Part shown: positions 1-64,000 of the stretch, in pieces
Position numbering within the stretch: position 1 is the stretch's first letter
Layout: every line of letters starts with the position of its first letter
IMG/VR virus record: IMGVR_UViG_3300034050_000451
Coordinates: 206,866-270,865 of that record
Direction: 5' to 3' (one strand)
Length of the DNA stretch: 64,000 nt
Made by a program: the position numbers and the translations under genes
The notes under the pieces: generated by a model
Told to the model about the DNA's origin: nothing
Seen by the model: the letters and a program-made list of their open reading frames with translations, nothing else
The model's database searches: none

Positions 1-322
1 ATGAAAACGTTTGTTTTAAATTTTCTATATTATCAGAAAATGTAGCTGCTGGTGCTAAGTGACCCTTATCATATACATTTGTACGATAATCATTAGCATC
101 TGATGTATGTACATCCTTTTCAGTATAAAAATCCATAGAACCTCTATTCACATTTGTAGCTCTATTAGTTGATTCATATGTTAACCAAAGTGGTTGTTCG
201 AATACCTCTGAATATAGTACTTCAAATATTGGGGTTTTTACCTTAACTTCATGTCGGTGAGAATCACCTGTAAATGAAAATAATATTAAAATAAATGGGA
301 TAAATAAACTTAATCTTTTCAT
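1..322 (-). CDS. DNA/RNA non-specific endonuclease (NucA/EndA-like), truncated by the window edge
   Basis: Not in ORF track; hand translation MKRLSLFIPFILILFSF...YRTNVYDKGHLAPAATFS shows a signal-peptide-like N-terminus and the D(R/K)GH active-site motif. Confidence 0.8.
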   Translation of the reverse strand, partial: MKRLSLFIPFILILFSFTGDSHRHEVKVKTPIFEVLYSEVFEQPLWLTYESTNRATNVNRGSMDFYTEKDVHTSDANDYRTNVYDKGHLAPAATFSDNIENLKQTFS

Positions 323-325
323 TTC

Positions 326-1183
326 TTATTTTGCTAGTTTCTTTTCATTATATGAATCTACGAATTTCTCCATCAACTCAGCCGGTATTGGTTCGTTAGC
401 CAATTTCTCAGCAATCATCTGAGCGAATTTCTCCATATATACATCTTCATTCTCTTCTTCATCTCCAGCAAATATTGCCGCTTTACCTACTCCTTTTAAA
501 ATCGTTTCACCTACTACGTGAGGAATAAACTCCATAGCAACGTGTTGACCGAATGCAGCAGCTCCGTGTGCTAATCCACCGGTTGCAGCTCCAAATAGAG
601 CAGTTGTTACAACTTTAATAGCTACTGCTTTTAAAGCCTTCTTTTGGTGGTCATTCATCTCTTCACCTTTAAATAGTGATTTAACTGCACCACCTGCAGT
701 TTTGAATTCTTCTACTTCACCTTTAGCGCCCTTTTTAACAGCTTCCCAAGCTCCTTTAGCTTTATCTGAAATTGCGTGTCCCCAACTTCTTCTTTCCTTA
801 GAACCTCCTTTATGTGAATCAGATTTAAAGAATTCTTTTTCTTCTTTGGCCCATCCTTTGATTTTATCACTAATTCTACCAACTGCTTCCTTAGCCTTAG
901 CAGCCAATCCCTTTTCGTAATCGGTTTTCTCAGCCGGTTCCTTTGTAGGTTCTTCGGCCGCTTTTGGAGTTTCTCCTCCAGCTTTCTTATCAGCTGGTTT
1001 ATCAAATATATTTACTTTAGGTTTAGGAGGTGCACCAGCATCTCCCTTTTCAGGTTCTTCATAATCGCCGGATTTAATTGCAGCATCTCTGGTTTCTCTT
1101 GAACCAAAGTTTACTACCTTACCCGTTTTTGTTGATTTTGCTACGAAGCTTTCTTCGTTCAACAAGTCCATTAATTTTATCAT
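326..1183 (-). CDS. Putative virion internal protein with MIKL leader; Lys/Ala/Glu-rich with a C-terminal hydrophobic segment
   Basis: Starts MIKLMDLLNE; N-terminal module is paralogous to 21668..22648. Confidence 0.5.
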   Translation of the reverse strand: MIKLMDLLNEESFVAKSTKTGKVVNFGSRETRDAAIKSGDYEEPEKGDAGAPPKPKVNIFDKPADKKAGGETPKAAEEPTKEPAEKTDYEKGLAAKAKEAVGRISDKIKGWAKEEKEFFKSDSHKGGSKERRSWGHAISDKAKGAWEAVKKGAKGEVEEFKTAGGAVKSLFKGEEMNDHQKKALKAVAIKVVTTALFGAATGGLAHGAAAFGQHVAMEFIPHVVGETILKGVGKAAIFAGDEEENEDVYMEKFAQMIAEKLANEPIPAELMEKFVDSYNEKKLAK

Positions 1184-1932
1184 TTCTTAATCAGATTAGA
1201 TTTTTTTAATATTCTAGCAGTTGCTACCCATTTTTTTCCAATTGGATTATAAAGTGGTTTTCTTAAGAACGCATCTACTGCTTGTTGTACTGGTCTATTT
1301 ACCGGTTTGTAAACGGTATTATCTACAATTACAAAGTTACCACTAAACATACCTTGGAATGCTCCTAAGTTATTTTGACAATCTTTCCAAATTTTGGTTA
1401 CCAACTCATCCGATAGAACTCTATCTCGGTTTTTATTTCTTTCCAATGCTACTTCCAATGATGTATTTACAAACACCATTGAACAATCATATCCTAATGA
1501 TTCAGCATGTTCCATTTTCTTTTTAATCTTAGATACCTCATCTCCGGTTCCATCGATAATCATACCCAATCTACCAGCTTCATAAAAAGCTCTTTGTTTA
1601 TCGGTAATCGCTTTTGCTTTTCCTCTAATTGAATTATCTCCCTTAGTGATTAAATCCCAAAGTTCCGGGTCATTCTTTTCAATGTTACCCAACTCCTTCA
1701 TATCAATACCATTATCTTTAAGACCCTTCTCAAATGCAGTATCAGAATTTACTAATTTCAATCCACCAGCAGATACCGATGAAAATGCAGATTTACCCAC
1801 TCCAAATATCTCTTTAGCAGTAAATGATTTCCCACTTCCAGGTCCTCCTGCCATAAATACACATTTTAAGATTCCCGGGTCATCAACACCCTCACTTAGA
1901 ATCCCTTTAATTATTTCCTTTAAACTTATCAT
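1180..1932 (-). CDS. P-loop kinase (zeta-toxin/AAA_33-like) with MISL leader
   Basis: GGPGSGKS Walker A, IIDGTG, RNKNRDR lid-like motif. Confidence 0.7.
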   Translation of the reverse strand: MISLKEIIKGILSEGVDDPGILKCVFMAGGPGSGKSFTAKEIFGVGKSAFSSVSAGGLKLVNSDTAFEKGLKDNGIDMKELGNIEKNDPELWDLITKGDNSIRGKAKAITDKQRAFYEAGRLGMIIDGTGDEVSKIKKKMEHAESLGYDCSMVFVNTSLEVALERNKNRDRVLSDELVTKIWKDCQNNLGAFQGMFSGNFVIVDNTVYKPVNRPVQQAVDAFLRKPLYNPIGKKWVATARILKKSNLIKK

Positions 1933-2345
1933 TATCTTATTTTATTTAAATTCTTTACTATTGAGGTTACTTCACTATTATCAAAATTATGTTCCGATGA
2001 TATTTGTGACCGGTTTATGGTTTTCCATATCGGAGTTCCATTTATAGTGATATCGGATAGTATATCGTTTTTACTTCTACATCCGTTATAATCACAATAC
2101 TTCCCACCATACAAAACACAAACGTGAACCATCGCTTTCGTTTCCGGTTCTATTATAGCTACATACTTACCTCTATTTCCTAAATACTTATTCAGACCAT
2201 CAGCAAATGTATAACATCCTCCACTCATATACCAATCTGTCCAATTGGTATCTTTTCTATATTGTTCTAATGTATCATCTAAATCCGATACACTTATCAC
2301 AACCTCATTTAGTACTTCATAGATAATTTCTTTTAAACTTATCAT
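1932..2345 (-). CDS. Small papain/transglutaminase-like Cys-His-Asp protein with MISL leader
   Basis: GGCYTFA...VHVCV...YCDYNG triad spacing. Confidence 0.45.
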   Translation of the reverse strand: MISLKEIIYEVLNEVVISVSDLDDTLEQYRKDTNWTDWYMSGGCYTFADGLNKYLGNRGKYVAIIEPETKAMVHVCVLYGGKYCDYNGCRSKNDILSDITINGTPIWKTINRSQISSEHNFDNSEVTSIVKNLNKIR

Positions 2346-2346
2346 A

Positions 2347-3117
2347 TTAATACTTTTTAATTTGCTTATAATCTAATATAGATATTGGTTTTACAATTAT
2401 TTCGTTCCAAAGTGAGGTTTTGTTCTCAGTACAATTCACTAAATCCGTACATAGATTATTCTCATTATCCGGGTATGAAAAACGGAATAAGTTAGCTGCC
2501 CGATTTCCTCTATCAGTTGCAAATGATTTTACATCTGATTTAAATGCGGCTACTAACTCTCCTCTTATCTTTACCAATATATTACTCTCCGGTCTAAAGA
2601 ACTCCTTTGCTTGGGTAGTAAACGTTGATATAGAAAAACTATACCCACTTCGGATACTATCTGCAAGGTTTCTGAATCCCTCCTCAGATGTCCAATGGTA
2701 CGTTACCACCTCAGAACCTACGTTACCATAAGTATCCTTAGTAAACGATTTATCCAATAGAATATAAGGTTCAATTGCTCCTCTACTATTAAAGAACGCA
2801 ATCCTATCATTGTTTATGTTCTTTATATAATCCCCAAACTCATCTCTGATTCCCCATATCCTATGGTTTACAAAATCTTCAATAAAGTCTAAAACGTTTT
2901 TCTTGGTCAAATCCCCATACAAATCGGTTTCAACCCATAGTTGATATCCAAAATAAGTATCTATAAGTTCCATCATCTTCGGGTCCGTAGGTAAAACCCC
3001 ACCCCTAGTATCGGAACCACCCTTTTGTAGGTCTAAAAAACGCTTAGAGATACGTTCCCACTCTCCAATAGTGTGGAACGAATCCTCCGGTTTTTGATAT
3101 CCTCTTACTTTGTACAT
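2347..3117 (-). CDS. Hypothetical protein, possible ADP-ribosyltransferase-like fold
   Basis: YHWT...ISTFT...WNEIIV pattern; class II motif upstream. Confidence 0.3.
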   Translation of the reverse strand: MYKVRGYQKPEDSFHTIGEWERISKRFLDLQKGGSDTRGGVLPTDPKMMELIDTYFGYQLWVETDLYGDLTKKNVLDFIEDFVNHRIWGIRDEFGDYIKNINNDRIAFFNSRGAIEPYILLDKSFTKDTYGNVGSEVVTYHWTSEEGFRNLADSIRSGYSFSISTFTTQAKEFFRPESNILVKIRGELVAAFKSDVKSFATDRGNRAANLFRFSYPDNENNLCTDLVNCTENKTSLWNEIIVKPISILDYKQIKKY

Positions 3118-3245
3118 AGACTCGAAATTGGGTTGTTACTTAACTCCCCTATAAATATGGATAATTTCCATTTTTGGTTGCTTCCCATATCCCTTCCCCA
3201 GCTTCTAATGTAAGAGATACTAACCTCTTCCAAAACCTTTTTAGT

Positions 3246-3455
3246 TTATCCCTCATATGGTATCTCCATCTGCCTATCTACTAAAGTTCGTTCGGTTTCA
3301 CCACTTTGACGGGAGTATATCGTTTTTCCCTTATCCGGGGATTCAAAGATTTTCTCCCCAGTTGTGGATTCTCTCCAATACGCTCTACGGATAACATTTC
3401 CCAACTCAGCATCGTTTGGGTATTTGTTGATTAACTCTATAATTTTATTGTCCAT
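3246..3455 (-). CDS. Small hypothetical phage protein
   Basis: ORF in co-directional run; PNDAELG and IFESPDKGKTIYSR motifs resemble conserved small phage proteins. Confidence 0.55.
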   Translation of the reverse strand: MDNKIIELINKYPNDAELGNVIRRAYWRESTTGEKIFESPDKGKTIYSRQSGETERTLVDRQMEIPYEG

Positions 3456-3656
3456 CCTTTTAAAAAATTTATTCTTAAGTAATACAATGTACTACATATC
3501 CCCTTATCCTTAAACTCCTTATACGTCTTTAACTTCTCATCGGTTTGAAGTAAATCCCTTTCCCATTTTGGTTGTATTCCCAAGCGGCTTTGTATTTCGT
3601 ATATAAATCTTTCTAATCTACTACGTTGTGGATTCGGATGTGCGGAGTTATTCATA
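3437..3656 (-). CDS. Small hypothetical protein (likely start MNNSAH)
   Basis: ORF track 3437..3724; the upstream extension is AT-rich and contains a promoter-like TATATTTG. Confidence 0.4.
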
Positions 3657-3733
3657 TAGTAATAAGTGTAAGGATAGCTAAATGTAATATTCAAATATAA
3701 GTATAAATATAACAAAACTATCAAAAAAATTAA

Positions 3734-3790
3734 GGTTGCGACTCACCCCCCACCGAATCGATGAAAAGGAGGTATCCCCTTAATCCCAAT
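3734..3790 (-). other. GC-rich structured intergenic element containing an anti-SD-like sequence GGATACCTCCTTTT
   Basis: ACCTCC/GGGGGT and CATCG/CGGTG stems; locally GC-rich in AT-rich DNA. Confidence 0.4.
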
Positions 3791-3904
3791 AACTAAATTT
3801 CATCTACACCATCTACATGCGTATCTCCATACTCATCATCGGTGTGGGGTTCGTTATTCCACTCTTCATTAAAATACTTAAAAGTTGGATATTTGATTTC
3901 CATC

Positions 3905-4099
3905 TTAAAATATATTAATTACAATTTTTGCTATTTGATTTTGTGATACCCGAATGGGTACTATTGTATCCCCTGTTATAGGGTTGATTAGAAGTCTACC
4001 ATCGTTCAACATTTTGTTTTGGGCCGCTGTAAGTGATTCCAATATCTTTTTAGTGATAAGTGGGTCTTGTACTTCTGCCTCTGATAGTAAACCAAACAT
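3905..4099 (-). CDS. Hypothetical protein
   Basis: ORF track, co-directional. Confidence 0.45.
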   Translation of the reverse strand: MFGLLSEAEVQDPLITKKILESLTAAQNKMLNDGRLLINPITGDTIVPIRVSQNQIAKIVINIF

Positions 4100-4110
4100 A
4101 ATCTATTCTC

Positions 4111-4386
4111 CTAATAAGATAATTTAACCCCTACAATGCATTCTACCAATCCTTCGTACTTTGAATCAATTGGTGTGATTGATGTTATAATCCATTTTGA
4201 TTTTTGAAAATTAAGTACTCCTCCTACCGATAATACCGGTCCACCTTCAAAGTCAAACATTACCGTTTCACCGGAATCATTTGTTGATGTTCTTTGAAAT
4301 TGAGATTCCCCAGTAATCCTAAGTCTATTGGTATCTAATTTTTCGATAACTCTCTCTAATCCGTATCTGCTTTTAATCATTTCCAT
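4111..4386 (-). CDS. Hypothetical protein
   Basis: ORF track; ATACTTAT motif 4 nt upstream of ATG. Confidence 0.6.
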   Translation of the reverse strand: MEMIKSRYGLERVIEKLDTNRLRITGESQFQRTSTNDSGETVMFDFEGGPVLSVGGVLNFQKSKWIITSITPIDSKYEGLVECIVGVKLSY

Positions 4387-4570
4387 ATCAATAAGTATTA
4401 TAGTTGATATTCTTTTAGTTTTTCATTATAAATAGTATCCAAAGATTCAATTAAATCCTTGTCATCATACATATTACTAAAATTATTTATTAATTTTTTC
4501 ACACTTCCATTTGCCATTGCAGCGTATTGTGCAGTTTTAATTGTATTTAGTACTTTAAAGTATGCTTCTT

Positions 4571-5032
4571 TCATATGATTCCTCTAATTTGTAATTCTGA
4601 TTTAGTGTAACCAAGCTTACATTGTTTTTTATACCACCAATATAAATCTTCAGTAGTACCCTTACCCCGCTTTCTTTCCATAGCCTTCTCCCATAAATCC
4701 TTTTCGAATTCTTCGGCTAATGCTCTTTGTAATTCTCGCAATCGTTTATTCTCATCAGTATTACCTACTTCATCTAACTTAAGAGCTTTTACTCTTTTAA
4801 TTCTACCAGCATACAATGCCTCCATCTCTAATTGAGCTGGGTCTGAAATAAGTGCATTCTTTTTAGTCAATTCATAAGCTTCAATCGCAAGTTCTCTATT
4901 ATACTTTGCCTCATCAAAATAAGGTGAAACTTCAAAATCACCATTTTGAATCCTTCGGAGTAATGGAGCTGATTTTGGTAGTGGCTTCTTTCTAAGTTTA
5001 GATGTGTACCAACGGAATTTATTATATGCCAT
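4571..5032 (-). CDS. Conserved hypothetical phage protein
   Basis: 153-aa ORF, FRWY...RIQNGDF. Confidence 0.6.
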   Translation of the reverse strand: MAYNKFRWYTSKLRKKPLPKSAPLLRRIQNGDFEVSPYFDEAKYNRELAIEAYELTKKNALISDPAQLEMEALYAGRIKRVKALKLDEVGNTDENKRLRELQRALAEEFEKDLWEKAMERKRGKGTTEDLYWWYKKQCKLGYTKSELQIRGII

Positions 5033-5033
5033 A

Positions 5034-5339
5034 TTACAATTTTTGGATTTGTTCTAATATATCAGTAACTTCTGTTTCTGATAAATACCCAATAACATCA
5101 TCTGTAATTGGAGTATCATATGTCAAATCACCATCAGTACCTAATACTGCTAATTCATATTTTCCCCTATCACCACCATAGGTATATGGGGTCTTAACTA
5201 CACTAGCACCATATCCATTTTCAAATATGATACGACTCATCACACCTCCCATTCCGGCAGTATGTGGTTTAAATTCTAAATCTTTGAATGTTTTCATCTT
5301 TATCTTTTTTACGAATGCTTGTATATTATAGTAATTCAT
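5034..5339 (-). CDS. Conserved small phage protein (start may be MKTFKDL)
   Basis: FENGYGASVV...YGG...YELAVL...DVIGYL motif typical of a widespread phage family. Confidence 0.65.
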   Translation of the reverse strand: MNYYNIQAFVKKIKMKTFKDLEFKPHTAGMGGVMSRIIFENGYGASVVKTPYTYGGDRGKYELAVLGTDGDLTYDTPITDDVIGYLSETEVTDILEQIQKL

Positions 5340-5343
5340 ATTT

Positions 5344-5375
5344 CAAATATACAAAAAATAATTCAAATAACCTAA
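5344..5375 (-). promoter_or_regulatory. Class I (Bacteroidota primary-sigma-type) promoter
   Basis: TATATTTG (-7 element) on minus strand with TTAG about 20 nt upstream. Confidence 0.55.
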
Positions 5376-5504
5376 TTTCTTTCCAAAATCTTTTTTAATT
5401 GTGATTCTTTCAATAGTTTCTTTGGTTCTTGTTTTTTGGATTTGTCCTCTTCCAATGGAATTCGATAGTTCTTTACTAACTTTTCCATCCAATCTTTGGT
5501 GTCT

Positions 5505-6599
5505 TTACTCATACTCATTTCTATTTATTTTTATAACATAAGGAAATCGGGGAATTCCATCCGGTGTTAGGTTAAAGTACTTAACAGTTGCTTCTTTACC
5601 TATCAAGGAATCTTTGTTTTCTAAAATCTCAGCTGTTTCAGCAAATGTCCCCTTTACATTTGATTTGAATCGCTTTCCATCTTTGGTATTAAATACCATA
5701 TATCCACAAGTGCCGGTTCGGTTACCCTCACCTTCACATATATCTAAAATCGTATATTCCTCATCTACAAAGGATTTATGCTTCAAAAGGTACTTACTTC
5801 GTTTATTCTCATAAAGTCCACCAGTACGAAGCATTTGCCCCTCATAACCCTGCTCAACATATTTACCATACAAATCCATAACACCAGCCTCATCCCTAAC
5901 AGGGTGGGTTGTTACAAACTCACAAGTAGATGGTAACTTAACACCATACAATGCTTTGAATCTTTCAACAAATTCACCACCATGTGATGGGAAATCATAG
6001 ATATGGTATTTGATTACTTTTTTACATTCCTCTAAATCAGATGGAGTTGGCTTTGTTTTTTTCACCAACGATACAATCTTATTGAAATCATTAGCGAACT
6101 TATCAGCGTACAATTCTCCATCAAATATTAGATTTGGATTCTCATCAAACAAATATTTCATTGATTCAAAAATGTGAGGTGCTGATACAATTGGTTTACC
6201 ATTCCTACTAAACATACCATCTTTGGTAAGGATACATCGGATACCATCTAATTTTGGTTGAGAGAATATTGGGTATTCAATTTTATCTTTGTAATCTTCC
6301 CACTTGGCCGCCAACATAGGTTCAAAGTATTGTTTAGTATCAATGTTATTAATACTTTCAAAATAACCACTCTCTAACTTTTTAGTTCTCTTAGCTATTG
6401 CTTCTTTAAGAGCTTGTTCGTTATCAGTAGTACCATTTGCTTTACCTTCATTTTTACCATACACAACTGTCCATGTGTTTGTGGTAATTACTCCACCACA
6501 TTGTCCACTATGAGTTCTGTATTTATTATCGGATACTTCAATTGTCCACTCTTGAGTTGCACCTGTCTTAGTTTTTTTGTAAATCGTTTCTAATTTCAT
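5505..6599 (-). CDS. ATP-dependent DNA ligase
   Basis: PMLA, SQPKLDGIRC (motif I), FDGELY, EGQMLR, LLKHK, PRFP. Confidence 0.95.
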   Translation of the reverse strand: MKLETIYKKTKTGATQEWTIEVSDNKYRTHSGQCGGVITTNTWTVVYGKNEGKANGTTDNEQALKEAIAKRTKKLESGYFESINNIDTKQYFEPMLAAKWEDYKDKIEYPIFSQPKLDGIRCILTKDGMFSRNGKPIVSAPHIFESMKYLFDENPNLIFDGELYADKFANDFNKIVSLVKKTKPTPSDLEECKKVIKYHIYDFPSHGGEFVERFKALYGVKLPSTCEFVTTHPVRDEAGVMDLYGKYVEQGYEGQMLRTGGLYENKRSKYLLKHKSFVDEEYTILDICEGEGNRTGTCGYMVFNTKDGKRFKSNVKGTFAETAEILENKDSLIGKEATVKYFNLTPDGIPRFPYVIKINRNEYE

Positions 6600-6931
6600 C
6601 GTAATATGAATTTTAATACATTGTATTTTATTTTGTGGAATTTATTGAATGTTCGAGGTGACCATACTTTGTGGTCTTGCAACTCATCCAATTGCTTTGC
6701 TAAAGTATTCCTTAAAAAGAACAAATCACCCTCCCATCTAAATCTAAATCGGTTTGTGTAATTTGGTAAGAAACATAAAAATTTAAATAAATAATAAGAA
6801 TGCAATCCCTTTGTTATTTTCAGAATTTCAACACCCCATTGTTCATAAGGTCCGTTGATGTATATATTAAGTAATTTTATATTTAAATTGAACTTTCGCA
6901 TTTTCCAATCTATTGTTTGGAGTATTTTCAT
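6596..6931 (-). CDS. Hypothetical protein
   Basis: ORF track, overlaps ligase start. Confidence 0.5.
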   Translation of the reverse strand: MKILQTIDWKMRKFNLNIKLLNIYINGPYEQWGVEILKITKGLHSYYLFKFLCFLPNYTNRFRFRWEGDLFFLRNTLAKQLDELQDHKVWSPRTFNKFHKIKYNVLKFILR

Positions 6932-6955
6932 AGTTAATCTTTTTTTTTGAATTTA

Positions 6956-6985
6956 GAGATTCAGGGGGGTATTACCCCCCATCTC
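6956..6985. other. Strong GC hairpin GAGAT-(TCA)-GGGGGGT-ATT-ACCCCCC-ATCTC downstream of the MoxR gene
   Basis: Inverted repeat seen directly; no U-tract follows on the minus strand. Confidence 0.6.
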
Positions 6986-7003
6986 ATTTATAATTGATTA
7001 ACC

Positions 7004-8212
7004 TTAGAACATTGGGATTTCATCTACTAACTCTTCTTTTTGTTCGGTAAAAAGAGCTTCTGCTGATGTATCTTTAACATATTTTTGAACCAGTTGTTTC
7101 ACATAAGTTCTTTCAGAATCTACACCACCATCATTAGAGAAGAATGGGAAGATTGAAATTTCAGCTGATTCGAATAAATCGAATCCATCATAAATTAATC
7201 CAGCCATTTCAACACTAGCTCTCGTCGATACCATAGCGGTAACTTTACCAGAATCACTCATCGATTGAGTTCGAGTGTGGTGAGCGATTTCAGCGATTGC
7301 TTTCAAATCATAATCATTAACCTCAGGGAACATAAACTTTAACAATCCAAATTCCTGCTCATCATTTAGAACATCCATTTCGATAGTTACGAAACGGTCT
7401 AAGATAGCCCTATCGATTACCCTAGTCGAAGTATATTCAGAACCTATGTTAGCGGTAGCGATAAAGGTAACACCTTCAGCCACTTTAACAATTGGTGAAC
7501 CTTCAGCCTCATCCAAACGTAAGTAACGTTGTCCACCATCTAAAACGGTCATCAAAATGTTCCAAGCATCAGGGTGAGCTCTACTCAACTCATCTAATAG
7601 AATCACAGCGTTTGGAGTTTTAATTGCTTTAACGAATGCCGATTCAGCGAAGAAAGTTCCTTTGTTTTTATCAAAGTGAGTATTACCAATCAAAGTAGCA
7701 CGAGGGTCTTGCGTTGCTCCTAAGTTGAAGTAGAAATCAGGTCGGTCAAGTGCTTTAACCAATGCTTTAGCTGCCATTGTTTTACCACAACCAGCAGGTC
7801 CAGTCATCATAATGTTTTTAGCTCTAACAGCTGAACGAACTAAGTATTTCCACTTTAGAGGTGTCATCACCAATTCAATTGGTTTCAAATCAATTGAACT
7901 ATTGTGAATGAAATCTTTGATTGCGTTATGGTCACCTTTATCTTCAAATTGAACACCACCATTATCGGTATTCATTGGGGAAACTAAGTTATTATAAACT
8001 TCCATTCCCACTTTTCGGAAAACCTTCTTACCATTCTTTTGAACGAATGCCTGAAGAGCCAATCCCTGCTCAAATGCATCTTTACGAGTACCGGTTCCGA
8101 TACCCATTGTACCAACTTTTTGACCTTTAGTGTCAATTAACTTAAATGAGTTACCAAAAGCTTCTACTTTGTAAACCTCATTTCCTACGAATCCAATTTT
8201 TAAATCTTTCAT
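7004..8212 (-). CDS. MoxR/CbbQ/CobS-like AAA+ ATPase
   Basis: GPAGCGKT Walker A, LLDELSR Walker B, ATAN, DRAILDRF. Confidence 0.9.
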   Translation of the reverse strand: MKDLKIGFVGNEVYKVEAFGNSFKLIDTKGQKVGTMGIGTGTRKDAFEQGLALQAFVQKNGKKVFRKVGMEVYNNLVSPMNTDNGGVQFEDKGDHNAIKDFIHNSSIDLKPIELVMTPLKWKYLVRSAVRAKNIMMTGPAGCGKTMAAKALVKALDRPDFYFNLGATQDPRATLIGNTHFDKNKGTFFAESAFVKAIKTPNAVILLDELSRAHPDAWNILMTVLDGGQRYLRLDEAEGSPIVKVAEGVTFIATANIGSEYTSTRVIDRAILDRFVTIEMDVLNDEQEFGLLKFMFPEVNDYDLKAIAEIAHHTRTQSMSDSGKVTAMVSTRASVEMAGLIYDGFDLFESAEISIFPFFSNDGGVDSERTYVKQLVQKYVKDTSAEALFTEQKEELVDEIPMF

Positions 8213-8223
8213 TTTTATTTATT

Positions 8224-8291
8224 TTAGGGTTTTAATTAATTACTCTCTCAATTACCTGTCTAATATACGAACAATTTCTGATATAAACAAG
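8224..8291 (-). repeat. Early promoter/leader cassette type A, copy 1
   Basis: 8235-8271 identical (37 nt) to 11022-11058; includes TATATTAG -7 element and AAAACCCTAAAA leader. Confidence 0.85.
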
Positions 8292-8317
8292 CTTTTTGCC
8301 AATTATTTTTGCTTTTT

Positions 8318-8542
8318 TTAATAATAAAATCGACTATAATAACCTAATGTACCAGTATCCGAATCTGCGTTGTCTATAAACCCAAATCCTTTGTAATTAT
8401 TGGTATTGAATAGGATTCTTTCAATGGTGGTGGCAATGCCAGCCTTAAATGCCACTGTAGCGAACTCATCGGTTCGTTTTAGTTGTTCATTAGCCCAATC
8501 CAACATAGTACTAACTTCAATCGTTTTTTTACTTTTAGCCAT
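8318..8542 (-). CDS. Small early hypothetical protein
   Basis: ORF track, own promoter cassette. Confidence 0.6.
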   Translation of the reverse strand: MAKSKKTIEVSTMLDWANEQLKRTDEFATVAFKAGIATTIERILFNTNNYKGFGFIDNADSDTGTLGYYSRFYY

Positions 8543-8544
8543 AA

Positions 8545-8622
8545 TTTAGGGGTTTTTTAAGTGATTTAATCTATCTATCAATCTTATACTCAAATATACA
8601 AAAAAGACTTGAGATAAACAAG
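8545..8622 (-). repeat. Early promoter/leader cassette type B, copy 1
   Basis: 8580-8599 identical (20 nt) to 10813-10832; TATATTTG plus AAAACCCCTAAA leader. Confidence 0.75.
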
Positions 8623-8664
8623 CCTTTTTCTAATTATTTTCAATAAAGTTATTAACAATTTGAA

Positions 8665-10782
8665 TTATTTTGTTAAGAACAACTCATTTATTGTTTTAGT
8701 TATTTGAGCCACATTTGTTACATCGATTTTCTTAGCTCCCTTACCATACATCTTCTTAAATCCTCGAGATGGTTCGGTTGTATTTGACCACTCATCTACA
8801 AAGTAAGAAAGAGTTTTAATTCCCATTCCTTCGATTTGTTTAACCATTTTACGAGTGTGTTCGAATGCCGGTTCACCACTATATCGGAAAGAACCACCTT
8901 CAAAGTAAGGTTCACCATCTGAGATGTTTAGGAAGTAAGAATCCATATCGTTATTAGAACCTAAGAAATTCTTCATAATTGCCTCAAAACATAATCCCTC
9001 AGGAGTAGTACCACCAGCTCTAAGTGCCGGAAACATTTGTTTTACCTTTGAGAACTTATCAATACGAGAATCGTAAGCCATAACCACATATGGTGAATTA
9101 CCATGTGTAGTTCTGAATGAAACCTGAATTGATAGGTTTTGAATCATATCAACTGCTTTACAAAGTGCAACCACATTGGTTAAGGTATTAACCCATTTAG
9201 AACCACCCATTGAACCACTAGCATCAATTGAGATATGTAGGTTAGCTTTTTTGTAAGAATCGGTTTCCATATATTGGAACACATTTTCATTACCAAATCC
9301 TAATGATGAAATCATTCGTTTATCAATACTACCATTCTTTTGGCGATTGAACACCGTAGAACGGTCCTCACCTCTAACCTGAAGTTTCTTTCCTAATATA
9401 GTTCCAATTCGAATTCCATTTTGAACTTCAGTCTCATAATGCATTTTAATCAATCCAGTCTCTTCAGGTTTGTACCAATTGTTATCAGTCATTGGGAACA
9501 TTTGATTTTCAAATAATGATTTGGTAAGTTTCTTAACTACTATACAAGTTGTACCCTTTCGAGAGTTACCCCAACCATCATTAACACCAGCACCAACTGA
9601 AGTAATTTCTGAACCACTTTCCTCAATTGCGTTAACATTATTTGCTTCAGTTCGAGTGATAGATTTTTTACGAATTTCACCTCTCATAAACTCTTTCTGC
9701 TTTTGAATTTTCTTTTTAAGGAGGTTTTTTTGGTTATCACTAAGAGTTAATTTATTTGATTCCTTACCACCTTCAGTTGATTCAGTTGCTTCACCACGCT
9801 CAACACCTTCAGGCATTTCAATTTCCATAGAAGAACCACCAGTTGGTTTACTATCCATATCACCCGTCATTGGAGATGAACCATCCAATGAATCCATTAA
9901 ATCATCAAATTCAGAATCACTCATTTCACGTGATTCATTTGAACTACCATTACCATTTCCATTTTGATTTTGATTTTCTTCAGAATCACCCTGTCCACCA
10001 GTACCCTCACCTTCACCATCAGATAATGATGGTAAGTTATTTAGAATAATTTGAAAAACTTCCATAGCCACATTAAATGTATCTAAGGTAGATTTCAATC
10101 GGTTAATAGTACCTAAACCAATTGTTTTATAGATTTCGGTGAAACCCGGTAAAGCGTTAAGGTTTGTATTTTTGTTGTGAATGTTAATGATTCGGAACAT
10201 ATAAGAATCAATTGTTGATTCAGTATATTCATCTGAAGTTAATCCCTTATCAATTAATGGGTCATTAAAGTATTTATCGTACATTGAACGATAGTAATCT
10301 CTATAACCCGGAGCGGAGGTAAAAACGTAGTAATCAATTCTACGGTCCTCAACCACATTCCAAATATCTTTGATAGTTGAAATTGGATTAGTAATACCTT
10401 TTTTGATTGCCCCATCTTTAATATGAGATGGAACCAAATTGTAAATATCACCTAATGTTTTAAAATCTGAAAGTTTAATGTGAGAACCTTCGTGCAATGC
10501 TAATCCAACAGCCACATCAAAATCCTTAGGGTCTACGATTTGTGAACCAATTACCACAGTCTTACCATCGGTATAGGAATCACCACGTGTACTAAATTTA
10601 ACAGGAATTGAATCGTTGGTAACGATATTAACGAAGTTGGAGATAGCTCGTTTAGAAGCGGCTAATTTGTAAAGGTCATGTGATTTACGTTCCACATCAT
10701 TCATTTGATTAACAATGATGTCATCATCTTCCCAGTCCTTTAACCAATAAGAAGAATTTCCGTACTTTTTAAATTTACTCAT
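8665..10782 (-). CDS. HExxH metallopeptidase-like domain + acidic linker + VWA domain (CobT-like partner of MoxR)
   Basis: ALHEGSH, NVVEDRRID; DASGSMG MIDAS, GGTTPEG, ISDGEP. Confidence 0.88.
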   Translation of the reverse strand: MSKFKKYGNSSYWLKDWEDDDIIVNQMNDVERKSHDLYKLAASKRAISNFVNIVTNDSIPVKFSTRGDSYTDGKTVVIGSQIVDPKDFDVAVGLALHEGSHIKLSDFKTLGDIYNLVPSHIKDGAIKKGITNPISTIKDIWNVVEDRRIDYYVFTSAPGYRDYYRSMYDKYFNDPLIDKGLTSDEYTESTIDSYMFRIINIHNKNTNLNALPGFTEIYKTIGLGTINRLKSTLDTFNVAMEVFQIILNNLPSLSDGEGEGTGGQGDSEENQNQNGNGNGSSNESREMSDSEFDDLMDSLDGSSPMTGDMDSKPTGGSSMEIEMPEGVERGEATESTEGGKESNKLTLSDNQKNLLKKKIQKQKEFMRGEIRKKSITRTEANNVNAIEESGSEITSVGAGVNDGWGNSRKGTTCIVVKKLTKSLFENQMFPMTDNNWYKPEETGLIKMHYETEVQNGIRIGTILGKKLQVRGEDRSTVFNRQKNGSIDKRMISSLGFGNENVFQYMETDSYKKANLHISIDASGSMGGSKWVNTLTNVVALCKAVDMIQNLSIQVSFRTTHGNSPYVVMAYDSRIDKFSKVKQMFPALRAGGTTPEGLCFEAIMKNFLGSNNDMDSYFLNISDGEPYFEGGSFRYSGEPAFEHTRKMVKQIEGMGIKTLSYFVDEWSNTTEPSRGFKKMYGKGAKKIDVTNVAQITKTINELFLTK

Positions 10783-10785
10783 ATT

Positions 10786-10855
10786 TTTAGGGTTTTAATT
10801 AATTTATCTCTTAATCTTATACTCAAATATACGACAAATACCTGAGATATCCAAA
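10786..10855 (-). repeat. Early promoter/leader cassette type B, copy 2
   Basis: TTTG-N20-TATATTTG, AAAACCCTAAAA leader. Confidence 0.75.
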
Positions 10856-10866
10856 TAAAATTGAAG

Positions 10867-11007
10867 TTATTTTTGATAAAATTTATCAATCTCTAATTTG
10901 GCTTGTTTTAGTGTCTTTTTAGCTTTGGTTTTTTTACCACTAAAAAGTAGTTCCATCGACTCGATTAACAATCGTCTGTGGGTTGGAAGGGTGTTTTTTG
11001 GTTTCAT
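10867..11007 (-). CDS. Small basic early protein (46 aa)
   Basis: Hand translation MKPKNTLPTHRRLLIESMELLFSGKKTKAKK...; preceded by cassette A copy 2. Confidence 0.55.
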   Translation of the reverse strand: MKPKNTLPTHRRLLIESMELLFSGKKTKAKKTLKQAKLEIDKFYQK

Positions 11008-11010
11008 ATA

Positions 11011-11078
11011 TTAGGGGTTTGATTAATTACTCTCTCAATTACCTGTCTAATATACGAATAATATTTGATATAAACAAG
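11011..11078 (-). repeat. Early promoter/leader cassette type A, copy 2
   Basis: 37-nt identity to 8235-8271 plus shared TGATATAAACAAG. Confidence 0.85.
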
Positions 11079-11105
11079 GGTTTTCTTAAAAATCTTACGA
11101 TTTTC

Positions 11106-11264
11106 TTAAAAATCTTCCTCAAATGTAGATGGAAAATCTGAATCTAAGTCTGCTAATAGAAATAATAACTCTTTTCTAGCATCCTCTACCTGTTTCCACT
11201 CTTCATATGATATTGCCTCCTCTAAACCATCAATAATATCTTGAATTCTTTCACTTATATCCAT
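11106..11264 (-). CDS. Small acidic protein (52 aa)
   Basis: Hand translation MDISERIQDIIDGLEEAISYEEWKQVEDARKELL...EEDF. Confidence 0.55.
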   Translation of the reverse strand: MDISERIQDIIDGLEEAISYEEWKQVEDARKELLFLLADLDSDFPSTFEEDF

Positions 11265-11311
11265 AATAATGTTTTTATTTATATGGGTTTAAATATAAGA
11301 TATTTGAAAAA

Positions 11312-11998
11312 TTAGTGATTTGCAACTTTTGAGTAGATATATGGACCTGTTTTTGGCCCCCATATTTGAGTTCCAGAATCATCCCAACCCCTCTCCCAAC
11401 TAATAACTTCGTGTTGGTATATTACAAACTCAGTTGTAGTGTAGGTTGCTCCCTTAAATGAGCCTTTACAATCCGATTCATTGGTACTACCTCTAAATGC
11501 CCCTAAGTTATCTTTGTATATCTTTATATCACACCCCACTTTATATGGTAGGTCATAGATGGCAAGTGCCTTTAGTTTGTTGGTATCAACTTTAAATGTT
11601 ATATCATCTAAATTAAACTTACCAGACGCAACTTTGGTATCAGTTAGTACATTCCAAAAATCAACTTCATTTGGTATTGAGAATATGTTTAAACCAATGT
11701 AATAATCATCAATTTGGTATATTGCGTATATACGTTGTCTATATGGATAGTACTTACCCTCAATTAGTTCACCTTGCTGAGTATAGATTAGAGTCGCTTC
11801 ATCATGTGTATCATACTCTACAGTCCTTACTAATACATCACCTCTGGTGGTATCAATGGTTGAATGGTATTTAGTTGAAAACCTACCTGTAATTGAATGT
11901 ATGTACTTATCAAAATCAAGTGAGTCCAATTTGGTTTGAGAATATCCAAATATTGGTAGTAATACTACGGAAATGGTTATAAAAATAAACTTTTTCAT
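11312..11998 (-). CDS. CpcT/CpeT-family (T-type bilin lyase-like) protein with signal peptide
   Basis: TGRFS, PYRQRIY, GC, FRGST..C.GSFKGATY, ISWERGWD..G.QIWG...GPY. Confidence 0.8.
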   Translation of the reverse strand: MKKFIFITISVVLLPIFGYSQTKLDSLDFDKYIHSITGRFSTKYHSTIDTTRGDVLVRTVEYDTHDEATLIYTQQGELIEGKYYPYRQRIYAIYQIDDYYIGLNIFSIPNEVDFWNVLTDTKVASGKFNLDDITFKVDTNKLKALAIYDLPYKVGCDIKIYKDNLGAFRGSTNESDCKGSFKGATYTTTEFVIYQHEVISWERGWDDSGTQIWGPKTGPYIYSKVANH

Positions 11999-13488
11999 AT
12001 TTTGAATTTTTCTTTAATATTTGCTTTGTAGAATAAATCTTTTTGTGGTTCCAGTTCCATAAAATCCGATTGTAAAATCTCTTCATTTATATCAACACCA
12101 TTACAATATACTTCATCCTCAGTTCCTCTGGATGTTCTTGTGATTGTTATGTTATTAACCATAAATCTAATTGGAACGTTTATTTTGTTCATATGAATAT
12201 GCAACATATGCTCATGTGGAACCAAATAATACCCTTCAGTTAAATAATTCATTATGAAAAAATAGCACGTTGAATAATAATCCATCATCTTTGGTGAACC
12301 ATATGCAAATAGGTCCGATATACCCTCCGATTTATCGTGATTATTTAACCTAACCCTACCATGTGGTAAATTTAACATATCATTAATGGATATATCTAAA
12401 TTATCATCAAAATAAGTATCAGTTCTAGCTCTTATTACAATATCATAATCAATACCCAAATCCTTTGTTAATAAATTTGCTCTCCAAATTTTGTACCACA
12501 TACTCATTGTACCAAAGTTCACACAGGAATCTCTTAAAAAATACAATAATGAAGTTGGTGGTTCAATACCAATTCTTAGAATAGATAAGGTAGATTCATT
12601 AAATGAATTATAATTTTCAACCTCCACCTTCTTAACATTGTATATCCTATGAAAGTTTTCAATAGTATCACCACATTCAGTATTATAAGTGTCCCAGAAT
12701 GAACCATATACATCAATGTCATACTTCTTAATCAATTCACCCCAATACTCCTTAGTTCTATCTAAATCTCTTATTTCACCAGAGAAACACAATGCTATCT
12801 TTGGCTTATGTAAACTGTTAGTTTGTTTTTTTGTGTTCATTTCTGATTTATTAAATGAATATCCGAAATAATCCAAGTCAGATTTCCATAATTTTGTTAA
12901 TCTCTCAATTTGGTCATCTCTATATGTTATAACGTTATCAACCTTTGGTTGTGTGAATTCAAGCGATATTGGTAAATTTATTGTTTCTGAGAATTTAGCT
13001 AAATCCTCATTAATATATTCACTCCTTATTATAATACTATTATCATCAAATAACCAATTACCATTGATATCCTTTAATTGTGAAAACATTGAGTTACGAA
13101 ATGCGGGTGCATGAAATACAATAGATTTATTTAGATAGATATCCACAAATTTTTGGAAATCATCAACTGAATTTATATCAGCTAGATTATAATGAGTCTT
13201 TAGATTAGCCCAGTTTTCTTTATAATAATCTACCAAAATATTAAATGGATTTCTAATAGTTGTAATAAATACATCATTTGGACTTAACTTAAATGTAGCT
13301 ACATCTCTAAATATATTAGGTGTTTGTTGTGGGTAATCCCAATCTTGCCAACCTTTTATTTTAGTAGGATAGTTCCAACTATGTCCTGCTGAATGTATTT
13401 TGTATTCATTGGCTCTTTTGCCATGAAATAAATTTTCAAATAACCCAAAATCGGATGCTGGTATTTTTATGTAAACGTAATTTATCAT
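11995..13488 (-). CDS. Fusion: degenerate sulfotransferase-like N-domain + putative glycosyltransferase C-domain
   Basis: YIKIP / TIRNPF motifs; KIALCFSGEIR...YDIVIRARTD...SDLFAYG. Confidence 0.6.
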   Translation of the reverse strand: MINYVYIKIPASDFGLFENLFHGKRANEYKIHSAGHSWNYPTKIKGWQDWDYPQQTPNIFRDVATFKLSPNDVFITTIRNPFNILVDYYKENWANLKTHYNLADINSVDDFQKFVDIYLNKSIVFHAPAFRNSMFSQLKDINGNWLFDDNSIIIRSEYINEDLAKFSETINLPISLEFTQPKVDNVITYRDDQIERLTKLWKSDLDYFGYSFNKSEMNTKKQTNSLHKPKIALCFSGEIRDLDRTKEYWGELIKKYDIDVYGSFWDTYNTECGDTIENFHRIYNVKKVEVENYNSFNESTLSILRIGIEPPTSLLYFLRDSCVNFGTMSMWYKIWRANLLTKDLGIDYDIVIRARTDTYFDDNLDISINDMLNLPHGRVRLNNHDKSEGISDLFAYGSPKMMDYYSTCYFFIMNYLTEGYYLVPHEHMLHIHMNKINVPIRFMVNNITITRTSRGTEDEVYCNGVDINEEILQSDFMELEPQKDLFYKANIKEKFKI

Positions 13489-13805
13489 AGTAAATATTTA
13501 TCACCCTCTACACAAGGGAATTTAATAACTGTTGTTGTTGTATTATCTAAAACTTTAAAATCAGTAGATTCACCGGGTTCGATTGTAATTACATCACCCT
13601 TTGTATAAACAGTACCATTCATACGAACCAATCCTTGTGTTATAATTGTTATTTCAGTTGCAACTTTGTGATAATGGGCTACTTCATAATCCCCTGTTTT
13701 ATATTCCTTAACAGCTACCTCAAAATCGTTCGTTTTGAAAAGAGATGGGTTGAAGTTTCCAACTACCCATCCTTTAAAAAAATCATTTAATTTATCTACT
13801 TTCAT
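13485..13805 (-). CDS. Cupin-fold protein of polysaccharide loci
   Basis: GWVVGNF, HYHKVATEIT, GDVITIEPGE. Confidence 0.75.
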   Translation of the reverse strand: MKVDKLNDFFKGWVVGNFNPSLFKTNDFEVAVKEYKTGDYEVAHYHKVATEITIITQGLVRMNGTVYTKGDVITIEPGESTDFKVLDNTTTTVIKFPCVEGDKYLL

Positions 13806-14191
13806 TATAAATAATCTTGCATTAATAAGTTAGCAACTATATAGTTTGTAGATGCCATTGGAATTGAATCCAAATTAGAAATATCAAACCAAGTTACATC
13901 AATATGTTCTTTTGCTTTTGCTCCACTACCATCATTATCATCTTTGGTAAGTTCTACATTATAGAACCAAACATCATATGGATGTTCTTGTACGCTGGTA
14001 TAAAATTCACCAACTTTAACAATTGCATCTAATTCCTCTATCCACTCCCTTTCAAGAGCTTGTTTATCAATTTCACCAACTTCCACCTTTCCACCAGGAA
14101 ATTCCCAATGCCCATCAGGTTTCAATCCTAATAACACATATGGTGTGTTATCAATATACTTAATACAAATCCCCGCTACTACTTTTTTCAT
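13805..14191 (-). CDS. NUDIX hydrolase
   Basis: WEFPGGKVEVGE...ALEREWIEEL Nudix box. Confidence 0.9.
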   Translation of the reverse strand: MKKVVAGICIKYIDNTPYVLLGLKPDGHWEFPGGKVEVGEIDKQALEREWIEELDAIVKVGEFYTSVQEHPYDVWFYNVELTKDDNDGSGAKAKEHIDVTWFDISNLDSIPMASTNYIVANLLMQDYL

Positions 14192-14630
14192 CTTTGTAAT
14201 TTTTTATATAATCCGAACAAACTCCTTTACATTCTGAAATATCATCATTATGAATTTCAGGCATTACTGCAATACTATTTTTAACAGGTTGTTTTCCTGG
14301 ATACACCCACATATAACCATGTGATGTTAATGTCATTGTATCTTCTTCATGCCAAAAGTAATTGAATCCACCAATCATATTAAACCACTCTATTGCTTCT
14401 ACATTTTTACAATGTATCCACAACTTAGAATGTCTTTCGTTTAACCAGTGTTGTGAGATTCCATATTGTGGTTCATCATGTCCTAATAAAAGAACACCTT
14501 CTATCATCCACACATCAATTTCAACATCATATCCAGCATTAAGTGCTTCATCTATATAATCAGGTCTATTTTCAACATCCGTTAATTTACCTTCTAAATT
14601 TCCCCTATGTGATATTAGTATCATTTCCAT
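14160..14630 (-). CDS. GDPD/PLC-like phosphodiesterase
   Basis: ISHRGN, EN, VEIDVW, LGHD, WIHCKN, GVCSD. Confidence 0.8.
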   Translation of the reverse strand: MEMILISHRGNLEGKLTDVENRPDYIDEALNAGYDVEIDVWMIEGVLLLGHDEPQYGISQHWLNERHSKLWIHCKNVEAIEWFNMIGGFNYFWHEEDTMTLTSHGYMWVYPGKQPVKNSIAVMPEIHNDDISECKGVCSDYIKNYKDEKSSSGDLY

Positions 14631-15370
14631 TTGTTATAAGGCAATATTTCATCAAATAATTCATTTATATTTTCTATACTTTCATTATTATGTGGTGAAA
14701 AATCACTATACCAATGCGTTTTAAATATATTTGCAATTACTTTATATGGTTTTAATTTATCCAATTTTAATATATCAAAATTTTCAAACATTATTTCTGC
14801 TGGGGTTTCATTTACCAAATCAGTTTTATACTTAGCCATTAAAAATGAACGAGTTAGATGGATTTCAGGTTCCCAATATTTATGTTTAACCCCATCCTTT
14901 ACATGAAATATCAATTCATTATCAAATGCATACTTAGCTGCACTATACATAAATTTAAGAGATTCGATTGTACCACCAATGATGTGGTCTGATATATGAT
15001 ATTTGAAATGTAATGGGTGTCTAAAAAATATAGGTGCTGACCATATCTTTGATGGGTTACTTTTTATAGATTCACTAATGGTATTTATATTTGAAAAATA
15101 CTCATCTCCTCTAAATTTTATTACATATTTAGTTTTAACATTACTAAGTCCATTTAACGTAGATATGAATTGATAGTTCATATTCTGGTCACCTGATTTT
15201 TCAGGTAAATGAGATTGAACTATTGTTAAATTATTAGGAAAATAAGAAAGGTCTAATTGATGATTAGACCAAGTTGAAATTACAATTGGATATTGAGGAT
15301 AGGCCTCAACATAGAAATTATAGGTTTCTTGGGTAATTTTACCCTGAATTAAAATTGTAACATCTTCCAT
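14621..15370 (-). CDS. WavE-like polysaccharide synthesis protein
   Basis: TILIQG, ISTW, Q..STLNGL, KFRGD, HISDH. Confidence 0.7.
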   Translation of the reverse strand: MEDVTILIQGKITQETYNFYVEAYPQYPIVISTWSNHQLDLSYFPNNLTIVQSHLPEKSGDQNMNYQFISTLNGLSNVKTKYVIKFRGDEYFSNINTISESIKSNPSKIWSAPIFFRHPLHFKYHISDHIIGGTIESLKFMYSAAKYAFDNELIFHVKDGVKHKYWEPEIHLTRSFLMAKYKTDLVNETPAEIMFENFDILKLDKLKPYKVIANIFKTHWYSDFSPHNNESIENINELFDEILPYNKWK

Positions 15371-15551
15371 TAAACAAGTATAACCTAATGATTAGTAATC
15401 ATCTGAGAATCTATCCTTACGATACTTCTCTTTTCTTTTATATTCAGTTTTTTTCTTATTTGCGAGTTTCTTTTTCATTCCATCAAACTCATTATCCCAA
15501 TGGTTTGAAGAAAGTGAATTATTCTGCTTCATAATAAACTAATACTTAAAT

Positions 15552-15833
15552 TTATTTTTGTGAATCAAATTTATTGACTTGTGAATCAATCAACTTAGCT
15601 AAAGTGTTTTGCAACTTTTCTAATTTTTGGATTTCATTAAAATAGTATGAACTATCTTTATGTACCAATTGATTAATTTTATCTTCAATTCTATCCAAAT
15701 CCTTTTGGCAATTTACTTTAGCCAATTTTAGTTCATATTTCAATTCATTAGTTTGATACATCATTCTAATGATTACAAAAATCCCTAATATGAATATAAT
15801 TGCGATTATACTAAAAATCAATAAATAATCCAT
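15552..15833 (-). CDS. Membrane-anchored coiled-coil protein
   Basis: N-terminal hydrophobic helix. Confidence 0.55.
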   Translation of the reverse strand: MDYLLIFSIIAIIFILGIFVIIRMMYQTNELKYELKLAKVNCQKDLDRIEDKINQLVHKDSSYYFNEIQKLEKLQNTLAKLIDSQVNKFDSQK

Positions 15834-16133
15834 TTATTTTTTTGTAGATGGTTTTCTTTTTCCTTTAGAAGTTCCTTTAACTGCATCAATTACATCTTTA
15901 GATTCTTTAGCAACTTTCTTAACCGCTGCAACAACTTCTTTAGATTCTTTAGCAATATTATTAGCTCTAACCTTAACTTGCTTAGTTACTTCTTTAACTT
16001 TAGCTGCTGTATCTTCAATTGAGTCTGGAATTAAATCTCCATCCTTATCTTCTATTTTACCTGTCTTTTGTAAATAGATTACGATACCAATAGCTACAGC
16101 TAATACTCCAATAATAATTAAAATTGTGTTCAT
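15834..16133 (-). CDS. Membrane-anchored Lys-rich protein
   Basis: N-terminal TM, DKDGDLIPD motif, AKESK repeats; class II motif upstream. Confidence 0.6.
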   Translation of the reverse strand: MNTILIIIGVLAVAIGIVIYLQKTGKIEDKDGDLIPDSIEDTAAKVKEVTKQVKVRANNIAKESKEVVAAVKKVAKESKDVIDAVKGTSKGKRKPSTKK

Positions 16134-16313
16134 TCTTTTTTTTTTTAAATTAATTTACTTTGATATAAATATTATCAAAATTAGATAAACATATGAAAAT
16201 CATCATCAACTGAATCCGAAACCATATCTTTGTTTATTACATGTAGTTTCTTATCTGATAAGATGGTTACAAATGTTATTGCTAATCCTAATAATAATCT
16301 TTTAAAATAGGTT

Positions 16314-16577
16314 CTAATACTCTCCATACAATGAATACTTTTTATCGGGTTGTGGTTCTATTACTTTTTGTTCTTTTTCAATCACGTAAGTGAAACCATC
16401 CTTAGCATCCATGTAAAATTGTGTATTGCCTCTTTTCTGATAAACATACTCTAATAAATCGGTCAACGATTCAAGTATGACTGAAGTGTTGTCTAAGGGA
16501 GTCCACCTGTCTCCAGGTGCTACTCTCTTAGCAACTTTTATTTTCACCTCTTCGGTAATAACTTCAGGTTCTTTCAT
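16314..16577 (-). CDS. Hypothetical protein
   Basis: ORF track. Confidence 0.55.
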   Translation of the reverse strand: MKEPEVITEEVKIKVAKRVAPGDRWTPLDNTSVILESLTDLLEYVYQKRGNTQFYMDAKDGFTYVIEKEQKVIEPQPDKKYSLYGEY

Positions 16578-16789
16578 TATTCAATAACTCTGATAATTCT
16601 GCTTTCTCTTGCTCCACTTACTTTGTAGTCTACAACCACACCCGCATCCATAAAGTCTTTTACAACTCTTGCTTCAGCTTCTGTTACCGATTGTGCATCT
16701 ACTAAATAAATTTCTTTGTTCTTCTTGTCTTTACCATTCTTAAGAGTGGCAACTACAACTTCTACTGTAACTTCAAAATACTTGTTCAT
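16577..16789 (-). CDS. DUF4494-like protein (Bacteroidota family)
   Basis: YFEV...GKDKK.KE.YLVDAQSVTEAEARV. Confidence 0.75.
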   Translation of the reverse strand: MNKYFEVTVEVVVATLKNGKDKKNKEIYLVDAQSVTEAEARVVKDFMDAGVVVDYKVSGARESRIIRVIE

Positions 16790-16871
16790 AATTTGTGTTT
16801 TATATTTATATATATTGTTTATTTATGTAAAGATACGAAAAAAATCTGAATTTACCAAACTTTTTTTAAAA

Positions 16872-17444
16872 TTAATATTCGTACTCCGCTTTTGGACCTG
16901 TAAGGTTCCCATTTATAAGGAATGAGCAATTAAAACATAGCATTCTAAGGTTCTCATATTTGTGGTTGCATCTATCTCCATCAATAAAATCTAATACTAA
17001 TGGAACCTTGAAATCGGTTACCCGTTTTTCTTCAAATCCACAACTATTACATTTTTCTAACATATATCCATTATTCAATAATCTCTTTTTGAATTTATGT
17101 ATTGGGTAATTGGGATACATACCAGCTAAGATATCATCCAATGCATGGGTACTACCCTTATCAGATGAACCTTTGGTTATACCAAGTCCAAATGGATTCT
17201 TCAAATCTTCAAAGATACCATAATCTCTTGCGTATTTCTTATATGTATTGTATGATACTCCCAACATTCTAGCAGCTTCCATAGCGGAACGTGCTTTTTG
17301 TTGTACATCTCTAATTTCAGATTCCATTAGAGGTTTTGCACCTAACCCACGTTTAGTTCGTTGTTTGGGTGCTTTCGATAAATCTTTGGTTGGGTCAAAG
17401 TTTGGGAACATTGGTTCCTCATTTGTAACATCTTCCATTTTCAT
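16872..17444 (-). CDS. HTH + degenerate HNH/zinc-finger protein
   Basis: SAMEAARMLGVSYNTYKKYA; CNSC...LDFIDGD..N...NLRMLCFNCS. Confidence 0.7.
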   Translation of the reverse strand: MKMEDVTNEEPMFPNFDPTKDLSKAPKQRTKRGLGAKPLMESEIRDVQQKARSAMEAARMLGVSYNTYKKYARDYGIFEDLKNPFGLGITKGSSDKGSTHALDDILAGMYPNYPIHKFKKRLLNNGYMLEKCNSCGFEEKRVTDFKVPLVLDFIDGDRCNHKYENLRMLCFNCSFLINGNLTGPKAEYEY

Positions 17445-17496
17445 ATACTATTTTAAGTTTCTACTATATGTATATAAATATAGGTTATTTGATTTT

Positions 17497-17967
17497 TTAT
17501 AATTTATGATTATCTATTAGATAATTAACTATACTCCCAAATGAAAGTTCAAAATTATTTCGGAATGTATCAACTGATATGAAGTTTTCGGTTGGTGCAC
17601 CATATGTGGAATAATCCAATGGTTGCTTTGAATTGTGAACATAAAATTCAGAAAAGTTAGTCAAACCTATTCTACGTTTAAACTCCTCTCTAACCTCTTT
17701 ATATGGTGATATATCAGATACTACTACATCACAACCCGTTGTGTGTAGGTATTGGGCAATCATTTGTAAATGTCTTATGTGTTTGATTGTACCAGAATCA
17801 GTATAATCTGTATTATTTGTAATCTTTCTTAACTCTTCACTATCTAAGTAAAATACATCCCTTCTCCAATTTCTTTTTTCAGATTGGAGAAGTGTGTGAA
17901 GTCTTTTTCCCAATTCTCTACTATTACTAGCTTCACCAGTAAACCAATAGATTCTACCTTTTGACAT
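17497..17967 (-). CDS. Adenylylsulfate-kinase (CysC)-like protein with degenerate P-loop
   Basis: IYWFTG, LDSEELR, VVVS.ISPY...R, EFYV, Y.AP; GxxGxGKS is missing. Confidence 0.6.
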   Translation of the reverse strand: MSKGRIYWFTGEASNSRELGKRLHTLLQSEKRNWRRDVFYLDSEELRKITNNTDYTDSGTIKHIRHLQMIAQYLHTTGCDVVVSDISPYKEVREEFKRRIGLTNFSEFYVHNSKQPLDYSTYGAPTENFISVDTFRNNFELSFGSIVNYLIDNHKL

Positions 17968-18007
17968 AACTTTTATTTATTTTACAAATATACGAAATTA
18001 ATTTGGA

Positions 18008-20518
18008 TTATACAAAATTATTTTTTACCGAAGTTACATAAACATCAGTAGAATTGAATTTTGTAAGTGTTATAATATCAATACTACCAACCAAAGATGC
18101 GGTGTAGAATGAACCAAATGGTTGTCTTACGTTTGAACTAAATGATGCAGTAGATTGATTAGCAGTTGTAATTAATACCGTTGCAGTTTGACCGAATGAT
18201 ATATTACTAGCTGATATGTGTGTTATAGCATTTCCGTCTAAATTTATTTCAAATAAATTACCTATACTAAAATCTAAAGATGCCGTAAATCCATTTACTG
18301 ATATGGCTGTTATTTCATTAATAACAGGGTTATTAAATGTAGATGTACCAGCAAAGGTAGCTGCTCCTTGAAAGTCACTAATACCAGTTACAGTTAAATC
18401 GGTAGTTTGAACTTCACCATTTACAGTTTGATTACCATAGAATGTATTTGTAGAACCAGTCTTAGCAAATAAATTATATCCATCTACTTGTAATGATGAT
18501 GATACCAAATTATTTGGTTTTGATGTTATACTATTCCACGTAGGTGCCGATGCGTTATTTGTTATAGTAATTGCGTTCTCTAAACTTTGAGATATTAAAA
18601 TACCATCTCCAGGTGCGAATGTTGGTGTATTTTGAATAAAATCATAATCAATTTGTGCAGATGCGGTTAATACTACATTTGATAAATTAACAATTCTACT
18701 TGCTAATGATGATGATGTTAACCCAAATCCACCACTTGAACCCGTCCAATTATTTAATCCTGCTAAACTTCCGTTACTCACAAATCCTAAATTGGATATT
18801 TGTGTTGATGATGATACTATACCATTAGTTAATAATGAACTACTAATCGATGATACTAATGATGAAAATTGAGTTAATGTAGGTGATAGTACCTCAATAA
18901 TAACCCAAGGACTACTATATCCAGAGGAGCCAGATGTAATAAAAACATTATTAGAACCAGTATAGAATACTGGTTTGTTATATATTAGTTGGTAATCTAT
19001 TTGAGATGATGAACTAACCGAACCAGATGGTAATCCGAATGAACCAGATACTAATGTTAATCCATTTAGTACATTTTGAACTCTAGCATCAGTATAATAT
19101 TTATAATTTACATTTTCAGCAACATAGGATGTATCAAATCCACCAGTGTTAGAATTTGTTAATGTAATTTGTGCGGATGATGATATAAACCCATTACCAA
19201 TCAAAGATGATGTTGTTGCAAATCCTAAATTAGTTATTTGAGTTGAACCACTAATAACTCCGCTTGGTAATCTATTAACTATGTATGTTGAATTAACATC
19301 TGTTGATGTAAGGAATCCAAATCCATTTAATTGTGCGGATGATGATACCAATCCATTTGGAAATTGAACAAAATCATTAAATGCTGAACCAACCCCAGTA
19401 AATGTTAATCTATTATTACCAAATGTAACATTTGAAATATAATCAGAACCACCACCAGCTCCAAACCTAGAATCTAACGATGCTGAAAATTGTGAAAATG
19501 TTATTGTTCTGGTTTTATCTACATATACCGATGATAATAATAAATTAGAATCAATAGGGTCAGTAGCTATTATAGATTGTGATATTATATGGAAATTTGG
19601 CCCAGTTGCTAATGAACTTGTAGTTACAAATCCTAAACCAACTATTTGTTGAGAACCAGAAACAGTCCCCTGAGGAATTGTTGTACCACCAGATGCGCTT
19701 ATAAACCCAAAATCACTTATTTGTTGTGATGATGATATTAGACCAAATGAACTACTTAAAAAACCTAAATTAGTTATTTGTTGTGATGATGATACAATAG
19801 ATGCTGCTTTTAATGATGAAGTATATGCTTCAATACTATTAACCTCACCTCTAATAGAACCAGTAAATGAATTAATAGAACCAGTAGTTAAATTAATAGA
19901 ACCAGTAGTTGAATTAATTGAATTAATAGATGAATTTGCTGATGATGTGAATGAATTTAATGCAGATATATTCGTAGCTGTACCTGATATAGTAACAGTT
20001 ATATCACCATTAGTGTTATCAGCAATTGTTGCGCCTGGAAATGTAATAGTATCAACACTACTAATAGGTATTCCTGAACCATTACCAACAGTTAATGAAG
20101 ATGGTACAGTTACAGTCACATCACCACTACCAGCATTGAAAACAGTTGCATTATTAAATGTAATTTTATCAACAGCAGTTACGTTTGTACTTCCATCAGA
20201 AACAATCAATGAAGTAGATGAACCAGATAATACATTAAGTACGTTTAATCTATCAGTTACCCTAGCATCGGTATAATATTTATAAGATGCGTTCTCAGAG
20301 ATATTAGCAGTTGTTAATCCACTAATGGTGGAGTTAACCGCTGATATTTGCGATGCTAATTCAGCATCCGTTGCTAAATCCGAACTAACGTATGCTTTTA
20401 TAGATGATGCCTGTGCATATAACGTTGTCCCACCATCCACAACTGGTATCTTAGTTGTACCAACTATGGAACCTGATACTAACTGACTTAAATCTGATAT
20501 TTTTATACTTGCTGCCAT
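18008..20518 (-). CDS. Ser/Thr-rich repeat virion protein (tail-fibre-like)
   Basis: IKISDL N-terminus, about 10 SS(S/G)xQI repeats, two YKYYTDARV repeats. Confidence 0.6.
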   Translation of the reverse strand: MAASIKISDLSQLVSGSIVGTTKIPVVDGGTTLYAQASSIKAYVSSDLATDAELASQISAVNSTISGLTTANISENASYKYYTDARVTDRLNVLNVLSGSSTSLIVSDGSTNVTAVDKITFNNATVFNAGSGDVTVTVPSSLTVGNGSGIPISSVDTITFPGATIADNTNGDITVTISGTATNISALNSFTSSANSSINSINSTTGSINLTTGSINSFTGSIRGEVNSIEAYTSSLKAASIVSSSQQITNLGFLSSSFGLISSSQQISDFGFISASGGTTIPQGTVSGSQQIVGLGFVTTSSLATGPNFHIISQSIIATDPIDSNLLLSSVYVDKTRTITFSQFSASLDSRFGAGGGSDYISNVTFGNNRLTFTGVGSAFNDFVQFPNGLVSSSAQLNGFGFLTSTDVNSTYIVNRLPSGVISGSTQITNLGFATTSSLIGNGFISSSAQITLTNSNTGGFDTSYVAENVNYKYYTDARVQNVLNGLTLVSGSFGLPSGSVSSSSQIDYQLIYNKPVFYTGSNNVFITSGSSGYSSPWVIIEVLSPTLTQFSSLVSSISSSLLTNGIVSSSTQISNLGFVSNGSLAGLNNWTGSSGGFGLTSSSLASRIVNLSNVVLTASAQIDYDFIQNTPTFAPGDGILISQSLENAITITNNASAPTWNSITSKPNNLVSSSLQVDGYNLFAKTGSTNTFYGNQTVNGEVQTTDLTVTGISDFQGAATFAGTSTFNNPVINEITAISVNGFTASLDFSIGNLFEINLDGNAITHISASNISFGQTATVLITTANQSTASFSSNVRQPFGSFYTASLVGSIDIITLTKFNSTDVYVTSVKNNFV

Positions 20519-20521
20519 ATC

Positions 20522-20531
20522 TATAAATATT
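20522..20531 (-). promoter_or_regulatory. Class II motif ATATTTAT (putative late promoter), 4 nt before ATG
   Basis: Same motif recurs near 3151, 4391, 16164, 17473, 24960, 26485, 26831, 41803, 62955. Confidence 0.55.
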
Positions 20532-20545
20532 CTCTTTTTGAGATA

Positions 20546-20812
20546 TTACTTTTTATTTTTAACTTTCTTTTCCGGAACCTTTATTGTTGTATCTCCATTG
20601 GATATTTTATCCAATATAGTTAATAATTCTTGCCTACGAATAGCATCTTTCATTTGCTTTCTCCTTTTAGTAGTTGGTTTAGTAAATTCCTTCCTATCTC
20701 TCAACTCCAAAAGATGACCTGATTCAAATGTTTTGTTTTTGAATATCTTAAGAGCTTTATTTATATCACCATTTTTAACATAAACTGTAACCAAAGATTT
20801 TTCTTTACTCAT
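20546..20812 (-). CDS. rpsU: Phage-encoded ribosomal protein bS21
   Basis: V.VKNGDINKALKIFK...LELRDRKEFTKPTTKRR. Confidence 0.85.
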   Translation of the reverse strand: MSKEKSLVTVYVKNGDINKALKIFKNKTFESGHLLELRDRKEFTKPTTKRRKQMKDAIRRQELLTILDKISNGDTTIKVPEKKVKNKK

Positions 20813-20816
20813 TATA

Positions 20817-21671
20817 TCAATTAATATAATTAGTTAATTCAAAGTTTCCACTAGCCATACCATATACTGAAATATGTAGTGCCTTTCTTTGGGGTTTACC
20901 ATTTCTCAATAATCCAACAGTAAATGAATTAGTCTTACCAATAGATGGTCTTGAACGAGAATACTTACCTCCCATTGCTATTTGTGTTTGCCAATCATTC
21001 TCATCAATTTCATACCCTTTTTTCATAGCGTATGCTTTAGCAGCTGATGCCGCATCGGTAAATGATTTGAAATAAGTTTCGTTTGATTCTGACATCAAAT
21101 CAGTTAATTTTATCATCGTATTTTCGGTTTTTCTATTTTGTGTTATTTTAGCAGATACAAACATTACAACTGCAATTATAAAAAATATAAAAAATGCGTA
21201 CATTCCCAACTTAGCCCATAAAGAACCTTCAGCTGCTTGTGCACCATATACATCTTCCATTATTTTCATTACCTCAGGTTCTGCTAATCTTTGGATTTCA
21301 GAATAATACCATTGTGAAAATGATGCTGTTGCGTATTGAGTCCAACTACCAGCAGTTAATACAGCTGATATAATTGCTCCCAATGCTGATTTACTTCCTA
21401 CATTAACTGAAAATTTATTAATTGTACTTCGTAAATCCTCATTCATTCCAGTTTGCTTTGAAAAAACCGATTGAGCTTTATTCATTGCTGCCTTTGTATC
21501 CGGTTTATCTTTACTAATTTTATCTAAGTTAAGATGCTTTACCGCATTTCCAGCTTTCTTATCAGCTATCCTTATTGCTAAATTCCTAATCTTAGAAATA
21601 GCATCACCCAACCCCTCATTTAAGTTGGGTTGGGTGTTTTTATTTTCAGTTAACTGATTTAATTTTATCAT
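20817..21671 (-). CDS. Two-module leader-bearing protein (membrane module + soluble module with a second internal MIKL leader)
   Basis: MIKLNQLTE at start; MIKLTDLMSE internally (ATG 21116). Confidence 0.6.
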   Translation of the reverse strand: MIKLNQLTENKNTQPNLNEGLGDAISKIRNLAIRIADKKAGNAVKHLNLDKISKDKPDTKAAMNKAQSVFSKQTGMNEDLRSTINKFSVNVGSKSALGAIISAVLTAGSWTQYATASFSQWYYSEIQRLAEPEVMKIMEDVYGAQAAEGSLWAKLGMYAFFIFFIIAVVMFVSAKITQNRKTENTMIKLTDLMSESNETYFKSFTDAASAAKAYAMKKGYEIDENDWQTQIAMGGKYSRSRPSIGKTNSFTVGLLRNGKPQRKALHISVYGMASGNFELTNYIN

Positions 21672-22648
21672 TTCATTAAGTTCTTAAGTGAAGTTCTATT
21701 AACTTTACCTTCTTTAATTACTGATTGTATCTTATCTGCTAATTTATGAAATCCGTTCATTCTTAATTCAAATGCAATTCCATCAATTGCGGTATCTCCA
21801 CTCCATCCGGCTGCTTGTGATGCGGCTACCCCCAAATCTTGTGCATCATCATCAGGTGAACTATATACTGAATCATATTTAGCTCTGATTACATCCATCT
21901 TTTCTCTGAACTTAGGGTCTGATGGGTTGGGGTAATCTGGCTTCTCTGCTAATTCAGGTTTCCCTTCTAATGCTGCTACTAACTCTCTTGCTTCACTATG
22001 GAAGTTTGAATCAGTAAGTGCCGCAACTGCTGCTTGAGCCATTTTCTTTTGATACTCAGTTTTATCCATCTTATCAGATGAAATTCCCATCTTTTGAGCT
22101 ATCTTTCTAACTTCTTTATTTACCGTTGGGTCACCTTTTCTTGGTGCTTTTGGTTCAGCTGCTTTTGGTTCATCACTATCAGGTGCAAATGGATTCCATA
22201 AACCTCTACTATCTACCTCTTTTTGAGTAGATGGTGCAACTTTAGCATCTTTTTGATGTGGATACTTTGTTGGGTTATATGGTTCTAATTCAGATGTATT
22301 TACATTACCATCTGCATCGGTTTTTGTTTCACCTCTTTCATCTGCCATTCTTACAATACCAACTGATTTAGTTCTCGTATTATAAACAACTTTATCAACA
22401 GCTAAACTAGCAGGAGTTGCTTTGGGTGTATCCGATTTTGGTTCATCTTTAGATGGTGTATTAAAGATATTCACACCAGACTTAGCATCACCACCCTTTG
22501 ATGTTTTTGCAGTTGGGTCCTCATGTGAACCAGCCTTAATAGCTTTATCATAAGAATCTTTTGATTTGAAGTGTACTAACTTTCCACTTTCCTTACTCTT
22601 AGCAGTGAAATCACTAGCCTCATTTATCAATTGTTTTAATTGTATCAT
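21668..22648 (-). CDS. Putative virion internal protein with MIQL leader
   Basis: MIQLKQLINE; paralog module of 326..1183. Confidence 0.55.
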   Translation of the reverse strand: MIQLKQLINEASDFTAKSKESGKLVHFKSKDSYDKAIKAGSHEDPTAKTSKGGDAKSGVNIFNTPSKDEPKSDTPKATPASLAVDKVVYNTRTKSVGIVRMADERGETKTDADGNVNTSELEPYNPTKYPHQKDAKVAPSTQKEVDSRGLWNPFAPDSDEPKAAEPKAPRKGDPTVNKEVRKIAQKMGISSDKMDKTEYQKKMAQAAVAALTDSNFHSEARELVAALEGKPELAEKPDYPNPSDPKFREKMDVIRAKYDSVYSSPDDDAQDLGVAASQAAGWSGDTAIDGIAFELRMNGFHKLADKIQSVIKEGKVNRTSLKNLMK

Positions 22649-22663
22649 AATTATATTTTGTTA

Positions 22664-22939
22664 TTAAAATCCTATACTAACTCGTTTACCCAAATCTTCT
22701 TCAACCCAACGAACTTTTGCTGCTATTAATTTTTTCATAGTATCTACATCAAATCGATATGCACCATGATAATTTTGTAATTTTATAGCAACTACAAAAC
22801 CATGTATACCATCCCAAATCATTTCGGCCTTTCCACCGATTATTGATTCGAATGCTTTAATTTGCTTTTGTTGAATTGGAGTTAATTCACTTAATTCAAC
22901 AACAGATGCTTCGTTTATTAATTTACTTAATCGTATCAT
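22664..22939 (-). CDS. Putative virion internal protein (start MIRLSKLINE)
   Basis: Leader motif identifies ATG at 22939 rather than 22999. Confidence 0.55.
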   Translation of the reverse strand: MIRLSKLINEASVVELSELTPIQQKQIKAFESIIGGKAEMIWDGIHGFVVAIKLQNYHGAYRFDVDTMKKLIAAKVRWVEEDLGKRVSIGF

Positions 22940-22940
22940 A

Positions 22941-23465
22941 TTATTTTGAAAATTTTGTATATTTGAAATTACTATCGGTAAATCTTCTATCCACCCCATG
23001 TTTCTTATAAAACATATTTAATGTACTCACCAAATCTCTTACAAATGATGTATATCTTTCTTTAGATTCTGGTGTTACTACATTAACTATATCTCTTGGA
23101 ATTAAATCAGTTGCCACATTTTGTATTGACATTTGAACTAACTCATCTATACTTTCAGTAACTCCACTTAGTTTTAAAAATTCAGTTGGATTATATTTTA
23201 CATTTTCATAATCAAACTTTTTCATCATTTTAGCAGCTATCTCTTTTCTATTTTCGGTATCACTTACCATAGAAACAATTTCAGCTACACCAACTACCAT
23301 TTCTCTATCATTATCAGGTTGAGTTACTACTTCTTCCTCTTCTCTGATTTGTTGTGGAGTTTTGAATGGTGGAATATCTTTAAATGTATAAACTTTTCCA
23401 AGCTCAACTTTCATACCCTTCCATTCTATTTCCGATAATATGGTTTTTAATTTAGATGAGCTCAT
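22941..23465 (-). CDS. Putative virion internal protein
   Basis: SKLKTILSE leader-like start; internal IREE, VTE sites. Confidence 0.5.
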   Translation of the reverse strand: MSSSKLKTILSEIEWKGMKVELGKVYTFKDIPPFKTPQQIREEEEVVTQPDNDREMVVGVAEIVSMVSDTENRKEIAAKMMKKFDYENVKYNPTEFLKLSGVTESIDELVQMSIQNVATDLIPRDIVNVVTPESKERYTSFVRDLVSTLNMFYKKHGVDRRFTDSNFKYTKFSK

Positions 23466-24652
23466 TACTTTAATAATTTAAATGCCATTGATTGCATACC
23501 CATTAATCCAGTACTTACGAATTTATCTTTGTTTGATTGTTGCTTAAGTGCATCATATACTTTAGTTATTGCTGATGCTGAGTACAAATCAACTCTTACT
23601 TTTTTACCACTCTTTGGGTCTACTAAAACTTTATTTGAACTAGTCTTAACTATATCCTTTAATTGGGTTATAATAGTTGGTTCGGTGTTTTCTGTTAACT
23701 TAGAACCACCACACCCACAACCACAACCACATCCGGCTCCTTCATTTACAGAACTACCACCAATCAATTCATTATATGAACTCATATCGATTGTACCCTT
23801 TTCCTTTGTAAGCTTAATAGCTCTTTCAGCAAAATCATGCAAATCCATATCAGTTTTAGCATCTTCTCTTGCAAATTCCAATGTTCTAATAAACAATGGT
23901 ATATCCATAGTGATTGTATCAATTACATCACCTACTTCAGTTAACCCTTGCTCTTTGTTTTTCATATCAGCGAATGCTTGAGCTTCAGGTTGTGTTTCAA
24001 ATCCCTTTACTCTAATATCACCTTCCCATACAGCCCATTTTTCAATTGGGTCTTTACAAGGTTTTACAACGTATTTATCGGATGGGTCTCCGCTATGGTC
24101 TTCGTTATTTATTTTCTTACCAGCTTTAACTGCATCTTTATGTGCATCAGAATTACCATGTGCAGGTTTCTCACCTCTCGCTCTTTTAGCTCGGATGTTT
24201 GCCCAAAGACCAGGTTTTTCTTCGTTTATTGATTCAAATTTCAATCCAAATCCAGTAGCCTCATCTCTTAACTCATCCCAATCACGACCACCATTACTTC
24301 TAATATAATCAACTGCACCTTTAAAATTAGAAAATCCTAATTTCTTTAGTATTTTGTTATTACGATACAACGCTCTTAAAAAATCTCTAACACCAGCTGA
24401 TGATAAAGAAATTTCATTAATCATTTCTTCAACAGTTTGAGGAAGTGCATCTGCCACTCTTTCCAATTCATCAGATTCAGTACCTTCACTAACTGATTTA
24501 TAGGTATCTTCCAACCATTTCATCGCATCTCTATTTTTAGGGAAGTCTTTGAATTCTTTGTAAAATTCCTTAACGAATTCTTTAAATGATGATGCCTCTT
24601 TAGCCATCAAATCTACATCACTCATCGAACCCTCTTTTATTGATTTTTTCAT
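23465..24652 (-). CDS. Multi-module putative internal head polyprotein with CGCGCGCG motif
   Basis: Short modules separated by IKE, VSE, INE, INE, LTE, VNE, LTE. Confidence 0.5.
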   Translation of the reverse strand: MKKSIKEGSMSDVDLMAKEASSFKEFVKEFYKEFKDFPKNRDAMKWLEDTYKSVSEGTESDELERVADALPQTVEEMINEISLSSAGVRDFLRALYRNNKILKKLGFSNFKGAVDYIRSNGGRDWDELRDEATGFGLKFESINEEKPGLWANIRAKRARGEKPAHGNSDAHKDAVKAGKKINNEDHSGDPSDKYVVKPCKDPIEKWAVWEGDIRVKGFETQPEAQAFADMKNKEQGLTEVGDVIDTITMDIPLFIRTLEFAREDAKTDMDLHDFAERAIKLTKEKGTIDMSSYNELIGGSSVNEGAGCGCGCGCGGSKLTENTEPTIITQLKDIVKTSSNKVLVDPKSGKKVRVDLYSASAITKVYDALKQQSNKDKFVSTGLMGMQSMAFKLLK

Positions 24653-24658
24653 AATCTT

Positions 24659-24940
24659 CTATAATTTCTTTAATAAGCTGTACATATCTATTTTAAACCC
24701 ATATCCAGCACCTTTATAATCAAAATCAATATCAATTGGTAATTTTAATTTTGATTCCAAATAACTTTGTAATGCCTTTGGAATAACTAATGCTTCATTT
24801 GAATCAGATATTATATTTTGTAAAACATCCAAATCTTTTGAAGTTTTTGCAATACAAGCAATCCCACCATCTTTAATGTTGGGATGTACACCAAATTCAG
24901 CTGAATATGTATTACCTTTTAGTTTAAAGTTTAATTTCAT
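24659..24940 (-). CDS. Hypothetical protein
   Basis: ORF track; class II motif at 24960. Confidence 0.6.
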   Translation of the reverse strand: MKLNFKLKGNTYSAEFGVHPNIKDGGIACIAKTSKDLDVLQNIISDSNEALVIPKALQSYLESKLKLPIDIDFDYKGAGYGFKIDMYSLLKKL

Positions 24941-24974
24941 AGTTGTACTTTGTTATTCTTATAAATATATCTTT

Positions 24975-25505
24975 TTAATGTTTTATATGTTGTACTCTCC
25001 ATCTAACATCCTTACCTCTTAACATTGCTTTGGTTGCCTCTACATTCTTTTCAGAATCATCCGCAAAGTAAACATCATCATAACCTTCGTTATCGATTTT
25101 ATCTTCTATCCAATCTGCTTTATCTTTCGGGTTGTTAGATGCTAATGCAACTACAAATATTTTATTAGAATTAATACCAATATCCTTTAGATATTGTTTA
25201 ATAGGTTGATATGCTGCTCTTGCAGTTAGGATGTAAACACCATCTCCACCACTACTACCCATTACTCTACGAAGTACATTCGTAATCTTTTTTATTTCTT
25301 GAGGATTCTGAACTTTTTGAAAATCAGAAAAATCAAATTCATCACCAGGTTTTTCATTATAAACAGCGTATTGACCTGGAGTTAATTTTGATTTTTTTCC
25401 ATTAGAATGCGTTATGTATATAAATGATGTTGTTTTTACTAATGTATCATCAAAATCAAATATTCTTAACTTCTTAGATTCCACTAATAAACTCCTTGCT
25501 ATCAT
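24975..25505 (-). CDS. HAD-superfamily phosphatase (likely start MIARSLLVE)
   Basis: FDFDDTL, ILTAR, K, FADDSEKN; promoter at 25531 supports the shorter start. Confidence 0.8.
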   Translation of the reverse strand: MIARSLLVESKKLRIFDFDDTLVKTTSFIYITHSNGKKSKLTPGQYAVYNEKPGDEFDFSDFQKVQNPQEIKKITNVLRRVMGSSGGDGVYILTARAAYQPIKQYLKDIGINSNKIFVVALASNNPKDKADWIEDKIDNEGYDDVYFADDSEKNVEATKAMLRGKDVRWRVQHIKH

Positions 25506-25566
25506 ATTTTCTTGTTTGATTGTTAACATACAAATATACAATTTTTTTCTGATATATCCTAATAAA

Positions 25567-25884
25567 TTAGGAGCTTTGTTTCAGAAATTGAGTATTTAAT
25601 TCTAACAATTTTTTATTTTCCATTTCAAGATATTGAACTTTAATAGTTAATTCTGCCAAATCTCTAGTAAGATTTAGTATCTTATCCCTAAGTTCATCTT
25701 TTTCTTGACTACTTCTTTCTAACAATTGTTCCAATCTATCAATTCTCTTAGAGCAATCATGTTTAATAAATTCATCTTCCTTTTCCTGTCTTTCGGCTTT
25801 TTTCTCATAAAACCTCCAAGCTCCAGCTGAACCTAATACTGTTATTAGTGTTATTATTACTGCGTAAATTGATTCTGATTGCAT
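25567..25884 (-). CDS. TM-anchored coiled-coil protein (possible lysis component)
   Basis: N-terminal TM then heptad repeats. Confidence 0.5.
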   Translation of the reverse strand: MQSESIYAVIITLITVLGSAGAWRFYEKKAERQEKEDEFIKHDCSKRIDRLEQLLERSSQEKDELRDKILNLTRDLAELTIKVQYLEMENKKLLELNTQFLKQSS

Positions 25885-25896
25885 TGTTAGTTATTT

Positions 25897-26457
25897 TTAA
25901 TTATTTTTTTCTAATTCTGACCTTAAGTAGTGTTTAGCCGCAATCATATCTTCTTTAGCATTAACTATCTTAGCTTGCCACCAATGTGGAAAATCAACTT
26001 CTTCACCAGTACTATCAAACTGAGCCAACATCTCACCTAATTCTTCAGCATATCTTTCGATAATACTTAAATCAGCTCTTAACATACCCGGTTCATCATC
26101 CTGATGACCTAAATCCGTATCTTCGGAAACTACCAATTCATCATCTTTACCTAAATCCTTTATGTATCTTTCCTCCATATCATACAAATCGATAAGATTT
26201 TTGTGTAGTGCATTTATTTTTTTGGTGATGTCTAAAATTGGTTTAACCAATGTATTTCTTTTATTTACATCCGTTTCACTATTAACTTTAGCAGCATATG
26301 CTCCACCAAATTTTTGTTTTCTTTCTGCAGTTAATTTTTCTATTTGTTTCTTAACTGCTTCAATTTTTAGAAATAATTTAGGAATACCCTCACTCATTAA
26401 TTTTGATGCGGTTCTTTTCCCATAATTCTCTACAATGTATTTTTCAACTGATTTCAT
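25897..26457 (-). CDS. Putative virion internal protein
   Basis: YIVE / LMSE / VVSE sites; DLGHQDDEPGM...PHWWQAKI module. Confidence 0.5.
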   Translation of the reverse strand: MKSVEKYIVENYGKRTASKLMSEGIPKLFLKIEAVKKQIEKLTAERKQKFGGAYAAKVNSETDVNKRNTLVKPILDITKKINALHKNLIDLYDMEERYIKDLGKDDELVVSEDTDLGHQDDEPGMLRADLSIIERYAEELGEMLAQFDSTGEEVDFPHWWQAKIVNAKEDMIAAKHYLRSELEKNN

Positions 26458-26515
26458 ACTTTAATCCTTTTTATATCATTTACAATAAATATAAAGATAT
26501 TTTTATTTAACAATA

Positions 26516-26539
26516 AAAGCCCCCCAATTGGGAGGCTTT
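26516..26539 (-). terminator. Rho-independent terminator
   Basis: AAAGCCTCCCAATTGGGGGGCTTTT on minus strand after 26546..26779. Confidence 0.75.
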
Positions 26540-26545
26540 ATGTTA

Positions 26546-26779
26546 TTACTCTTCTCTCTTTCCAGCAAACTTTTGTAATCCATCGATTCCAAATGAACCC
26601 AACGTAATTATTACGAATGAATTATAAATGAATTCTTGAACCATTAAGTCTTTTCCTAAAAATCCAGTTACGATATCAGCTAATGCGAATATTACCATTA
26701 CTGCGAATGATGCAAATCCTACTACATTTTTTTCGTTAATTTCGTTACTGTCTTTAAACATGTCTTTGATAAATCCCAT
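26546..26779 (-). CDS. Small two-TM membrane protein (holin-like)
   Basis: Two hydrophobic helices, charged C-terminus. Confidence 0.5.
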   Translation of the reverse strand: MGFIKDMFKDSNEINEKNVVGFASFAVMVIFALADIVTGFLGKDLMVQEFIYNSFVIITLGSFGIDGLQKFAGKREE

Positions 26780-26850
26780 AATTTTGTTTCTTAATTAGAT
26801 TTAATGTAACCAATTCTGAAACGTATTTGGTATAAATATCAAATTAATGA

Positions 26851-27735
26851 TTAAGTGATACTTTTTTGTTTTAATCTTTCTACAAATGCCACCAATTCAT
26901 CTCTACCAATTGCTTCTGCGTTTTTGTAAAATTCAGATTTTTTGTCAATAGTTTTAATTTTACCATCAAATGATGGAACTCTATTTATATAATCTTCTGT
27001 AATGTATAATCCATCTAAAACGTATTGATTCACTACATAACCAGCTTCTAATGCTATTCTACCAGCTGTCATACCATAAGTATCTTCGGGTCCATAACCA
27101 CCAAATGATTCAGGTATTCCAACAAACTGCCAAAATGATTTAGAATATAGAGTATGCATACCACATCCAAATTTAATATATGGTAACTTCTTAAGTTGCA
27201 TATTAGTTGGAGTTTGTGTAAATGCACCTAACATAGTTTCTTCACTAAATGCTTCGGCATTTTTCATTGAATCACTTACTAAACCATCCCAACTCATATC
27301 CCACCACTTTGGAATTGATGGTGAAAGTATATACATACCCTCCAATCTTTCTGCTGCTTGTAATTGGTATATTAACTGATGTTCATGCATCACAATATCC
27401 GTATCACAAAATATAAATTGGTCAAAGTAATCAATTTTAATAGATTCTCTCTTTTGTTGAGTTGTACCCCACATAGATTCATCTAATATAATTTGATTTA
27501 TATTTTTCAATTCTTTATATTGAAACTGAGCATTGAAGATATTCATAAAGTAATCTTGCTTTAACTCACTATTTTCCCAATCCGTAAGTTTTGGGTTTAA
27601 ATTCAAAGTTGCTTTTATAGTAACATCATATTCTCTACAATACGATAATGCTTTTCTATATTGTTCCATAAACCTTTGAAACATTTCTATTTCAGATGGC
27701 ATTATATGGATACATACTAATGTCTTTTTTTTCAT
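26851..27735 (-). CDS. GT-A glycosyltransferase
   Basis: FCDTD DxD, FGGYGPED. Confidence 0.7.
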   Translation of the reverse strand: MKKKTLVCIHIMPSEIEMFQRFMEQYRKALSYCREYDVTIKATLNLNPKLTDWENSELKQDYFMNIFNAQFQYKELKNINQIILDESMWGTTQQKRESIKIDYFDQFIFCDTDIVMHEHQLIYQLQAAERLEGMYILSPSIPKWWDMSWDGLVSDSMKNAEAFSEETMLGAFTQTPTNMQLKKLPYIKFGCGMHTLYSKSFWQFVGIPESFGGYGPEDTYGMTAGRIALEAGYVVNQYVLDGLYITEDYINRVPSFDGKIKTIDKKSEFYKNAEAIGRDELVAFVERLKQKSIT

Positions 27736-28973
27736 TAAAATACGTTTTTAAAGTGAGGTTTAATCATGTCAATTGTATTTAAAGATAAAATACTTATTTC
27801 AAATATATCCCAATTGAATGTACCCAATTGCCCAGTTTGTTCAATAATAAATGGTAATTTTTTAATAAATTCAGTAAAATGTTGATTAGTTAATTTACTA
27901 GCATCAAATTTAATGTGTACATTATTTTTAACATCATTACCAATTGAATGAACTTTATCGGATATTATATATTCCGATTTAGAATCTTCATTCATAATAT
28001 ATGAGTTAAATTCACAATCTACATAGATATCATCACACCAGGGTTCTAATATTGAAAGTAGTTGTGGTCTACAATTTTCAATTATAAATGATGTTGAATA
28101 TCTTTTAGGAACTATTGGCATCATATTATCATCATGTAAAACATCAGTATGCCACTTTCTCCACCACTCTCTAAATTTGGTTGCTCTTAGTTGTAAATAT
28201 TCTTCAGAGTCTTTTGGTTTGAACCATATTGTACCATCTGGTAGTGGTATCTCTTTTTCTATTTCGATACCATCTTTAAATCTACTACCTCTACAAGTCA
28301 TATGATATACAAATGCATCTCTACTCTGAATTAATTGGTACCCATTCAAATGGAACCTATTAAATATATCAGAATCTTCCAACTCCATAGGTGCAAATAA
28401 TTTATCATGCCCACCAATAGATACAAAATCTTCTTTATATAACATCCAAGGTGCAAAGATACCATTAGTAACTTTACCCTCATTTAGATACTCAGCTTCA
28501 TATACAAATTTTAAGAAATTGGATTTGGCATCAGTAAACTCATCCACATCCATTCCAAAATTCTTAACATATTTTTCAGGACCAGGTGGATGCAATGGTG
28601 GTTCGATTCTAGTGGCTGAAACTACACTCATTGGTTTAAGGTGTTTCAACATATTCCCAACATAGTTTGGTGTTACAATCATATCTGAATGTAATATTGT
28701 TACGATTGGTGTTCTAGCTAATTGAATACCTATATCGTATAAAACAGTATGCCCAACTCTATCTTTTCCACCATTTCTATAAGTTAAAATATGATTCTTA
28801 TCCGAACCATATTTTTCAATCCATTCCCAACTATCATCAGTTGATGCATCATCCATTATCACAATATCATGCCCATCACCATAATGTTCTTCAATTGATG
28901 AAACGGCTTGTTGTAAAAATCTTAAATTATTCCTACAAGGTATAATAAAGGTAACTCTTTGATAATTTGTCAT
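27735..28973 (-). CDS. GT2 glycosyltransferase
   Basis: IIPCRN, DDASTD, HSDM, GGHD, EDSD, FVYH. Confidence 0.9.
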   Translation of the reverse strand: MTNYQRVTFIIPCRNNLRFLQQAVSSIEEHYGDGHDIVIMDDASTDDSWEWIEKYGSDKNHILTYRNGGKDRVGHTVLYDIGIQLARTPIVTILHSDMIVTPNYVGNMLKHLKPMSVVSATRIEPPLHPPGPEKYVKNFGMDVDEFTDAKSNFLKFVYEAEYLNEGKVTNGIFAPWMLYKEDFVSIGGHDKLFAPMELEDSDIFNRFHLNGYQLIQSRDAFVYHMTCRGSRFKDGIEIEKEIPLPDGTIWFKPKDSEEYLQLRATKFREWWRKWHTDVLHDDNMMPIVPKRYSTSFIIENCRPQLLSILEPWCDDIYVDCEFNSYIMNEDSKSEYIISDKVHSIGNDVKNNVHIKFDASKLTNQHFTEFIKKLPFIIEQTGQLGTFNWDIFEISILSLNTIDMIKPHFKNVF

Positions 28974-28983
28974 TATTATTTTT

Positions 28984-29811
28984 TTATTTATCTATATATC
29001 CAGCATTATCCGAATGTACTATTAATTTTATATTATCATACTTTTTATGGTTTACACCATTTACAGACCAATACGATTGAAATTCATTACTAACAATATC
29101 CTTTTGTTCTTGTGTTAATCTAAAATCCTCAACTGCTGAAATTTCGGATTTAAATGGTAATTCAATATGTTTGATTTTAAAATTTTTAAAACAAACTAAC
29201 CATATTATATAAACCAAATAATCAAATGCATAATATTCTGATTGTAATGTATTTAAATTTTCAGATGATTTATACCAATCATAGAAATCTATAAACAATT
29301 CTTTTTTATAAACAGGTATTTCACTAAACCACCAATATAGAGAATAATTTTTAGTTTGATTTATTAATATTTCATTAGTATCCAATCCCATATATCCTGC
29401 TGCTAACTTTATTATATTACCTCCAATTTCAGATTCGTTAGCCTTTACATAATCATATGATGCAATATTTTCATATATGGTATCTAAGTTACAATTTTTA
29501 ACAAATTCAGATTCACAATCATATACACCAACATAATCATAATCGTTAATTATAGATTGTAATGCAAACATTTTTTTAACATTAACAATACTTTTTTTAT
29601 CTCTCAATGATTCATCCAATATTAATGGTTTATAATTATCCATATATTTGTATTCGGATTTCCAATTAAAATCAAACATTTCATTTTCATTTGTAAAAAT
29701 AAAATATAAGTCATGTGGTTTCTCTACATATTTTATATAGGATTCCAATAAATTAAATGCATGATGAAATTTAGGATTATGAGTTGTTATTATAGTAGCT
29801 GTTTTAATCAT
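28984..29811 (-). CDS. Putative glycosyltransferase / glycan-modifying protein
   Basis: Context; KK.FAL, VYDCE DxE-like motif. Confidence 0.45.
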   Translation of the reverse strand: MIKTATIITTHNPKFHHAFNLLESYIKYVEKPHDLYFIFTNENEMFDFNWKSEYKYMDNYKPLILDESLRDKKSIVNVKKMFALQSIINDYDYVGVYDCESEFVKNCNLDTIYENIASYDYVKANESEIGGNIIKLAAGYMGLDTNEILINQTKNYSLYWWFSEIPVYKKELFIDFYDWYKSSENLNTLQSEYYAFDYLVYIIWLVCFKNFKIKHIELPFKSEISAVEDFRLTQEQKDIVSNEFQSYWSVNGVNHKKYDNIKLIVHSDNAGYIDK

Positions 29812-31171
29812 TTTTATAATTTTCTAAATAATATTTTAAATCCTCAGGGGTTCCCAATCCCCACATTTTAGGTACATCGAATGTTCTAACCTTTAATCCA
29901 GCTTTAATTGCGTTGTTATAAACAGGACAAACATAGAATTCTCCATTCACTCTAATATCTTGCTCAATCATCTCTTCAGCGTATTTCACAAAATCCGAAC
30001 CATGTTTCCAATAATAAAAACCAATTGTTGCCAAATCAGATATTGGGTTTTTCTCTTGTACTTCGGTTACAAATCCATCATCATCTAACTTAGCAAAACT
30101 CCATTTTGGGTGAGTTGCTTTAAATGTTGGTATTCCACCATCACAATCGTTCTCATTCATTTTGTAAAAGAATTCGTTTGAATCCCATTCTACAAATTGG
30201 TCTGAATTTGCAAAGAAAAGTGGTGCCTCTGAATCAATAAATTCTTTAGCCAATAATGCCGTACAAGCAGCTCCTTCGGTTAATGTATCTACTTCTACTA
30301 CTTTACAACCAGGTGTAATTAAATTTAGTAAGGTATCTAAGTTATATTGCTCTCTATGTGCTTTCTGAACTACATATATGTAATTTGCATCTATGTTCAA
30401 ATTTTCTACCACAACTTGAATCATTGGTTTACCCTCTACATCAATTAGTGGTTTTGGGAATGTATAACCAGCAGTTTGGAATCTACTTCCAGCACCAGCC
30501 ATTGGAATTAATACATTCAACTTTTTATCTACCCATTTAGGTGTTGTTTCTATTTTACCCATTTGTATTTCAGTTAATTTTTTAAATATGTTCGTATAGG
30601 TTACTTCTTGTGGATTTCTAACTCTCAAAATATGAGATTTGGAACGAGATGCCGCAAGTAACCCATAAGGTGAATCCTCTACAATTAGAGTTTCTTCTGG
30701 TAAACAACTCATCATTGAAATTGCTTTCCAATACATCTCAGGGTGTGGTTTAGAATTCTTAACATCTTCATTTGAGATAATTAAATCCATAAACTCCATT
30801 ATTCCCAATTTTGAAAGTACAGTCAAAACTGTCTTTCTGATTGAATTAGAACAAACTGCTAATTTGTATCCATCTTCAGAAAGTGCATTCATTACCGATT
30901 GTAGAGTTTGATTTGGTTTCAACTCTTTTAACATCTGTAATGTGTACTTTTGTTTTTTATCCCATACTTGTTTATGTAATTCAGTTGGTAATCCCTTTTG
31001 TTCACTCAACATATTCAACTTTTGGTTTGTTTTCAAACCATCATAAGTTGAAAGGTGTTCAGCCCAACTTATTTCATATTCAGGTCCTAATGCATTATTT
31101 AGTGCATCAAAGTGGATATTCTTAGCTTCTACTAAAACTCCATCTAAATCAAATACTATTAATTTTATCAT
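29804..31171 (-). CDS. HAD phosphatase + sugar-nucleotidyltransferase fusion
   Basis: FDLDGVL, KPHP, EDSPYG; PMAGAGSRF...PKPLI, GLGTPED. Confidence 0.9.
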   Translation of the reverse strand: MIKLIVFDLDGVLVEAKNIHFDALNNALGPEYEISWAEHLSTYDGLKTNQKLNMLSEQKGLPTELHKQVWDKKQKYTLQMLKELKPNQTLQSVMNALSEDGYKLAVCSNSIRKTVLTVLSKLGIMEFMDLIISNEDVKNSKPHPEMYWKAISMMSCLPEETLIVEDSPYGLLAASRSKSHILRVRNPQEVTYTNIFKKLTEIQMGKIETTPKWVDKKLNVLIPMAGAGSRFQTAGYTFPKPLIDVEGKPMIQVVVENLNIDANYIYVVQKAHREQYNLDTLLNLITPGCKVVEVDTLTEGAACTALLAKEFIDSEAPLFFANSDQFVEWDSNEFFYKMNENDCDGGIPTFKATHPKWSFAKLDDDGFVTEVQEKNPISDLATIGFYYWKHGSDFVKYAEEMIEQDIRVNGEFYVCPVYNNAIKAGLKVRTFDVPKMWGLGTPEDLKYYLENYKND

Positions 31172-31866
31172 ACTATTCCTCTTTCAAATGGCATTACACC
31201 ATATTCATTAAACATTTTATCCAATTCTTTTTGGTATTCACTCATATTCCATTTTCCTTTATTAATAGCAGTTGCTATATAAGGGAAAACAATACTATCA
31301 TAGTGATACATACCTCTTTTTTTCTCACTACCAACTCGTATCATAAAATCCCGACCATATGAAATAATAGCTTCTTCAAATTGCCAAATATTTAACGAAC
31401 CAATAGTATTAACTAAATTTTGAAATATTTCCTTTTTAACTAGTGTTGGTTGGATTGAAAACTTTGCGTATTGATTGGTAACTAATGTACTATCTATGGT
31501 TGATGGAAGAAATGAATCACCTGCTAATATCATTTTAATACTCTCAACTACTCCACTTTTAACATAACCATAATACTTTTCTAATAATTCAAAATTAGGT
31601 GTATCGAATAATATCATATCCTCATGCAAAAACATAATAACATCTTCCTCAATTTGTGGAAGTATTTGTCTCCAGCGCTCTGTATATGATTTTGAATCAT
31701 CATATACCAATTGGATATAATCCGATGGTATTTGCGTATCTATTTGATTAACAGCCACATACACTTTATAACCATTGATATATTTTTTGAATTGTCCAAA
31801 AAACATTGGCCATACATCCTTCATATCGGTGTGAGTGTACACTACTATTGGTAATTCTATTCCCAT
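31168..31866 (-). CDS. Putative glycosyltransferase
   Basis: LHED motif, IWQFE, AI.KGKW; glycan island. Confidence 0.55.
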   Translation of the reverse strand: MGIELPIVVYTHTDMKDVWPMFFGQFKKYINGYKVYVAVNQIDTQIPSDYIQLVYDDSKSYTERWRQILPQIEEDVIMFLHEDMILFDTPNFELLEKYYGYVKSGVVESIKMILAGDSFLPSTIDSTLVTNQYAKFSIQPTLVKKEIFQNLVNTIGSLNIWQFEEAIISYGRDFMIRVGSEKKRGMYHYDSIVFPYIATAINKGKWNMSEYQKELDKMFNEYGVMPFERGIV

Positions 31867-32582
31867 ATTGTTTGTAAATTTATTCTATTTTCCCAAAGTC
31901 CATTTTGTATCATCCACCATTTATAAAATGCTATGGAATTTGAAAGGTCACCAGGGTTTCCTTCTATCTGAGCTGCAAATGTGTGAAATGGACTTCTAAA
32001 TTCCATTTGCTCCTCTAATGAATTATATAATGATGTAAATGGTTTCATAGTTTCCATTGTACCATAAAACCACATATCCGCTGGTCCCATTTTGAAATGA
32101 TTCCAATCTGCCATATATATTTTATCAGATTCGATTTCAGTTTGAAAATTAATACATTGAACTGGGTATGGGTTACCTCTACCTGGTCCAGATGTATCTC
32201 TATTTATTCTACCCAAATCAAAACGAGCTTTAATAATGATATCATATTCTGAATTAGTTATATATGGTAACTTCATTGATTCAGTTACACTATAAAGATG
32301 GGATAATACACTTTGAGGTGAACGTGGTGTTCCACTCAAATTATTTAAACCTCTACCATTTACCAATTCATTAAAATCTTTTGGGGCTTCAAATATGGCT
32401 GACGTTGGATTATATAACTTAGTGATTTCACTCTCTTTTTCAATATCCCAACTATGGATAAACACATCAGTATCAGTAATATCTAAAATGTGTTTTTTAA
32501 TATGGTTGTATCCATCATAACCATTGGAACTACCATCAGTTGTTGAATCAAATAAACCATGTAAACATAGTGCTATTTTCAT
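31857..32582 (-). CDS. Putative glycosyltransferase (same family as C-domain of 11995..13488)
   Basis: KIALCLHG, DVFIHSWD, YDIIIKARFD, DMWFYG. Confidence 0.65.
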   Translation of the reverse strand: MKIALCLHGLFDSTTDGSSNGYDGYNHIKKHILDITDTDVFIHSWDIEKESEITKLYNPTSAIFEAPKDFNELVNGRGLNNLSGTPRSPQSVLSHLYSVTESMKLPYITNSEYDIIIKARFDLGRINRDTSGPGRGNPYPVQCINFQTEIESDKIYMADWNHFKMGPADMWFYGTMETMKPFTSLYNSLEEQMEFRSPFHTFAAQIEGNPGDLSNSIAFYKWWMIQNGLWENRINLQTIWE

Positions 32583-32583
32583 A

Positions 32584-33249
32584 CTATTTTCTTTTCCACA
32601 TTTTTATAAAATGAGAACTAACACCATCACCAACAGAATATATTTCAGTATGAGTATTACCAATCCATCCAAATAATTTTGATTGATTTTCTTTACCAAT
32701 AAAATTATGGAATTCTCCAGTTATGTAATTTACTTTTGATAAATCCTTTTGGTACAATACATCCACTTCAGCACCTTCTATATCAATTTTCAACAAACCA
32801 ATAGTACCAACCATTTCTAAAATGGTTTCTAAACTAATAGTTTCAACCTCTTCATATTCATCACCCCTAAATCCATGTTTGTTATGTTCATTTACAAAAC
32901 CTGTTATTGAAAAGTTTCCAGAATTAGTATCATCATCATTGTTACCCATATATTTTTTTAACTTTACAATTTCACCATCTTTAGATGATACTGCTTTGTG
33001 TAAAATTTGATGAGAATGTCTACTTTTATATTGTTCAACATTATATGAGGCTGCATCAATTGCTAAGATATTATGAAAGCGATAATTCCATGCTTCACTA
33101 AAACCACCAACATTACATCCCATATCAACGAGTTTTTCCGATGCATCTATGTCAACTAAATGAATTGGATATTCATCCCTACATTCTTTTGTTATTTGAT
33201 TAAACCAATTTGATGGTTGATTTTTACTAATTAATTTTTCTACTTTCAT
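32584..33249 (-). CDS. FkbM-family methyltransferase
   Basis: DMGCNVG, LKIDIEGAE, GEFH. Confidence 0.85.
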   Translation of the reverse strand: MKVEKLISKNQPSNWFNQITKECRDEYPIHLVDIDASEKLVDMGCNVGGFSEAWNYRFHNILAIDAASYNVEQYKSRHSHQILHKAVSSKDGEIVKLKKYMGNNDDDTNSGNFSITGFVNEHNKHGFRGDEYEEVETISLETILEMVGTIGLLKIDIEGAEVDVLYQKDLSKVNYITGEFHNFIGKENQSKLFGWIGNTHTEIYSVGDGVSSHFIKMWKRK

Positions 33250-33875
33250 TATTCTATAACTTTATTGCTTTTGAAAACAGTAAATTCGGTTAAATCTCTA
33301 TAACCATTATCTTCACCTAAATCACTCATATGTTCTGGATAGTTTTGAAACATAGCCAAACCTTGAGCTGCTTGTTGTGGAGTCATATACATATTCCAAC
33401 CATGGAATGTAATATCATCCTCTTTGTAATATTTTTCACTTCTACCTTCATAACGAGCTTTTTTAAACCAATCAGCCGCATCAGCATTATCGGTTAGAAT
33501 CATACCACCTTTCCAAATTGGAAGTAACTTTTTAATGTGGAATGATAACCCCATATAAGTTCCGGGTATGTACATACCGCTTGTTAATCGTTTTGCGGCA
33601 TCGTAGATAGGATATGGTTTGAATTGGTATAAACCCTTCCAATGGTTTGTTTCTGCTCTCTTATCGAAGATAACTGTACCACCAGCATGTATAATCGATT
33701 GAGGTACTGATAGATACGTTTTTGATGGGATTGTAACTTCCTTCACCTCATTGTATTTACAAATAAGGAATAATGCGTTTGTACAACTATCAATTGAGAT
33801 AGCGTAAGGAGCGCCGGTATAATTAGCGATTTCCTCTTCAAACATTCTTACAATTTTGTATGGATTGTGTAACAT
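33249..33875 (-). CDS. DegT/DnrJ-family sugar aminotransferase (short form)
   Basis: FEE, SCTNAL, DAA, SFHIKK, GGMILT. Confidence 0.8.
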   Translation of the reverse strand: MLHNPYKIVRMFEEEIANYTGAPYAISIDSCTNALFLICKYNEVKEVTIPSKTYLSVPQSIIHAGGTVIFDKRAETNHWKGLYQFKPYPIYDAAKRLTSGMYIPGTYMGLSFHIKKLLPIWKGGMILTDNADAADWFKKARYEGRSEKYYKEDDITFHGWNMYMTPQQAAQGLAMFQNYPEHMSDLGEDNGYRDLTEFTVFKSNKVIE

Positions 33876-33878
33876 AAT

Positions 33879-34304
33879 TTAATCTTTAGTTAATATATAA
33901 TATTTTTTTGTAAATCCACAAGCTTCGAATAATTTCATACTTGCTTCATTATCTATTTTTACTTTTGCAAATGCGGTAGGCCATGTAACCATACATTGGT
34001 TTATCATAAACTTACCAACTCCCAAACCTTGAAAATCAGGATGTGTACATACTCTGATATCATCTTCAATAACACCAACGTATCCAGCAGGTTTACCATT
34101 AACCAATGCTATACGATAAAACTGAGAATGTGTTTTCATATATGAATTCTGCATTTCTTCAGTAATATGAGTTGATTTGATAAATCCACTCAATACTCTT
34201 TTATCATTTCTAAGAACTCTTACAAATTCCCAATATCCGCTTGTACATTCTACTAATTCCATATGCAAATCTTTTGAATATCTTGTGTGTTTTGGTAATT
34301 CCAA
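33879..34304 (-). CDS. GNAT N-acetyltransferase (PseH-like)
   Basis: LRND, HPDFQGLGVG, N.AS.KLFEACGF. Confidence 0.85.
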   Translation of the reverse strand: MELPKHTRYSKDLHMELVECTSGYWEFVRVLRNDKRVLSGFIKSTHITEEMQNSYMKTHSQFYRIALVNGKPAGYVGVIEDDIRVCTHPDFQGLGVGKFMINQCMVTWPTAFAKVKIDNEASMKLFEACGFTKKYYILTKD

Positions 34305-35029
34305 AATGATTGTAAATACCCTCTATGAGTTGGCATATCCATCATTGGTGTTAAACAAGTCCCAATATCAACATAAGTGTTATCAGGGTAATCTCTAAAC
34401 AACTCCACAATTGCCAAATTGGTAAAAGTAGAAGCCGAAAAAAGGAATATGTGGTTTTTAACATTATTTGTTCTAATCCACTCTTTAATATTTTCAATTT
34501 TTCCATAATCATTAATCATTGCGTTATAACCCACTCTAAAGTCTTTCACAAAAAATGGTAATCTATTTAAGTTAGCATCCTCATGTCCAATAAACACACA
34601 ATCTCTACTATAAAAAATTGGTAGAATATGTGTTATGAATATAGGATAGTTTCCGTTTACCCAAAGATTAGCCCAAGTTAGTGATTCATCATCACCACCA
34701 GCTAAATCAACCTGCCAATCAAATGCTTCCTTACCTACACAACAACTACAACTAATTCCTTTGTAATAATTGTGTTGTTTGTATTGAAGTGATTCAACTA
34801 ACTTCTGTTGATAAAATGAATGTTCTTTTGGGTCAAAGTGTTTGAAATCAGGTGACTGATAAACACCACCTTGCTTTTCATTTCCAATCTGAATTAGCCC
34901 ATTATCTAATACTAATTCTTTATTTTGTAAGATATACATTTCACCATCTGAATAACGTGAAAATGCGAAGTTTTCTTTATTATCCAATTTGGATTTAAAT
35001 TTAAAAAAGTGTTCTCTAAAATTTTTCAT
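34253..35029 (-). CDS. GT-D-fold (DUF1792-like) protein
   Basis: FSRYSDGE, LFSAS, DIG. Confidence 0.55.
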   Translation of the reverse strand: MKNFREHFFKFKSKLDNKENFAFSRYSDGEMYILQNKELVLDNGLIQIGNEKQGGVYQSPDFKHFDPKEHSFYQQKLVESLQYKQHNYYKGISCSCCVGKEAFDWQVDLAGGDDESLTWANLWVNGNYPIFITHILPIFYSRDCVFIGHEDANLNRLPFFVKDFRVGYNAMINDYGKIENIKEWIRTNNVKNHIFLFSASTFTNLAIVELFRDYPDNTYVDIGTCLTPMMDMPTHRGYLQSFWNYQNTQDIQKICIWN

Positions 35030-36017
35030 CTCTTAATATATTTAAAACTTTAATAGCAGTATCACCATCACCATATGGACAATTTTCACTAATATACGGA
35101 TTATTATTAACTTTTCCAAATAATTTTTTTAAATCATTTGGATTTTTACATAAATGTAAATGACCTGTATATAATCCTTCAGGTCTTTCGGTTGTAGTTC
35201 TACATACAATTACTTGCTTATTAAAAAATGAGCCCTCTTCTTGTAATCCACCACTATCCGAAATAATGAATCTACATTTCTTAATATGTAAAATCATATC
35301 AGTATGTTCCATTGGTTCAACCACATTAACACTGGTTAATAGATGTTTCCATTTTTGAACATTTGGATTTGGATGAATTGGTAAAATAAATTCCAAATCA
35401 GGATTAGCTATTGCTAAATCATTAAGTTCTGTAAACCACTTATCCATCCAATAATGATTTTCTCTACGATGTAAAGTAATCAGTACAAAGTTTTCATAAG
35501 TTGGGTCACCAAAATCTACCAAATTATCCAATACAGAGTTTCCAACTACATGAATTTTACCATGTACTTTTTCTTTTATTAGATTATTAGCCGATAATTG
35601 AGTTGGTGCAAGATTCACATCTGCTATTCTTGCTATCATTTGTCTATATCCCTCTTCAGGGTATGGGTGTTGTAAATCACCACTTCTTAACCCAGCTTCC
35701 AAATAGTAAATCTTTAACTGTCTATTGAATGCTGCTAATGCACAGCCAAATGCTGAACCAGTATCACCTTGAACTAATACTGAACTGAATTCCCCATTAG
35801 GGAATTGTAACATACAATCTGATATAATTGAATCCAATCTATTATCAGAATTGTTTATATTAATTTTATAATCTACTTTAACATTTTGAAGTAAATCAGG
35901 GTGTTGACCTGTAAATAGAAGTTTATATTCACTTCTATCCATAATCTTAATCAATGGTTTAATTTTTAACCATTCGGGTCTTGTCCCAAAACAGAGTAAT
36001 ATTGTATTATTTTTCAT
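35016..36017 (-). CDS. wecB: UDP-N-acetylglucosamine 2-epimerase
   Basis: GTRPE, TGQH, QGDT, EAGLRS, PEE, TLHRREN, DSGGLQEE, PYGDG. Confidence 0.95.
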   Translation of the reverse strand: MKNNTILLCFGTRPEWLKIKPLIKIMDRSEYKLLFTGQHPDLLQNVKVDYKININNSDNRLDSIISDCMLQFPNGEFSSVLVQGDTGSAFGCALAAFNRQLKIYYLEAGLRSGDLQHPYPEEGYRQMIARIADVNLAPTQLSANNLIKEKVHGKIHVVGNSVLDNLVDFGDPTYENFVLITLHRRENHYWMDKWFTELNDLAIANPDLEFILPIHPNPNVQKWKHLLTSVNVVEPMEHTDMILHIKKCRFIISDSGGLQEEGSFFNKQVIVCRTTTERPEGLYTGHLHLCKNPNDLKKLFGKVNNNPYISENCPYGDGDTAIKVLNILRDEKF

Positions 36018-36777
36018 TTACTAATTTCCAACCTTTAATTCTTTGTTCGTGAAAATATTGATTCATTAATTGTTTAAATGGTGTACCTTCTACACTAGCT
36101 TGGTTTGATTCCCATAGTGAGTTAGCATCACCACCATATTCAGCTCCTTTGATACTCCCCCATAGGGATTTATCATCTTTAGGATGTGGCGGTACAAATG
36201 TAGGTATTCCTGCATACTTTTGTAACATATACGAAAAGTGCATATCTTCACCACAGGTATTGTATTTTGGGTCAGGTAATTCTCTCACCATATGAGATAA
36301 CCATTCTTTCTTAAAGAACCAACTATGTCCAACTAAATCAACTTGTACAGTTCTTTCATTGTTACCTAATTCCGGCCATCCGAATCTTAAGTAGTGTTCG
36401 TAATAAGATGAATGTTCCGCTGGTAATGGGTTTGGATAAAGTAATCCAACTGAACCCAATAAACCTTCATGTGTTTTCATAGTTTCCATACAATTTTCTA
36501 ACCATCTTTCGCCAGGGATTGTATCATCATCAAATACACAAACATAAGGATTTCTAGCGTTCATTGCGAAGTAGAATCTTGCCCATACACCAAAGTTGTA
36601 ATTACAATATGCAACTGGAATTTCCGTTCCAATATCATAATTCAACAAATCGTTATCACCTGGATTATTATACCATAAAAGAATCTCATCCGGCTTTACC
36701 GTTTGATTCCTTAGAGCTTCTAATTGTTCGTTGAGGTTTTCGCCTCTCTTATAACCATTTAATATAACTGTTATCAT
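36007..36777 (-). CDS. GT-A glycosyltransferase
   Basis: YKR, FDDD, GEDMHFS. Confidence 0.75.
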   Translation of the reverse strand: MITVILNGYKRGENLNEQLEALRNQTVKPDEILLWYNNPGDNDLLNYDIGTEIPVAYCNYNFGVWARFYFAMNARNPYVCVFDDDTIPGERWLENCMETMKTHEGLLGSVGLLYPNPLPAEHSSYYEHYLRFGWPELGNNERTVQVDLVGHSWFFKKEWLSHMVRELPDPKYNTCGEDMHFSYMLQKYAGIPTFVPPHPKDDKSLWGSIKGAEYGGDANSLWESNQASVEGTPFKQLMNQYFHEQRIKGWKLVNEK

Positions 36778-37751
36778 ATTTTATTCATCATTTGTTTTAA
36801 CCAAACTTCTTTTGTATAGTAAGTTTGGTAATTATCTTTTGCTTCTTCACTTTTCTTTTTGTAGAAAATGGGGTCTTTTAACATCTCAACCATTAACATA
36901 GCTGATTCAATATCAGATACATCTACTGATAAGTTTGGATGTAGCAATCGTTGTGTATCTAACTTTTCATTACCAATTACAGGTATCCCAAAATATGCAC
37001 AATTAAGTGAGAATGTACCAGCTGCTACCGTTGGCATTAGATGTACACCATATTTGAATTTAGATACTTCTACCATCCAATCGTTCCAATTCATTCTTGG
37101 GAAGTGGGATAGGTTACCAATACCACCTTCATTTACTCTTTTTGAGTGAGATTCTTGTCCCCATATTGGTAATCCAAATTCAGATGCTACCATATAAGAT
37201 TCAAACCCACCATACCATCGGGAGAAGTTACCACCAATCAGTACTTTATCCTCAGTAATAGGTTGAATATCTTTGATGAAATCCTCTATCATAAGTGAAT
37301 GAATTATCTCTACCTTTTTATTCCAGAATAATCCTCTATAATATTGAGAATCTGATAGATTGTGTGCAAATATACCATCAGTAAGTGATAAAAAGTTATA
37401 GAACTGAATTTGGTCTATAACTTCATAATCATTCCACCACCAATGTGGTCCTTCTTGAATGTAATATACTTTAGTATTACTTTCTTTTAAAGTTGGTATT
37501 ATTGGTTGTTGTAAATATTTAGATACTGGATTTACTCCATTTACTAATGTACTACCTTCAGAATTTAAATAGGTTTTTCCTTTTGGAAATATGATAAATA
37601 CAACATCATAGTTTTTAACCGAATCATAAGTTTCTAATGGATAGTGAACCGCATTAAGAGCGTTCATCCAAGCAAACTCAGTTCTCATATTATTATGAGT
37701 TGGTGGGATAGTTCCACTAAATCCCATTTCAGTTAAAAATGCTATTCTCAT
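36774..37751 (-). CDS. GT-B-like glycosyltransferase
   Basis: GTFSLNCAYFGIPVIG C-terminal motif. Confidence 0.6.
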   Translation of the reverse strand: MRIAFLTEMGFSGTIPPTHNNMRTEFAWMNALNAVHYPLETYDSVKNYDVVFIIFPKGKTYLNSEGSTLVNGVNPVSKYLQQPIIPTLKESNTKVYYIQEGPHWWWNDYEVIDQIQFYNFLSLTDGIFAHNLSDSQYYRGLFWNKKVEIIHSLMIEDFIKDIQPITEDKVLIGGNFSRWYGGFESYMVASEFGLPIWGQESHSKRVNEGGIGNLSHFPRMNWNDWMVEVSKFKYGVHLMPTVAAGTFSLNCAYFGIPVIGNEKLDTQRLLHPNLSVDVSDIESAMLMVEMLKDPIFYKKKSEEAKDNYQTYYTKEVWLKQMMNKI

Positions 37752-38377
37752 ATAGTATCGTACAATTCGTTTTGTTTTTCTTGTCTTTCTATTCCTTTAG
37801 GGTGATAGATAGCGTATTCCTCTTGCAATGGTAGGATAGTTAATGTATTATAACCTTTGATTCTTTCATGTACTTTACCATCCCACTCAATCTCCGATGT
37901 TCTTCGGTAAATTCTAGTTTGTAAATCAGGCCAGTTAATCCAACCATTTGGATTTAATTGCCATCCCCATTTTTTAATATGTTCATCGGTTAATCCTTCA
38001 ACGGTATTAACTCTTGGTACAAAGAATAAATCAATATCTAAGTTAGCTTCGATTAAATCGTGCATATTTTCAATCAAAAATTCCGATGGGATTTCATCTG
38101 CATCCAATTGGAAAATAAAGATACCATTTGCATGATTCTTTAAGTTGTTTTTAAAACTTGCAAAATCCTTATTAAGTGGAAAACTTATTATGTTTATGTT
38201 TTGATGTAATTCACCTATAATTCTTAGATAGTTTACCACATCTTCAGTAGCCCCATCTGAATCATATTGAATCAAAATCTCATCCTCTTTTTGAATTCTC
38301 GGATGTATGAAATTGATTAATTTTGTAATCTCTTCAATTTCATTACAAACTGTAACTGCATATGTTATATTAACCAT
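37748..38377 (-). CDS. GT2 glycosyltransferase
   Basis: VCNE, DFA..KN, LDADE, VHE, HPK. Confidence 0.85.
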   Translation of the reverse strand: MVNITYAVTVCNEIEEITKLINFIHPRIQKEDEILIQYDSDGATEDVVNYLRIIGELHQNINIISFPLNKDFASFKNNLKNHANGIFIFQLDADEIPSEFLIENMHDLIEANLDIDLFFVPRVNTVEGLTDEHIKKWGWQLNPNGWINWPDLQTRIYRRTSEIEWDGKVHERIKGYNTLTILPLQEEYAIYHPKGIERQEKQNELYDTI

Positions 38378-38855
38378 AATATTCTTCTAATACATTTTTC
38401 TTAAAAAATACTTCACTCATATATTGAATCCCATCTTTGTTATATGTACGATATGGATTTTCAATCTTTTTTAATTCAATACCAGTTTTAACGTAACTAT
38501 TATAGATACGTTCTCCACCTCTATCATATACAGTTGCTATATCATATAATCCAACATTTGTAGTTTTTTGTTCATTTAAAACTTTATTAGCTTTATCTTC
38601 CAATTTCTTAAACCATTTGAAAAAATCTTCCGGTTTAATTGATGATAATTTAATTGCTGAGAACTTTTGTTCATATATTCCCGTTACGAATATAATAGTT
38701 GAATCGGCTCCACTTAGGGATTCCTTATTACCATCCGCATATTTGTAAGTAGATATACGATATACCCCATACGGCTGTACAGCCGAACGGGATACACGTT
38801 TTTCTTCTAATATTAGTGGTTTATACTTTATTGCCTGATTTGGAGTAGTTGCCAT
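38370..38855 (-). CDS. Hypothetical protein
   Basis: ORF track. Confidence 0.6.
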   Translation of the reverse strand: MATTPNQAIKYKPLILEEKRVSRSAVQPYGVYRISTYKYADGNKESLSGADSTIIFVTGIYEQKFSAIKLSSIKPEDFFKWFKKLEDKANKVLNEQKTTNVGLYDIATVYDRGGERIYNSYVKTGIELKKIENPYRTYNKDGIQYMSEVFFKKNVLEEYYG

Positions 38856-40150
38856 TATACTTTATTTAGTTTAGGTAATTCCATTTTGTTTTTGTTTAAA
38901 TTTGGTAGGTTGAATGGTTTTACCTGCGGTATTCCCTTTTCATATCTTTCCATCATTTGTTTAAAAACTTCATGCATTTTTTCTAATGTAAAATTCTTTA
39001 ATGTGTTGGATTTTAATCCAGCCGATTGTTTTAAATGTACATCGTAATCATTAAATACCTTATATAATTTGTTGGCCGCATCTGAGTAGTTTACACTAAA
39101 CCATTGTGCATTTGCTAATATAAATGTATCAACTGCGGATTCATCAATATTTGTTAATGAACCCTCTAAAAATATAGTGTGTTCTTTTGGTAAGAAATCC
39201 ATTTGTCCGCTCCACCCAGAAACAACAATTGGTTTACCGGTCATAGTGAATTCAGCTAATGGTCTACCATATCCTTCACCTTTAGTAAATGAAACCATTG
39301 CTTTAACTTTTGGATGATGGTATAATGATGCCATTTCATCATCAGTTAAATCACCATGTAAAAGATATACTTTAGGTGCATCCTTACCAAATGGTTTTAA
39401 TATATTATCAATCTTATCTCTTGTAGCTTCTCTATCCATTACTGAAAATCCAGCATGTGAGGTTTTCATAATAAGACCAGGTCTTTTATCTTTAGGTAGA
39501 TATTTGAATACTGTAGCGAATGTTTTAATAACCATACCTACATCTTTCCTATCTTGCCCTAAATTTCCCTTTAACCAATGCCCAACAAATAAGAAATTAA
39601 AATCAGTTTCTAATTTATCTAACTCAGTTAATGAGTTGACCGGGTTTGAGTAAATTTCAGTATTTACACCTTCGAACAAAACTTCAACTGGTTTACTAAT
39701 TCTGAACTCATTTACTATCTGCCCCGTTTGATTATTTTTTTCTTGATATGCAGTACCTAACATCAAATTCTTTGTGAATTGAGATGGTACTATAACCATA
39801 TCCATTTTATTTGAACCATCAATAAATTCCTTTGGTAAAATAGTAGTTTCTACACCAGCAGTAATACCAATGTTAAAATTACCCTTTGCTTCAAATTCAT
39901 TAGCAACGGACATCTGCATAAAGATATCCGGCTTTCGGTTCAATTCGGTAATTACATTTGCAAATACCTTTTTACCAAATTCAGTTGTTTGGTCAACTTG
40001 ATTTTGTGGAGTATTTCCCCATCTGGTTGGTACAACTTTAACATCGTACTTATCCATTTCAAATAAGCTTCGTAAGATATCTCTCGCATGGTCACCATAA
40101 CCACTTCGAGTGAATACTGGAGCTTGATATACTAATAATGGTTTATTCAT
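38855..40150 (-). CDS. GT4-like glycosyltransferase
   Basis: SGYG, RKDVG, KGEGYGRPLAE. Confidence 0.85.
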   Translation of the reverse strand: MNKPLLVYQAPVFTRSGYGDHARDILRSLFEMDKYDVKVVPTRWGNTPQNQVDQTTEFGKKVFANVITELNRKPDIFMQMSVANEFEAKGNFNIGITAGVETTILPKEFIDGSNKMDMVIVPSQFTKNLMLGTAYQEKNNQTGQIVNEFRISKPVEVLFEGVNTEIYSNPVNSLTELDKLETDFNFLFVGHWLKGNLGQDRKDVGMVIKTFATVFKYLPKDKRPGLIMKTSHAGFSVMDREATRDKIDNILKPFGKDAPKVYLLHGDLTDDEMASLYHHPKVKAMVSFTKGEGYGRPLAEFTMTGKPIVVSGWSGQMDFLPKEHTIFLEGSLTNIDESAVDTFILANAQWFSVNYSDAANKLYKVFNDYDVHLKQSAGLKSNTLKNFTLEKMHEVFKQMMERYEKGIPQVKPFNLPNLNKNKMELPKLNKV

Positions 40151-40167
40151 AACTTTTTATTTTCTTC

Positions 40168-41559
40168 TTAATTCAATTTAAATAGTTCGTATGATTTACG
40201 AGGTTTCCAATTTTCAAAGGTTCCTTCCATTCCATCAACTAATGTTTTACACATATTTTCTGAACTTAATCCTATTTCACCAATGAAAGCTTCTCTTCCC
40301 TTTAATCCATTCTCTAAAAGAGTTTCTTTTGGTGTATTGTACATATCCATCATTGCTTTAGCAACATCATAGATATCAACTTTATCATCCCAAATATATG
40401 GTGTTGGAACTGAACCTGTTAATGATTGTGCTCTACTCCATACAGGTCTAACCCAAGGTCCTGGTTCTAATTTATCTTCCCAATCTCTCCAATTGTGAAG
40501 TGAACCAATTTTGATATAATCTTCCGAATTAACCAATTTTCCACTATCTTTATACCTAAAACCACATTGGTCTTGCAAACCACCAGTTACGTTTACGATA
40601 ATTGGGGTACCAGCCATTATAGATTCAGCGGTTGTTAATCCAAATCCCTCATTACCAGCGATATTGATTGTTACATCAGCCATATTGTATAGGTAATTTA
40701 ATTCATTTGTAGTTCTACGTTTATCTGAAAATATAACGTTACAATTTGGTGCTAATGTACTATAAACCGTTGGTAAATCGGTACCATTTTCATCGATAGG
40801 TTGTGTGTGCATCACTAAGCAAACTTTAGATGCTTTTTCTTCACCCAATTCCTCACAAAATTGTTTAAATGCCATAATAACATCAGATGGTTGTTTTCTA
40901 CGAATATTTCGGTTTGACCAAAAGAATACAAAATCATATTCTTTACCACCTAATATCTCAGAACGAAATTCGGCTGGTACTTCTGTTGGGAAATATTCTT
41001 TTGAATTAATACCATGTGGTACATAGGATACCTGCCAATCTGAATGAGGTTTCCAAGTTGGCTTGTCCGTTAATGCGGTTAAACGGGATACGATACCATA
41101 GGTTTGACGAGAAATGCATCCAATCCAATCACAACTTTCGTAATAGTTACGATTATATAATGGGTCTGGTAAATCATCCCAAATAGCGTAAAACATAATT
41201 GGAACATTTTGTCTAATCTCATGCTCCATCTCATATAACCAAATCCAATATCTCGGGTCGGTAAAGTGTAATATAGCATCAGGTTGTTCAGCGTTGATTA
41301 ATTGTCTAACCAATCCAGCATCACCATATCCAGTCCAAGGTAGTATTTTAACACTAGCATCTGCTACACCAGTTTGAGCGGCAACATCAACAGATACATC
41401 CAATACTTTACCTTGCTCAGGGTGATTAATTGCGGCTCCTACTTGGAACCAATCGTACTTGTCAACAGTACCCATTACTAATGCTTTGCTCATAGTGGCA
41501 ATACCACTTGCCATTCGCAAATCATCAGAAAGCAATAAAATCTTTTTCTTTTTATTCAT
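40168..41559 (-). CDS. GT4-like glycosyltransferase
   Basis: PHG, NRNIRRK, NEGFGL..AES, TGGLQDQ. Confidence 0.88.
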   Translation of the reverse strand: MNKKKKILLLSDDLRMASGIATMSKALVMGTVDKYDWFQVGAAINHPEQGKVLDVSVDVAAQTGVADASVKILPWTGYGDAGLVRQLINAEQPDAILHFTDPRYWIWLYEMEHEIRQNVPIMFYAIWDDLPDPLYNRNYYESCDWIGCISRQTYGIVSRLTALTDKPTWKPHSDWQVSYVPHGINSKEYFPTEVPAEFRSEILGGKEYDFVFFWSNRNIRRKQPSDVIMAFKQFCEELGEEKASKVCLVMHTQPIDENGTDLPTVYSTLAPNCNVIFSDKRRTTNELNYLYNMADVTINIAGNEGFGLTTAESIMAGTPIIVNVTGGLQDQCGFRYKDSGKLVNSEDYIKIGSLHNWRDWEDKLEPGPWVRPVWSRAQSLTGSVPTPYIWDDKVDIYDVAKAMMDMYNTPKETLLENGLKGREAFIGEIGLSSENMCKTLVDGMEGTFENWKPRKSYELFKLN

Positions 41560-41582
41560 AACTTATTGAAATAACTTTTTTT

Positions 41583-41780
41583 TTAAAATTGAGAACCAGA
41601 GATTTGTAATTTCAGATATTCGTTCATTTCGTTTCTGAATTTTTCATCTGTAACATATCTCTCTACAGTTCTATTTACTAATTTTTGTAAGGTAACATCC
41701 GATTCAAAAGATACACTTTTAAAATTCGAATATACTCCCTTTAGAATCTTAACAGTTGTTAATTTTGTTTGGGTTTCCAT
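41583..41780 (-). CDS. Ribbon-helix-helix-like small DNA-binding protein
   Basis: LTTVKI beta strand followed by two helices (TLQKLVNR). Confidence 0.5.
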   Translation of the reverse strand: METQTKLTTVKILKGVYSNFKSVSFESDVTLQKLVNRTVERYVTDEKFRNEMNEYLKLQISGSQF

Positions 41781-41829
41781 ATTGTTTATATTAATTTATA
41801 TATATAAGTATATGGATATTTATTTTTCG

Positions 41830-42696
41830 TTAAGAAATCCCATCACATAAACCTCGTTGGCCGAATTCACAAAATTTACAATTCTTTTTTCGTTCTCCGG
41901 GGTTTTTTGGATATGGAACATCTCTAAATTTACCCTCATCATCAAATACACTATTCACAAATTCCATAAACTCACCATATACTTTATTTACAGTTGGTTT
42001 TCCAGATGCAGGAATGTGTTTTGACATATATGGAATTGGAAATGGAGCCTCTTCAGGCATTTTCCTTCTCATAATCTGATACTCTACTTTGATTTTATCC
42101 AAAGGAATATTAAATAATTCAGAATAATATTTTTTATAGATTATAATCTGAGCGTTCTTTAACTTATCAGCTTTTTGGTACTTATTCCATCCCATTGTTG
42201 ATGTTTTTAAATCAATGATGATAATTTCACCAGTTGATAAATCTCTCATTACAATATCGATAAATCCAATAAGATATACACCTTCTTTAATAGGTGCATT
42301 AAGTGGAATTTCAATTCCAACTAATTCAAACCCAGTTTTAGTGTAGAACTTATCTAATTTCTTTTTGAACCACTCAAGGATTCTTCTACCATCACCATAG
42401 AACTCTTCTAACTCCAATTGGGTACATATTACACCCGAACTAAGTTTTTCAGTTTCTTTGATATATTCTTTACGCATCCATTCTAATAATAACTTATCAG
42501 TATCAATTAGTTCCGCTTGCTTTTTAGAAACCCCATACATAACCGAAAGGAAATGTTGGATTGTTTCGTGCATTGCGGTTCCAAAGAGTGTATGAATATT
42601 GGCAGAACTTTCACCCAACTTATCGATGTATCTCAACTTATATTGTTGAGGACATGAACTCCATGTTGAGAATTGTGAAAAACTTACTTTTGCCAT
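41830..42696 (-). CDS. PD-(D/E)XK (RecB/Cas4-like) exonuclease
   Basis: SFSQ, CP, GTAMH, GFID, DLKT, Q...Y, CKFC..C. Confidence 0.85.
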   Translation of the reverse strand: MAKVSFSQFSTWSSCPQQYKLRYIDKLGESSANIHTLFGTAMHETIQHFLSVMYGVSKKQAELIDTDKLLLEWMRKEYIKETEKLSSGVICTQLELEEFYGDGRRILEWFKKKLDKFYTKTGFELVGIEIPLNAPIKEGVYLIGFIDIVMRDLSTGEIIIIDLKTSTMGWNKYQKADKLKNAQIIIYKKYYSELFNIPLDKIKVEYQIMRRKMPEEAPFPIPYMSKHIPASGKPTVNKVYGEFMEFVNSVFDDEGKFRDVPYPKNPGERKKNCKFCEFGQRGLCDGIS

Positions 42697-42760
42697 AACT
42701 TTAATTTTATATTACAAATATACAAAAAAAGTTTGGATTTTCCAAACTTTAATTGATTTA

Positions 42761-43210
42761 TTATACGTTTATTTTTAGTTTTTTTATCACTTTTGGGTCT
42801 GTCCCATAGTTTTCAGCCAACTCAATAATTTTTTGTTTACCAGTGTGAGATGCATATAATATCTTTAGATAATCTTCTGCTTCTATCTTTGATACTTCAT
42901 AGTTTTTAGCTACCAAATCTATTAACCATCCCTCATACTTATCAGCACCCTTTGGTTTGATGTATTTCATAAAATGTCTACCCTTTGGGAGTAAATCAAT
43001 TAAAGCCAAATACATTGCTTTAGGTGGTACTTCCTGAAGATATGGTTGAACACTAGCGATAGTTTCTACCCACTCATATTTCATAGATAGAAAACGGAGT
43101 ACCATATAGTTTGACCAGGTCTTACGGTCACTCTCATCCAATGTATCCCAATACTTAGGGTTTTGAACATTGGTTATTTGTGTAATATGGTCAAAAAGGG
43201 TAGCTGCCAT
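42761..43210 (-). CDS. Clamp-loader small subunit (T4 gp62-like)
   Basis: LFD.I..I, YMVLRFLSM, KYIK; synteny with gp44. Confidence 0.7.
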   Translation of the reverse strand: MAATLFDHITQITNVQNPKYWDTLDESDRKTWSNYMVLRFLSMKYEWVETIASVQPYLQEVPPKAMYLALIDLLPKGRHFMKYIKPKGADKYEGWLIDLVAKNYEVSKIEAEDYLKILYASHTGKQKIIELAENYGTDPKVIKKLKINV

Positions 43211-43524
43211 TACTTAGTTTGTTCGTTTGTATTTTGCTTATCTAATTGTTCTAATACTCTCAATTCAGGTGGCATCAATTCCTCACATACTTCACCACAA
43301 TTACCACAAATAAAGATATCAATTGGGATAACTACATCTTGTGGTGTTCCAGTTAGTAACTTTGATATTTTTCTAAACTTACCACCAGTTACAAATGTAT
43401 CGTATCCACATTTTTCACATAAGATTGGTTTAGATTTACCTATATCTATTTTTGGTCCACCAGCTTGCGCTTCAGCTGATGGTTTTTGTGGTTTCCCACT
43501 ATTCATTCCTAATACTTTCGCCAT
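43210..43524 (-). CDS. Zinc-ribbon protein
   Basis: CEKCG...CGNCG. Confidence 0.7.
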   Translation of the reverse strand: MAKVLGMNSGKPQKPSAEAQAGGPKIDIGKSKPILCEKCGYDTFVTGGKFRKISKLLTGTPQDVVIPIDIFICGNCGEVCEELMPPELRVLEQLDKQNTNEQTK

Positions 43525-44471
43525 TATACTAAATTTAAAATTTCAATTAAACACGCTGCCATTGGGATTTCCTTATCAATTGAATTGAAATGGTTACTTT
43601 GCCCTTGTGATAATGCAATAATAACATTTGCTGTGTTAGATGGAGCGTATTCATCTACCTTATCATATAATAATGTAAACAATTCAGTAAAGTCAGTAAC
43701 TCTACTATCAATAATTGTTTGCCTCATATTCATATACTTATTTCTCTTATCATCTTTTGATTTAAGAATATCCAAAACTTTCATTTTGTAATCGTTTTCC
43801 AATAGATTTTTTGTATCTACTTTCAACTCACCTTTTACTGAATTTAATTGACAGGTATTGATAATCTTACGAATATCAGGATACCCAGCATCAATAATTG
43901 GTACCAAATCTTTAACTTCGAATTTTACTCCTTCATTGTTAAGGATTTTACTAACCTGTACTGCAACATCTTTTTTAGTTGGAGGTACAATTTGGAAAGT
44001 TTGGCAACGAGATTGAATCGGGTCAATTACCTTCTCAACATAATTACAAGTCAAAATGAATCTACAATGTCCACTAAACGTTTCCATTAAGTTACGAAGA
44101 ATTGCCTGTGCATTTTGAGTCATATAATCAAACTCATCCAAAATTACAATCTTCCATTTCTTAAAACCCTGTGATGATGCAAAGTTGGTAACTTTATTAC
44201 GAACTGTCTCCACATTGTTTTCAGATGATGCGTTTATAATCATATAATCACATTCAATTGATTTTACAATCAATTTTGCTAATGTAGTTTTACCCGTACC
44301 AGCTCTACCATACAATAAAAGATGTGGTACATCACCAGTTTCTAAATAACCCGCTACCTTTGCTTTAAGGTGTTCGTTACCTACATAATCATCTAATCGA
44401 GTAGGTCTATATGATTCAACCCACAATGAATTATCTACTTTTTCTTCTATACTTTGTTCGAAAAATGCCAT
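43524..44471 (-). CDS. Clamp-loader ATPase subunit (gp44/RFC-like)
   Basis: LWVESYRP, GRAGTGKT, LDEFD, SRC. Confidence 0.95.
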   Translation of the reverse strand: MAFFEQSIEEKVDNSLWVESYRPTRLDDYVGNEHLKAKVAGYLETGDVPHLLLYGRAGTGKTTLAKLIVKSIECDYMIINASSENNVETVRNKVTNFASSQGFKKWKIVILDEFDYMTQNAQAILRNLMETFSGHCRFILTCNYVEKVIDPIQSRCQTFQIVPPTKKDVAVQVSKILNNEGVKFEVKDLVPIIDAGYPDIRKIINTCQLNSVKGELKVDTKNLLENDYKMKVLDILKSKDDKRNKYMNMRQTIIDSRVTDFTELFTLLYDKVDEYAPSNTANVIIALSQGQSNHFNSIDKEIPMAACLIEILNLV

Positions 44472-44487
44472 TTTGTTTTTTTATTTA

Positions 44488-45708
44488 TTATCTACCTACT
44501 TCACTCAATCTCTGAGCCTTAAAATCTTCCCATTCTACACCAATACCATCTATGTAATATAAATGTTCCGGTTTTAATCTACCTTCATCATGCAACTTAG
44601 AATATCTCTTAATTGCCTGTCTTTTCCACCACTTATTAATGTAATCATATCCTTCAGCGAACTTTGGTTTCATTACCAATTCAGATTCTTCAATTTCTGA
44701 ACGTAGGAACTCAGGTCCATTTTCATAAATCATAGCGAGATATACACCTCGTTTAAACCCATGATGATATTCATTTGCTTTAATGTTACATTCTTTGAAT
44801 ATCTGTCCCAAAATCTTTTGTTTAATACCACTTACAGGTCCACTAGCTCCTTCACCAGTACCCATATTAGCCCCATTACGGATTCGTTCGTTTGTGATAG
44901 CAGTTTGATACCACTCTGCACGATTTTCCTTAATCCATTGATGCCAAGGGTCATAGAATTTATCATCCGGCTTTAAACTAATTTTACCAGCTGATTCACC
45001 TAATGTTTTAAAGTGAGGAATTCCATTGTATTGTGAATGTATTCCATAAAGGGAAGTTGTACCAACTGCTATTAGAGTTTGTCCGTACTTCTTTTTCCAA
45101 AATTCCCTAACTTCCGGAACCGTAGTCATCATTGCGGTTAACTTACCCCCTAAGAAGTTGTAACCAAGTGGCTGAGTACATACAATAGATGATGCAATAG
45201 TTGTATAGTTAAGTTTACCTTTAGCAAATTTATCTTCCTTAGTCCAACCAATGTAGTTATCTCTAACACCCATTGCGGTTACATCGGATGCTAATGAAAC
45301 TAATCCTAACAATTTACCACTATTCCTATCTTTTATAAATATCTTCACATTTCGACCAGGATTTGCTGTCCAACTCATTGTGTGAATCATTTTACGAACA
45401 TAAGTCCATTTGGTAGATTGTACTGCATCATCTTCAACAATCTCAACATAAGGGTCTAACTCTTCGATTTCTCTAATAGTTAGTTCCTTATTATTGATAT
45501 CAGTTGGTTTCCATTGAGTATCATATAGAGATGCCATTTGGGATTTATCCCTAAACATAGATTCCTCCTGCAACTCTACCCATTTTTTGTATAAGGTTTG
45601 TTCTTCTACACTCATTGTCATAAGGTAGTTCATATTTTCGATGAGTTTTTGTTTCTCATCTTCAAATACAAATATTGGTTTTTGCGGTTCGGTATCCCAA
45701 AAGCTCAT
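44488..45708 (-). CDS. DUF4338 (DruA-like) protein
   Basis: PGRN, LGGKL.A, TTSLYG..SQYN, G.S.G, H...RGVY. Confidence 0.7.
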   Translation of the reverse strand: MSFWDTEPQKPIFVFEDEKQKLIENMNYLMTMSVEEQTLYKKWVELQEESMFRDKSQMASLYDTQWKPTDINNKELTIREIEELDPYVEIVEDDAVQSTKWTYVRKMIHTMSWTANPGRNVKIFIKDRNSGKLLGLVSLASDVTAMGVRDNYIGWTKEDKFAKGKLNYTTIASSIVCTQPLGYNFLGGKLTAMMTTVPEVREFWKKKYGQTLIAVGTTSLYGIHSQYNGIPHFKTLGESAGKISLKPDDKFYDPWHQWIKENRAEWYQTAITNERIRNGANMGTGEGASGPVSGIKQKILGQIFKECNIKANEYHHGFKRGVYLAMIYENGPEFLRSEIEESELVMKPKFAEGYDYINKWWKRQAIKRYSKLHDEGRLKPEHLYYIDGIGVEWEDFKAQRLSEVGR

Positions 45709-45728
45709 ATGCTACTTTTTAGTTGTTA

Positions 45729-46424
45729 TTATTTAATCTCTACTAAGTAATAATTTGATACATAGTCACCATCGGTAAATGATAACGTTGCCAATCCCTG
45801 TGATGAGATTTGTAATGATGAGGTTGTTGAACCTCTATTAGCCATTAAGATAGCTTTTAGGTATTTTGCTGAGAATGCAATTGCATCCACATTACCTTCA
45901 CATTTACAATCTACACCAATTGAGATTCGGTTAGAGTTTATTGATGAGTATCCTAAGATAATTTCACCTTTACCATCTTTACAAGTGAATGTAAATGTAT
46001 CAGCGTCAGCTAATGCTCCTTTAGATTTGATGAATTTATTAATAAACTCATTATCTAATGTAATATTTACATTGAATGGTGGAAGTGCTTTCAAGTCAGG
46101 TACCGATGGGATAACTGATGGTGCTGCCAACATATACTGAACTTTTGTTCCTTTATCAGAGAACTTCAATGCCCCAGTAACTTCCTCAACAGTGATACCA
46201 TTATCTAATACACTTAACAAACCTCTTAATTGAGATGTGGTGTAAATACCGAACTCACCATTTGGGAATTCCGATTCTACTACACTTACATCACCTAATA
46301 AGGTTTTGTCATCTGAAATCATTCTAACTGATACGCTTGTATCATCTGATTTTAACATTACTGATTCTACTTCACCACCAAGGTTGTAACGATTGATGAA
46401 GCCATCTAATTTTAATTTTTCCAT
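45729..46424 (-). CDS. Sliding clamp (gp45-like)
   Basis: FGIY...L...LS, size and position between clamp loader and polymerase. Confidence 0.8.
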   Translation of the reverse strand: MEKLKLDGFINRYNLGGEVESVMLKSDDTSVSVRMISDDKTLLGDVSVVESEFPNGEFGIYTTSQLRGLLSVLDNGITVEEVTGALKFSDKGTKVQYMLAAPSVIPSVPDLKALPPFNVNITLDNEFINKFIKSKGALADADTFTFTCKDGKGEIILGYSSINSNRISIGVDCKCEGNVDAIAFSAKYLKAILMANRGSTTSSLQISSQGLATLSFTDGDYVSNYYLVEIK

Positions 46425-46488
46425 AATTTAATTTTAAGTTTTACTTTTTTGTTATACAAATATACGAATTATTTTCCACATTTCCAAA

Positions 46489-49005
46489 TTAAAATGCAAA
46501 AAACTTTTCTGCTGTTTTGGTTGAGGATAAAACCTCTCCCCAATTTAATGCTCCATAGAAATCTTCCAATTTCTTAAGGAGTTCCCTTTCAAAGATTTTA
46601 TCATAATCAATGTAGGTAGTTACTAAGTCCATAATTTCTTTTGGGTCACTATAACCATTTAATCCAACTGCATCTAATCCAAATGGGTTTTGTTTAAGAT
46701 ATACCCATTTAATTTTATCACCATCTTTTAATGGTGCAAATTGATTTTCTAAACCAAAATGAATTAATAGTTGATTATATGCAATAGATGCTTTAACGTG
46801 TGCTGGGCAACCTGATGGGAATTGAAACATTGCCGTTTGTTGTTTCTTCTTTGGCATGTACTTTGTTAAGTTTTTAACTGCTCCGGCTTTAGCAATCTTA
46901 ACAACATCCATATTAACCAATTCTTTTTTGAAATTATAAACTTTATCAGTTATTTGGGTTTCCGTATCACCTCTAAGAATTTCAATTAATATTTCTCCCA
47001 TAAACTTACGGAAAGCCGCTGGGTATGATGACCTAACCACATCTAATCCCTTTACATCCAATCTATCACAAGGTACACCATTATCGGAAATAATCCATTG
47101 TGCGTATCTCTTTTTAGCAATCCAAATACCAGCTTTTGATACGAATTCCTTTTTAATTTCAAATCTATGCTTATCAATGTTGAATACCCTTTTACCTAAG
47201 ATATCATAGAAGTCATTTAGGTAATTCTGCATCTCACCAGCTATATCATTTACATAACCAGCAATTACATCCTGCTCATCATTTTTCCAATTTGGAATTC
47301 GATGGTCTAAAAGAGGAACTGCGGAGAAAAATACCGAATCAGTATCAATATATATATTACTGTCAGCATCAGGAGTGCCAAGCTCCTTATTGTATTTGAT
47401 GTTAGCCATATCAGCTGTGCTTTTAATAACTGTCTGTCCCGTAGTGGTAACAGCGGTAGCATTATCAACATCATAGAACCTAAAGGCAGGAAGACCAAGC
47501 ACCCCATATAAAGAGTTAAGTAAAATTTTCTGAACCAGCTGGCGTTTTTTATAGAATGCGTACTTTTCTTTATCTCCCTCATCACCATATTTTTTTTCTA
47601 ATTTTCTAAATTCAACCCTTTGAGAGAACCATAAGTCCAATATATCAGGAATACAACCCGGTGTATCCGTTCTATACATAACACCATTTGATGCTACGGA
47701 ATATTTACTTTTCTCTAATAGAATTTTTAGATTTTCTTTTGTTATGTAATTATCACCAACTTTATACTCATTAACTTCACCTTTTAAGTATTTTTGTGCA
47801 TCCCAATCTTCCAACTTACCAACTTTGGTTTCTGGTGAGATATTGATACTCATAATGATTGATGGATATAGGGAAGTTAAATCCAAATCATAAATCCAAT
47901 CATATTTTCCAACAATAGGTGCTTTAACATATGCTCCAATGAATTTCTCTTCATTATTTTCCTTAAGAGCTTCCATTCTCTCTCTTCTATCAGCAGGTTT
48001 GTTAGGTGCTACAATGTTCTTTCTTTTAAGATAACATAATAATGCTCCTTCCAAATACTTTGATGAATATACGAAATCTTCATATGGAACGTGTCCTGCG
48101 TGGCAGATACCTCTAGCGGTATCTATGAATTGTAGTTTCTTATCAAAATCAACAACTAACTCAACATCGACTAAGTTATACTCAATAAACTTTTCAATAT
48201 CATCTCTGAATAAGATATCTAAGTTTCCTTCATATTCAATCTTACCCCTACCCAATTCTCTTTGAGCAATGGTATCTAATCTATATGAATCTAATTCTGA
48301 ATATGTGAAGTTTTTATAAAGTGAAAGGTAATCCAAATAAGATACACCTGCCATAAAATACCTTTTACGATATGGTGACCAAAAACACTGTCCAATTGGT
48401 GATAATCTATTTGCATGTCTTTCACCCAATAAACGTTTGATACGATTATATAACATTGGTGTATCGAAATAATCAATATTCCAACCAGTTACAATAGATG
48501 GATTTATATACTCATACAATTCCAAATATTTCATTAACATATCTTCTTCATGTGTAAACGGAATAACGATAGCTTTATCAGTTTTACGCTCTACCATTTG
48601 ACCTTTTTTATCCATTACTAATACCCAATATTGGTTAGTAGCAGAATCATGCAGTGCAATTGATGTTAATTCATTCTCTGCTTTTTCTGGGTCAGGTAAT
48701 CCACTCTCCATCTCACACTCAATATCATATGTAAGTGTAACGTGTCCTTCAGATGGAATATCCGAATTGGTGTACATATCTACTAAAACTCTCGTAGTTT
48801 CAGGTACATCTGATTCAAATAGTGTAGGGTCATCTCCTTTGAATTTATAAATCTTAGTCACCTTATCTCCATATAGAGTGGTGTACTCACCATTTACTGC
48901 TTTTTCATAAGCATATCGGGTATATGGAAAACTCCTATACCCTTGAGTATCATCCCACAAATGGACTAAGTTCTTTTCTCTTTGATAATATATGTTTGAA
49001 TACAA
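46489..49005 (-). CDS. Family B DNA polymerase (TTG start)
   Basis: DIE, GWN..FD exo motifs; DLTSLYPS, KILLNSLYG, YIDTDS, KKRY. Confidence 0.97.
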   Translation of the reverse strand: MYSNIYYQREKNLVHLWDDTQGYRSFPYTRYAYEKAVNGEYTTLYGDKVTKIYKFKGDDPTLFESDVPETTRVLVDMYTNSDIPSEGHVTLTYDIECEMESGLPDPEKAENELTSIALHDSATNQYWVLVMDKKGQMVERKTDKAIVIPFTHEEDMLMKYLELYEYINPSIVTGWNIDYFDTPMLYNRIKRLLGERHANRLSPIGQCFWSPYRKRYFMAGVSYLDYLSLYKNFTYSELDSYRLDTIAQRELGRGKIEYEGNLDILFRDDIEKFIEYNLVDVELVVDFDKKLQFIDTARGICHAGHVPYEDFVYSSKYLEGALLCYLKRKNIVAPNKPADRRERMEALKENNEEKFIGAYVKAPIVGKYDWIYDLDLTSLYPSIIMSINISPETKVGKLEDWDAQKYLKGEVNEYKVGDNYITKENLKILLEKSKYSVASNGVMYRTDTPGCIPDILDLWFSQRVEFRKLEKKYGDEGDKEKYAFYKKRQLVQKILLNSLYGVLGLPAFRFYDVDNATAVTTTGQTVIKSTADMANIKYNKELGTPDADSNIYIDTDSVFFSAVPLLDHRIPNWKNDEQDVIAGYVNDIAGEMQNYLNDFYDILGKRVFNIDKHRFEIKKEFVSKAGIWIAKKRYAQWIISDNGVPCDRLDVKGLDVVRSSYPAAFRKFMGEILIEILRGDTETQITDKVYNFKKELVNMDVVKIAKAGAVKNLTKYMPKKKQQTAMFQFPSGCPAHVKASIAYNQLLIHFGLENQFAPLKDGDKIKWVYLKQNPFGLDAVGLNGYSDPKEIMDLVTTYIDYDKIFERELLKKLEDFYGALNWGEVLSSTKTAEKFFAF

Positions 49006-49047
49006 ATTTCTTTTATTTAATTGTTCTACAAATATACGATAATTTTT

Positions 49048-50169
49048 TTACTTATCAAAAGTATTTCTCGCATTATTTACGAAGTTTTCTTCGATTTTCC
49101 AACTTTTAAGTTGAGATTCCCATAATAGTGATTGAGCAATGTGAGTTATATCAGGTCTTTCAATTTCACCATCTAATAATTTAACAACCATTTCTTTAAA
49201 TTCTTTTTTTCCATTGTAAAGAAGTGGGTATTCGTTACCAACCATTTCAGGGTAACAAAAATCATTAGGTAGTAAATAAGGTACACCTCTACTTAACCCA
49301 TCAGTTGCACTCATACTCCATGCTGAATAACCTTGAAACGTTCCTACACCAAAATGAGCTTCTGCTAATTGATTCATATAAACATTCCTATCAGCATGTC
49401 CAATATATTTGGTATATGGTTTATTCATATTGTTTAAGGAAGTCCAAACTTCAAAATCTTGTCTTTCTTTCCATAGGTTATCCATAGTTTCAAAAAACCA
49501 ATCTGAACCTGTATATACACCTTCTCTATGATTAAACACAATAGTTTTTGGTTTATATGTTTGAGTTGGTGTTGCTGAATCGCATCCTAAATACCAAGGT
49601 TGAATAATCTCTTCTAACTTATCAGTAATATGCGATTTAAATGTTTCTTTTGCTCTTTTAATAACCAAATCTTTAACCCATTGTGAGTTTACACCACAAA
49701 CCTTCATTTGTAACATGCCTTTCACATTTCTCCAAAATGAATTATCATCTCTAGCACCATTATCTTTAATTTCCCACCAATGACAATAACCAATAATAGG
49801 TTGTGTTTTATTGTAAATACGAGTAATTTTAAACTCATTAGTCCATTCAGGTAAATGTGACCAAATTAGATTAAATTCACCATTATATTTTTCAATAATT
49901 CGGTTGAAGAAATTATTGGGATAATCTACTCTCATTTTTGGTGGAAAACAATCCAATCCATCCATTTTAACCAACTTAACATTGGGATATTCAAATTGAT
50001 TGATTATACCAGGGTGGTTATTTAAATCTGGGTATGGGAGAATCCATTCCCATTCTTTTCCTATTTCGGTGTTGTCTAAAAATGACTTAAACACCAATAG
50101 GAACGAATCCCTATTGATGTCTTTTGCCATACCAAAATTTGTGTAATTAGGTATTACTAATACTCTCAT
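49048..50169 (-). CDS. GT-B glycosyltransferase adjacent to polymerase (candidate DNA glycosyltransferase)
   Basis: YCHWWE, FNHR, WSMSATDG...GVP, YPEMV. Confidence 0.65.
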   Translation of the reverse strand: MRVLVIPNYTNFGMAKDINRDSFLLVFKSFLDNTEIGKEWEWILPYPDLNNHPGIINQFEYPNVKLVKMDGLDCFPPKMRVDYPNNFFNRIIEKYNGEFNLIWSHLPEWTNEFKITRIYNKTQPIIGYCHWWEIKDNGARDDNSFWRNVKGMLQMKVCGVNSQWVKDLVIKRAKETFKSHITDKLEEIIQPWYLGCDSATPTQTYKPKTIVFNHREGVYTGSDWFFETMDNLWKERQDFEVWTSLNNMNKPYTKYIGHADRNVYMNQLAEAHFGVGTFQGYSAWSMSATDGLSRGVPYLLPNDFCYPEMVGNEYPLLYNGKKEFKEMVVKLLDGEIERPDITHIAQSLLWESQLKSWKIEENFVNNARNTFDK

Positions 50170-50174
50170 CCATT

Positions 50175-51698
50175 TTATTTTAAAATTGCTTTATTTGATT
50201 TTCTGATATTTGATGTTTTATTTCTGATTACTAAATTTTGTATAGTAGTTTCATTACCACTTGCTCTAGCATCAATATGGTCACCTTCCATAATTGAATT
50301 AGTACCCATTAGTTGCTCAAATGTGAACTCATTCCCATCAGCATCAATCCAATCATTTTGAATTGCTGCGTTTAATTTTTGTTTTTTAGTATAGTTTGTA
50401 GTATCAATTAAAGTAATAACACCACTAGCGAAAAGTTTATCATAACTTTTATAAAACTTTTCCATAATCATAGTAGAACGAATTTGTATATCATCCGTTT
50501 TCTTAGCTCCACATTTTCTTTTAAATGATTCGGCGTTTGTTGATTTCTTACCAGTAATAGGATGTACATAATCTTTTCCAGTTGCCGGGTCTATAAGGAA
50601 TTCATCTTCCTTTCTCAAAGTTGCTTCAGTTTTTGCAAACCAATCGATAAACTTTTTATAACTATTAATTTTTATCTCCTTATCTTTATTATTCATTGGG
50701 TGAGATGGAGTATTCAATACCGTCATTAATATAAATAAGTTATCTAAGAATGTTCTTTCAAATTTAACATCTCCGGCTGAATTTGCTAATTCTATCGATT
50801 TACTGATTAATGATTTAGTATCATTCATTCTCTTTTTACTATGTTTTGGTAATCCTTCAATTGAAGCCATAGTATCTAACATAGAATTCTTTGGCCAACT
50901 ATATATGTTACCCTCCAATACGTTGTAATAATATGCAAACCATTCAGCTATTATAAGTGCATCACCCTTTTTCAAAAGAGAGTAATCGCTTGATAGATTC
51001 TTTGTATTATTAAACATTGCTGTTAATAATGGGTTATTATTCATAAATGAATGTAGGAATCTATTGAATTGAGATGGTATGATAATTCTTCGTTCATTAT
51101 CATTCCAAGGTTCTCCGATATTGGTATAGATTGTAATATCAACCATATCCTGCAAAGTTGCTTTTTCAACTAATACAATTGTAATTGGTAAATCCAATAC
51201 TTGCTTTTGAGTAAGTTCCGGCATATCTTTGAAATATATACCTTTCATTTCAAATGGTATTGTATTACCATCTTTACTTTCGATTAAATCAATTACTGAT
51301 TCTGTAATTGTAAATTTGGAATTTAAATAGTCAGAATAACATTCCACTCTATGTTGACCATCTATATTTAGATAACGATATCCTAACTTTGTTAGGTTTT
51401 GTAAGTAATCAATTGTTTCTTTAACAGATTCATATCTGTCATCTCCTTCAGAATATTGAGATATCAATGATTCACAATAGTCTAAACATCCATCAATACT
51501 TACTAATACAATTGTGTAGATATTTGAGTGTCCAATTAAACACGCTTTCATATGTTTTGCTGATGTTGTATCCTCCCACTTATCAAGCAATCTTTGTAAT
51601 TGATGCTTATCCACATAAATATAAGGGGACATTTCTCTTAGTTTGTTTAGAGTTCCACCAGAAAGAACTTTTGCGCTAATTGATTTTTTAATAGCCAT
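50175..51698 (-). CDS. DUF262 (ParB-like) + C-terminal HNH protein, GmrSD/SspE-like architecture
   Basis: LQR...W, IDGQHR, TNIGEPW; EGDHI...G..T..NL...N..KS. Confidence 0.7.
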   Translation of the reverse strand: MAIKKSISAKVLSGGTLNKLREMSPYIYVDKHQLQRLLDKWEDTTSAKHMKACLIGHSNIYTIVLVSIDGCLDYCESLISQYSEGDDRYESVKETIDYLQNLTKLGYRYLNIDGQHRVECYSDYLNSKFTITESVIDLIESKDGNTIPFEMKGIYFKDMPELTQKQVLDLPITIVLVEKATLQDMVDITIYTNIGEPWNDNERRIIIPSQFNRFLHSFMNNNPLLTAMFNNTKNLSSDYSLLKKGDALIIAEWFAYYYNVLEGNIYSWPKNSMLDTMASIEGLPKHSKKRMNDTKSLISKSIELANSAGDVKFERTFLDNLFILMTVLNTPSHPMNNKDKEIKINSYKKFIDWFAKTEATLRKEDEFLIDPATGKDYVHPITGKKSTNAESFKRKCGAKKTDDIQIRSTMIMEKFYKSYDKLFASGVITLIDTTNYTKKQKLNAAIQNDWIDADGNEFTFEQLMGTNSIMEGDHIDARASGNETTIQNLVIRNKTSNIRKSNKAILK

Positions 51699-51716
51699 AA
51701 TAATTTAATTTTTTTT

Positions 51717-51788
51717 GGTATCGTTGTTGTGGTGATACCTTTACCACATTGTTTATTTTGAACTCATATAAGGGTGAGTTCTTACCCT
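51717..51788 (-). promoter_or_regulatory. Two tandem H-type RNA pseudoknots in the 5' UTR of the DUF262-HNH gene
   Basis: AGGGT-AA-GAACTC-ACCCT-TATAT-GAGTTC and TGTGGT-AAA-GGTATC-ACCACA-ACAAC-GATACC; all pairs Watson-Crick. Confidence 0.75.
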
Positions 51789-51800
51789 ATCTTTATAACA

Positions 51801-51832
51801 CTAAGATACGAATTATAATTCATATAGCAAAA
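51801..51832 (-). promoter_or_regulatory. Class I promoter driving the pseudoknot leader
   Basis: TTTG-N19-TATCTTAG. Confidence 0.6.
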
Positions 51833-51880
51833 TGTTTTTTAATTATTTTATAACTAATTGATTATCAATAAGTTAGTATT

Positions 51881-52684
51881 TTACCAAAAATTGATGTCAT
51901 TACTCTCTTCTGGTGCGTATGTAGTGTGATGTACTACTTCGGTATTATAATCGTTTAAATCCTTTGGATATGGCTGTATTGGATGTTTTAATCTACCCAT
52001 CAAGTCCTTTCTCTCCTTCTTATTTTGGGGTAATATTTGAATATACCTATGTTTTGGTGGTTCTTCTCTTCTCCAAAACTCCTTATATCCATCCTTTCCA
52101 ATTTCCTTTCTAAGATGCTCCAAATTACCACTTCCCCAGTTATTATAAACTGTCCTACTATGAATCCAATCGAATGGGTCATTAATTAATGAAATTCCCC
52201 AATTTGGCATCAATGCAATATCAGTATTTAATCCCTGATAAATCCAATTGGTAGCTTTGTATATCCCACCAACGTGTCCTTGTCCATTATTAGCGTATGA
52301 TAGTAATACTTTAATATTAGTATCATTTTCTCTAATCCATTGGAATGTTTTACCTAATGCACAACTTTCAATATTTGAACCATATCCATCATCAACATAC
52401 AAACGGGTAAGTTCTAAGATGTTATCTTTTGTTAACCCATCACATACCGATGTTGGTGCTTTGGCTCCAACAGGGAACCCATAAACTGCTACTCCAACTA
52501 ATTTGTTATCTGAAAACCCAACTGATGTTTCATCTTCTCTATAATAGATACCCAATGCGTATCTACATGCTGTCCAAGCATGAGTGTAGTGTTTTTTAAC
52601 AATCATATCTTTAGCGATAGATTTAGCAATAGGAGCTACACTTACTCTACTGGCATCAACATAATGTTTACCTTCTTCTTTCAT
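51881..52684 (-). CDS. Mom-like GNAT DNA-modification protein, copy 1
   Basis: HY, LVGVAVYG, LELTRL, IES, SYA...GHVGGIYKATNWIYQG, KHRY. Confidence 0.8.
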   Translation of the reverse strand: MKEEGKHYVDASRVSVAPIAKSIAKDMIVKKHYTHAWTACRYALGIYYREDETSVGFSDNKLVGVAVYGFPVGAKAPTSVCDGLTKDNILELTRLYVDDGYGSNIESCALGKTFQWIRENDTNIKVLLSYANNGQGHVGGIYKATNWIYQGLNTDIALMPNWGISLINDPFDWIHSRTVYNNWGSGNLEHLRKEIGKDGYKEFWRREEPPKHRYIQILPQNKKERKDLMGRLKHPIQPYPKDLNDYNTEVVHHTTYAPEESNDINFW

Positions 52685-52685
52685 T

Positions 52686-52838
52686 TTACTTTACCCACTC
52701 ATTAAATGCGTTTTCAAATGCGGTTACCTTATCCACTCCTTCAGATTGATATTGTTTTGCAGTTTCTATTACTTCAAAACGTAAACCAAATGCGGATGCC
52801 TCCATTAAGATTTCTTCAATTTGCTCCTCTGCTGTCAT
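52686..52838 (-). CDS. Small acidic protein (50 aa)
   Basis: Hand translation MTAEEQIEEILMEASAFGLRFEV...NEWVK. Confidence 0.55.
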   Translation of the reverse strand: MTAEEQIEEILMEASAFGLRFEVIETAKQYQSEGVDKVTAFENAFNEWVK

Positions 52839-52840
52839 AA

Positions 52841-53044
52841 CTAATTTAATTTGATTGTTGTATTAATATAATGCTCTCTTACTTTGTTTAACCACACCTT
52901 ATCTTTTGGGTGGTAATGACCTGAACGTAATGTGAAATCAACTAATTGTTGATGTGGATAATCTCCACCAATAGTCTTTATAAGTTTCAAAAGTTCCCTT
53001 AACTCATTTGTTAGTGGAAAAAACTTTATAGGTTTCCTAGCCAT
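52841..53044 (-). CDS. Small hypothetical protein
   Basis: ORF track; promoter at 53062. Confidence 0.55.
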   Translation of the reverse strand: MARKPIKFFPLTNELRELLKLIKTIGGDYPHQQLVDFTLRSGHYHPKDKVWLNKVREHYINTTIKLN

Positions 53045-53074
53045 ATATTTAATTTATAAAACAAATATACGAAA

Positions 53075-53842
53075 TTAATTTGATATTTCCAAATTAATCG
53101 GTTCCATTTTTGTAATTTGTTCTATAAATTCCTCATTTTCCTTTGGATATGGGAATAATGGGTGCTTTATGGTTTTCATAAGTTTCCTACGTTCGCCACC
53201 TTTTGAGAGAATATACACATATCTATGTTTTCTTGGGTTCTTTCGTATCCAAAACGTAGATGATGCTATCTTTTGGATTTCAGTTGGATTGTTAGTTCCA
53301 AATTTGACATAAGATGTTCGTTGGTGGTGCCAATCACCATCTTCTTCCCATCGAAAATCCCAACTATCGTTAAATCTTAGTTTGTTACCCTGATACAACC
53401 AATTTGTGGCTTGATATATAGTACCACAATGTCCTTCTTTCGGGTCTGAATATGATATTAGTGCTTTAATGTTTGGTACATTTTCTCTTAACCAATCAAA
53501 TGTTTGAGATAGGAACCAACTTTCAATATTAGAACCATAACCATCAAATACAAATAATCGAGTTAATTCTAATACCTCATCCCGTTCTAATAGGGGTGTA
53601 ATTGATTGCCCAGCACTTCTACCTATTGGGTCACCATAACAAGCAACTCCAATTAATTTATCTTCTACATTACTAAAGAATGTATGCTCTTCTACTTCAG
53701 AGGTAAATAAACCAATAGCATAGGATACTTTAGTCCACAAACCACTATAATGATTGTTTACTATAATATCCTTTGCTACCGATTTGGTTATTAATCTAAT
53801 TGATAGCTTTGAAGTATCGCAATATTGTTTGTTTTCTTTCAT
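53075..53842 (-). CDS. Mom-like GNAT DNA-modification protein, copy 2
   Basis: HYS, LIGVACYG, LELTRL, IES, SYSD..EGHCGTIYQATNWLYQG, KHRY. Confidence 0.8.
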   Translation of the reverse strand: MKENKQYCDTSKLSIRLITKSVAKDIIVNNHYSGLWTKVSYAIGLFTSEVEEHTFFSNVEDKLIGVACYGDPIGRSAGQSITPLLERDEVLELTRLFVFDGYGSNIESWFLSQTFDWLRENVPNIKALISYSDPKEGHCGTIYQATNWLYQGNKLRFNDSWDFRWEEDGDWHHQRTSYVKFGTNNPTEIQKIASSTFWIRKNPRKHRYVYILSKGGERRKLMKTIKHPLFPYPKENEEFIEQITKMEPINLEISN

Positions 53843-54042
53843 AAACTACCAGTCCAAAATTCATTTAAGTGTGTCCATGTCTCATTTCTCACAATTCTTA
53901 GAATATTGGCTGAGGAACATTTGTTGTTTTGAGCAATTACTCTAACATTTCGGTGTCCCATTTTCCATAACCTTCTTATTTGTATAACCTGCTCATCTGT
54001 CAATTTTGATGACGGGTGAGACTGACCTCTTAGTATTGGCAT
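53839..54042 (-). CDS. Stand-alone HTH resembling the C-terminal DNA-binding domain of phage HNH endonucleases
   Basis: RG..HP.SKLTDEQV..IR...I..I.RN.TW.HL. Confidence 0.6.
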   Translation of the reverse strand: MPILRGQSHPSSKLTDEQVIQIRRLWKMGHRNVRVIAQNNKCSSANILRIVRNETWTHLNEFWTGSL

Positions 54043-54051
54043 TTTTTTATA

Positions 54052-54315
54052 TTAATTTTTCCATTCATTAATTGCGTTTGTATATGCCATTTCAGATTGA
54101 ACTCCAGAAAATCGTTGTACTTCTTTTCCGTTTTTTTCAATAACCACTAATGGAATACTACGAACTGAGTATTGAGATGCTGCCTCAAAATCTTTATCAA
54201 CATCAATATCTCTAAAAGTAACATCACTATGTTGTTCTTTTAATCGTTCAATCGTTGGTGTTAACATTTTACACGGTCCACACCAAGTTCCATAAAATTT
54301 CTTTACTTCTAACAT
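54052..54315 (-). CDS. trxA: Thioredoxin
   Basis: WCGPCK, VRSIP. Confidence 0.93.
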   Translation of the reverse strand: MLEVKKFYGTWCGPCKMLTPTIERLKEQHSDVTFRDIDVDKDFEAASQYSVRSIPLVVIEKNGKEVQRFSGVQSEMAYTNAINEWKN

Positions 54316-54340
54316 CTTCTTTTTGTTTTAATTGTTTATT

Positions 54341-56122
54341 CTATCCATCACAACTCAAGCAATCAATATCCATTGCTCTATCAGCAATATCACCTCTGAG
54401 TACTGATTCAGTTCTCATATAATAAAGTGTTTTAACACCTTGCTTCCATGCTTCCATACTTACAGTATGTATCCATTTTGGTGTTGCGGTAGATGGGAAT
54501 GCCAAATTTAATGAAACCGCTTGGTCAATATACTGCTGTCTAATTCCAGCTTGTCTAACCAATTCTAATTGATTTATTTCTTTGAATGTTTTAAATACAT
54601 CCTTAATATTAAATGATTTTTCGTAATCTAATTCAGATATATCTTCTTTCTTTAATACTTTACCATTTAAGAATCTCCATTCATTCAATTCATTAATATC
54701 CTGAATTGAACCTCCATCTGCCATAATTTTATCCCAAATTTCTTTTGTATTGATTCCTATTTTTTTAAAAACCCTTTCCAATTCACCATTCTTACGAATA
54801 AAAGTTCCTTTAGCAGTTTGTTCCGTAAATACGTTAGCTGCCCAAGGTTCAATACCAGCAGATACATCACCACTCAATTTAGAGTTTGATACCGTTGGTG
54901 CAATTGCTCTTAAGTGTGTATTTCTAAACCCACTATCTCTACACCATAAAGGTTCACCCAATTCAACTGCCATATCTCTACTTGCTCTTTCAGATTCAAT
55001 CTTTAATTGAGAGAAAATCTTACGAGTTTCAAATTGTGCAATCATTCCTTCAAATGGAATACCCCTTTGTTGTAAATAAGTGTGCCATCCTAATACACCT
55101 AATCCCAATGCTCTACCTTTTTCAGCAGAACGAACTGAGTTTTCAAATCCTTTTAAGTTTTTAGCTTTTTGGATAAATTCTGAAAGAACTCCATCTAAAA
55201 ACCAAGTTGCGGTATATACTAAATCAGTATCTTTCCACTCATCGTACTTAGCTAAGTTTAAAGATGATAAACAACATACAAATGAATGTGATTCATCAGT
55301 ATGAAGAGCGATTTCAGAACATATGTTTGTCATATGAACTTTCAATCCATTAACTTTGTACATCTCTGGGTTTTGTTTATTAACATTACCCTTAAACATA
55401 ATATAAGGTTCTCCAGTTGCTTTACGTTTCTGAAGTAATTTACCCCATTTTCTACGAGCTTCTTCATCTCCGTTTTCCAACTTTCTCATAAACTTATCAC
55501 CTACTACTGCACATTGGTGTAGGTTAAGTGATTGGCGATTTACATCACCTTTTGGTTCTCTAATCTCTAACCAATCTTCAAAATCTTTATGGTCAATGTT
55601 TAGGTTAACAGATGCTGCTCCCCTACGAACTGAACCCTGATTTGTGGCAAGTATGGTTGAATCATAGATTTTTGTAAATGGAATTACACCATCAGATGTT
55701 CCATTTCCAGTAATTTGTGCTCCAGCTGGTCTAATTTGATTAATACCAATTCCAACCCCACCACCATGTTTTGCTAATAACATTAGTTCTAAATTCTTAG
55801 TACCAATATCAAATATTGAATCAGCTACATCAATTCCGAAACAAGATATAGGTAAACCCCTATCAGTTCCAGTGTTTGATAAAACAGGTGTAGCCAAGTT
55901 TAACCAACCTTTCCAAATGTAATCAAAAAACTTTGATGCCAATTGTGGTTTGTTTAATCGTTGTGCTACTTTAGTAGAAACTCTCCAATATGCATCTTTT
56001 GGTTTCTCTCCAGCTAGCAAATACCCTTTACTAATAGTTTTTACATAGATTTCGGTATTTCCCCATTCTGGAAAATCTACTCCCAATTCCCAACCTAAAT
56101 CTTCTCCGTAATTTTTAGCCAT
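54341..56122 (-). CDS. nrdA: Class I ribonucleotide reductase alpha subunit (no ATP cone)
   Basis: ATP, ISCF, GGGVG, TNICSEI, APTVS, KTLYY, C-terminal CLSC. Confidence 0.95.
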   Translation of the reverse strand: MAKNYGEDLGWELGVDFPEWGNTEIYVKTISKGYLLAGEKPKDAYWRVSTKVAQRLNKPQLASKFFDYIWKGWLNLATPVLSNTGTDRGLPISCFGIDVADSIFDIGTKNLELMLLAKHGGGVGIGINQIRPAGAQITGNGTSDGVIPFTKIYDSTILATNQGSVRRGAASVNLNIDHKDFEDWLEIREPKGDVNRQSLNLHQCAVVGDKFMRKLENGDEEARRKWGKLLQKRKATGEPYIMFKGNVNKQNPEMYKVNGLKVHMTNICSEIALHTDESHSFVCCLSSLNLAKYDEWKDTDLVYTATWFLDGVLSEFIQKAKNLKGFENSVRSAEKGRALGLGVLGWHTYLQQRGIPFEGMIAQFETRKIFSQLKIESERASRDMAVELGEPLWCRDSGFRNTHLRAIAPTVSNSKLSGDVSAGIEPWAANVFTEQTAKGTFIRKNGELERVFKKIGINTKEIWDKIMADGGSIQDINELNEWRFLNGKVLKKEDISELDYEKSFNIKDVFKTFKEINQLELVRQAGIRQQYIDQAVSLNLAFPSTATPKWIHTVSMEAWKQGVKTLYYMRTESVLRGDIADRAMDIDCLSCDG

Positions 56123-56123
56123 T

Positions 56124-56432
56124 TTAATTCTCTTCTTTTATGAAAACACCATTAACAGTATTTCCTTTTCTATTCTTAATTTCATTCCAAGCATGCTCTA
56201 AACATTCAGCTGGTTCTAATCCCAACTGATATGCTAATATGATTAATGTTACAAATGTATCACCAATCCCATCTTGGATTTCTTCTGTTTTTTTGTTCTT
56301 TGCGATTGCTCCAGCGGTTTCACCCAACTCTTCCATCACTTTCATCAATTGTTTGGGTGCGTTTTCTGCTTTTAGGATATCCTTAGCATCAGCCCATCCT
56401 TTTACGTTTTGTATTAATTCATCAAAATTCAT
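56124..56432 (-). CDS. MazG-like nucleotide pyrophosphohydrolase
   Basis: K..EELGE, D.IGD, AWNEIKNRKG. Confidence 0.85.
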   Translation of the reverse strand: MNFDELIQNVKGWADAKDILKAENAPKQLMKVMEELGETAGAIAKNKKTEEIQDGIGDTFVTLIILAYQLGLEPAECLEHAWNEIKNRKGNTVNGVFIKEEN

Positions 56433-56842
56433 AATATTGTGCTATCTAAATCGTAGGTTCCGAATAATTCTTCACCTGCTTTAATGTGTGTAATTGCTAT
56501 TTTATTTTGAGTGTTGAAGTTAGCCCTTTCAACACCTAATGTGTTTGTATATGCCAATGGATTTACTAAATTAAAATATCCATCATTATATAATTTAAAC
56601 CATACAAAGGGGTATTCACCCCTTTTATTTTCGTATGATTTAAGTATTATGCGTTTAACATATATTGGTAGTTGTTCAAATTCTAAATGGGTTATTGTAT
56701 ATGTTCCAGTTTCCCCATCCCATCTTTCAAATAATGATTCACCGGCTTTGATATCTCTAAGAGCAAATGTACCAATTCCATGTATTGGGCTTGGTGCAAT
56801 ATCAGTTTTGATGCAATTATTTAAATATGTGAATGTACTCAT
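56429..56842 (-). CDS. SET-domain protein
   Basis: SPIHGIGTFALRDIKAGE ... IKAGEELFGTY; NHS motif appears as YTNT. Confidence 0.8.
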   Translation of the reverse strand: MSTFTYLNNCIKTDIAPSPIHGIGTFALRDIKAGESLFERWDGETGTYTITHLEFEQLPIYVKRIILKSYENKRGEYPFVWFKLYNDGYFNLVNPLAYTNTLGVERANFNTQNKIAITHIKAGEELFGTYDLDSTIL

Positions 56843-56846
56843 ACTA

Positions 56847-56878
56847 CAAATATACGAAATTTATTTGATTAAACCTAA
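56847..56878 (-). promoter_or_regulatory. Class I promoter, 4 nt upstream of the SET ATG (likely leaderless mRNA)
   Basis: CGTATATTTG-TAGT-ATG. Confidence 0.6.
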
Positions 56879-56884
56879 TGTTTA

Positions 56885-57880
56885 TTAAAATAAATCTCCC
56901 CAATCTTCCCCTTCATTAGCCTTTGAATAATCAGTAGGTCTAATAGCGAAGAAATCAGTATGTGTAGTACCACCAGTTAAGTGATAGAACCATTCTAAAT
57001 TATCAGCTTTCTTAGAGTTGAATTCGAAAATACCATCATAACCTAATTCTCTAAGTTTGGTATTTGTTCTCGCTTTAATAAATTCTTTCAAATCTGATGA
57101 TTTTAGATTTTCTAAATCACCATTTTCAAACATCTTATCAATAAAATGAGATTCTAATTCTACGATTAGTTTAGCTGCTTCTTCGATTGATTCTTTACTA
57201 GCTTCCTTTAATTCAGGAAACTCTTCACACATATGATTGAACAATTGACAACCCATCTTAGAATGTAAGGATTCATCCCTTACAGACCATTTCATTTGTT
57301 GTCCTATACCTTTCAATAGATTTCTCATTTGGAACGAATATAGAACCGCAAATGATGAATAGAGCGATACTCCTTCAGCGAATGCTGAAAAGATTGCCAA
57401 ACTTCTTGCTACTTCCTGTCTTGCTATCGGATTTGTTTCCAAATCGTTATGTGTCCAATCAGCTGTAGTAGAAGTTAAGAGTTGGAATTTCTCAGCAACT
57501 GCAGGTTCGTGCAAAAATGCTGAGAAATCATCTAACCCTAATGTTTCATTTAGATATGAATATGCGGTTGCATGAATTGTTTCTTGTGAACCAAACATCA
57601 TAGCCATCTGCTTAATTTCATGCTTTGGAAACCATTTGGTTACCATCGTAGTCCAATAATCAGATACAGCACATTCAGTTTGAGCAAAACCCAATAGAAT
57701 GTTACCAACCAAATGTTTTTCATCAGATGTAAGATTTTCATTCCAATCTTTAACATCACCCTGCATTGAGATTTCAGTATGTAACCAAAATGCCTGAGCT
57801 TGTTTTAACCAGCCTTCTTCATAATACACTGGAAATTCAAATGGTTTGTAGGGTATTCTTTCAGTAAATAATTTGCTCAT
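56885..57880 (-). CDS. nrdB: Ribonucleotide reductase beta subunit
   Basis: FW...E, ETIH..AY, EGV, RDESLH, DFF..R.TDY. Confidence 0.95.
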   Translation of the reverse strand: MSKLFTERIPYKPFEFPVYYEEGWLKQAQAFWLHTEISMQGDVKDWNENLTSDEKHLVGNILLGFAQTECAVSDYWTTMVTKWFPKHEIKQMAMMFGSQETIHATAYSYLNETLGLDDFSAFLHEPAVAEKFQLLTSTTADWTHNDLETNPIARQEVARSLAIFSAFAEGVSLYSSFAVLYSFQMRNLLKGIGQQMKWSVRDESLHSKMGCQLFNHMCEEFPELKEASKESIEEAAKLIVELESHFIDKMFENGDLENLKSSDLKEFIKARTNTKLRELGYDGIFEFNSKKADNLEWFYHLTGGTTHTDFFAIRPTDYSKANEGEDWGDLF

Positions 57881-57893
57881 AGTTTTAACTCTA

Positions 57894-58064
57894 TTATTTA
57901 GTTTCCTCTATGGATACTTTTCTATAATCAGTTACCAATTTTTTAATCTCACCAATAGCTTTTCTAGCTCTTGATTTAGCAGCTTTGGTTGTACCATTGT
58001 GCTCTTTTTCAAATTGAGTGTATAACTCTTTAATTTGTTCGAAAATTTCTTGCGAATTTGCCAT
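57894..58064 (-). CDS. Histone H1-like (Hc1-family) nucleoid protein (start MANSQE)
   Basis: KAAKSRARKAIGEIKKLVTDYRKVS matches the Bacteroidota Hc1-type KAA.RARK pattern. Confidence 0.75.
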   Translation of the reverse strand: MANSQEIFEQIKELYTQFEKEHNGTTKAAKSRARKAIGEIKKLVTDYRKVSIEETK

Positions 58065-58219
58065 AATCTTTATTTTGTTTTTAATTGTTAAGTCCAACCA
58101 TTTTTTCAGTTGGGTGATTATAACTATTGTATATATTGAAAAAGAATTCAATTTACAAAGTTAATTTTTTTATTTTTTTGTTTGGTATTTTTACATACCA
58201 CATATTGATTGATTGAGTA

Positions 58220-59578
58220 TTATCCAAAGTTATCTACATATTTTTTATGTAATAATTTCTTCTCCATAATCGCCCCATCATTACTTTCTTTTGATGTAAT
58301 AATTCCATCAGATGATGATGCTTCAAATACTTCAATTGAACCAATATTAGTATCCATTTTAGATGGGAATGTTAATCCATCCGGTCCGAATCTATTCTTC
58401 ATCACGTGAAATCTAGCGGTGTTGTTTAATTTATCTTTAGATTTTCTACTGATACTCATAATGAAATCTGCGTTCATAACTTTAGCGTATGAATCAGCCA
58501 CTTTATCAGCTTCAATAACTTCACTATCAATTGCCGAACGATTGGTTTGAGATGCTGTCCAAACGGGTATTCCTAACATACCACCCATTCCTCTTAGTTC
58601 AATATAAACACCACCTTGCTCACCATAAGTTGATTCTGATTTGTTTGTAGTAGAGAGTAGTAAATCAGCGTAATCAATAATAACTAAATCCGGTTTATTA
58701 CCCGCAGCAGTCATCTTTTCAATGTGAGATTCGATGTTTCTAGCTGATATACCCTTTGGTGGAAAATACTTAATGAGTAATCTACCTTTTAGTTTTTTAA
58801 TCTTTTGAAGTACATCCTCTTTTCTATTTTTTAAATCCCCAGATGGGATTTGTGTGAATACAGTATCATATCGCTGTCCTACATAATGTTCGGATAATTC
58901 TAATGAATAATGTACTACATTCATTCCAGCTTTCACAGCAGCCGCTCCAAGTGCACATAGTACCCAAGTTTTACCAACTCCTGATGGTGCAACTATTACT
59001 CCCAATTCACCGGGTCCTAATCCACCATCCATTAACCCATTAATACAATCCCAAGAAGTTGGTACAGTTGTTCTATTTAAATCTTCACTACGTTCTTCAA
59101 AATCTAAAACGTAATCTAAACCCAAATCAGTATCAACTCCAACTTTCATTGCTTTATCTACTAAATCTTTAATTCTATCATAAGAACCAGCTTTTAATAA
59201 ATCAACGGATTGTACAATTGCTTCTTTAAGATTCTGATTGATGCAAAAGTTAGAAAATTCTTTTTTTACATAATCCAAGTCATTATCACCTAATTGGGTA
59301 AATGCCAATTTAAGTTGTTCAACAATTCGTTTCTGCATTCCAGAATCTTCCATTTTTGAAATTTCAACTTTAAACACATCTAATGATGGTGTACGTTTGA
59401 AATCATCATAATATTCCATTATCTCCTCAACAATCCATTTGTTTGCTTCGGATTCAAAAAACTTAGGATGTATAACCTCTCTGAGCGTATCTAATAAACG
59501 AACATCAGCAATCAAACAAGATAAAACTTTTGTTTGAAATGATTGTCCGTATTTAGATAGTGTGTCTGTATTTTGCAT
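58220..59578 (-). CDS. Replicative DnaB-like helicase (gp41-like)
   Basis: APSGVGKT, SLE, IDYADL, TASQTNR, KNRFG. Confidence 0.93.
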   Translation of the reverse strand: MQNTDTLSKYGQSFQTKVLSCLIADVRLLDTLREVIHPKFFESEANKWIVEEIMEYYDDFKRTPSLDVFKVEISKMEDSGMQKRIVEQLKLAFTQLGDNDLDYVKKEFSNFCINQNLKEAIVQSVDLLKAGSYDRIKDLVDKAMKVGVDTDLGLDYVLDFEERSEDLNRTTVPTSWDCINGLMDGGLGPGELGVIVAPSGVGKTWVLCALGAAAVKAGMNVVHYSLELSEHYVGQRYDTVFTQIPSGDLKNRKEDVLQKIKKLKGRLLIKYFPPKGISARNIESHIEKMTAAGNKPDLVIIDYADLLLSTTNKSESTYGEQGGVYIELRGMGGMLGIPVWTASQTNRSAIDSEVIEADKVADSYAKVMNADFIMSISRKSKDKLNNTARFHVMKNRFGPDGLTFPSKMDTNIGSIEVFEASSSDGIITSKESNDGAIMEKKLLHKKYVDNFG

Positions 59579-59633
59579 GTATATAACCTATTTGTTTCCA
59601 CAAAGATATAAAAAATTTGTGATAAAACCTAAT

Positions 59634-60680
59634 TTATTTTATAATAATGTTGTGGAATGTCGATTGTAACCAATCATTAATGTCTCTCCAATTTTGTAAA
59701 ACCTTATATTTGTTACCAACTTTAAGGAATTCTAATTTATTGAATGCAACATCATCTTCTCTGAATCTATCAATTATCTTAAGCTTTTGATTTGTTGGTA
59801 TATGTGGTTCTTTCAACTCCATTAATCGCTTATTCATAAGGAGTTGTTCCCTTGCTTCTAAAATATCATTATAAAGTTTGATTTTACCCAATTTACCTTC
59901 ACACATTTGAAACAATTCATCATGCGTAATAAGTCTATCTTCAGATAGTTCAGGAAATCGTTTAAGAAGTGTTTTGATACCACATCCTTTAATACCCGGA
60001 ATGTTATCGGACTTATCCCCATCTAATGTACGATATAATAGGAGATTTTCAGGCCAAATTTCAAATTCATCAAATACAACTTGTCTATTATATAGTTTCT
60101 TTTTAGTTGGTGAAAATACACTAACTTTATCAGAAACTAATTGTAGGAAATCTTTATCAGTTGAAACAATTACAACTTCACCATCATACTCATTTTGAGT
60201 ATATTGGGTTAAATATGCAATAGTATCATCTGCTTCAATTCCATCGTAAATCATTGTTTGAACTGGTAGATAATCCAACATATCATTCAGCCATACAAAT
60301 TGTTGCCTCATTGATAATCGTTCATCCTCTTCACTCATCATCTCACCATAGGTGCGATTAACTCTAAATCTATTCTTCTCTCTACCAGCTTTATATCCTT
60401 CGTGGATTTTCTTTCTGGATTCAGAACCATTCTTACCATCAAAAGTTACAATAACTCTCGTTGGGTTGAATTCTCTGATTTGATATCCAATTGATTTTAA
60501 TGAACCAATAACTCCACCCGTATGGTCACCATCCTCATTCATTGTAGGATTAGTTGTCCAGCTACGGATGAAGGTATTAAGTCCATCAATGATAAGAACT
60601 CTACTGTTTCTCTCTCTTAGGTGGTTTGTTTTGTGTTCCTCACTCACTTTATTGAGGATATCTTTATAGAGTTCTTTCAT
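59634..60680 (-). CDS. 5'-3' exonuclease / RNase H (T4 rnh-like)
   Basis: IDGLN, FDG, YKAGR, EADD, STDKD, GDKSDNIPG. Confidence 0.93.
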   Translation of the reverse strand: MKELYKDILNKVSEEHKTNHLRERNSRVLIIDGLNTFIRSWTTNPTMNEDGDHTGGVIGSLKSIGYQIREFNPTRVIVTFDGKNGSESRKKIHEGYKAGREKNRFRVNRTYGEMMSEEDERLSMRQQFVWLNDMLDYLPVQTMIYDGIEADDTIAYLTQYTQNEYDGEVVIVSTDKDFLQLVSDKVSVFSPTKKKLYNRQVVFDEFEIWPENLLLYRTLDGDKSDNIPGIKGCGIKTLLKRFPELSEDRLITHDELFQMCEGKLGKIKLYNDILEAREQLLMNKRLMELKEPHIPTNQKLKIIDRFREDDVAFNKLEFLKVGNKYKVLQNWRDINDWLQSTFHNIIIK

Positions 60681-60898
60681 TAGTTAGTTTTATCAGAGTT
60701 AAAATAAGTTTCTATTGCTTTCAATCTATCATCTGCATCTACCAACATTTGAAGAGCTTCTTCAGCGTTGTTATAGAAATCATTTGTAGAATGGTCACCA
60801 ATTCCAGCTGGATTCTTTTCTAATAATTCTAATGTAAGTAGTGCTTTTGCTCTATCGGCTTGTGCACTTGTTTTTAACATTTCTTTCAATCTACTCAT
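60680..60898 (-). CDS. Conserved small T4-like phage protein
   Basis: NPAGIGDH motif. Confidence 0.6.
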   Translation of the reverse strand: MSRLKEMLKTSAQADRAKALLTLELLEKNPAGIGDHSTNDFYNNAEEALQMLVDADDRLKAIETYFNSDKTN

Positions 60899-60915
60899 AA
60901 CATATTTTTTATAAT

Positions 60916-62037
60916 TTAATCCCCGATTACCTCAGAATCTACTACCAAATTATCGGTATCCATTGAATCCTTTTTATATTGTAAGATTGTTGCTTCACAA
61001 ATTCCTTTGTAAATTTGTTCTCTAATAGAGTCATTATCTTGTAATAATTTTGGGAAATCTTTAGATTGATATTTGATAATTTCACCAGTATCAATATCGG
61101 TGTACTCATACCAAGCACCAGTTTGTTTTACCAAACCATGCTCTTTCATTTGCGCCAACCATGCTCCATAGTTATCGATTCCTCTATCAAAGAAGATATC
61201 GAAATCAGCGGAACGTAATGGTGGACCCATACGATTTTTAACAACCTGACAACGTACTTTGATACCTACGATTCTATCGTTACCATTTTCCTTTGCCTTA
61301 ATGGTTCCCATACTCTTTAATCTTAAACGAACCGATGCGTGGAAAGCGATTGCTTTACCACCAGAAGTTGTCCAAGGGTCAGAGAATGGCATAGCGTTCA
61401 TCTTCTGTCTTAATTGATTTGTGAAAACCAATGTGATTTTCTGTCTACCAATTAAGTTTGTGATTTTACGCATTGCCTTTGAGATAATAATTGCTTTATC
61501 GGTTGCGTATCCATCTTTACCATAATCTGCTTCCATCTCCTTTTCAGTTGATGCTGCTGCTACTGAATCCACTACGATTGTTACGAGTTTATCTTTCGAT
61601 GCTACTCGCACTTTCTCAATAATGATTTCGGTGTATTCGAAACATTGTTCTACTGTCTCAGCCGCTACATATAGTAATTTAGATACATCTACTCCAATTG
61701 CCTGTAAGAACTCTCTACTGACCGCATTTTCGGTATCTATTAGAACCGCAACACCACCTTGCTTTTGTGTTTCAGCAAGGAGGTGAGCAGATACTAATGA
61801 TTTTCCAGATTGTTCAAGTCCAGTAATTTCGGTGATTCTACCAATAGGTAATCCACCATAAGGTCGATTAGAAATGGCAACATCTAGCATTGATGCTCCA
61901 GTTGATACCCACCCACTCACGTCGGTTGGGGAATCTCCGGCATCCAAAAAGAATGCTACTCTTTGGTCTTTGGATTGTTTGTTTAGGGAATCAGCAAGAA
62001 CACTTGCTAAATCCACCTCTTTCGATGTTTTTGCCAT
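60916..62037 (-). CDS. recA: RecA/UvsX recombinase
   Basis: STG, GLP.GRITE, GLEQSGKS, DSVAA, NQLR, SGG.A..F.AS, KNR..PP. Confidence 0.95.
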   Translation of the reverse strand: MAKTSKEVDLASVLADSLNKQSKDQRVAFFLDAGDSPTDVSGWVSTGASMLDVAISNRPYGGLPIGRITEITGLEQSGKSLVSAHLLAETQKQGGVAVLIDTENAVSREFLQAIGVDVSKLLYVAAETVEQCFEYTEIIIEKVRVASKDKLVTIVVDSVAAASTEKEMEADYGKDGYATDKAIIISKAMRKITNLIGRQKITLVFTNQLRQKMNAMPFSDPWTTSGGKAIAFHASVRLRLKSMGTIKAKENGNDRIVGIKVRCQVVKNRMGPPLRSADFDIFFDRGIDNYGAWLAQMKEHGLVKQTGAWYEYTDIDTGEIIKYQSKDFPKLLQDNDSIREQIYKGICEATILQYKKDSMDTDNLVVDSEVIGD

Positions 62038-62052
62038 ATAACTTTTTAGTTT

Positions 62053-62886
62053 TTAGTTGTTGAATAAGTCATCAAATGCTGATGCTACATCATCCATTTT
62101 CTTACGTTCCTCAACTGCTGGTGTAGCGGCGAATGCTTCATTTTTAATTGGAGCTGCTGCTGGTGCCGATTGTGGAGCCGGAGCCGGTGTTGATAATGTT
62201 GATTGTGAAGTTGATTCAGAACCTTCATCACCAGTTGGATTCAACCACCCTTCTAATACACCTTTTAATTCAGCGTAAGAAAGTTCCTGATAGATATCAG
62301 TAATGTTAGTTTGACCTTCCATTGCTGCTTTCAATTTTTCAGAATCTTCCAAAATAGGAGTTTGAGTTGGTTTAACTCTAATTGTAGTTACAGGATAAGA
62401 AGTTCCTGCATCTTCAGCTGATACATAATCAATAGTGATATCTCTACCAGTTGTTGGGTCGGTAATATCTCCATAATCTGGGTCAGCGATGTAACCTAAG
62501 ATTTCCTGATAAACCGTCTTACCAAATCCCCAAAATTTAACTCCTTCGTTTTCTTCACCTCTTACAATAACAGGTACGAATGTTCTCAACTTCGGTTCCA
62601 TTTTCTTAGCAGCTTTCCAATCTTCCTTATCACCCATTCGTTTAAGTTTGTCAGCAAACTCAACAATTGGGTCAGGTCTTCCGAAAGACATCGGAGATAG
62701 ATAAGATTTGTTGTTAATGTTGTAGTGGAAATAAAGTTCGATAAAAGGATTTTCTTTGTTGAACTTGTAAGGTACGATTCTCACTTGAGTCTTACCATTT
62801 GCTGGTTTCCAAAGATTGTTTTTTGTACTTCCAGTGTTTTGTAGTTTGTTTAGTCTACCTCTAATTGCATCTAAATTAATAGCCAT
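62053..62886 (-). CDS. Single-stranded DNA-binding protein (gp32-like)
   Basis: WKP..G, RIVP, FHY, WGFGK, DITD...GRD; acidic tail AFDDLFNN. Confidence 0.85.
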   Translation of the reverse strand: MAINLDAIRGRLNKLQNTGSTKNNLWKPANGKTQVRIVPYKFNKENPFIELYFHYNINNKSYLSPMSFGRPDPIVEFADKLKRMGDKEDWKAAKKMEPKLRTFVPVIVRGEENEGVKFWGFGKTVYQEILGYIADPDYGDITDPTTGRDITIDYVSAEDAGTSYPVTTIRVKPTQTPILEDSEKLKAAMEGQTNITDIYQELSYAELKGVLEGWLNPTGDEGSESTSQSTLSTPAPAPQSAPAAAPIKNEAFAATPAVEERKKMDDVASAFDDLFNN

Positions 62887-63005
62887 TGTTTTTTGTTTTA
62901 AAAGTTTATAATTAAGTTTTAATGGTTTTATTATGGTGTCTTTCCTACACCTTATATAAATATCAAAAAACCAAGTTTTAAGATGGTCTTATCCATTTAT
63001 TTATA

Positions 63006-63037
63006 CAAATATACGAATAAAATCTGATACTTCCAAA
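63006..63037 (-). promoter_or_regulatory. Class I promoter of SSB (a class II motif also lies at about 62955)
   Basis: TTTG-N20-TATATTTG; same motif at 16828, 17985, 25531, 42715, 46457, 49029, 53062, 59601, 63464. Confidence 0.7.
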
Positions 63038-63051
63038 TTTTATCCGTAATA

Positions 63052-63441
63052 TTATTTTTTAGTACGATGGTTTGTCAATGCGTTGATTATATTAACCAAT
63101 CGTTCAATTTCTTTATCTTTATTACTGATGATATCCATCAATGTAGGTTCAATTGAATTGAGTGCTTCTATCTTTGCTTCCACTCTTGCCAACTCAATAC
63201 CTCTTATTTCTTTAGTTGAATGAAATTCATGTTCATATTCTCCCAATTGTCTATGACATTGAATTTCCAATTCTGCAACTTCTTTTAATCTTTTGATTTT
63301 ATGAGTTTCAATATCATTATCTACTTGATTAAATTTTTCTCTACGATACAATTCAATTTCTCTATTGATTATATTCTTTTCAATTTCCAAATCTCTCAAT
63401 TCCTGAGCTTTGGTATTATTTGATTTATTTCTTCCAAACAT
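63052..63441 (-). CDS. Coiled-coil hypothetical protein
   Basis: ORF track; promoter at 63464. Confidence 0.6.
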   Translation of the reverse strand: MFGRNKSNNTKAQELRDLEIEKNIINREIELYRREKFNQVDNDIETHKIKRLKEVAELEIQCHRQLGEYEHEFHSTKEIRGIELARVEAKIEALNSIEPTLMDIISNKDKEIERLVNIINALTNHRTKK

Positions 63442-63514
63442 AACGTTAGTTTTATTATTTATACAAATATACGAAATTTATCTGAGAATACCAAATGTTT
63501 TCTCAAATACTTTA

Positions 63515-63919
63515 TTAAGTTCTAAAGTGAGCTCCCCCACCATAGTTATATTGTGGTGCATTTGAACTCCATCCTTTGGAATGATTACTAAATGGTTTGG
63601 CTGCTTGTGCGAATCTACCATATGATTGAACTGATTTAGAAGGTCCACCCATTGAATCCCAAGCAGATTCCCATTTCTCAGGCATTACACCATTTTTAAA
63701 TTCTATAACTGGTGTATCTAAATCTTCCAATAATTGGGTTACCTCTTTAATTGGGAATTTGTAAAAGGTATTTACTCTAAGTGTTTTATCCACTTCTATA
63801 AAAAGTATAGAACGAGCTTTAAGTTTACATAACTTTAATCTTTTTGTTTTAGTTGCGGTTCCTTGTGAAACCTTTACATCAAAAATCTGTCCAGCGGGTA
63901 CTCTATCAAAATTTATCAT
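63515..63919 (-). CDS. Hypothetical early protein
   Basis: ORF track; preceded by AAAACCCTAAAA leader and class I promoter. Confidence 0.6.
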   Translation of the reverse strand: MINFDRVPAGQIFDVKVSQGTATKTKRLKLCKLKARSILFIEVDKTLRVNTFYKFPIKEVTQLLEDLDTPVIEFKNGVMPEKWESAWDSMGGPSKSVQSYGRFAQAAKPFSNHSKGWSSNAPQYNYGGGAHFRT

Positions 63920-63921
63920 AT

Positions 63922-63977
63922 CTTTTAGGGTTTTAAGTTATAACTCAAATATACAACAAATATTTGATAATTCCAAA
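63922..63977 (-). promoter_or_regulatory. Early promoter/leader cassette (fifth copy of AAAACCCTAAAA leader)
   Basis: TTTG-N20-TATATTTG ... TTAAAACCCTAAAAGAT ATG. Confidence 0.7.
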
Positions 63978-64000
63978 TAAAAAAGGGAAAACTTTCGCTT

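What the first reader, a model, noticed from the sequence alone, without database searches (positions are those of the whole stretch)
326..26457. Shared N-terminal MIxLxxL(L/I)xE leader on unrelated cargo proteins: putative capsid-targeting/protease-cleavage tag
Seen: MIKLMDLLNE (326..1183), MISLKEIIKGILSE (1180..1932), MISLKEIIYEVLNE (1932..2345), MIKLNQLTE and internal MIKLTDLMSE (20817..21671), MIQLKQLINE (21668..22648), MIRLSKLINE (22664..22939), SKLKTILSE (22941..23465), and weaker MIARSLLVE (HAD) and MKSVEKYIVE. The downstream domains are unrelated (kinase, Cys-His-Asp enzyme, membrane module, phosphatase). Established: T4 internal proteins carry a short capsid-targeting sequence removed by prohead protease gp21 after (L/I)xE. 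Inference: a modular tag that loads a diverse enzyme arsenal into the head for injection; potentially usable for cargo engineering.
Basis: partly seen in the sequence, partly recalled or inferred. Interest (0 to 1): 0.75.

Follow-up and report, generated by a model that had tools for sequence, protein, structure and literature searches.

The report
T4-style capsid-loading leader peptide
A 271-kb T4-like phage, probably of aquatic Bacteroidota, puts the same roughly ten-residue leader (M-I-x-L-x-x-L/I-L/I-x-E) on at least seven otherwise unrelated proteins, and the evidence indicates it is this lineage's version of the T4 capsid-targeting and protease-cleavage tag, so it extends a known mechanism and is not a new one.

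Summary
Six window genes, one internal site and one gene outside the window carry MIxLxx[LI][LIM]xE. This is the largest N-terminal similarity class in the genome, ahead of signal peptides. A pattern taken from T4 mutagenesis (hydrophobic at 4, 7 and 8, Glu at 10) hits 8 of 339 N-termini against about 1 expected.

- The genome encodes a T4 gp21-type (S77) prohead protease, gp22 and gp23.
- The leader has the same length and key positions as T4 IPII/IPIII (MKTYQEFIAE) and gp24 (MAKINELLRE).
- In relatives, the orthologues of window genes 20546-22939 lie inside the head module, between protease and scaffold.
- In 23 kinase orthologues the leader varies from 12 to 42 residues. Glu at P1 and I/L/V/M at P3 are invariant, directly before an invariant mature start.
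- Modules that carry a leader in one genome are fused internally in another, with [LIVM]xE kept at the junction.
- Both window clusters lie downstream of a late-type promoter motif.

Cargos include a PNK/zeta-like kinase, a Cys-His-Asp papain-fold enzyme and a membrane protein. Cleavage, packaging and injection are untested. Verdict: new member of a known kind.

The parts
326..1183 (-). Leader protein 1 (285 aa), MIKLMDLLNE|ES... The first ~89 residues are paralogous to 21668-22648. The C-terminal half is homologous to an internal segment of the giant leader-tagged protein of relatives.
1180..1932 (-). Leader protein 2 (250 aa), MISLKEIIKGILSE|GVDDPG... The cargo is a P-loop kinase, polynucleotide-kinase/zeta-toxin-like.
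   Evidence: Pfam AAA_33 4e-10. AF2 pLDDT 85 with residues 1-12 below 50. Foldseek top hit CthPnkp kinase, E 4e-7. 23 orthologous leaders with invariant E at P1.
1932..2345 (-). Leader protein 3 (137 aa), MISLKEIIYE|VLNE|V... The cargo is a YunG-like protein with a probable Cys-His-Asp papain/transglutaminase-like fold.
   Evidence: invariant C44, H74, D85; pLDDT 90; Z 6.1-6.7 to protein-glutaminase, SseI and NAT
3702..3711 (-). Class-B (late-type) promoter motif TATATTTATA heading the run of genes 3655 -> 326, which contains leader cluster 1.
20546..20812 (-). Ribosomal protein bS21 homologue. It has no leader and is syntenic with the leader genes. In relatives it lies in the head module.
   Evidence: TIGR00030 45.5 bits
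20817..21671 (-). Leader protein 4 (284 aa), a fusion of two leader-tagged modules. Module 1: MIKLNQLTE| followed by a module with a transmembrane segment (~155-175). Module 2: internal MIKLTDLMSE| (21087-21116) followed by a 99-aa module that is a separate leader-tagged gene in relatives.
21668..22648 (-). Leader protein 5 (326 aa), MIQLKQLINE|AS... It has no known domain. Its orthologues sit between the prohead protease and the scaffold in relatives.
22664..22939 (-). Leader protein 6 (91 aa), MIRLSKLINE|ASVV... The mature part equals the C-terminal half of the gene after the protease in relatives, where the junction reads TLNE|ASEI or LLKE|ASEI.
22941..23465 (-). Probable leader protein 7 (174 aa), with the longer variant MSSSKLKTILSE|IE...
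24960..24969 (-). Class-B (late-type) promoter motif TATATTTATA, 29 nt upstream of 24659-24940. It heads the run of genes 24940 -> 18008, which contains leader cluster 2.
24975..25505 (-). HAD-type phosphatase with a doubtful leader, MIARSLLVE|. A class-A (early, host-type) promoter lies directly upstream.
25897..26457 (-). Possible leader protein (186 aa), MKSVEKYIVE|N... A near-class-B motif (TATATTTATT) lies 36 nt upstream. Its homologue in G002 adjoins that genome's leader cluster.

Best explanation
The MIxLxx[LI][LIM]xE leader is this phage lineage's capsid-targeting sequence and prohead-protease propeptide.

Proposed course of events:
1. The tagged genes are transcribed late, from TATATTTATA promoters.
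2. The short amphipathic N-terminal helix (hydrophobic at 4, 7 and 8) takes the pre-protein into the scaffolding core of the assembling prohead.
3. Once the shell closes, the gp21-type S77 protease cuts after the Glu (P1) that follows L/I/M at P3. This frees the mature cargo inside the head and destroys the leader.
4. The same [LIVM]-x-E site serves as a linker between modules in fused or polyprotein forms.
5. The cargos stay with the DNA and probably enter the host at infection. They include a PNK/zeta-like kinase, a Cys-His-Asp papain-fold enzyme, a membrane-segment protein and several proteins of unknown fold.

Shown: the motif and its non-randomness, the protease and head genes, synteny, conservation boundaries, junction retention, promoter association and cargo folds. 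Inferred: binding to the core, cleavage, residence in the virion and ejection.
For: (1) An S77 protease lies at G000 78016-78603 (89.5 bits). It is 32% identical to T4 gp21 across the GELxHP and SSRGxGS motifs. gp23 is present.

(2) T4 IPII/IPIII start MKTYQEFIAE|A and T4 gp24 starts MAKINELLRE|S. T4 genetics assign residues 4 and 7 to targeting and 8 and 10 to processing, and ten residues suffice (PMC9026906). The window leaders conserve exactly L4, L/I7, L/I/M8 and E10.

(3) The motif is non-random: 8 of 339 against about 1 expected, and it is the largest N-terminal class in the genome.

(4) The cargos share nothing beyond the leader, apart from one paralogous pair.

(5) In the kinase family there are 23 distinct leaders of 12-42 aa. 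P1 is E in 23/23, P3 is I/L/V/M in 23/23, and the mature start GVDDPG is found in 22/23. Long leaders hold extra [LI]xE sites.

(6) In relatives L047, L049, L051 and L078, the orthologues of window genes lie between protease and scaffold, among other leader genes.

(7) Of 18 fusion-junction contexts, 10 keep [LIVMF]xE within one residue, against 6.7% expected. They fall into about six module families by my grouping.

(8) The class-B motif occurs 18 times on the coding strand and once on the other. It precedes sheath, baseplate hub, an endolysin-like gene and the head module. It is the nearest upstream promoter motif for 6 of 7 strict leader genes, against 112 of 322 genes overall (Fisher p = 0.008).

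(9) AF2 gives the kinase leader residues 1-12 pLDDT below 50, with the fold starting near residue 20.

(10) Positions 7, 8 and 10 use synonymous codons freely (GAA 12, GAG 7), so selection acts on the peptide.

(11) Two complete relatives, G001 and G002, carry about 10 leader genes each, with partly different cargos.
Against: - There is no direct evidence of cleavage, of the proteins being in virions, or of ejection. No cultured isolate or proteome exists for this clade in the searched literature.
- The protease-leader complex prediction gave no answer.
- No RNA run holds this DNA, so late transcription rests on motif distribution alone.
- Codons 2 and 4 are biased towards ATA and TTA. Part of the 'MIxL' conservation may therefore be a nucleotide-level constraint from translation initiation or ATGA overlap.
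- One strict member (G000 145362) and the HAD gene are nearest to early-type promoters.
- In G002 the promoter association is not significant.
- Some fusion junctions lack the site, for example the YTHIGY module.
Confidence: 0.78

Rival explanations
1. The leader is only a protease-removable propeptide. It keeps potentially harmful enzymes inactive, or marks processing sites, and it does not itself direct the protein into the capsid. Packaging would depend on other parts of each protein.
For: The best-conserved feature across orthologues is the cleavage-type junction [ILVM]-x-E|, not the upstream residues. Internal junction sites exist without a full leader. In T4 the processing determinants (8, 10) and the targeting determinants (4, 7) are separable.
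Against: Within each genome, positions 4 and 7 are as conserved as 8 and 10 across unrelated cargos. That is not needed for cleavage alone. The T4 precedent shows that ten such residues suffice for targeting. Very small cargos of 60-100 aa have little else that could carry a signal.
Confidence: 0.12
2. The shared N-terminus reflects nucleotide-level or translational constraints: an AT-rich start region, ATGA stop/start overlap, and good initiation in an organism without Shine-Dalgarno sequences. Alternatively it is a generic amphipathic helix spread by local duplication. Either way it has no role in head assembly.
For: Codon 2 is ATA in 14 of 19 leaders and codon 4 is TTA in 18 of 19, well above genome usage of 33% and 57%. 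Two of the genes start in ATGA overlaps. The leader genes are clustered, as tandem duplication would give.
Against: Positions 7, 8 and 10 vary synonymously while the residue class is fixed. Only about 7 of 339 genes have the leader although all share the same composition. Leaders of orthologues differ widely in length and sequence yet always end in [ILVM]xE|. The site persists at internal fusion junctions, where translation initiation is irrelevant. Orthologues lie in the head module.
Confidence: 0.05
3. The leader targets the proteins elsewhere, for example to the cell membrane, a secretion route, or a phage replication or assembly compartment, and not to the prohead core.
For: One tagged protein has a transmembrane segment. 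No direct localisation data exist.
Against: The leader is 9-14 residues long with acidic and polar positions and has no hydrophobic core. True signal peptides form a separate class in the same genome. The head-module synteny and the match to the T4 CTS and gp24 propeptides point to the prohead.
Confidence: 0.05

Closest known systems
T4 capsid-targeting sequence (CTS) of internal proteins IPI/IPII/IPIII (MKTYQEFIAE), removed by prohead protease gp21 (Mullaney & Black 1996; reviews PMC9026906, PMC3012670)
   Same: - A ten-residue N-terminal leader, hydrophobic at 4, 7 and 8 with Glu at 10, followed by a small residue.
- Attached to proteins with unrelated mature parts.
- The genome has a gp21-type S77 protease, gp22 and gp23.
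- The tagged genes lie partly outside the head module, in variable clusters.
- The cargo set differs between related phages.
   Different: - No sequence homology of any cargo to T4 IPs.
- The consensus is MI[KRQS]L..[LI][LI].E, not MKTYQEFIAE.
- More tagged genes: at least 7 here and about 10 in relatives.
- The cargos include recognisable enzymes and a membrane protein, not small basic proteins.
- Leaders recur internally as linkers in fused genes and in a 1,490-aa multi-domain protein.
- The host is probably Bacteroidota; the phage is a 'far-T4' jumbo phage.
- Nothing has been shown experimentally.
T4 gp24 vertex-protein propeptide (MAKINELLRE|S) and other gp21 substrates (gp22, gp67, gp68, Alt, gp21 itself)
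   Same: The gp24 propeptide is the closest T4 sequence match to MIKLMDLLNE: M1, K3, I/L4, L7, L8 and E10. This phage's protease starts MKSLIIE|T, like T4 gp21's MNEPQLLIE|T. This phage's head-module proteins also start with helices that end in [LIV]xE.
   Different: gp24 is a shell protein, not an internal cargo. No gp24 paralogue with this leader was identified here.
Propeptide processing of ejection and inner-body proteins in giant phages phiKZ, 201phi2-1 and SPN3US (PMC5694885, PMC7411985)
   Same: - A jumbo genome with many head-internal proteins.
- Cleavage after Glu by a gp21-related protease.
- Paralogues that share identical N-termini.
- Extra sites within long propeptides.
- A processed head protein (SPN3US gp47) whose figure legend marks a predicted transmembrane helix.
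   Different: Those proteases use a small residue at P3 (A/S/G-x-E), and most of their propeptides exceed 100 residues. Here P3 is I/L/V/M in 23 of 23 kinase orthologues, and most leaders are 9-14 residues long, which is the T4 type.

Membership tests
T4-type CTS / gp21-processed head-internal proteins | The genome encodes a gp21-family (Peptidase S77) prohead protease together with gp22/gp23-type head genes. | tested here: met
   PF03420 89.5 bits at G000 78016-78603. 32% identity to T4 gp21. PF07068 252.8 bits. The gene order portal, core proteins, protease, scaffold, MCP is seen.
T4-type CTS / gp21-processed head-internal proteins | An N-terminal leader of about 10 residues with hydrophobic residues at 4 and 7 (targeting), a hydrophobic residue at 8 and Glu at 10 (processing). 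| tested here: met
   for the window. for the T4 sequences. for the genetic definition (PMC9026906).
T4-type CTS / gp21-processed head-internal proteins | The same leader sits on proteins whose mature parts are unrelated. | tested here: met
   All-against-all BLASTP found only one paralogous pair among the tagged proteins. The cargos have different Pfam hits and folds.
T4-type CTS / gp21-processed head-internal proteins | The leader is cleaved off after Glu by the prohead protease. | not testable with these tools
   Indirect support only: P1 is E and P3 is ILVM in 23 of 23 kinase orthologues with hypervariable leaders, and the site is kept at fusion junctions. The complex prediction gave no answer.
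T4-type CTS / gp21-processed head-internal proteins | The mature protein is present inside virions and is ejected with the DNA. | not testable with these tools
   No isolate or proteome was found. Head-module synteny in relatives is indirect support.
T4-type CTS / gp21-processed head-internal proteins | The tagged genes are expressed late, with the head genes. | tested here: inconclusive
   The motif TATATTTATA precedes sheath, baseplate hub and head-module genes and both leader clusters. Fisher p = 0.008 in G000, but not significant in G001 or G002. No RNA data exist.
phiKZ/SPN3US-type propeptides | Cleavage motif with a small residue at P3 (A/S/G-x-E). | tested here: not met
   P3 is I/L/V/M in all 23 kinase leaders and in all window leaders.
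Sec / lipoprotein signal peptides | A basic n-region followed by an uninterrupted hydrophobic core of 7 or more residues. | tested here: not met
   The leaders are 9-14 aa with polar or acidic residues at 5, 6, 9 and 10. Genuine signal peptides (MKKLLLL...) form a separate cluster.

The most novel reading that the evidence does not exclude
The leader and its [LIVM]-x-E site may work as a universal module boundary. On this reading a whole clade of aquatic jumbo far-T4 phages builds a combinatorial, rapidly exchanged set of capsid-delivered proteins: a kinase, a papain-fold deamidase- or transferase-like enzyme, membrane proteins and pieces of a 1,490-aa polyprotein. The same module could then be encoded either as a free tagged gene or as a segment of a polyprotein and still reach the head. 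That would make this a natural plug-and-play protein-delivery system, much larger and richer in enzymes than the T4 IP locus.
Probability: 0.35. Interest if true: 0.7.

Novelty: new member of a known kind. Interest (0 to 1): 0.5.

Why it matters
If confirmed, three things follow.
- The T4 capsid-targeting principle would be shown to be ancient and portable. It would be conserved in length and key positions between Escherichia phage T4 and jumbo phages of probably Bacteroidota hosts, whose major capsid proteins are only about 26% identical.
- The leader would give a simple sequence rule for predicting which 'hypothetical' proteins of uncultured T4-like phages are packaged, and possibly injected, as early-acting effectors. 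Candidate anti-defence enzymes would be among them.
- It would offer a short tag for loading foreign proteins into capsids of phages outside the Enterobacteria.

The junction-retention pattern also suggests how internal-protein repertoires evolve, by fusion and fission at protease sites.

Tried and rejected
- The complex prediction of the prohead protease with the first 40 residues of 22664-22939 gave 'no answer' (score 0.00). It is not used as evidence.
- The search for RNA runs found no run holding this DNA, only relatives matched by protein similarity. I made no read-laying or transcription-start analysis.
- Megablast against cultured phages found only a 36-bp match. The nearest cultured relatives have MCPs 51-52% identical (Flavobacterium phage immuto, Microcystis phage Mel-JY01).
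- A relaxed motif (^M.{0,12}h..hh.E) hits 33 ORFs, including the large terminase and bS21-like strands. I rejected it as non-specific.
- Foldseek on the 137-aa model gave nothing significant (best E 0.23). Only VIA-align gave a coherent but modest set of Cys-His-Asp superfamily matches (Z below 8).
- Pfam, PHROGs and NCBIfam gave nothing for 20817-21671, 21668-22648, 22664-22939 and 22941-23465. The Atlas gave nothing for 21668-22648.
- BLASTP of T4 IPII, IPIII, gp67, gp68 and gp22 against this proteome found no homologues.
- Pure paralogy was rejected as the explanation for the shared leader, because only one pair is similar beyond it.

Full report
**What the window is.** The window is the last 64 kb of a 270,865-bp IMG/VR virus record (CheckV 100% complete, about 32% GC). 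Nearly all of its genes lie on the minus strand. The genome encodes:
- a T4-type prohead protease (Pfam S77, 89.5 bits; G000 78016-78603);
- a gp23 major capsid protein (252.8 bits);
- a scaffold and a portal, in T4 order;
- a T4-like replication module, which lies inside the window.

The nearest cultured relatives by MCP are Flavobacterium phage vB_FspM_immuto (52%), Microcystis phage Mel-JY01 (51%) and Rhodothermus phage RM378 (39%). T4-group phages are below 30%. It is therefore a jumbo 'far-T4' phage, probably of an aquatic Bacteroidota host.

MIRLSKLINE is an internal ATG of ORF 22664-22999. It starts one base after the upstream stop codon, so it is the likely real start.

Only 6 of about 339 ORFs in the genome begin MIxL. 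One further member lies outside the window (G000 145362-145898, MIRLKSIMNE).

I took a pattern from T4 genetics, not from this window: hydrophobic at 4, 7 and 8, Glu at 10. It hits 8 of 339 N-termini against 0.8-1.0 expected (Poisson 1.6e-6).

An unbiased all-against-all comparison of residues 2-10 gives 21 strong pairs, against 4-5 at control offsets. The largest component is this leader group (6 genes). The second is ordinary signal peptides (5 genes).

**The cargos.** Beyond the leader, only 326-1183 and 21668-22648 are related (42% identity over about 89 residues). The cargos are:
- **1180-1932:** a P-loop kinase. Pfam AAA_33 scores 4e-10. The AF2 model has pLDDT 85. The best Foldseek matches are the Clostridium thermocellum polynucleotide kinase domain and zeta toxins.
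- **1932-2345:** a YunG-like protein. C44, H74 and D85 are invariant. The confident model (pLDDT 90) gives its best VIA-align matches, Z 6.1-6.7, almost entirely to Cys-His-Asp papain/transglutaminase-like enzymes: protein-glutaminase, SseI, arylamine N-acetyltransferase. These scores are modest. I treat the fold as a coherent lead and not as proof.
- **20817-21671:** carries a strong transmembrane segment.
- **24975-25505:** a weak HAD match.
- **The rest:** no recognisable domain.

**Match to T4.** I read the T4 sequences from NC_000866:
- IPII and IPIII both start MKTYQEFIAE|A.
- gp24 starts MAKINELLRE|S.
- gp21 starts MNEPQLLIE|T.

The review PMC9026906 reports that the first ten residues of IPIII suffice for packaging. 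It assigns residues 4 and 7 mainly to targeting and residues 8 and 10 to processing. The window leaders are ten residues long and conserve exactly L4, L/I7, L/I/M8 and E10. This phage's protease begins MKSLIIE|T. Its MCP has LLDE|A where the T4 gp23 cleavage site LTE|A aligns approximately.

**Comparative evidence.** IMG/VR holds many relatives. I fetched two complete ones, G001 (288,673 bp) and G002 (287,455 bp). Five results bear on the finding.

(i) *Kinase family.* There are 23 distinct leaders of 12-42 residues with little sequence in common. All end in [I/L/V/M]-x-E, and in 22 of 23 this sits directly before the otherwise invariant GVDDPGILKC. Long leaders contain further [LI]xE sites. 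The SPN3US work suggested that such extra sites help clear propeptide fragments from the capsid (PMC5694885).

(ii) *Synteny.* In L047, L049, L051 and L078, the orthologues of 21668-22648 and 22664-22939 and the bS21 gene 20546-20812 lie inside the head module, between protease and scaffold. They sit among further leader genes (MIKLSQILKE, MKLTQLLKE, MKLQSLIDE, MRLKNLLLE). The window's cluster 2 is therefore a displaced piece of the head module's variable region.

(iii) *Fusions.* Modules that carry a leader in one genome are fused internally in another, with the site kept at the junction. Examples are TLNE|ASEI, GMNE|ASPCW, GGGISE|RVENG, an internal KNISLKVLLE|AEDFKAKS, and the window's own internal MIKLTDLMSE|. 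Of 18 distinct junction contexts, 10 have [LIVMF]xE within one residue, against 6.7% expected. By my grouping they come from about six independent module families.

(iv) *Relatives' repertoires.* G001 and G002 carry about ten leader genes each, with the same consensus but partly different cargos.

(v) *Immuto.* In the cultured phage immuto, two adjacent genes upstream of the terminase share a different leader, MENFDLKKFLVE / MADNFNLRSFLTE.

**Expression.** Two promoter-like motifs dominate the intergenic DNA.
- **Class A, [GC]TATATTTG.** This matches the Bacteroidetes -7 box TAnnTTTG and precedes the replication genes.
- **Class B, TATATTTATA.** It occurs 18 times on the coding strand and once on the other. 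Sixteen of the coding-strand copies are intergenic, 29-58 nt upstream of a start codon. It precedes the tail sheath, the baseplate hub, an endolysin-like gene, the head module and the 1,490-aa leader-tagged protein.

Class-B copies lie at window 3702-3711, 17473-17482 and 24960-24969, so both leader clusters lie downstream of one. In G000, class B is the nearest upstream motif for 6 of 7 strict leader genes, against 112 of 322 genes overall (p = 0.008). In G001 it is the nearest motif for 8 of 11 regex hits; I judge two of the other three to be false positives. In G002 the test is uninformative. That class B is a late promoter is an inference. No RNA data exist for this phage.

**Peptide or nucleotide selection.** Positions 7, 8 and 10 use synonymous codons freely (GAA 12, GAG 7), so the residue class is what is conserved. 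Codons 2 and 4 are biased to ATA and TTA beyond genome usage, and two starts lie in ATGA overlaps. Some of the 'MIxL' may therefore also serve translation initiation.

**Structure.** AF2 gives residues 1-12 of the kinase pLDDT below 50. It shows a short helix at residues 4-10 and places the first strand of the fold at residue 23. In the 137-aa protein the first ten residues average pLDDT 62, against above 90 for the core. Both fit a detachable extension.

**Conclusion.** The best explanation (confidence about 0.78) is that the leader is a T4-type capsid-targeting and gp21-cleavage propeptide. It brings a variable set of proteins into the prohead, and the same cleavage site doubles as a linker between modules. 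Cleavage, residence in the virion and ejection are inferred by analogy, and the protease-leader complex prediction gave no answer.

The rivals are weaker. 'Propeptide only, no targeting' stays possible but does not account for the conservation of positions 4 and 7. A translational or compositional artefact is contradicted by the internal junctions and by the synonymous variation. Targeting to another destination is contradicted by the head-module synteny and by the separate signal-peptide class.

The phenomenon is known for T-even phages (PMC3012670, PMC9026906). I found no report of it for this clade. I file it as a new member of a known kind. Its larger, enzyme-bearing and fusion-prone cargo repertoire gives it moderate interest.

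Noticed in passing
window 20546-20812 (-): A phage-encoded ribosomal protein bS21 (TIGR00030, 45.5 bits against a cut-off of 28.95). It sits directly downstream of the leader genes. In relatives it lies inside the head module, between the leader genes and the scaffold gene.
   Followed up: partly
G000 86407-90879 (outside the window; locus L103): A 1,490-aa protein with the leader MSDLSKFLVE|SILLGE|, a cytidylyltransferase-like domain (26-163), a GNAT domain (722-786) and a class-B promoter 37 nt upstream. Pieces of it or of its orthologues occur as separate leader-tagged genes, and the C-terminal half of window 326-1183 matches residues 517-698 of the G001 orthologue. A conserved ...[LI]xxE|GGAY junction precedes its conserved C-terminal ~400 residues. 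It looks like a head-delivered polyprotein.
   Followed up: partly
window 23465-24652 (-): A 395-aa protein in the leader operon with a run GCGCGCGCGG (alternating Cys-Gly) in its C-terminal part. There is only a weak metallothionein-like Pfam hit. Function unknown.
   Followed up: no
whole genome; window 3702-3711, 17473-17482, 24960-24969 (class B); e.g. upstream of window 46424, 53044, 63441 (class A): There are two sharply distinct promoter-like motifs. TATATTTATA lies before structural genes. [GC]TATATTTG, a Bacteroidetes-type -7 box, lies before replication and early genes. Both are strongly biased to the coding strand (18:1 and 38:3).
   Followed up: partly
G000 902-7626, 84993-85412, 147860-148093: Five phage proteins start with classic signal or lipoprotein-like peptides (MKKLLLL...). 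They form the second-largest N-terminal class after the leader.
   Followed up: no
window 20817-21671 (-): This ORF is a fusion of two leader-tagged modules that are separate genes in relatives (G001 240916-241242, G002 87013-87339, L013 2215-2514). The second leader is kept intact at residue 186, directly after the transmembrane segment.
   Followed up: yes
window 26851-41559 (-): A long run of ORFs lies between leader cluster 2 and the replication module. One starts with a HAD-type MIKLIVFDLDG (29804-31171) and is a false positive for the leader. From their N-terminal sequences alone the others look to me like sugar- or glycosyl-transfer enzymes, but I did not scan them against any family library.
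   Followed up: no
L113 (Flavobacterium phage immuto) 4736-6036: Two adjacent genes upstream of the terminase share a different leader (MADNFNLRSFLTENKLT... / MENFDLKKFLVENKLT...) on different cargos. This suggests each lineage has its own leader variant, and it offers a cultured system for testing.
   Followed up: partly

What the first reader, a model, noticed from the sequence alone, without database searches (positions are those of the whole stretch)
44488..53842. Candidate multi-enzyme DNA hypermodification system interleaved with the replisome genes
Seen (by coordinate): clamp loader, DUF4338, clamp, PolB, GT-B glycosyltransferase, DUF262-HNH, Mom-like 1, two small ORFs, Mom-like 2. Established: phage Mu Mom is a GNAT-fold enzyme that modifies adenine; T-even phages glycosylate DNA bases; GmrSD-type DUF262/HNH enzymes read DNA modifications. 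Inference: several writers (two Mom-like GNATs, a glycosyltransferase, perhaps DUF4338) plus a reader nuclease, all embedded among replication genes, point to a replication-coupled base modification of unknown chemistry. No hydroxymethylase, TET/JBP or methyltransferase is visible in this window.
Basis: partly seen in the sequence, partly recalled or inferred. Interest (0 to 1): 0.75.

Follow-up and report, generated by a model that had tools for sequence, protein, structure and literature searches.

The report
Mom-pair DNA modification module in cyanophage replisome
A large freshwater cyanophage carries two Mu-Mom-type DNA-adenine modifying enzymes, a glycosyltransferase and a swappable nuclease gene inside its DNA-replication gene block. 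This is a new variant of a known anti-restriction strategy, not yet a demonstrated new DNA chemistry.

Summary
The two Mom-like proteins are clear Mom-family members with the catalytic residues intact. The 373-aa protein has a GT4-like GT-B fold. The 507-aa protein has a DUF262/ParB-like N-terminus plus an HNH nuclease domain. DUF4338/DruA is a GNAT domain.

The genes do not behave as one pathway. In 80 related viral contigs the MomA–MomB pair, the GT-B and the DruA-like gene are nearly always present. The nuclease, however, sits in a hypervariable slot between MomB and the GT. That slot is empty, or holds unrelated genes, in close relatives, and the nuclease gene has been exchanged laterally.

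The DruA-like GNAT also lies in the clamp/clamp-loader cluster of cultured cyanomyoviruses that have no Mom. Homologues of the GT-B (48% identical) sit in small phages beside packaging or structural genes. The genome's only thymidylate-synthase homologue is canonical, and no TGT or TET/JBP was found.

Best reading: aminoacyl-tRNA-dependent adenine modification by a conserved Mom pair, with MomB possibly tethered to the sliding clamp. Added to this are a GT of unknown acceptor and an accessory GmrSD-like nuclease cassette. No chemistry was shown here. I rate it a new variant of a known kind, of moderate interest.

The parts
53839..54042 (-). 67-aa ORF whose end overlaps the MomA start by 4 nt. 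Small DNA-binding-like protein and possible regulator of the Mom genes.
   Evidence: Found directly upstream of MomA in nearly all related loci at 53-100% identity. Weak match to the C-terminal DNA-binding part of an HNH-endonuclease PHROG (E 0.001). No Pfam hit. Not a homologue of Mu Com, since it has no Cys motifs.
53075..53842 (-).
   Evidence: PF25680 1.5e-44 and phrog_1384 6e-51. Hits the Mu Mom crystal structure 8bv8 at 2.6e-11. H58, Y59, R111, S124, D149, Y159 and W181 (Mu numbering) are all conserved. Present in 57 of 59 related loci.
52841..53044 (-). 67-aa ORF between the two Mom genes, function unknown.
   Evidence: No family hit. Detected only in near-identical genomes.
52686..52838 (-). 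50-aa ORF immediately upstream of MomB, function unknown.
   Evidence: No family hit. Kept at 44-60% identity in nearer relatives.
51881..52684 (-). Possible sliding-clamp partner.
   Evidence: PF25680 5.5e-44. Hits 8bv8 at 1.3e-5. H58, Y59, R111, S124, Y159 and W181 are conserved, but D149 is N in this clade. It forms its own orthogroup, 45% identical to MomA. Present in 58 of 59 loci. All 49 distinct orthologues end in an aromatic residue plus W (48 FW, 1 YW). Clamp-trimer complex score 0.61 against a best control of 0.00.
50175..51698 (-). 507-aa DUF262/ParB-like (DGQHR) plus HNH nuclease: a GmrSD-like accessory cassette in a hypervariable slot.
   Evidence: Model pLDDT 80. Fold matches. 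Invariant residues D113-G-Q-H-R117, D473, H474, N488 and N497. Patchy distribution and roughly 86% nt identity to locus L085, against 55-75% in the flanks.
49048..50169 (-). 373-aa GT4-like GT-B glycosyltransferase, acceptor unknown.
   Evidence: Model pLDDT 87. PDB matches 7qsg, 3c4q, 3mbo and 5ze7 at TM 0.65-0.71. Swiss-Prot GT4 enzymes, including tRNA-queuosine mannosyltransferase. 422 homologues, none annotated. Always adjacent to PolB or DruA in this lineage.
46489..49005 (-). Family B DNA polymerase (gp43-like) with a C-terminal K-F-F-x-F tail.
   Evidence: PF00136, PF03104 and phrog_262 at 9e-184. 50.5% identical to Microcystis phage Mel-JY01 PolB. C-terminal tail seen in 41 of 43 orthologues.
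45729..46424 (-). Sliding clamp (gp45-like).
   Evidence: phrog_223 1.3e-13. Conserved position between PolB and the clamp loader. Trimer pLDDT 89.
44488..45708 (-). DruA/DUF4338-domain protein (406 aa): GNAT-fold enzyme of unknown substrate, a long-standing resident of the clamp/clamp-loader cluster.
   Evidence: PF14236 3e-19, phrog_19197 1.7e-30 and PADLOC DruA. DUF4338 is called a GNAT in PMC10853773. Present in 62 of 62 loci. The same PHROG lies between gp44 and gp62 in S-CAM9.
43524..44471 (-). Clamp loader large subunit (gp44-like).
   Evidence: phrog_168 3.8e-78 and PF00004/PF13177.
42761..43210 (-). Clamp loader small subunit (gp62-like).
   Evidence: PF16790 1.1e-5, score just below the family's cut-off. 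Position conserved in relatives.

Best explanation
The stretch is the replication gene block of a T4-like freshwater cyanophage. The genome is 270.9 kb and the window holds cpeT. The block carries separate add-ons rather than one obligatory pathway.

(1) A conserved pair of anciently diverged Mom-family GNATs, MomA and MomB.
- By homology to Mu Mom, they are inferred to transfer an aminoacyl group from a charged tRNA to N6 of adenine in double-stranded phage DNA after replication. This would shield the DNA from restriction.
- The phage supplies tRNAs for all 20 amino acids.
- MomB is probably recruited by the sliding clamp, so modification would follow the fork.
- The two paralogues either have different sequence or donor specificities or act as a heterodimer. 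This is inference.

(2) A GT4-like GT-B glycosyltransferase co-inherited with the Mom pair in this lineage. Its acceptor is unresolved: a DNA adduct, or a protein or glycan.

(3) A GmrSD-like DUF262-HNH nuclease in a hypervariable slot between MomB and the GT.
- It is dispensable and laterally exchanged.
- It is most likely an exclusion or restriction nuclease against host or competitor DNA, to which the phage's own modified DNA would be immune. It could also be partly selfish.

(4) The DruA-like GNAT between clamp and clamp loader is an older feature of marine T4-like phages and is not specific to this module.

Shown here: gene identities, folds, conserved residues, synteny, slot variability and lateral exchange. 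Inferred: every substrate and all chemistry.
For: Mom identity and active-site conservation:
- Shown: - The Mu Mom mechanism and its essential residues come from PMC13219725.

Two orthogroups are kept as an adjacent pair across lineages down to about 55% PolB identity, even where the pair has been relocated.

Co-occurrence in 80 IMG/VR loci:
- MomA 57 of 59.
- MomB 58 of 59.
- DruA 62 of 62.

The nearest cultured relative, Mel-JY01, has the same replisome order but no Mom. Searches of cultured-phage genomes with the GT-B and DruA-like proteins gave no match to it either.

The slot:
- The MomB-GT gap ranges from 6 bp to 3.8 kb.
- Occupants include the 507-aa family, a GmrSD_N-type 495-aa protein and an unrelated 586-676-aa family.
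- The nuclease is 92% aa and roughly 86% nt identical to that in L085, whose flanking genes are 56-70% identical. In closer relatives it is only 63% identical.

Clamp link:
- Complex score 0.61 against a best control of 0.00. That mark was reached by 51 of 78 solved complexes and 2 of 108 mismatched pairs.
- MomB ends in an aromatic residue plus W in 49 of 49 orthologues (48 FW, 1 YW); PolB ends in FFxF in 41 of 43.

Other points:
- tRNAs for all 20 amino acids.
- DruA-like gene without Mom in S-CAM9 and in Pelagibacter phage Mosig.
- cpeT in the window.
Against: - No direct evidence that the DNA is modified. Only assembled contigs of the source runs are available.
- All synteny comes from one phage lineage, so co-occurrence may reflect descent rather than function.
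- MomB of this clade has N at the position of Mu D149, a residue whose alanine mutant is strongly impaired (PMC13219725).
- The predicted MomB-clamp interface uses MomB residues 17-23, 45, 54-62 and 120, not the FW tail. The job, a trimer plus a partner, is unlike the tool's calibration set.
- My profile comparisons did not establish a link between the long DruA-like protein and Mom. Only a short DruA paralogue matched Mom, at E 2e-5 and probability 77%.
- The nuclease's target is unknown.
Confidence: 0.55

Rival explanations
1. One integrated, replication-coupled multi-enzyme pathway: MomA, MomB and/or the DruA-like GNAT install an acyl or aminoacyl handle on a base, the GT-B glycosylates that handle, and the DUF262-HNH enzyme reads the product.
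For: - The Mom pair, GT-B and DruA are retained together despite rearrangements. The order GT-DruA-PolB occurs in one clade and GT-PolB-clamp-DruA in the other, and MomB abuts the GT with a 6-bp gap in several loci.
- The GT-B's best PDB matches (7qsg, 3c4q, 3mbo, 5ze7) are the same ones reported for proven or predicted phage DNA glycosyltransferases (Table 1 of PMC13326640).
- A GT4 enzyme is known to glycosylate a modified base in tRNA.
- MomB-clamp binding is supported by a complex prediction.
Against: - The nuclease is dispensable and swapped between phages.
- DruA-like genes occur without Mom in S-CAM9 and Mosig, and the GT-B search found no match in any cultured phage.
- GT-B homologues occur without Mom, DruA or PolB nearby.
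- The known Mom product, carbamoylmethyl-adenine, offers no hydroxyl for glycosylation (PMC13219725).
Confidence: 0.2
2. Only the Mom pair acts on DNA. The GT-B glycosylates a protein or glycan, for example virion proteins or the products of the neighbouring sugar island. The DruA-like GNAT acetylates a protein or small molecule. Their position among replisome genes reflects shared early expression and descent.
For: - The best non-self viral structural matches are Arthrobacter-phage glycosyltransferases (E 2e-18).
- 48%-identical homologues lie next to portal, protease, sulfotransferase and terminase genes in small phages.
- A 14-kb sugar-nucleotide and glycosyltransferase island lies directly downstream, at 27735-41559. 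A comparable glycosyltransferase cluster is present in Mel-JY01, which lacks Mom.
- There is no hydroxylated-pyrimidine route in the genome.
Against: - The GT-B is separated from the sugar island by the replisome genes.
- Within this lineage it stays beside the Mom pair and PolB, not beside structural genes.
- In one small phage the homologue sits three genes from two DNA methyltransferases, a context that is ambiguous.
Confidence: 0.3
3. The 507-aa HNH protein is a purely selfish homing-type endonuclease that spreads between related phages at this site and has no functional relation to DNA modification.
For: - Incongruent phylogeny and a sharp rise in identity at the gene boundaries.
- The slot can be empty.
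- It has an HNH domain.
- Other homing-endonuclease-type domains occur in this genome and its relatives: I-TevI DNA-binding domains and a split PolB in some relatives.
Against: - The full-length architecture is DUF262/GmrSD_N plus HNH, as in type IV restriction enzymes, not that of typical homing endonucleases.
- The same slot holds a second, distantly related GmrSD_N-HNH protein in another relative. That pattern suggests diversifying selection for a function.
- The family is well conserved, with mean column identity 68% and invariant catalytic residues.
Confidence: 0.2
4. The Mom paralogues do not modify DNA. Instead they act on RNA, tRNA or proteins, like other aminoacyl-tRNA-using or tRNA-acetylating GNATs.
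For: - GNATs of this kind have diverse substrates (PMC13219725, discussion).
- MomB carries D149N.
Against: - Strong Mom-family profile scores.
- The residues needed for DNA momylation are conserved, as is W181 within the Mom-specific insertion.
- Homologues picked from metagenomes were active on DNA in PMC13219725.
Confidence: 0.07

Closest known systems
Phage Mu Mom (6-NcmdA, 'momylation'; PDB 8bv8)
   Same: Same Pfam family, with a direct sequence hit to the crystal structure. H58, Y59, R111, S124, Y159 and W181 are conserved, and the Mom-specific insertion region is present. A small ORF overlaps the start of the first Mom gene, as com overlaps mom in Mu.
   Different: - Two anciently diverged paralogues (45% identical) are kept as a pair.
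- They sit in an early/replication block rather than at the genome end.
- The upstream ORF is not a Com zinc finger.
- MomB has a conserved FW tail and, in this clade, D149N.
- Only 23-29% identical to Mu Mom.
- Donor amino acid and target motif are unknown.
GmrSD / BrxU / SspE (DUF262-HNH or DUF262-DUF1524 type IV, modification-sensing nucleases)
   Same: A ParB/DUF262-like N-terminal domain with a DGQxR motif, a helical middle region and a C-terminal His-Me/HNH nuclease. Full-length structural matches.
   Different: - No hit to the GmrSD_N profile.
- The motif is DGQHR, as in DndB-type proteins.
- It is encoded by a phage, in a hypervariable slot beside modification genes.
- Its specificity is untested.
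Phage DNA glycosyltransferases of the GT4-like class (RB69/DLP3 arabinosyltransferases, RL38JI glucosyltransferase; PMC13326640) and T4 alpha/beta-glucosyltransferases
   Same: GT-B fold with the same best PDB neighbours: 7qsg, 3c4q/3c4v, 3mbo and 5ze7.
   Different: - Those systems start from 5-hydroxy- or 5-hydroxymethyl-cytosine made by a variant ThyA homologue.
- Here the only ThyA homologue keeps L143, C146, D169 and N177 and is 53% identical to E. coli ThyA.
- There is no sequence-level similarity to any cultured-phage protein.
Mom-nuclease couplings predicted in jumbo phages (Iyer et al. 2021, PMC7824862)
   Same: A Mom-type writer next to an endonuclease, read as a phage-borne restriction-modification-like pair.
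   Different: - There the Mom domain is fused to REase-fold nucleases.
- Here the nuclease is a separate DUF262-HNH gene that is dispensable and exchanged between phages.
DruA of type I Druantia, and phrog_19197 of T4-like cyanophages and pelagiphages
   Same: PF14236/DUF4338 domain, a GNAT according to PMC10853773. Same PHROG as S-CAM9 gp115, which also lies inside the clamp-loader cluster.
   Different: - No DruB-E partners flank it. The neighbours are the clamp and the clamp loader.
- 27-31% identical to the versions in cultured phages.

Membership tests
Mom family (PF25680) | Profile match above the curated cut-off | tested here: met
   150.7 and 152.5 bits against a cut-off of 27.1. These are the only two copies in the genome.
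Mom family (PF25680) | Residues needed for Mu Mom activity: H58, Y59, R111, S124, D149, R151, Y159, W181 | tested here: inconclusive
   H58, Y59, R111, S124, Y159 and W181 are conserved in both paralogues. D149 is kept in MomA but is N in MomB of this clade. Position R151 is K in MomA and G in MomB, and is variable across the whole family.
Mom family (PF25680) | Aminoacyl-tRNA-dependent modification of N6-adenine in dsDNA | not testable with these tools
   Needs expression followed by nucleoside LC-MS. Only assembled contigs of the source runs are held.
GmrSD-type type IV restriction enzymes | N-terminal DUF262/GmrSD_N profile match with a DGQQR motif | tested here: not met
   No PF03235 hit for the protein or anywhere in the genome at E <= 0.1. 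The motif is DGQHR. The fold does match DUF262 proteins.
GmrSD-type type IV restriction enzymes | C-terminal His-Me/HNH nuclease domain with catalytic residues | tested here: met
   Residues 436-507 superpose on Cas9 HNH domains at Z 6-7 and rmsd about 2.2 A. D473, H474, N488 and N497 are invariant in 25 sequences.
GmrSD-type type IV restriction enzymes | Cleavage dependent on DNA modification | not testable with these tools
   Biochemical assay needed.
DndB/DpdB-type DGQHR ParB-like proteins | DGQHR motif plus family profile, in an operon with dnd or dpd genes | tested here: not met
   The motif is present, but no NCBIfam DGQHR or DndB model hit at E <= 0.1. No TGT/DpdA in the genome. The neighbours are Mom and a glycosyltransferase.
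GT-B / GT4 glycosyltransferases | Two-Rossmann-domain GT-B fold | tested here: met
   TM 0.65-0.71 to MshA, BshA and 7qsg, at probability 1.00.
GT-B / GT4 glycosyltransferases | Glycos_transf_1 sequence profile | tested here: not met
   No Pfam, NCBIfam, PHROG or PADLOC hit.
T-even-type glycosylated hydroxy(methyl)pyrimidine systems | Variant ThyA homologue (N177D, L143D/E or D169N) that makes the hydroxylated precursor | tested here: not met
   The genome has a single ThyA homologue, and it keeps L143, C146, D169 and N177. The diagnostic residues are taken from PMC13326640.
Druantia type I defence system | DruA together with DruB-DruE in one operon | tested here: not met
   The DruA domain is present, but the flanking genes are the clamp and the clamp loader. 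It is a phage gene of phrog_19197.

The most novel reading that the evidence does not exclude
A hypermodification not yet described: clamp-tethered Mom paralogues put an aminoacyl-derived handle on adenine right behind the replication fork. The donor would be an amino acid other than glycine, for example one with a hydroxyl. The co-inherited GT4-like enzyme then glycosylates that handle. The result would be a glyco-aminoacyl purine made without any hydroxymethyl-pyrimidine precursor, in an abundant group of freshwater and marine cyanophages.
Probability: 0.13. Interest if true: 0.85.

Novelty: new variant of a known kind. Interest (0 to 1): 0.55.

Why it matters
Mom-type adenine modification has been worked out only for phage Mu. 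Here a conserved pair of Mom paralogues is built into the replisome block of an abundant, uncultured lineage of aquatic phages. One DruA-like orthologue (85% identical) alone was seen on 293 contigs.

If the pair is active, three questions become testable:
- whether Mom relatives use other aminoacyl-tRNAs;
- whether modification can be coupled to the sliding clamp;
- whether a purine adduct can be glycosylated.

The hypervariable nuclease slot next to the writers is a compact natural example of how phages swap restriction-like genes, presumably under the cover of their own DNA modification. Such modifications would also bias restriction-based and nanopore-based viromics of lakes and oceans.

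Tried and rejected
- Megablast of the region against cultured phages, and tblastn of the GT-B and the nuclease: no match.
- Sequence searches of both orphan proteins against PDB chains: chance-level hits only.
- Profile-profile comparison of the long DruA-like family with the Mom family: no significant match, whether the DruA alignment was shallow or broader. Only a 192-aa DruA paralogue from a relative matched Mom (E 2e-5, probability 77%, 40 columns). The claim that DruA is Mom-related therefore rests mainly on PMC10853773 and on Atlas clusters that carry both Pfam families.
- The 586-676-aa family that most often fills the slot: no lead from Pfam, PHROG, a PDB profile search, hhalign against the nuclease family, or the Atlas.
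- Promoter and terminator scan of 43000-55000: fewer promoter-like sites than in shuffles, and no informative terminators on the coding strand.
- Sequencing runs: the phage is in many lake-water metagenomes, but only as assembled contigs. No signal about modification can be read.
- A T-even-like, deazaguanine or TET/JBP route was considered and rejected. ThyA is canonical and there is no TGT. There is no Tet_JBP hit either, though that control was uninformative.
- Mu Com-like regulation was considered. The upstream ORF has no zinc-finger cysteines.

Full report
**What the window is**

The window is bases 206866-270865 of a 270,865-bp viral record that CheckV rates as complete. GC content is about 32%, and essentially all genes lie on the minus strand.

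From high to low coordinates the genes are:
- gp32, UvsX/RecA, RNase H and a DnaB-type helicase;
- nrdB, a weak SET-like ORF, a MazG-like ORF, nrdA and thioredoxin;
- the genes of the finding;
- the clamp loader subunits and a PD-(D/E)XK nuclease;
- a 14-kb sugar-nucleotide and glycosyltransferase island.

Further evidence on the source:
- A cpeT phycobiliprotein-lyase gene lies at 11312-11998.
- The nearest cultured PolB belongs to Microcystis phage Mel-JY01, at 50.5% identity.
- The same DNA occurs at about 100% identity in many lake-water metagenomes.
- Relatives are common in Tara and other marine assemblies.

So this is a T4-like cyanophage of an uncultured, abundant lineage.

- The clamp loader, DruA/DUF4338, clamp, PolB and both Mom-like genes are supported by strong profile matches.
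- The 373-aa protein hits no sequence family. Its model, built from a 34-sequence alignment (pLDDT 87), is a GT4-like GT-B glycosyltransferase, with TM 0.71 to 7qsg and 0.70 to MshA.
- The 507-aa protein also hits no family. It has DGQHR at residue 113 and an invariant DH...N...N at its C-terminus.
- Its model (pLDDT 80) matches DUF262/GmrSD_N-HNH proteins over the full length. The C-terminal 70 residues superpose on Cas9 HNH domains.
There is an FkbM-type domain in the sugar island and a weak SET-like ORF. A DNA N6/N4 methyltransferase fused to an I-TevI DNA-binding domain lies just outside the window.

**The Mom pair**

Both proteins hit the Mu Mom crystal structure directly.

I aligned 46 sequences, including Mu Mom. 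H58, Y59, R111 and Y159 are invariant, and S124 and D149 are nearly so. Both window proteins keep H58, Y59, R111, S124, Y159 and W181.

MomB of this clade has N at D149. MomB orthologues in more distant relatives keep D.

The two genes define two orthogroups:
- 64-89% identity within each group;
- about 45% identity between the groups.

They stay adjacent across lineages whose PolB is only 51-59% identical, and also in a lineage where the pair has moved about 13 kb away.

Mu Mom is now known to transfer glycine from Gly-tRNA to N6 of adenine in dsDNA after replication. The adduct then rearranges on the base. Mu Mom works as a dimer (PMC13219725).

The phage genome encodes 25 tRNAs covering all 20 amino acids, plus a tmRNA.

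I infer that MomA and MomB modify adenine in phage DNA using charged tRNA. I cannot tell whether they differ in donor, differ in target motif, or form a heterodimer.

**A link to the replisome**

- All 49 distinct MomB orthologues end in an acidic stretch followed by an aromatic residue plus W: x-F-W in 48 and N-Y-W in one.
- Among 150 Mom-family representatives, only members of the MomB orthogroup end this way.
- PolB of the same phages ends in K/Q-F-F-x-F in 41 of 43 cases. From my own knowledge, this resembles the clamp-binding tail of T4/RB69 polymerases.
- A complex prediction of the clamp trimer with MomB scored 0.61, against 0.00 for the best of three controls. That mark was reached by 51 of 78 solved complexes and 2 of 108 mismatched pairs, and the job differs from the tool's calibration set.
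- The predicted interface uses clamp residues 103-115, 207-211 and 226-229. On MomB it uses residues 17-23, 45, 54-62 and 120, not the FW tail.

This is suggestive support for replication-coupled modification, and no more than that.

**The nuclease is an accessory cassette**

I examined 80 IMG/VR loci found with the GT-B family.
- The gap between MomB and the GT ranges from 6 bp to 3.8 kb.
- The slot is empty in several loci.
- It holds the 507-aa family in some loci.
- It holds a distantly related DGQQR GmrSD_N-HNH protein of 495 aa in one close relative.
- Most often it holds an unrelated 586-676-aa family of unknown function.

The nuclease tree disagrees with the backbone tree:
- In locus L085 the nuclease is 92% identical in protein to the window's copy. 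Its nucleotide identity is 78-91% per 150-bp block, roughly 86% overall.
- In the same locus MomB is 70% identical, the GT 56% and PolB 59%. Identity steps up at the gene boundaries.
- In relatives whose PolB is 84-89% identical, the nuclease is only 63-64% identical.

The 'reader' is therefore dispensable and laterally exchanged.

Two GmrSD-like families share one slot beside the writers. This fits an exclusion or restriction role for which the phage's own modification gives immunity, as proposed for Mom-nuclease fusions in jumbo phages (PMC7824862). A partly selfish, homing-like behaviour is not excluded.

**DruA-like GNAT**

- DUF4338 is described as a GNAT domain in PMC10853773.
- Atlas clusters of DruA-domain proteins include members that also hit the Mom profile, and viral DruA-ParB fusions exist.
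- A 192-aa DruA paralogue lies immediately upstream of the Mom pair in one relative. It aligns to the Mom profile over the G-x-I-Y-Q-A-T-N-W region (E 2e-5, probability 77%).
- The long form did not give a significant match.
- The gene is present in 62 of 62 loci.
- The same PHROG also occurs in cultured cyanomyoviruses and pelagiphages. In S-CAM9 it sits between gp44 and gp62. Neither S-CAM9 nor Pelagibacter phage Mosig has a Mom gene.

It is thus an old, replisome-linked GNAT of marine T4-like phages with an unknown substrate. It is not a specific part of this module.

**The glycosyltransferase**

Within this lineage it always lies next to PolB or DruA and downstream of the Mom pair. Mel-JY01 has the same thioredoxin-PolB-clamp-clamp loader order without it.

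Its best PDB neighbours are the same ones reported for proven or predicted phage DNA glycosyltransferases (PMC13326640). GT4 enzymes can glycosylate a modified base in tRNA.

Against a DNA role:
- The closest non-self viral structures are Arthrobacter-phage glycosyltransferases.
- 48%-identical homologues sit in small phages near portal, protease, sulfotransferase or terminase genes, without Mom, DruA or PolB.
- The genome has no route to a hydroxylated pyrimidine. Its single ThyA homologue keeps L143, C146, D169 and N177 (diagnostic residues from PMC13326640).
- No TGT is present.

The acceptor stays open.

**Verdict**

The picture of a single multi-enzyme pathway with a dedicated reader is not supported.

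The best-supported description has four parts:
- a conserved two-Mom adenine-modification module, possibly tethered to the clamp;
- a co-inherited GT-B of unknown acceptor;
- a swappable GmrSD-like nuclease cassette;
- an older DruA-like GNAT, with all four interleaved in a T4-like cyanophage replisome block.

I rate this a new variant of a known kind. Nothing about the chemistry was shown here. Expression followed by nucleoside mass spectrometry would settle it.

Noticed in passing
G000:C1:179964-186124 (outside the window): A cluster of 25 tRNA genes covering all 20 amino acids, plus a tmRNA. This is of interest because Mom enzymes use charged tRNA as the donor.
   Followed up: partly
window 11312-11998 (-): A CpeT/CpcT phycobiliprotein-lyase gene (PF06206, 9e-22). 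It marks the virus as a cyanophage.
   Followed up: no
window 27735-41559 (-): A 14-kb sugar island holding GT2 (three copies), GT4 and a GT-like 431-aa protein, UDP-GlcNAc 2-epimerase, a DegT aminotransferase fragment (208 aa), a GNAT, an FkbM methyltransferase and a HAD-nucleotidyltransferase fusion. Its start, with the GT4, GT2 and epimerase genes, is conserved in relatives, and Mel-JY01, which lacks Mom, has a comparable glycosyltransferase cluster at the same position. Its target is unknown.
   Followed up: partly
window 56429-56842 (-): A 137-aa ORF between nrdB and a MazG-like gene, with a weak SET-domain match (E 1.4e-4, score about at the family's cut-off).
   Followed up: no
G000:C1:204670-206025 and about 206588-207187 (locus L097): A 451-aa DNA N6/N4 methyltransferase fused to an I-TevI-type DNA-binding domain lies just before the window start. 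A 199-aa non-specific DNA/RNA endonuclease straddles the window start.
   Followed up: partly
L001:1495-2598 (G000:C1, about 199.7-200.8 kb): The thymidylate synthase is canonical in its active site. It carries two insertions, of about 55 and 37 residues, relative to E. coli ThyA.
   Followed up: partly
L011, L012 and L013, positions about 6399-9115: In close relatives PolB is called as two ORFs (589 + 312 aa), separated by a few bases. In other loci the PolB-clamp distance grows by about 1.7 kb (L053-L058). These may be splits or inserted elements in PolB.
   Followed up: no
L011:3207-5012, L003:8023-9999 and 25 other slot ORFs (alignment A6): A diverse 586-676-aa protein family is the commonest occupant of the MomB-GT slot. 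No search gave any lead to its function.
   Followed up: yes
L014:6630-7208; L040 and L041 at about 5103; L060, L061 and L088 between PolB and the clamp: A short (192-aa) DruA-domain protein appears either directly upstream of MomA or between PolB and the clamp in some relatives. Extra Mom copies occur in L005 (198 aa, after the helicase), L033 and L079. The replisome block seems to be a hot spot for Mom-type GNAT genes.
   Followed up: partly
window 7004-8212 and 8665-10782 (-): A MoxR/CbbQ-type AAA ATPase next to a 705-aa protein with weak VWA/CobT-like matches. An ATP-dependent DNA ligase lies at 5505-6599.
   Followed up: no
window 46489-46503 (PolB C-terminus) and 51881-51889 (MomB C-terminus): PolB ends in K-F-F-A-F and MomB in N-F-W. 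Both tails are conserved across the lineage, which suggests a shared docking site on the clamp or another hub protein.
   Followed up: partly

What the first reader, a model, noticed from the sequence alone, without database searches (positions are those of the whole stretch)
49048..51698. GmrSD-like nuclease co-transcribed with a glycosyltransferase: possible phage glyco-restriction/modification pair
Seen: the genes are 5 nt apart, behind one promoter and the pseudoknot leader, directly upstream of PolB, which has its own promoter at 49029. Established: bacterial GmrSD cleaves sugar-modified hmC phage DNA. Inference: here the phage carries both; the GT may protect self DNA while the nuclease attacks host or competitor DNA. 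The self-contained layout suggests an exchangeable cassette.
Basis: inference. Interest (0 to 1): 0.62.

Follow-up and report, generated by a model that had tools for sequence, protein, structure and literature searches.

The report
Swappable phage nuclease beside core glycosyltransferase
A large lake-water phage has a GmrSD-like DNA-cutting enzyme gene 5 bases upstream of a sugar-transferase gene. Related phages show the sugar-transferase is a fixed part of the replication/DNA-modification block while the nuclease is a replaceable extra, so the two are neighbours, not a dedicated pair.

Summary
The anatomy is real. Two minus-strand ORFs (50175-51698, 507 aa; 49048-50169, 373 aa) lie 5 nt apart, between two copies of a phage promoter-like motif, just upstream of PolB.

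The 507-aa protein has no Pfam hit. By fold, motifs and profile-linked relatives it is a ParB/Srx (DUF262/GmrSD_N-like, DGQHR) domain, then a helical linker, then a Cas9-type HNH domain with invariant D-H-N-N residues.

The 373-aa protein is a GT-B/GT4-like glycosyltransferase by fold.

The "pair/cassette" reading fails. In about 130 related loci the GT is a core gene of a conserved block: Mom-Mom-[slot]-GT-PolB-orf231-DruA-like. The nuclease is one of at least three alternative occupants of the slot, which can also be empty. Phages with 98% identical flanks carry unrelated slot genes, and the breakpoint falls exactly at the GT start codon.

No hmC pathway was found; the only ThyA homologue is canonical.

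Most likely the nuclease is a selected, exchangeable accessory endonuclease used in host or phage conflict. Its relation to the phage's own Mom/GT DNA modification is inferred only. A covarying tandem-pseudoknot leader precedes it.

Verdict: a new, divergent member of known kinds, of moderate interest.

The parts
53075..53842 (-). Mom-like DNA-modification gene (paralogue B), part of the conserved backbone
   Evidence: Pfam Mom PF25680 1.5e-44; own-genome search; present upstream in nearly all related loci
51881..52684 (-). Mom-like DNA-modification gene (paralogue A, P0004), upstream edge of the variable slot
   Evidence: Pfam Mom 5.5e-44, PHROG 1384 1.1e-46; synteny
51800..51811 (-). Promoter-like phage motif (variant TCGTATCTTAGT) ahead of P0001
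   Evidence: Motif T[CT]GTATATTTGT occurs 16 times on the coding strand and 2 times on the other, always intergenic. The same motif is in relatives' leaders. Function as a promoter is inferred.
51760..51788 (-). Leader pseudoknot A (AGGGT / GAACTC / ACCCT / GAGTTC)
   Evidence: Pattern scan gives 0.85 expected per strand. Compensatory changes in both stems across 8 distinct homologous leaders. No Rfam match.
51717..51747 (-). Leader pseudoknot B (GTGGT / GGTATC / ACCAC / GATACC)
   Evidence: Stem 1 is seen as GTGGT, TCGGT, GAGGT, GGGGT, GCGGT and AAGGT, each with a matching partner.
50175..51698 (-). P0001: ParB/Srx (DUF262-like, DGQHR) domain + helical linker + HNH endonuclease; accessory gene in the variable slot
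   Evidence: AlphaFold model pLDDT 80.9. VIA-align: BrxU Z 7.5, SspE Z 6.9, Cas9 HNH Z 6.3. BFVD top hits are viral DUF262/GmrSD_N proteins, best 1.6e-9. Of 86 proteins scanned (85 profile-linked relatives plus P0001), 24 hit Pfam GmrSD_N and 24 hit HNH or HNH_4. dN/dS 0.045-0.27.
51348..51362 (-). DGQHR motif (residues 113-117), predicted NTP-binding loop of the ParB/Srx domain
   Evidence: Invariant in 24 family members. D, G and R are nearly invariant in 86-112 distant relatives. Role taken from the GmrSD literature (PMC4619093).
50190..50303 (-). HNH nuclease core (residues 466-503; D473, H474, N488, N497)
   Evidence: The four residues are invariant. Structural match to Cas9 HNH domains. 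Pfam HNH is sub-threshold, E 0.022.
50170..50174 (-). 5-nt spacer AATGG between P0001 stop and GT start; downstream breakpoint of the slot
   Evidence: In relatives the swap boundary is exactly at the GT start codon.
49048..50169 (-). P0002: GT-B fold, GT4-like glycosyltransferase; core gene always next to the PolB block
   Evidence: Model pLDDT 88.7. Foldseek: MshA 3.1e-13, BshA, PimB', phage HY126 DNA glycosyltransferase 2.8e-9. 422 homologue clusters. Synteny. A relative weakly hits Glycos_transf_1, E 4.6e-4.
49028..49039 (-). Promoter-like motif TCGTATATTTGT ahead of PolB
46489..49005 (-). Family B DNA polymerase (TTG start)
   Evidence: Pfam DNA_pol_B and exonuclease domain, PHROG 262 8e-184
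44488..46424 (-). orf231 (45729..46424, no family) and DruA-like gene (44488..45708); downstream end of the conserved backbone
   Evidence: Pfam DruA PF14236 3.2e-19; conserved order in relatives

Best explanation
Shown:
- The GT (49048..50169) is a GT-B/GT4-like glycosyltransferase.
- It belongs to a conserved block of a widespread group of uncultured aquatic phages: Mom - Mom - [variable slot] - GT - PolB - orf231 - DruA-like. In some lineages the DruA-like gene instead lies between GT and PolB.
- P0001 (50175..51698) is one of several alternative occupants of the slot.
- P0001 is built from an N-terminal ParB/Srx NTPase-type domain (QR..W and DGQHR motifs), a helical linker of about 230 aa, and a C-terminal HNH nuclease with all four catalytic residues.
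- P0001 is intact and under purifying selection.
- P0001 is exchanged between phages independently of its neighbours.
- P0001 is expressed behind a promoter-like motif and a covarying tandem-pseudoknot leader, and abuts the GT start.

Inferred:
- P0001 works like GmrSD/BrxU/SspE enzymes. The ParB-type domain binds NTP and reads the state of DNA, and gates cutting or nicking by the HNH domain.
- P0001 is an accessory conflict weapon against host DNA or co-infecting rival phages.
- The phage's own DNA escapes because of whatever modification the Mom-like enzymes and perhaps the GT install.
- The pseudoknot leader keeps synthesis of a dangerous nuclease low or timed.

The GT's main job is independent of P0001, because most relatives keep the GT without P0001. 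That job is probably a modification linked to DNA replication.
For: Fold and motifs of P0001. Profile search: 351 relatives. Of the 86 proteins scanned (85 relatives plus P0001), 24 hit Pfam GmrSD_N, 13 HNH, 11 HNH_4 and 1 DndB.

GT fold. A relative gives a weak Glycos_transf_1 hit.

Backbone and slot.

Clean swaps:
- L001 and L033 have flanks 98.2-98.4% identical and unrelated slot genes. The breakpoint is at the GT start codon.
- L069, L070 and L071 carry a 658-aa gene, P0001 and an empty slot respectively.

Independent history:
- L078 and L083 have P0001 at 91-92% aa identity to the window, but GT at 56% and PolB at 58%.
- L031 has P0001 at 63%, GT at 84% and PolB at 88%.
- The jump in nt identity is confined to the P0001 ORF.

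Selection: dN/dS 0.045-0.27 with dS about 1-2. Only 1 of 27 copies is frameshifted.

Recurring link to DNA-modification genes:
- A 28%-identical relative sits next to a Mom gene in an unrelated phage context.
- 39-40%-identical relatives sit directly upstream of a GT-family gene, preceded by a DruA-like gene where the upstream DNA is held (L098).

Leader.
Against: - No biochemical data exist. Substrate preference, NTP dependence and any reading of modification are analogy only.
- Pfam GmrSD_N and GmrSD_C do not hit P0001 itself.
- Fold scores are middling: Z 7.5 and 6.9, Foldseek PDB E 0.01-0.2.
- More distant relatives (21-24% identity) sit in unrelated contexts with no modification gene nearby.
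- The whole region is mosaic (for example L001 has GT at 81% but PolB at 50%), so independent exchange is not unique to P0001.
- No base-hydroxylating or hydroxymethylating enzyme was found that would give the GT an acceptor on DNA.
- Sporadic occupancy of one intergenic site is also what a homing endonuclease gene would show.
Confidence: 0.5

Rival explanations
1. P0001 and the GT form a dedicated glyco-restriction/modification pair carried as one exchangeable cassette. The GT sugar-modifies (hm)C to protect self DNA from the partner nuclease.
For: The genes are 5 nt apart behind one promoter-like motif. Both domain calls hold. P0001-type genes at 39-100% identity always lie directly upstream of the GT.
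Against: The GT is present without P0001 in most related loci and abuts other genes, or Mom directly. The swap boundary is exactly at the GT start. P0001 and GT have discordant identities. There is no hmC/5hoC-type synthase: the only ThyA homologue is canonical. A 28% relative pairs with Mom and has no GT.
Confidence: 0.07
2. P0001 is a free-standing homing-endonuclease-like selfish gene. Its HNH cuts the empty or alternative allele of the Mom-GT junction in a co-infecting phage, and repair copies the gene in. The phage gains no benefit.
For: P0001 shows presence/absence at one intergenic site between conserved genes, with empty alleles (slots of 6-51 nt) and unrelated alternative occupants. 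It has an HNH catalytic core. Its history is independent of the flanks. Free-standing HNH homing genes of T4-type phages behave this way (PMC2988022, PMC2790892).
Against: At 507 aa with a conserved NTPase-type ParB domain, it is unlike known homing enzymes. No NUMOD/IENR-type DNA-binding modules were found. It shows long-term purifying selection on the whole protein (dS about 1-2, dN/dS 0.05-0.27) and almost no decayed copies. It has a dedicated, covarying regulatory leader. There is no elevated identity of the flanks, that is no co-conversion tract, next to the 92% allele.
Confidence: 0.25
3. P0001 is a helper of the DNA-modification pathway, in the manner of the DGQHR proteins DndB or DpdB. 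It would load, nick or regulate so that the Mom-like enzymes or the GT can act.
For: The DGQHR motif is the DndB-type signature (PMC4619093), and one relative hits Pfam DndB. P0001 lies between Mom and GT, and a distant relative is adjacent to Mom.
Against: Most phages with the same Mom, GT and DruA-like genes lack it, including phages with 98%-identical flanks. It therefore cannot be required for the modification. Its invariant HNH residues argue for real DNA cleavage.
Confidence: 0.08
4. This rival concerns the GT only. The GT does not modify DNA. It glycosylates a small molecule, a protein or a cell-envelope acceptor, and sits next to PolB only by gene order.
For: The best structural matches (MshA, BshA, PimB', sucrose-phosphate synthase) act on small acceptors. 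No enzyme that would create a hydroxylated base was found. The genome has two further GT1-family genes.
Against: The GT keeps an invariant position inside the replication/Mom block across phages whose PolB is only 50-60% identical. A solved phage DNA glycosyltransferase (HY126, 9ir0; PMC13326640) is among the significant fold matches. Some relatives add a second GT (GT_PLOD) at the same spot, as in stepwise DNA glycosylation.
Confidence: 0.35

Closest known systems
GmrSD / BrxU type IV restriction enzymes (DUF262 + DUF1524)
   Same: N-terminal ParB/Srx-fold domain with QR..W and DGQxR motifs, a long helical linker, and a C-terminal His-Me-finger nuclease with a D/E-H-N-N motif. BrxU is the best whole-chain structural match (Z 7.5, residues 9-418).
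   Different: Neither Pfam model hits P0001. The motif is DGQHR, not DGQQR. The nuclease resembles Cas9-type HNH (HNH_4 in relatives) rather than DUF1524. It is encoded by a lytic-type large phage, not a bacterial defence island. Its substrate is unknown.
SspE (phosphorothioate-sensing nicking enzyme)
   Same: The DUF262-type N-domain matches (Z 6.9, rmsd 3.6 over 143 residues). The logic is that a ParB-type NTPase reads a DNA modification and controls a C-terminal nuclease.
   Different: No PT-modification genes were seen in the window or the related loci examined. The C-terminal domain family differs. The sensing function of P0001 is inference only.
Virus-encoded DUF262/GmrSD_N proteins (e.g. 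Cronobacter phage GAP32 K4F7C3, Tenacibaculum phage pT24, klosneuviruses)
   Same: These are the closest predicted structures in BFVD (E 1.6e-9 to 3e-4). They show that such genes are already catalogued in viruses.
   Different: They are recognised by Pfam, whereas P0001 is not. Their lengths and C-terminal domains differ. None that I know of has a tested function (my own knowledge; not searched exhaustively).
Free-standing HNH homing endonucleases of T4-type phages (mobE, seg genes)
   Same: HNH gene wedged between conserved genes. Patchy distribution with empty alleles. Exchange between phages (PMC2988022).
   Different: P0001 is much larger and has an NTPase-type domain. It shows strong long-term purifying selection, a dedicated structured leader and no co-conversion tract.
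Phage DNA glycosyltransferases (T-even alpha/beta-GT; RB69/HY126 arabinosyltransferases)
   Same: GT-B fold. The HY126 enzyme is a significant fold match (E 2.8e-9, TM about 0.6).
   Different: It is no closer than dozens of bacterial GT4 enzymes. No hmC or 5hoC synthase is present in this genome. The acceptor is unknown.
Phage Mu Mom
   Same: The two neighbouring genes are clear Mom-family members. They make a DNA-modification context likely.
   Different: There are two paralogues plus a DruA-like protein and a GT. The chemistry in this phage is unknown.

Membership tests
GmrSD family (type IV restriction) | Sequence match to Pfam GmrSD_N (PF03235, DUF262) | tested here: not met
   P0001 has no hit even at E<=1, and none in NCBIfam or PADLOC. 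Of the 86 proteins scanned (85 profile-linked relatives plus P0001), 24 do hit PF03235, best 3.4e-13. Homology is therefore transitive, not direct.
GmrSD family (type IV restriction) | ParB/Srx fold with conserved DGQQR-type NTP motif | tested here: met
   The fold matches SspE, BrxU, PadC, sulfiredoxin and ParB-N and viral DUF262 proteins. Q35-R36..W41 and D113-G114-Q115-H116-R117 are invariant. The motif is the DGQHR variant.
GmrSD family (type IV restriction) | Alpha-helical linker of 200-400 residues between the two domains | tested here: met
   The model is almost all helix from about residue 200 to 430. This region aligns with BrxU up to residue 418.
GmrSD family (type IV restriction) | C-terminal DUF1524 (PF07510) with (E/D)H..PQ, NL.LL...N and N..F..KK motifs | tested here: not met
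   No PF07510 hit. The domain matches Cas9-type HNH structures, and relatives hit HNH/HNH_4. The catalytic pattern D473-H474-N488-N497 is present and invariant. It is the same superfamily but a different family.
GmrSD family (type IV restriction) | NTP-stimulated cleavage of modified (glc-hmC) DNA | not testable with these tools
   Needs enzyme assays.
GT-B glycosyltransferases (GT4-like) | Two Rossmann-like domains in the GT-B arrangement | tested here: met
   Model pLDDT 88.7, pTM 0.87. At least 500 PDB matches with E<=0.001, best MshA 3.1e-13, TM up to 0.70.
GT-B glycosyltransferases (GT4-like) | Sequence match to Glycos_transf_1 (PF00534) or a related Pfam model | tested here: inconclusive
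   P0002 has no hit at E<=1. A 445-aa family member (L124) hits PF00534 at 4.6e-4, 20.2 bits, below the 26.4-bit cut-off.
GT-B glycosyltransferases (GT4-like) | E-X7-E donor-binding motif | tested here: inconclusive
   This rests on hand mapping onto the invariant block Y281-S282-A283-W284-S285...D290-G291...G295-V296-P297. D290 falls at the second acidic position and S282 replaces the first. No residue-level structural alignment was available.
Phage DNA glycosylation systems (hmC / 5hoC / hmU based) | A thymidylate-synthase-family enzyme that makes the hydroxylated or hydroxymethylated pyrimidine acceptor | tested here: not met
   The 270,865-nt genome has one PF00303 match. It scores 327 bits and carries PPCH and PFNIASY (Asn, the dUMP type), so it is a canonical ThyA. 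No TGT/DpdA. The Tet_JBP search found nothing, but its control also failed.
Phage DNA glycosylation systems (hmC / 5hoC / hmU based) | Sugar transfer to DNA | not testable with these tools
   Context only: adjacent Mom-like genes and PolB.
Free-standing homing endonuclease genes | Nuclease gene present or absent at one site between conserved genes | tested here: met
Free-standing homing endonuclease genes | Cleavage of the endonuclease-free allele and biased inheritance, with co-conversion of flanks | tested here: inconclusive
   Cleavage is not testable here. No tract of elevated identity lies outside the ORF next to the 92% allele, but with dS near 1 the event is old.
   The GT occurs without P0001 in most loci. 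The swap breakpoint is at the GT start. Identities are discordant.

The most novel reading that the evidence does not exclude
The slot between the Mom genes and the GT is the replaceable 'R' position of a phage-borne restriction-modification-like arrangement. The conserved Mom/GT/DruA-like enzymes put a hypermodification on phage DNA that serves as the self mark. The interchangeable slot proteins are P0001 and the unrelated 590-676-aa family with a possible C-terminal His-Me motif. They would be alternative modification-reading nucleases that destroy unmarked host DNA or differently marked rival phages, and they would be traded between phages as an arms-race allele. The tandem pseudoknots would be the translational throttle for this self-endangering enzyme.
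Probability: 0.2. Interest if true: 0.75.

Novelty: new member of a known kind. Interest (0 to 1): 0.45.

Why it matters
It corrects an attractive but wrong reading. Adjacency and co-transcription here do not mean a functional pair.

It also defines a conserved, uncharacterised block in a widespread group of large aquatic phages that have no cultured member carrying it: two Mom-like genes, a GT-B, PolB and a DruA-like gene. This block is a good candidate for an unknown DNA hypermodification.

Inside that block is a sharply bounded hypervariable slot. One of its occupants is a very divergent GmrSD-type ParB-HNH nuclease that current family libraries miss.

If the nuclease reads the phage's own modification, this would be a virus using restriction logic against its host or rivals. 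The covarying tandem-pseudoknot leader is a clean, testable regulatory RNA.

Tried and rejected
**Searches that found nothing useful**
- Pfam, PHROGs, NCBIfam and PADLOC on both proteins. Only a sub-threshold HNH hit came up.
- PDB sequence and profile searches: nothing.
- Cultured-phage database: no DNA or protein match to either gene. The nearest isolate by PolB (Microcystis phage Mel-JY01, 50%) lacks the Mom/GT block.
- Rfam on the leader: nothing.
- Literature searches for phage-encoded GmrSD, for Mom plus GT and for DruA function gave no direct precedent.

**Tests that were uninformative**
- Generic sigma-70 scan: no better than shuffles.
- Nested folding of the leader: z only -1.75, because the fold is pseudoknotted.
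- Metatranscriptome contigs (3101 letters laid, within the operators' limit). Related sequences occur in two RNA libraries, but no contig bridges the P0001-GT junction, and DNA carry-over cannot be excluded. This is no evidence on co-transcription either way.

**The 590-676-aa alternative slot family**
- It has no Pfam hit, no atlas lead and no annotated homologue.
- Only its C-terminal motif aligns to the P0001 HNH: hhalign E 0.31 against A1, and E 0.0022 at 13% probability against A5.
- I therefore do not call the slot a 'nuclease slot'.

**Ideas rejected**
- The 270-kb record is a concatemer: no.
- Shorter P0001-like hits are decayed copies: they are contig-end truncations. Only L030 has a frameshift.

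**Not used**
- Complex prediction, because I do not claim the two proteins bind.
- Any alternative genetic code.
Full report
**What is at the coordinates.**
All genes in this part of the window are on the minus strand. In order of transcription they are:
- a Mom-like gene, 53075..53842
- small ORFs
- a second Mom-like gene, 51881..52684 (Pfam Mom 1.5e-44 and 5.5e-44)
- a 182-nt intergenic leader
- P0001, 50175..51698 (507 aa)
- five bases, AATGG
- P0002, 49048..50169 (373 aa)
- 42 nt of spacer
- a family B DNA polymerase, 46489..49005
- orf231
- a DruA-like gene, 44488..45708

The window is the last 64 kb of a 270,865-nt virus record that is not a concatemer. The stretch with the two genes (window 48900-52000) recurs in 18 lake-water metagenome runs from 2020-2025.

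**Promoter and leader.**
A sigma-70 consensus scan is at chance level. A phage-specific motif T[CT]GTATATTTGT occurs 16 times on the coding strand against 2 on the other, always between genes. One copy lies ahead of P0001 (51811, a variant) and one ahead of PolB (49039). None lies between P0001 and P0002. The same motif appears in relatives' leaders.

The leader holds two H-type pseudoknots (51788..51760 and 51747..51717). A pattern scan expects 0.85 such hits per strand in the whole window. Eight distinct homologous leaders keep both knots at about -90 and -48 from the start codon, with compensatory changes in all four stems. Four more leaders keep one knot. A single transcript is inferred, not shown.

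**P0001.**
No family library recognises it. The only hit is Pfam HNH at E 0.022, below threshold. Three lines of evidence place it.
- Motifs. Its 46 close homologue clusters conserve Q35-R36..W41, D113-G-Q-H-R117 and G472-D-H474...N488...N497 without exception.
- Fold. The AlphaFold model (pLDDT 80.9) matches BrxU (GmrSD family, Z 7.5 over residues 9-418), SspE (Z 6.9), ParB/sulfiredoxin domains (Z about 5) and Cas9 HNH domains (Z 6.3 over 436-503). Against viral models, the thirteen matches at E<=0.001 are, where named, DUF262/GmrSD_N proteins (apart from one 'putative nuclease'), with E down to 1.6e-9.
- Profile-linked relatives. A profile search of 1.8 billion representatives finds 351 relatives. 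Of the 86 proteins scanned (85 of these relatives plus P0001), 24 hit Pfam GmrSD_N, 24 hit HNH or HNH_4, and one hits DndB.

The defining features listed by Machnicka et al. (PMC4619093) are a ParB/Srx N-domain with DGQQR, a 200-400-aa helical linker and a C-terminal His-Me nuclease with D/E-H-N-N. P0001 meets these in architecture. It uses the DGQHR variant and a Cas9-type HNH instead of DUF1524.

The gene is under purifying selection (dN/dS 0.045-0.27 at dS about 1-2). Only one of 27 copies is frameshifted; the other short hits are contig-end truncations.

**P0002.**
It too has no family hit. The model is confident (pLDDT 88.7, pTM 0.87). It is an unambiguous GT-B fold of the GT4 kind: MshA 3.1e-13, BshA, PimB', sucrose-phosphate synthases, and the DNA glycosyltransferase of phage HY126 at 2.8e-9 (PMC13326640). 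A longer family member weakly hits Glycos_transf_1.

By hand mapping, D290 sits at the second acidic position of the E-X7-E motif and S282 at the first. This is inference.

**The test that decides the interpretation: distribution.**
P0002 has at least 422 homologue clusters, against 46 for P0001. I fetched 131 loci in all and looked at the neighbours. The backbone is conserved across phages whose PolB is only 50-60% identical: Mom - Mom - [slot] - GT - PolB - orf231 - DruA-like. In one lineage the DruA-like gene lies between GT and PolB.

The slot holds one of the following:

| Slot content | Loci |
|---|---|
| P0001-type gene | 27 |
| Member of an unrelated 590-676-aa family | 38 |
| 398-aa gene | 2 |
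| Nothing (6-212 nt) | 9 |

Some slots add small ORFs or a GT-A (GT_PLOD) gene.

The closest relatives of the window phage (GT 89%, PolB 90%) carry the 607-aa gene, not P0001. Phages with GT at 56% and PolB at 58% carry P0001 at 91-92%, and the rise in nt identity is confined to the ORF.

The clearest cases are these:
- L001 and L033 are 98.2-98.4% identical over 3.8 kb upstream and 7.1 kb downstream. Between those flanks they carry unrelated genes, and the downstream breakpoint is exactly at the GT start codon.
- L069, L070 and L071 are one backbone with a 658-aa gene, P0001 and an empty slot.

So the exchangeable unit is the slot gene alone, and the GT is core. The region as a whole is mosaic (for example GT 81% with PolB 50% in L001), so recombination is general here. 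The presence/absence polymorphism, however, is specific to the slot.

**Is there a glyco-hmC system?**
The genome has one thymidylate-synthase homologue. It is canonical (327 bits; PPCH and PFNIASY). No TGT/DpdA was found. The Tet/JBP search was blank but its control also failed. The acceptor for the GT is therefore unknown, and a DNA role rests on context only: the Mom genes, PolB, and an extra GT in some relatives. I put it at roughly even odds against a non-DNA acceptor.

**What P0001 most likely does.**
Three observations argue for a useful accessory gene rather than a decaying parasite:
- all catalytic and NTP-motif residues are conserved
- purifying selection has acted over a long time
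- the gene has a dedicated structured leader

P0001 also recurs next to DNA-modification genes. It is adjacent to Mom and GT here. A 28% relative sits next to Mom in an unrelated phage, and 39-40% relatives sit directly upstream of a GT-family gene, with a DruA-like gene before them in L098. This suggests, but does not show, that its activity is tied to the modification state of DNA, as in GmrSD, BrxU and SspE.

Relatives at 21-24% identity sit in unrelated contexts. The homing-endonuclease reading fits the patchy single-site distribution and cannot be excluded. A role as an obligatory helper of the modification enzymes is unlikely, because sister phages do without it.

**Comparison with the known, and novelty.**
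Virus-encoded DUF262 proteins are already catalogued. GT-B enzymes in phages are common, and free-standing nuclease genes in variable slots are classic in T4-type phages (PMC2988022). New here are:
- two very divergent families that libraries miss
- the sharply bounded slot inside a conserved Mom/GT/PolB/DruA-like block of an uncultured phage group
- the covarying tandem-pseudoknot leader

I rate this a new member of known kinds, interest 0.45. The more novel reading, a swappable restriction-like nuclease that uses the phage's own hypermodification as self mark, gets about 0.2 probability.

**Limits.**
- There is no biochemistry.
- Its function is open.

Noticed in passing
window 51717-51788 (- strand): There are two tandem H-type pseudoknots in the 5' leader of P0001. 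Eight distinct homologous leaders keep both, at about -90 and -48 from the start codon, with compensatory changes in all four stems. Four more keep one. No Rfam family matches. The 398-aa slot gene of L076/L084 seems, by eye, to have a similar knot upstream.
   Followed up: partly
window, 16 sites on the - strand (e.g. 63474, 63016, 56857, 53072, 51811, 49039, 46467, 17995): The conserved intergenic motif T[CT]GTATATTTGT is strongly strand-biased (16 against 2) and is shared with related phages. It is probably the promoter of this phage group's replication-module genes.
   Followed up: partly
related loci, slot between MomA and GT (e.g. L016:779-2602, L024:4203-5999, L067:3993-6023, L007:6023-7999): A 590-676-aa protein family with no Pfam, atlas or annotated relative is the commonest slot occupant (38 loci; at least 80 clusters in the word search). 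Only a C-terminal GH..P..N..LQ..DN motif weakly aligns to the HNH of P0001. In L016 the His position is Gln.
   Followed up: partly
L018:5273-6001, L036:5311-6000 (also L037, L044, L055, L058): Some relatives carry an extra GT-A glycosyltransferase (Pfam GT_PLOD, 5.5e-28 and 9.7e-10) directly upstream of the GT-B gene. This hints at two-step glycosylation.
   Followed up: partly
window 40168-41559 (- strand): A second glycosyltransferase (463 aa) hits Glycos_transf_1 and Pfam 'GT4-conflict' (PF20706). It lies next to a PD-(D/E)XK nuclease gene (41830-42696). A third GT1-family match is at G000:C1:94892-95263.
   Followed up: no
window 44488-45708 (- strand) and all related loci: A 406-aa DruA-family (PF14236) protein is a fixed member of the PolB block, together with two Mom paralogues. 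In L001 and L002 a second, 192-aa DruA-like gene lies upstream of the Mom genes. The chemistry is unknown.
   Followed up: no
L099:3069-5284, L100:1531-3746: A 28%-identical P0001 relative (517 aa) sits directly upstream of a 212-aa Mom-family gene, in a different phage context made of many small ORFs.
   Followed up: partly
L098:419-3300, L124:86-2970: In a more distant lineage, in L098, the order is DruA-like, P0001-like (39-40%), then a 445-aa GT with a C-terminal extension of about 70 aa. L124 shows the same P0001-like/GT pair, but its upstream DNA is not held. The stop and start codons overlap.
   Followed up: no
window 50089-50122 (both strands): A strong hairpin (CAATAGG..CCTATTG core) lies 47-80 nt inside the GT coding region. 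The terminator scan flagged it on both strands. It overlaps the conserved DINRDSFLLV codons. Conservation of the structure was not checked.
   Followed up: no
G000:C1:199671-200753 (L090:1501-2583, - strand): The thymidylate synthase homologue has about 95 extra residues in insertions but a canonical active site (PPCH, PFNIASY, GDTHLYLNH).
   Followed up: partly
Read laying on window 48900-52000, run X20 (marine metatranscriptome): A 91-93%-similar contig ends exactly at the GT start (50169). It continues into sequence that reads as the end of a Mom gene. This is an empty-slot relative present in a marine RNA library.
   Followed up: no
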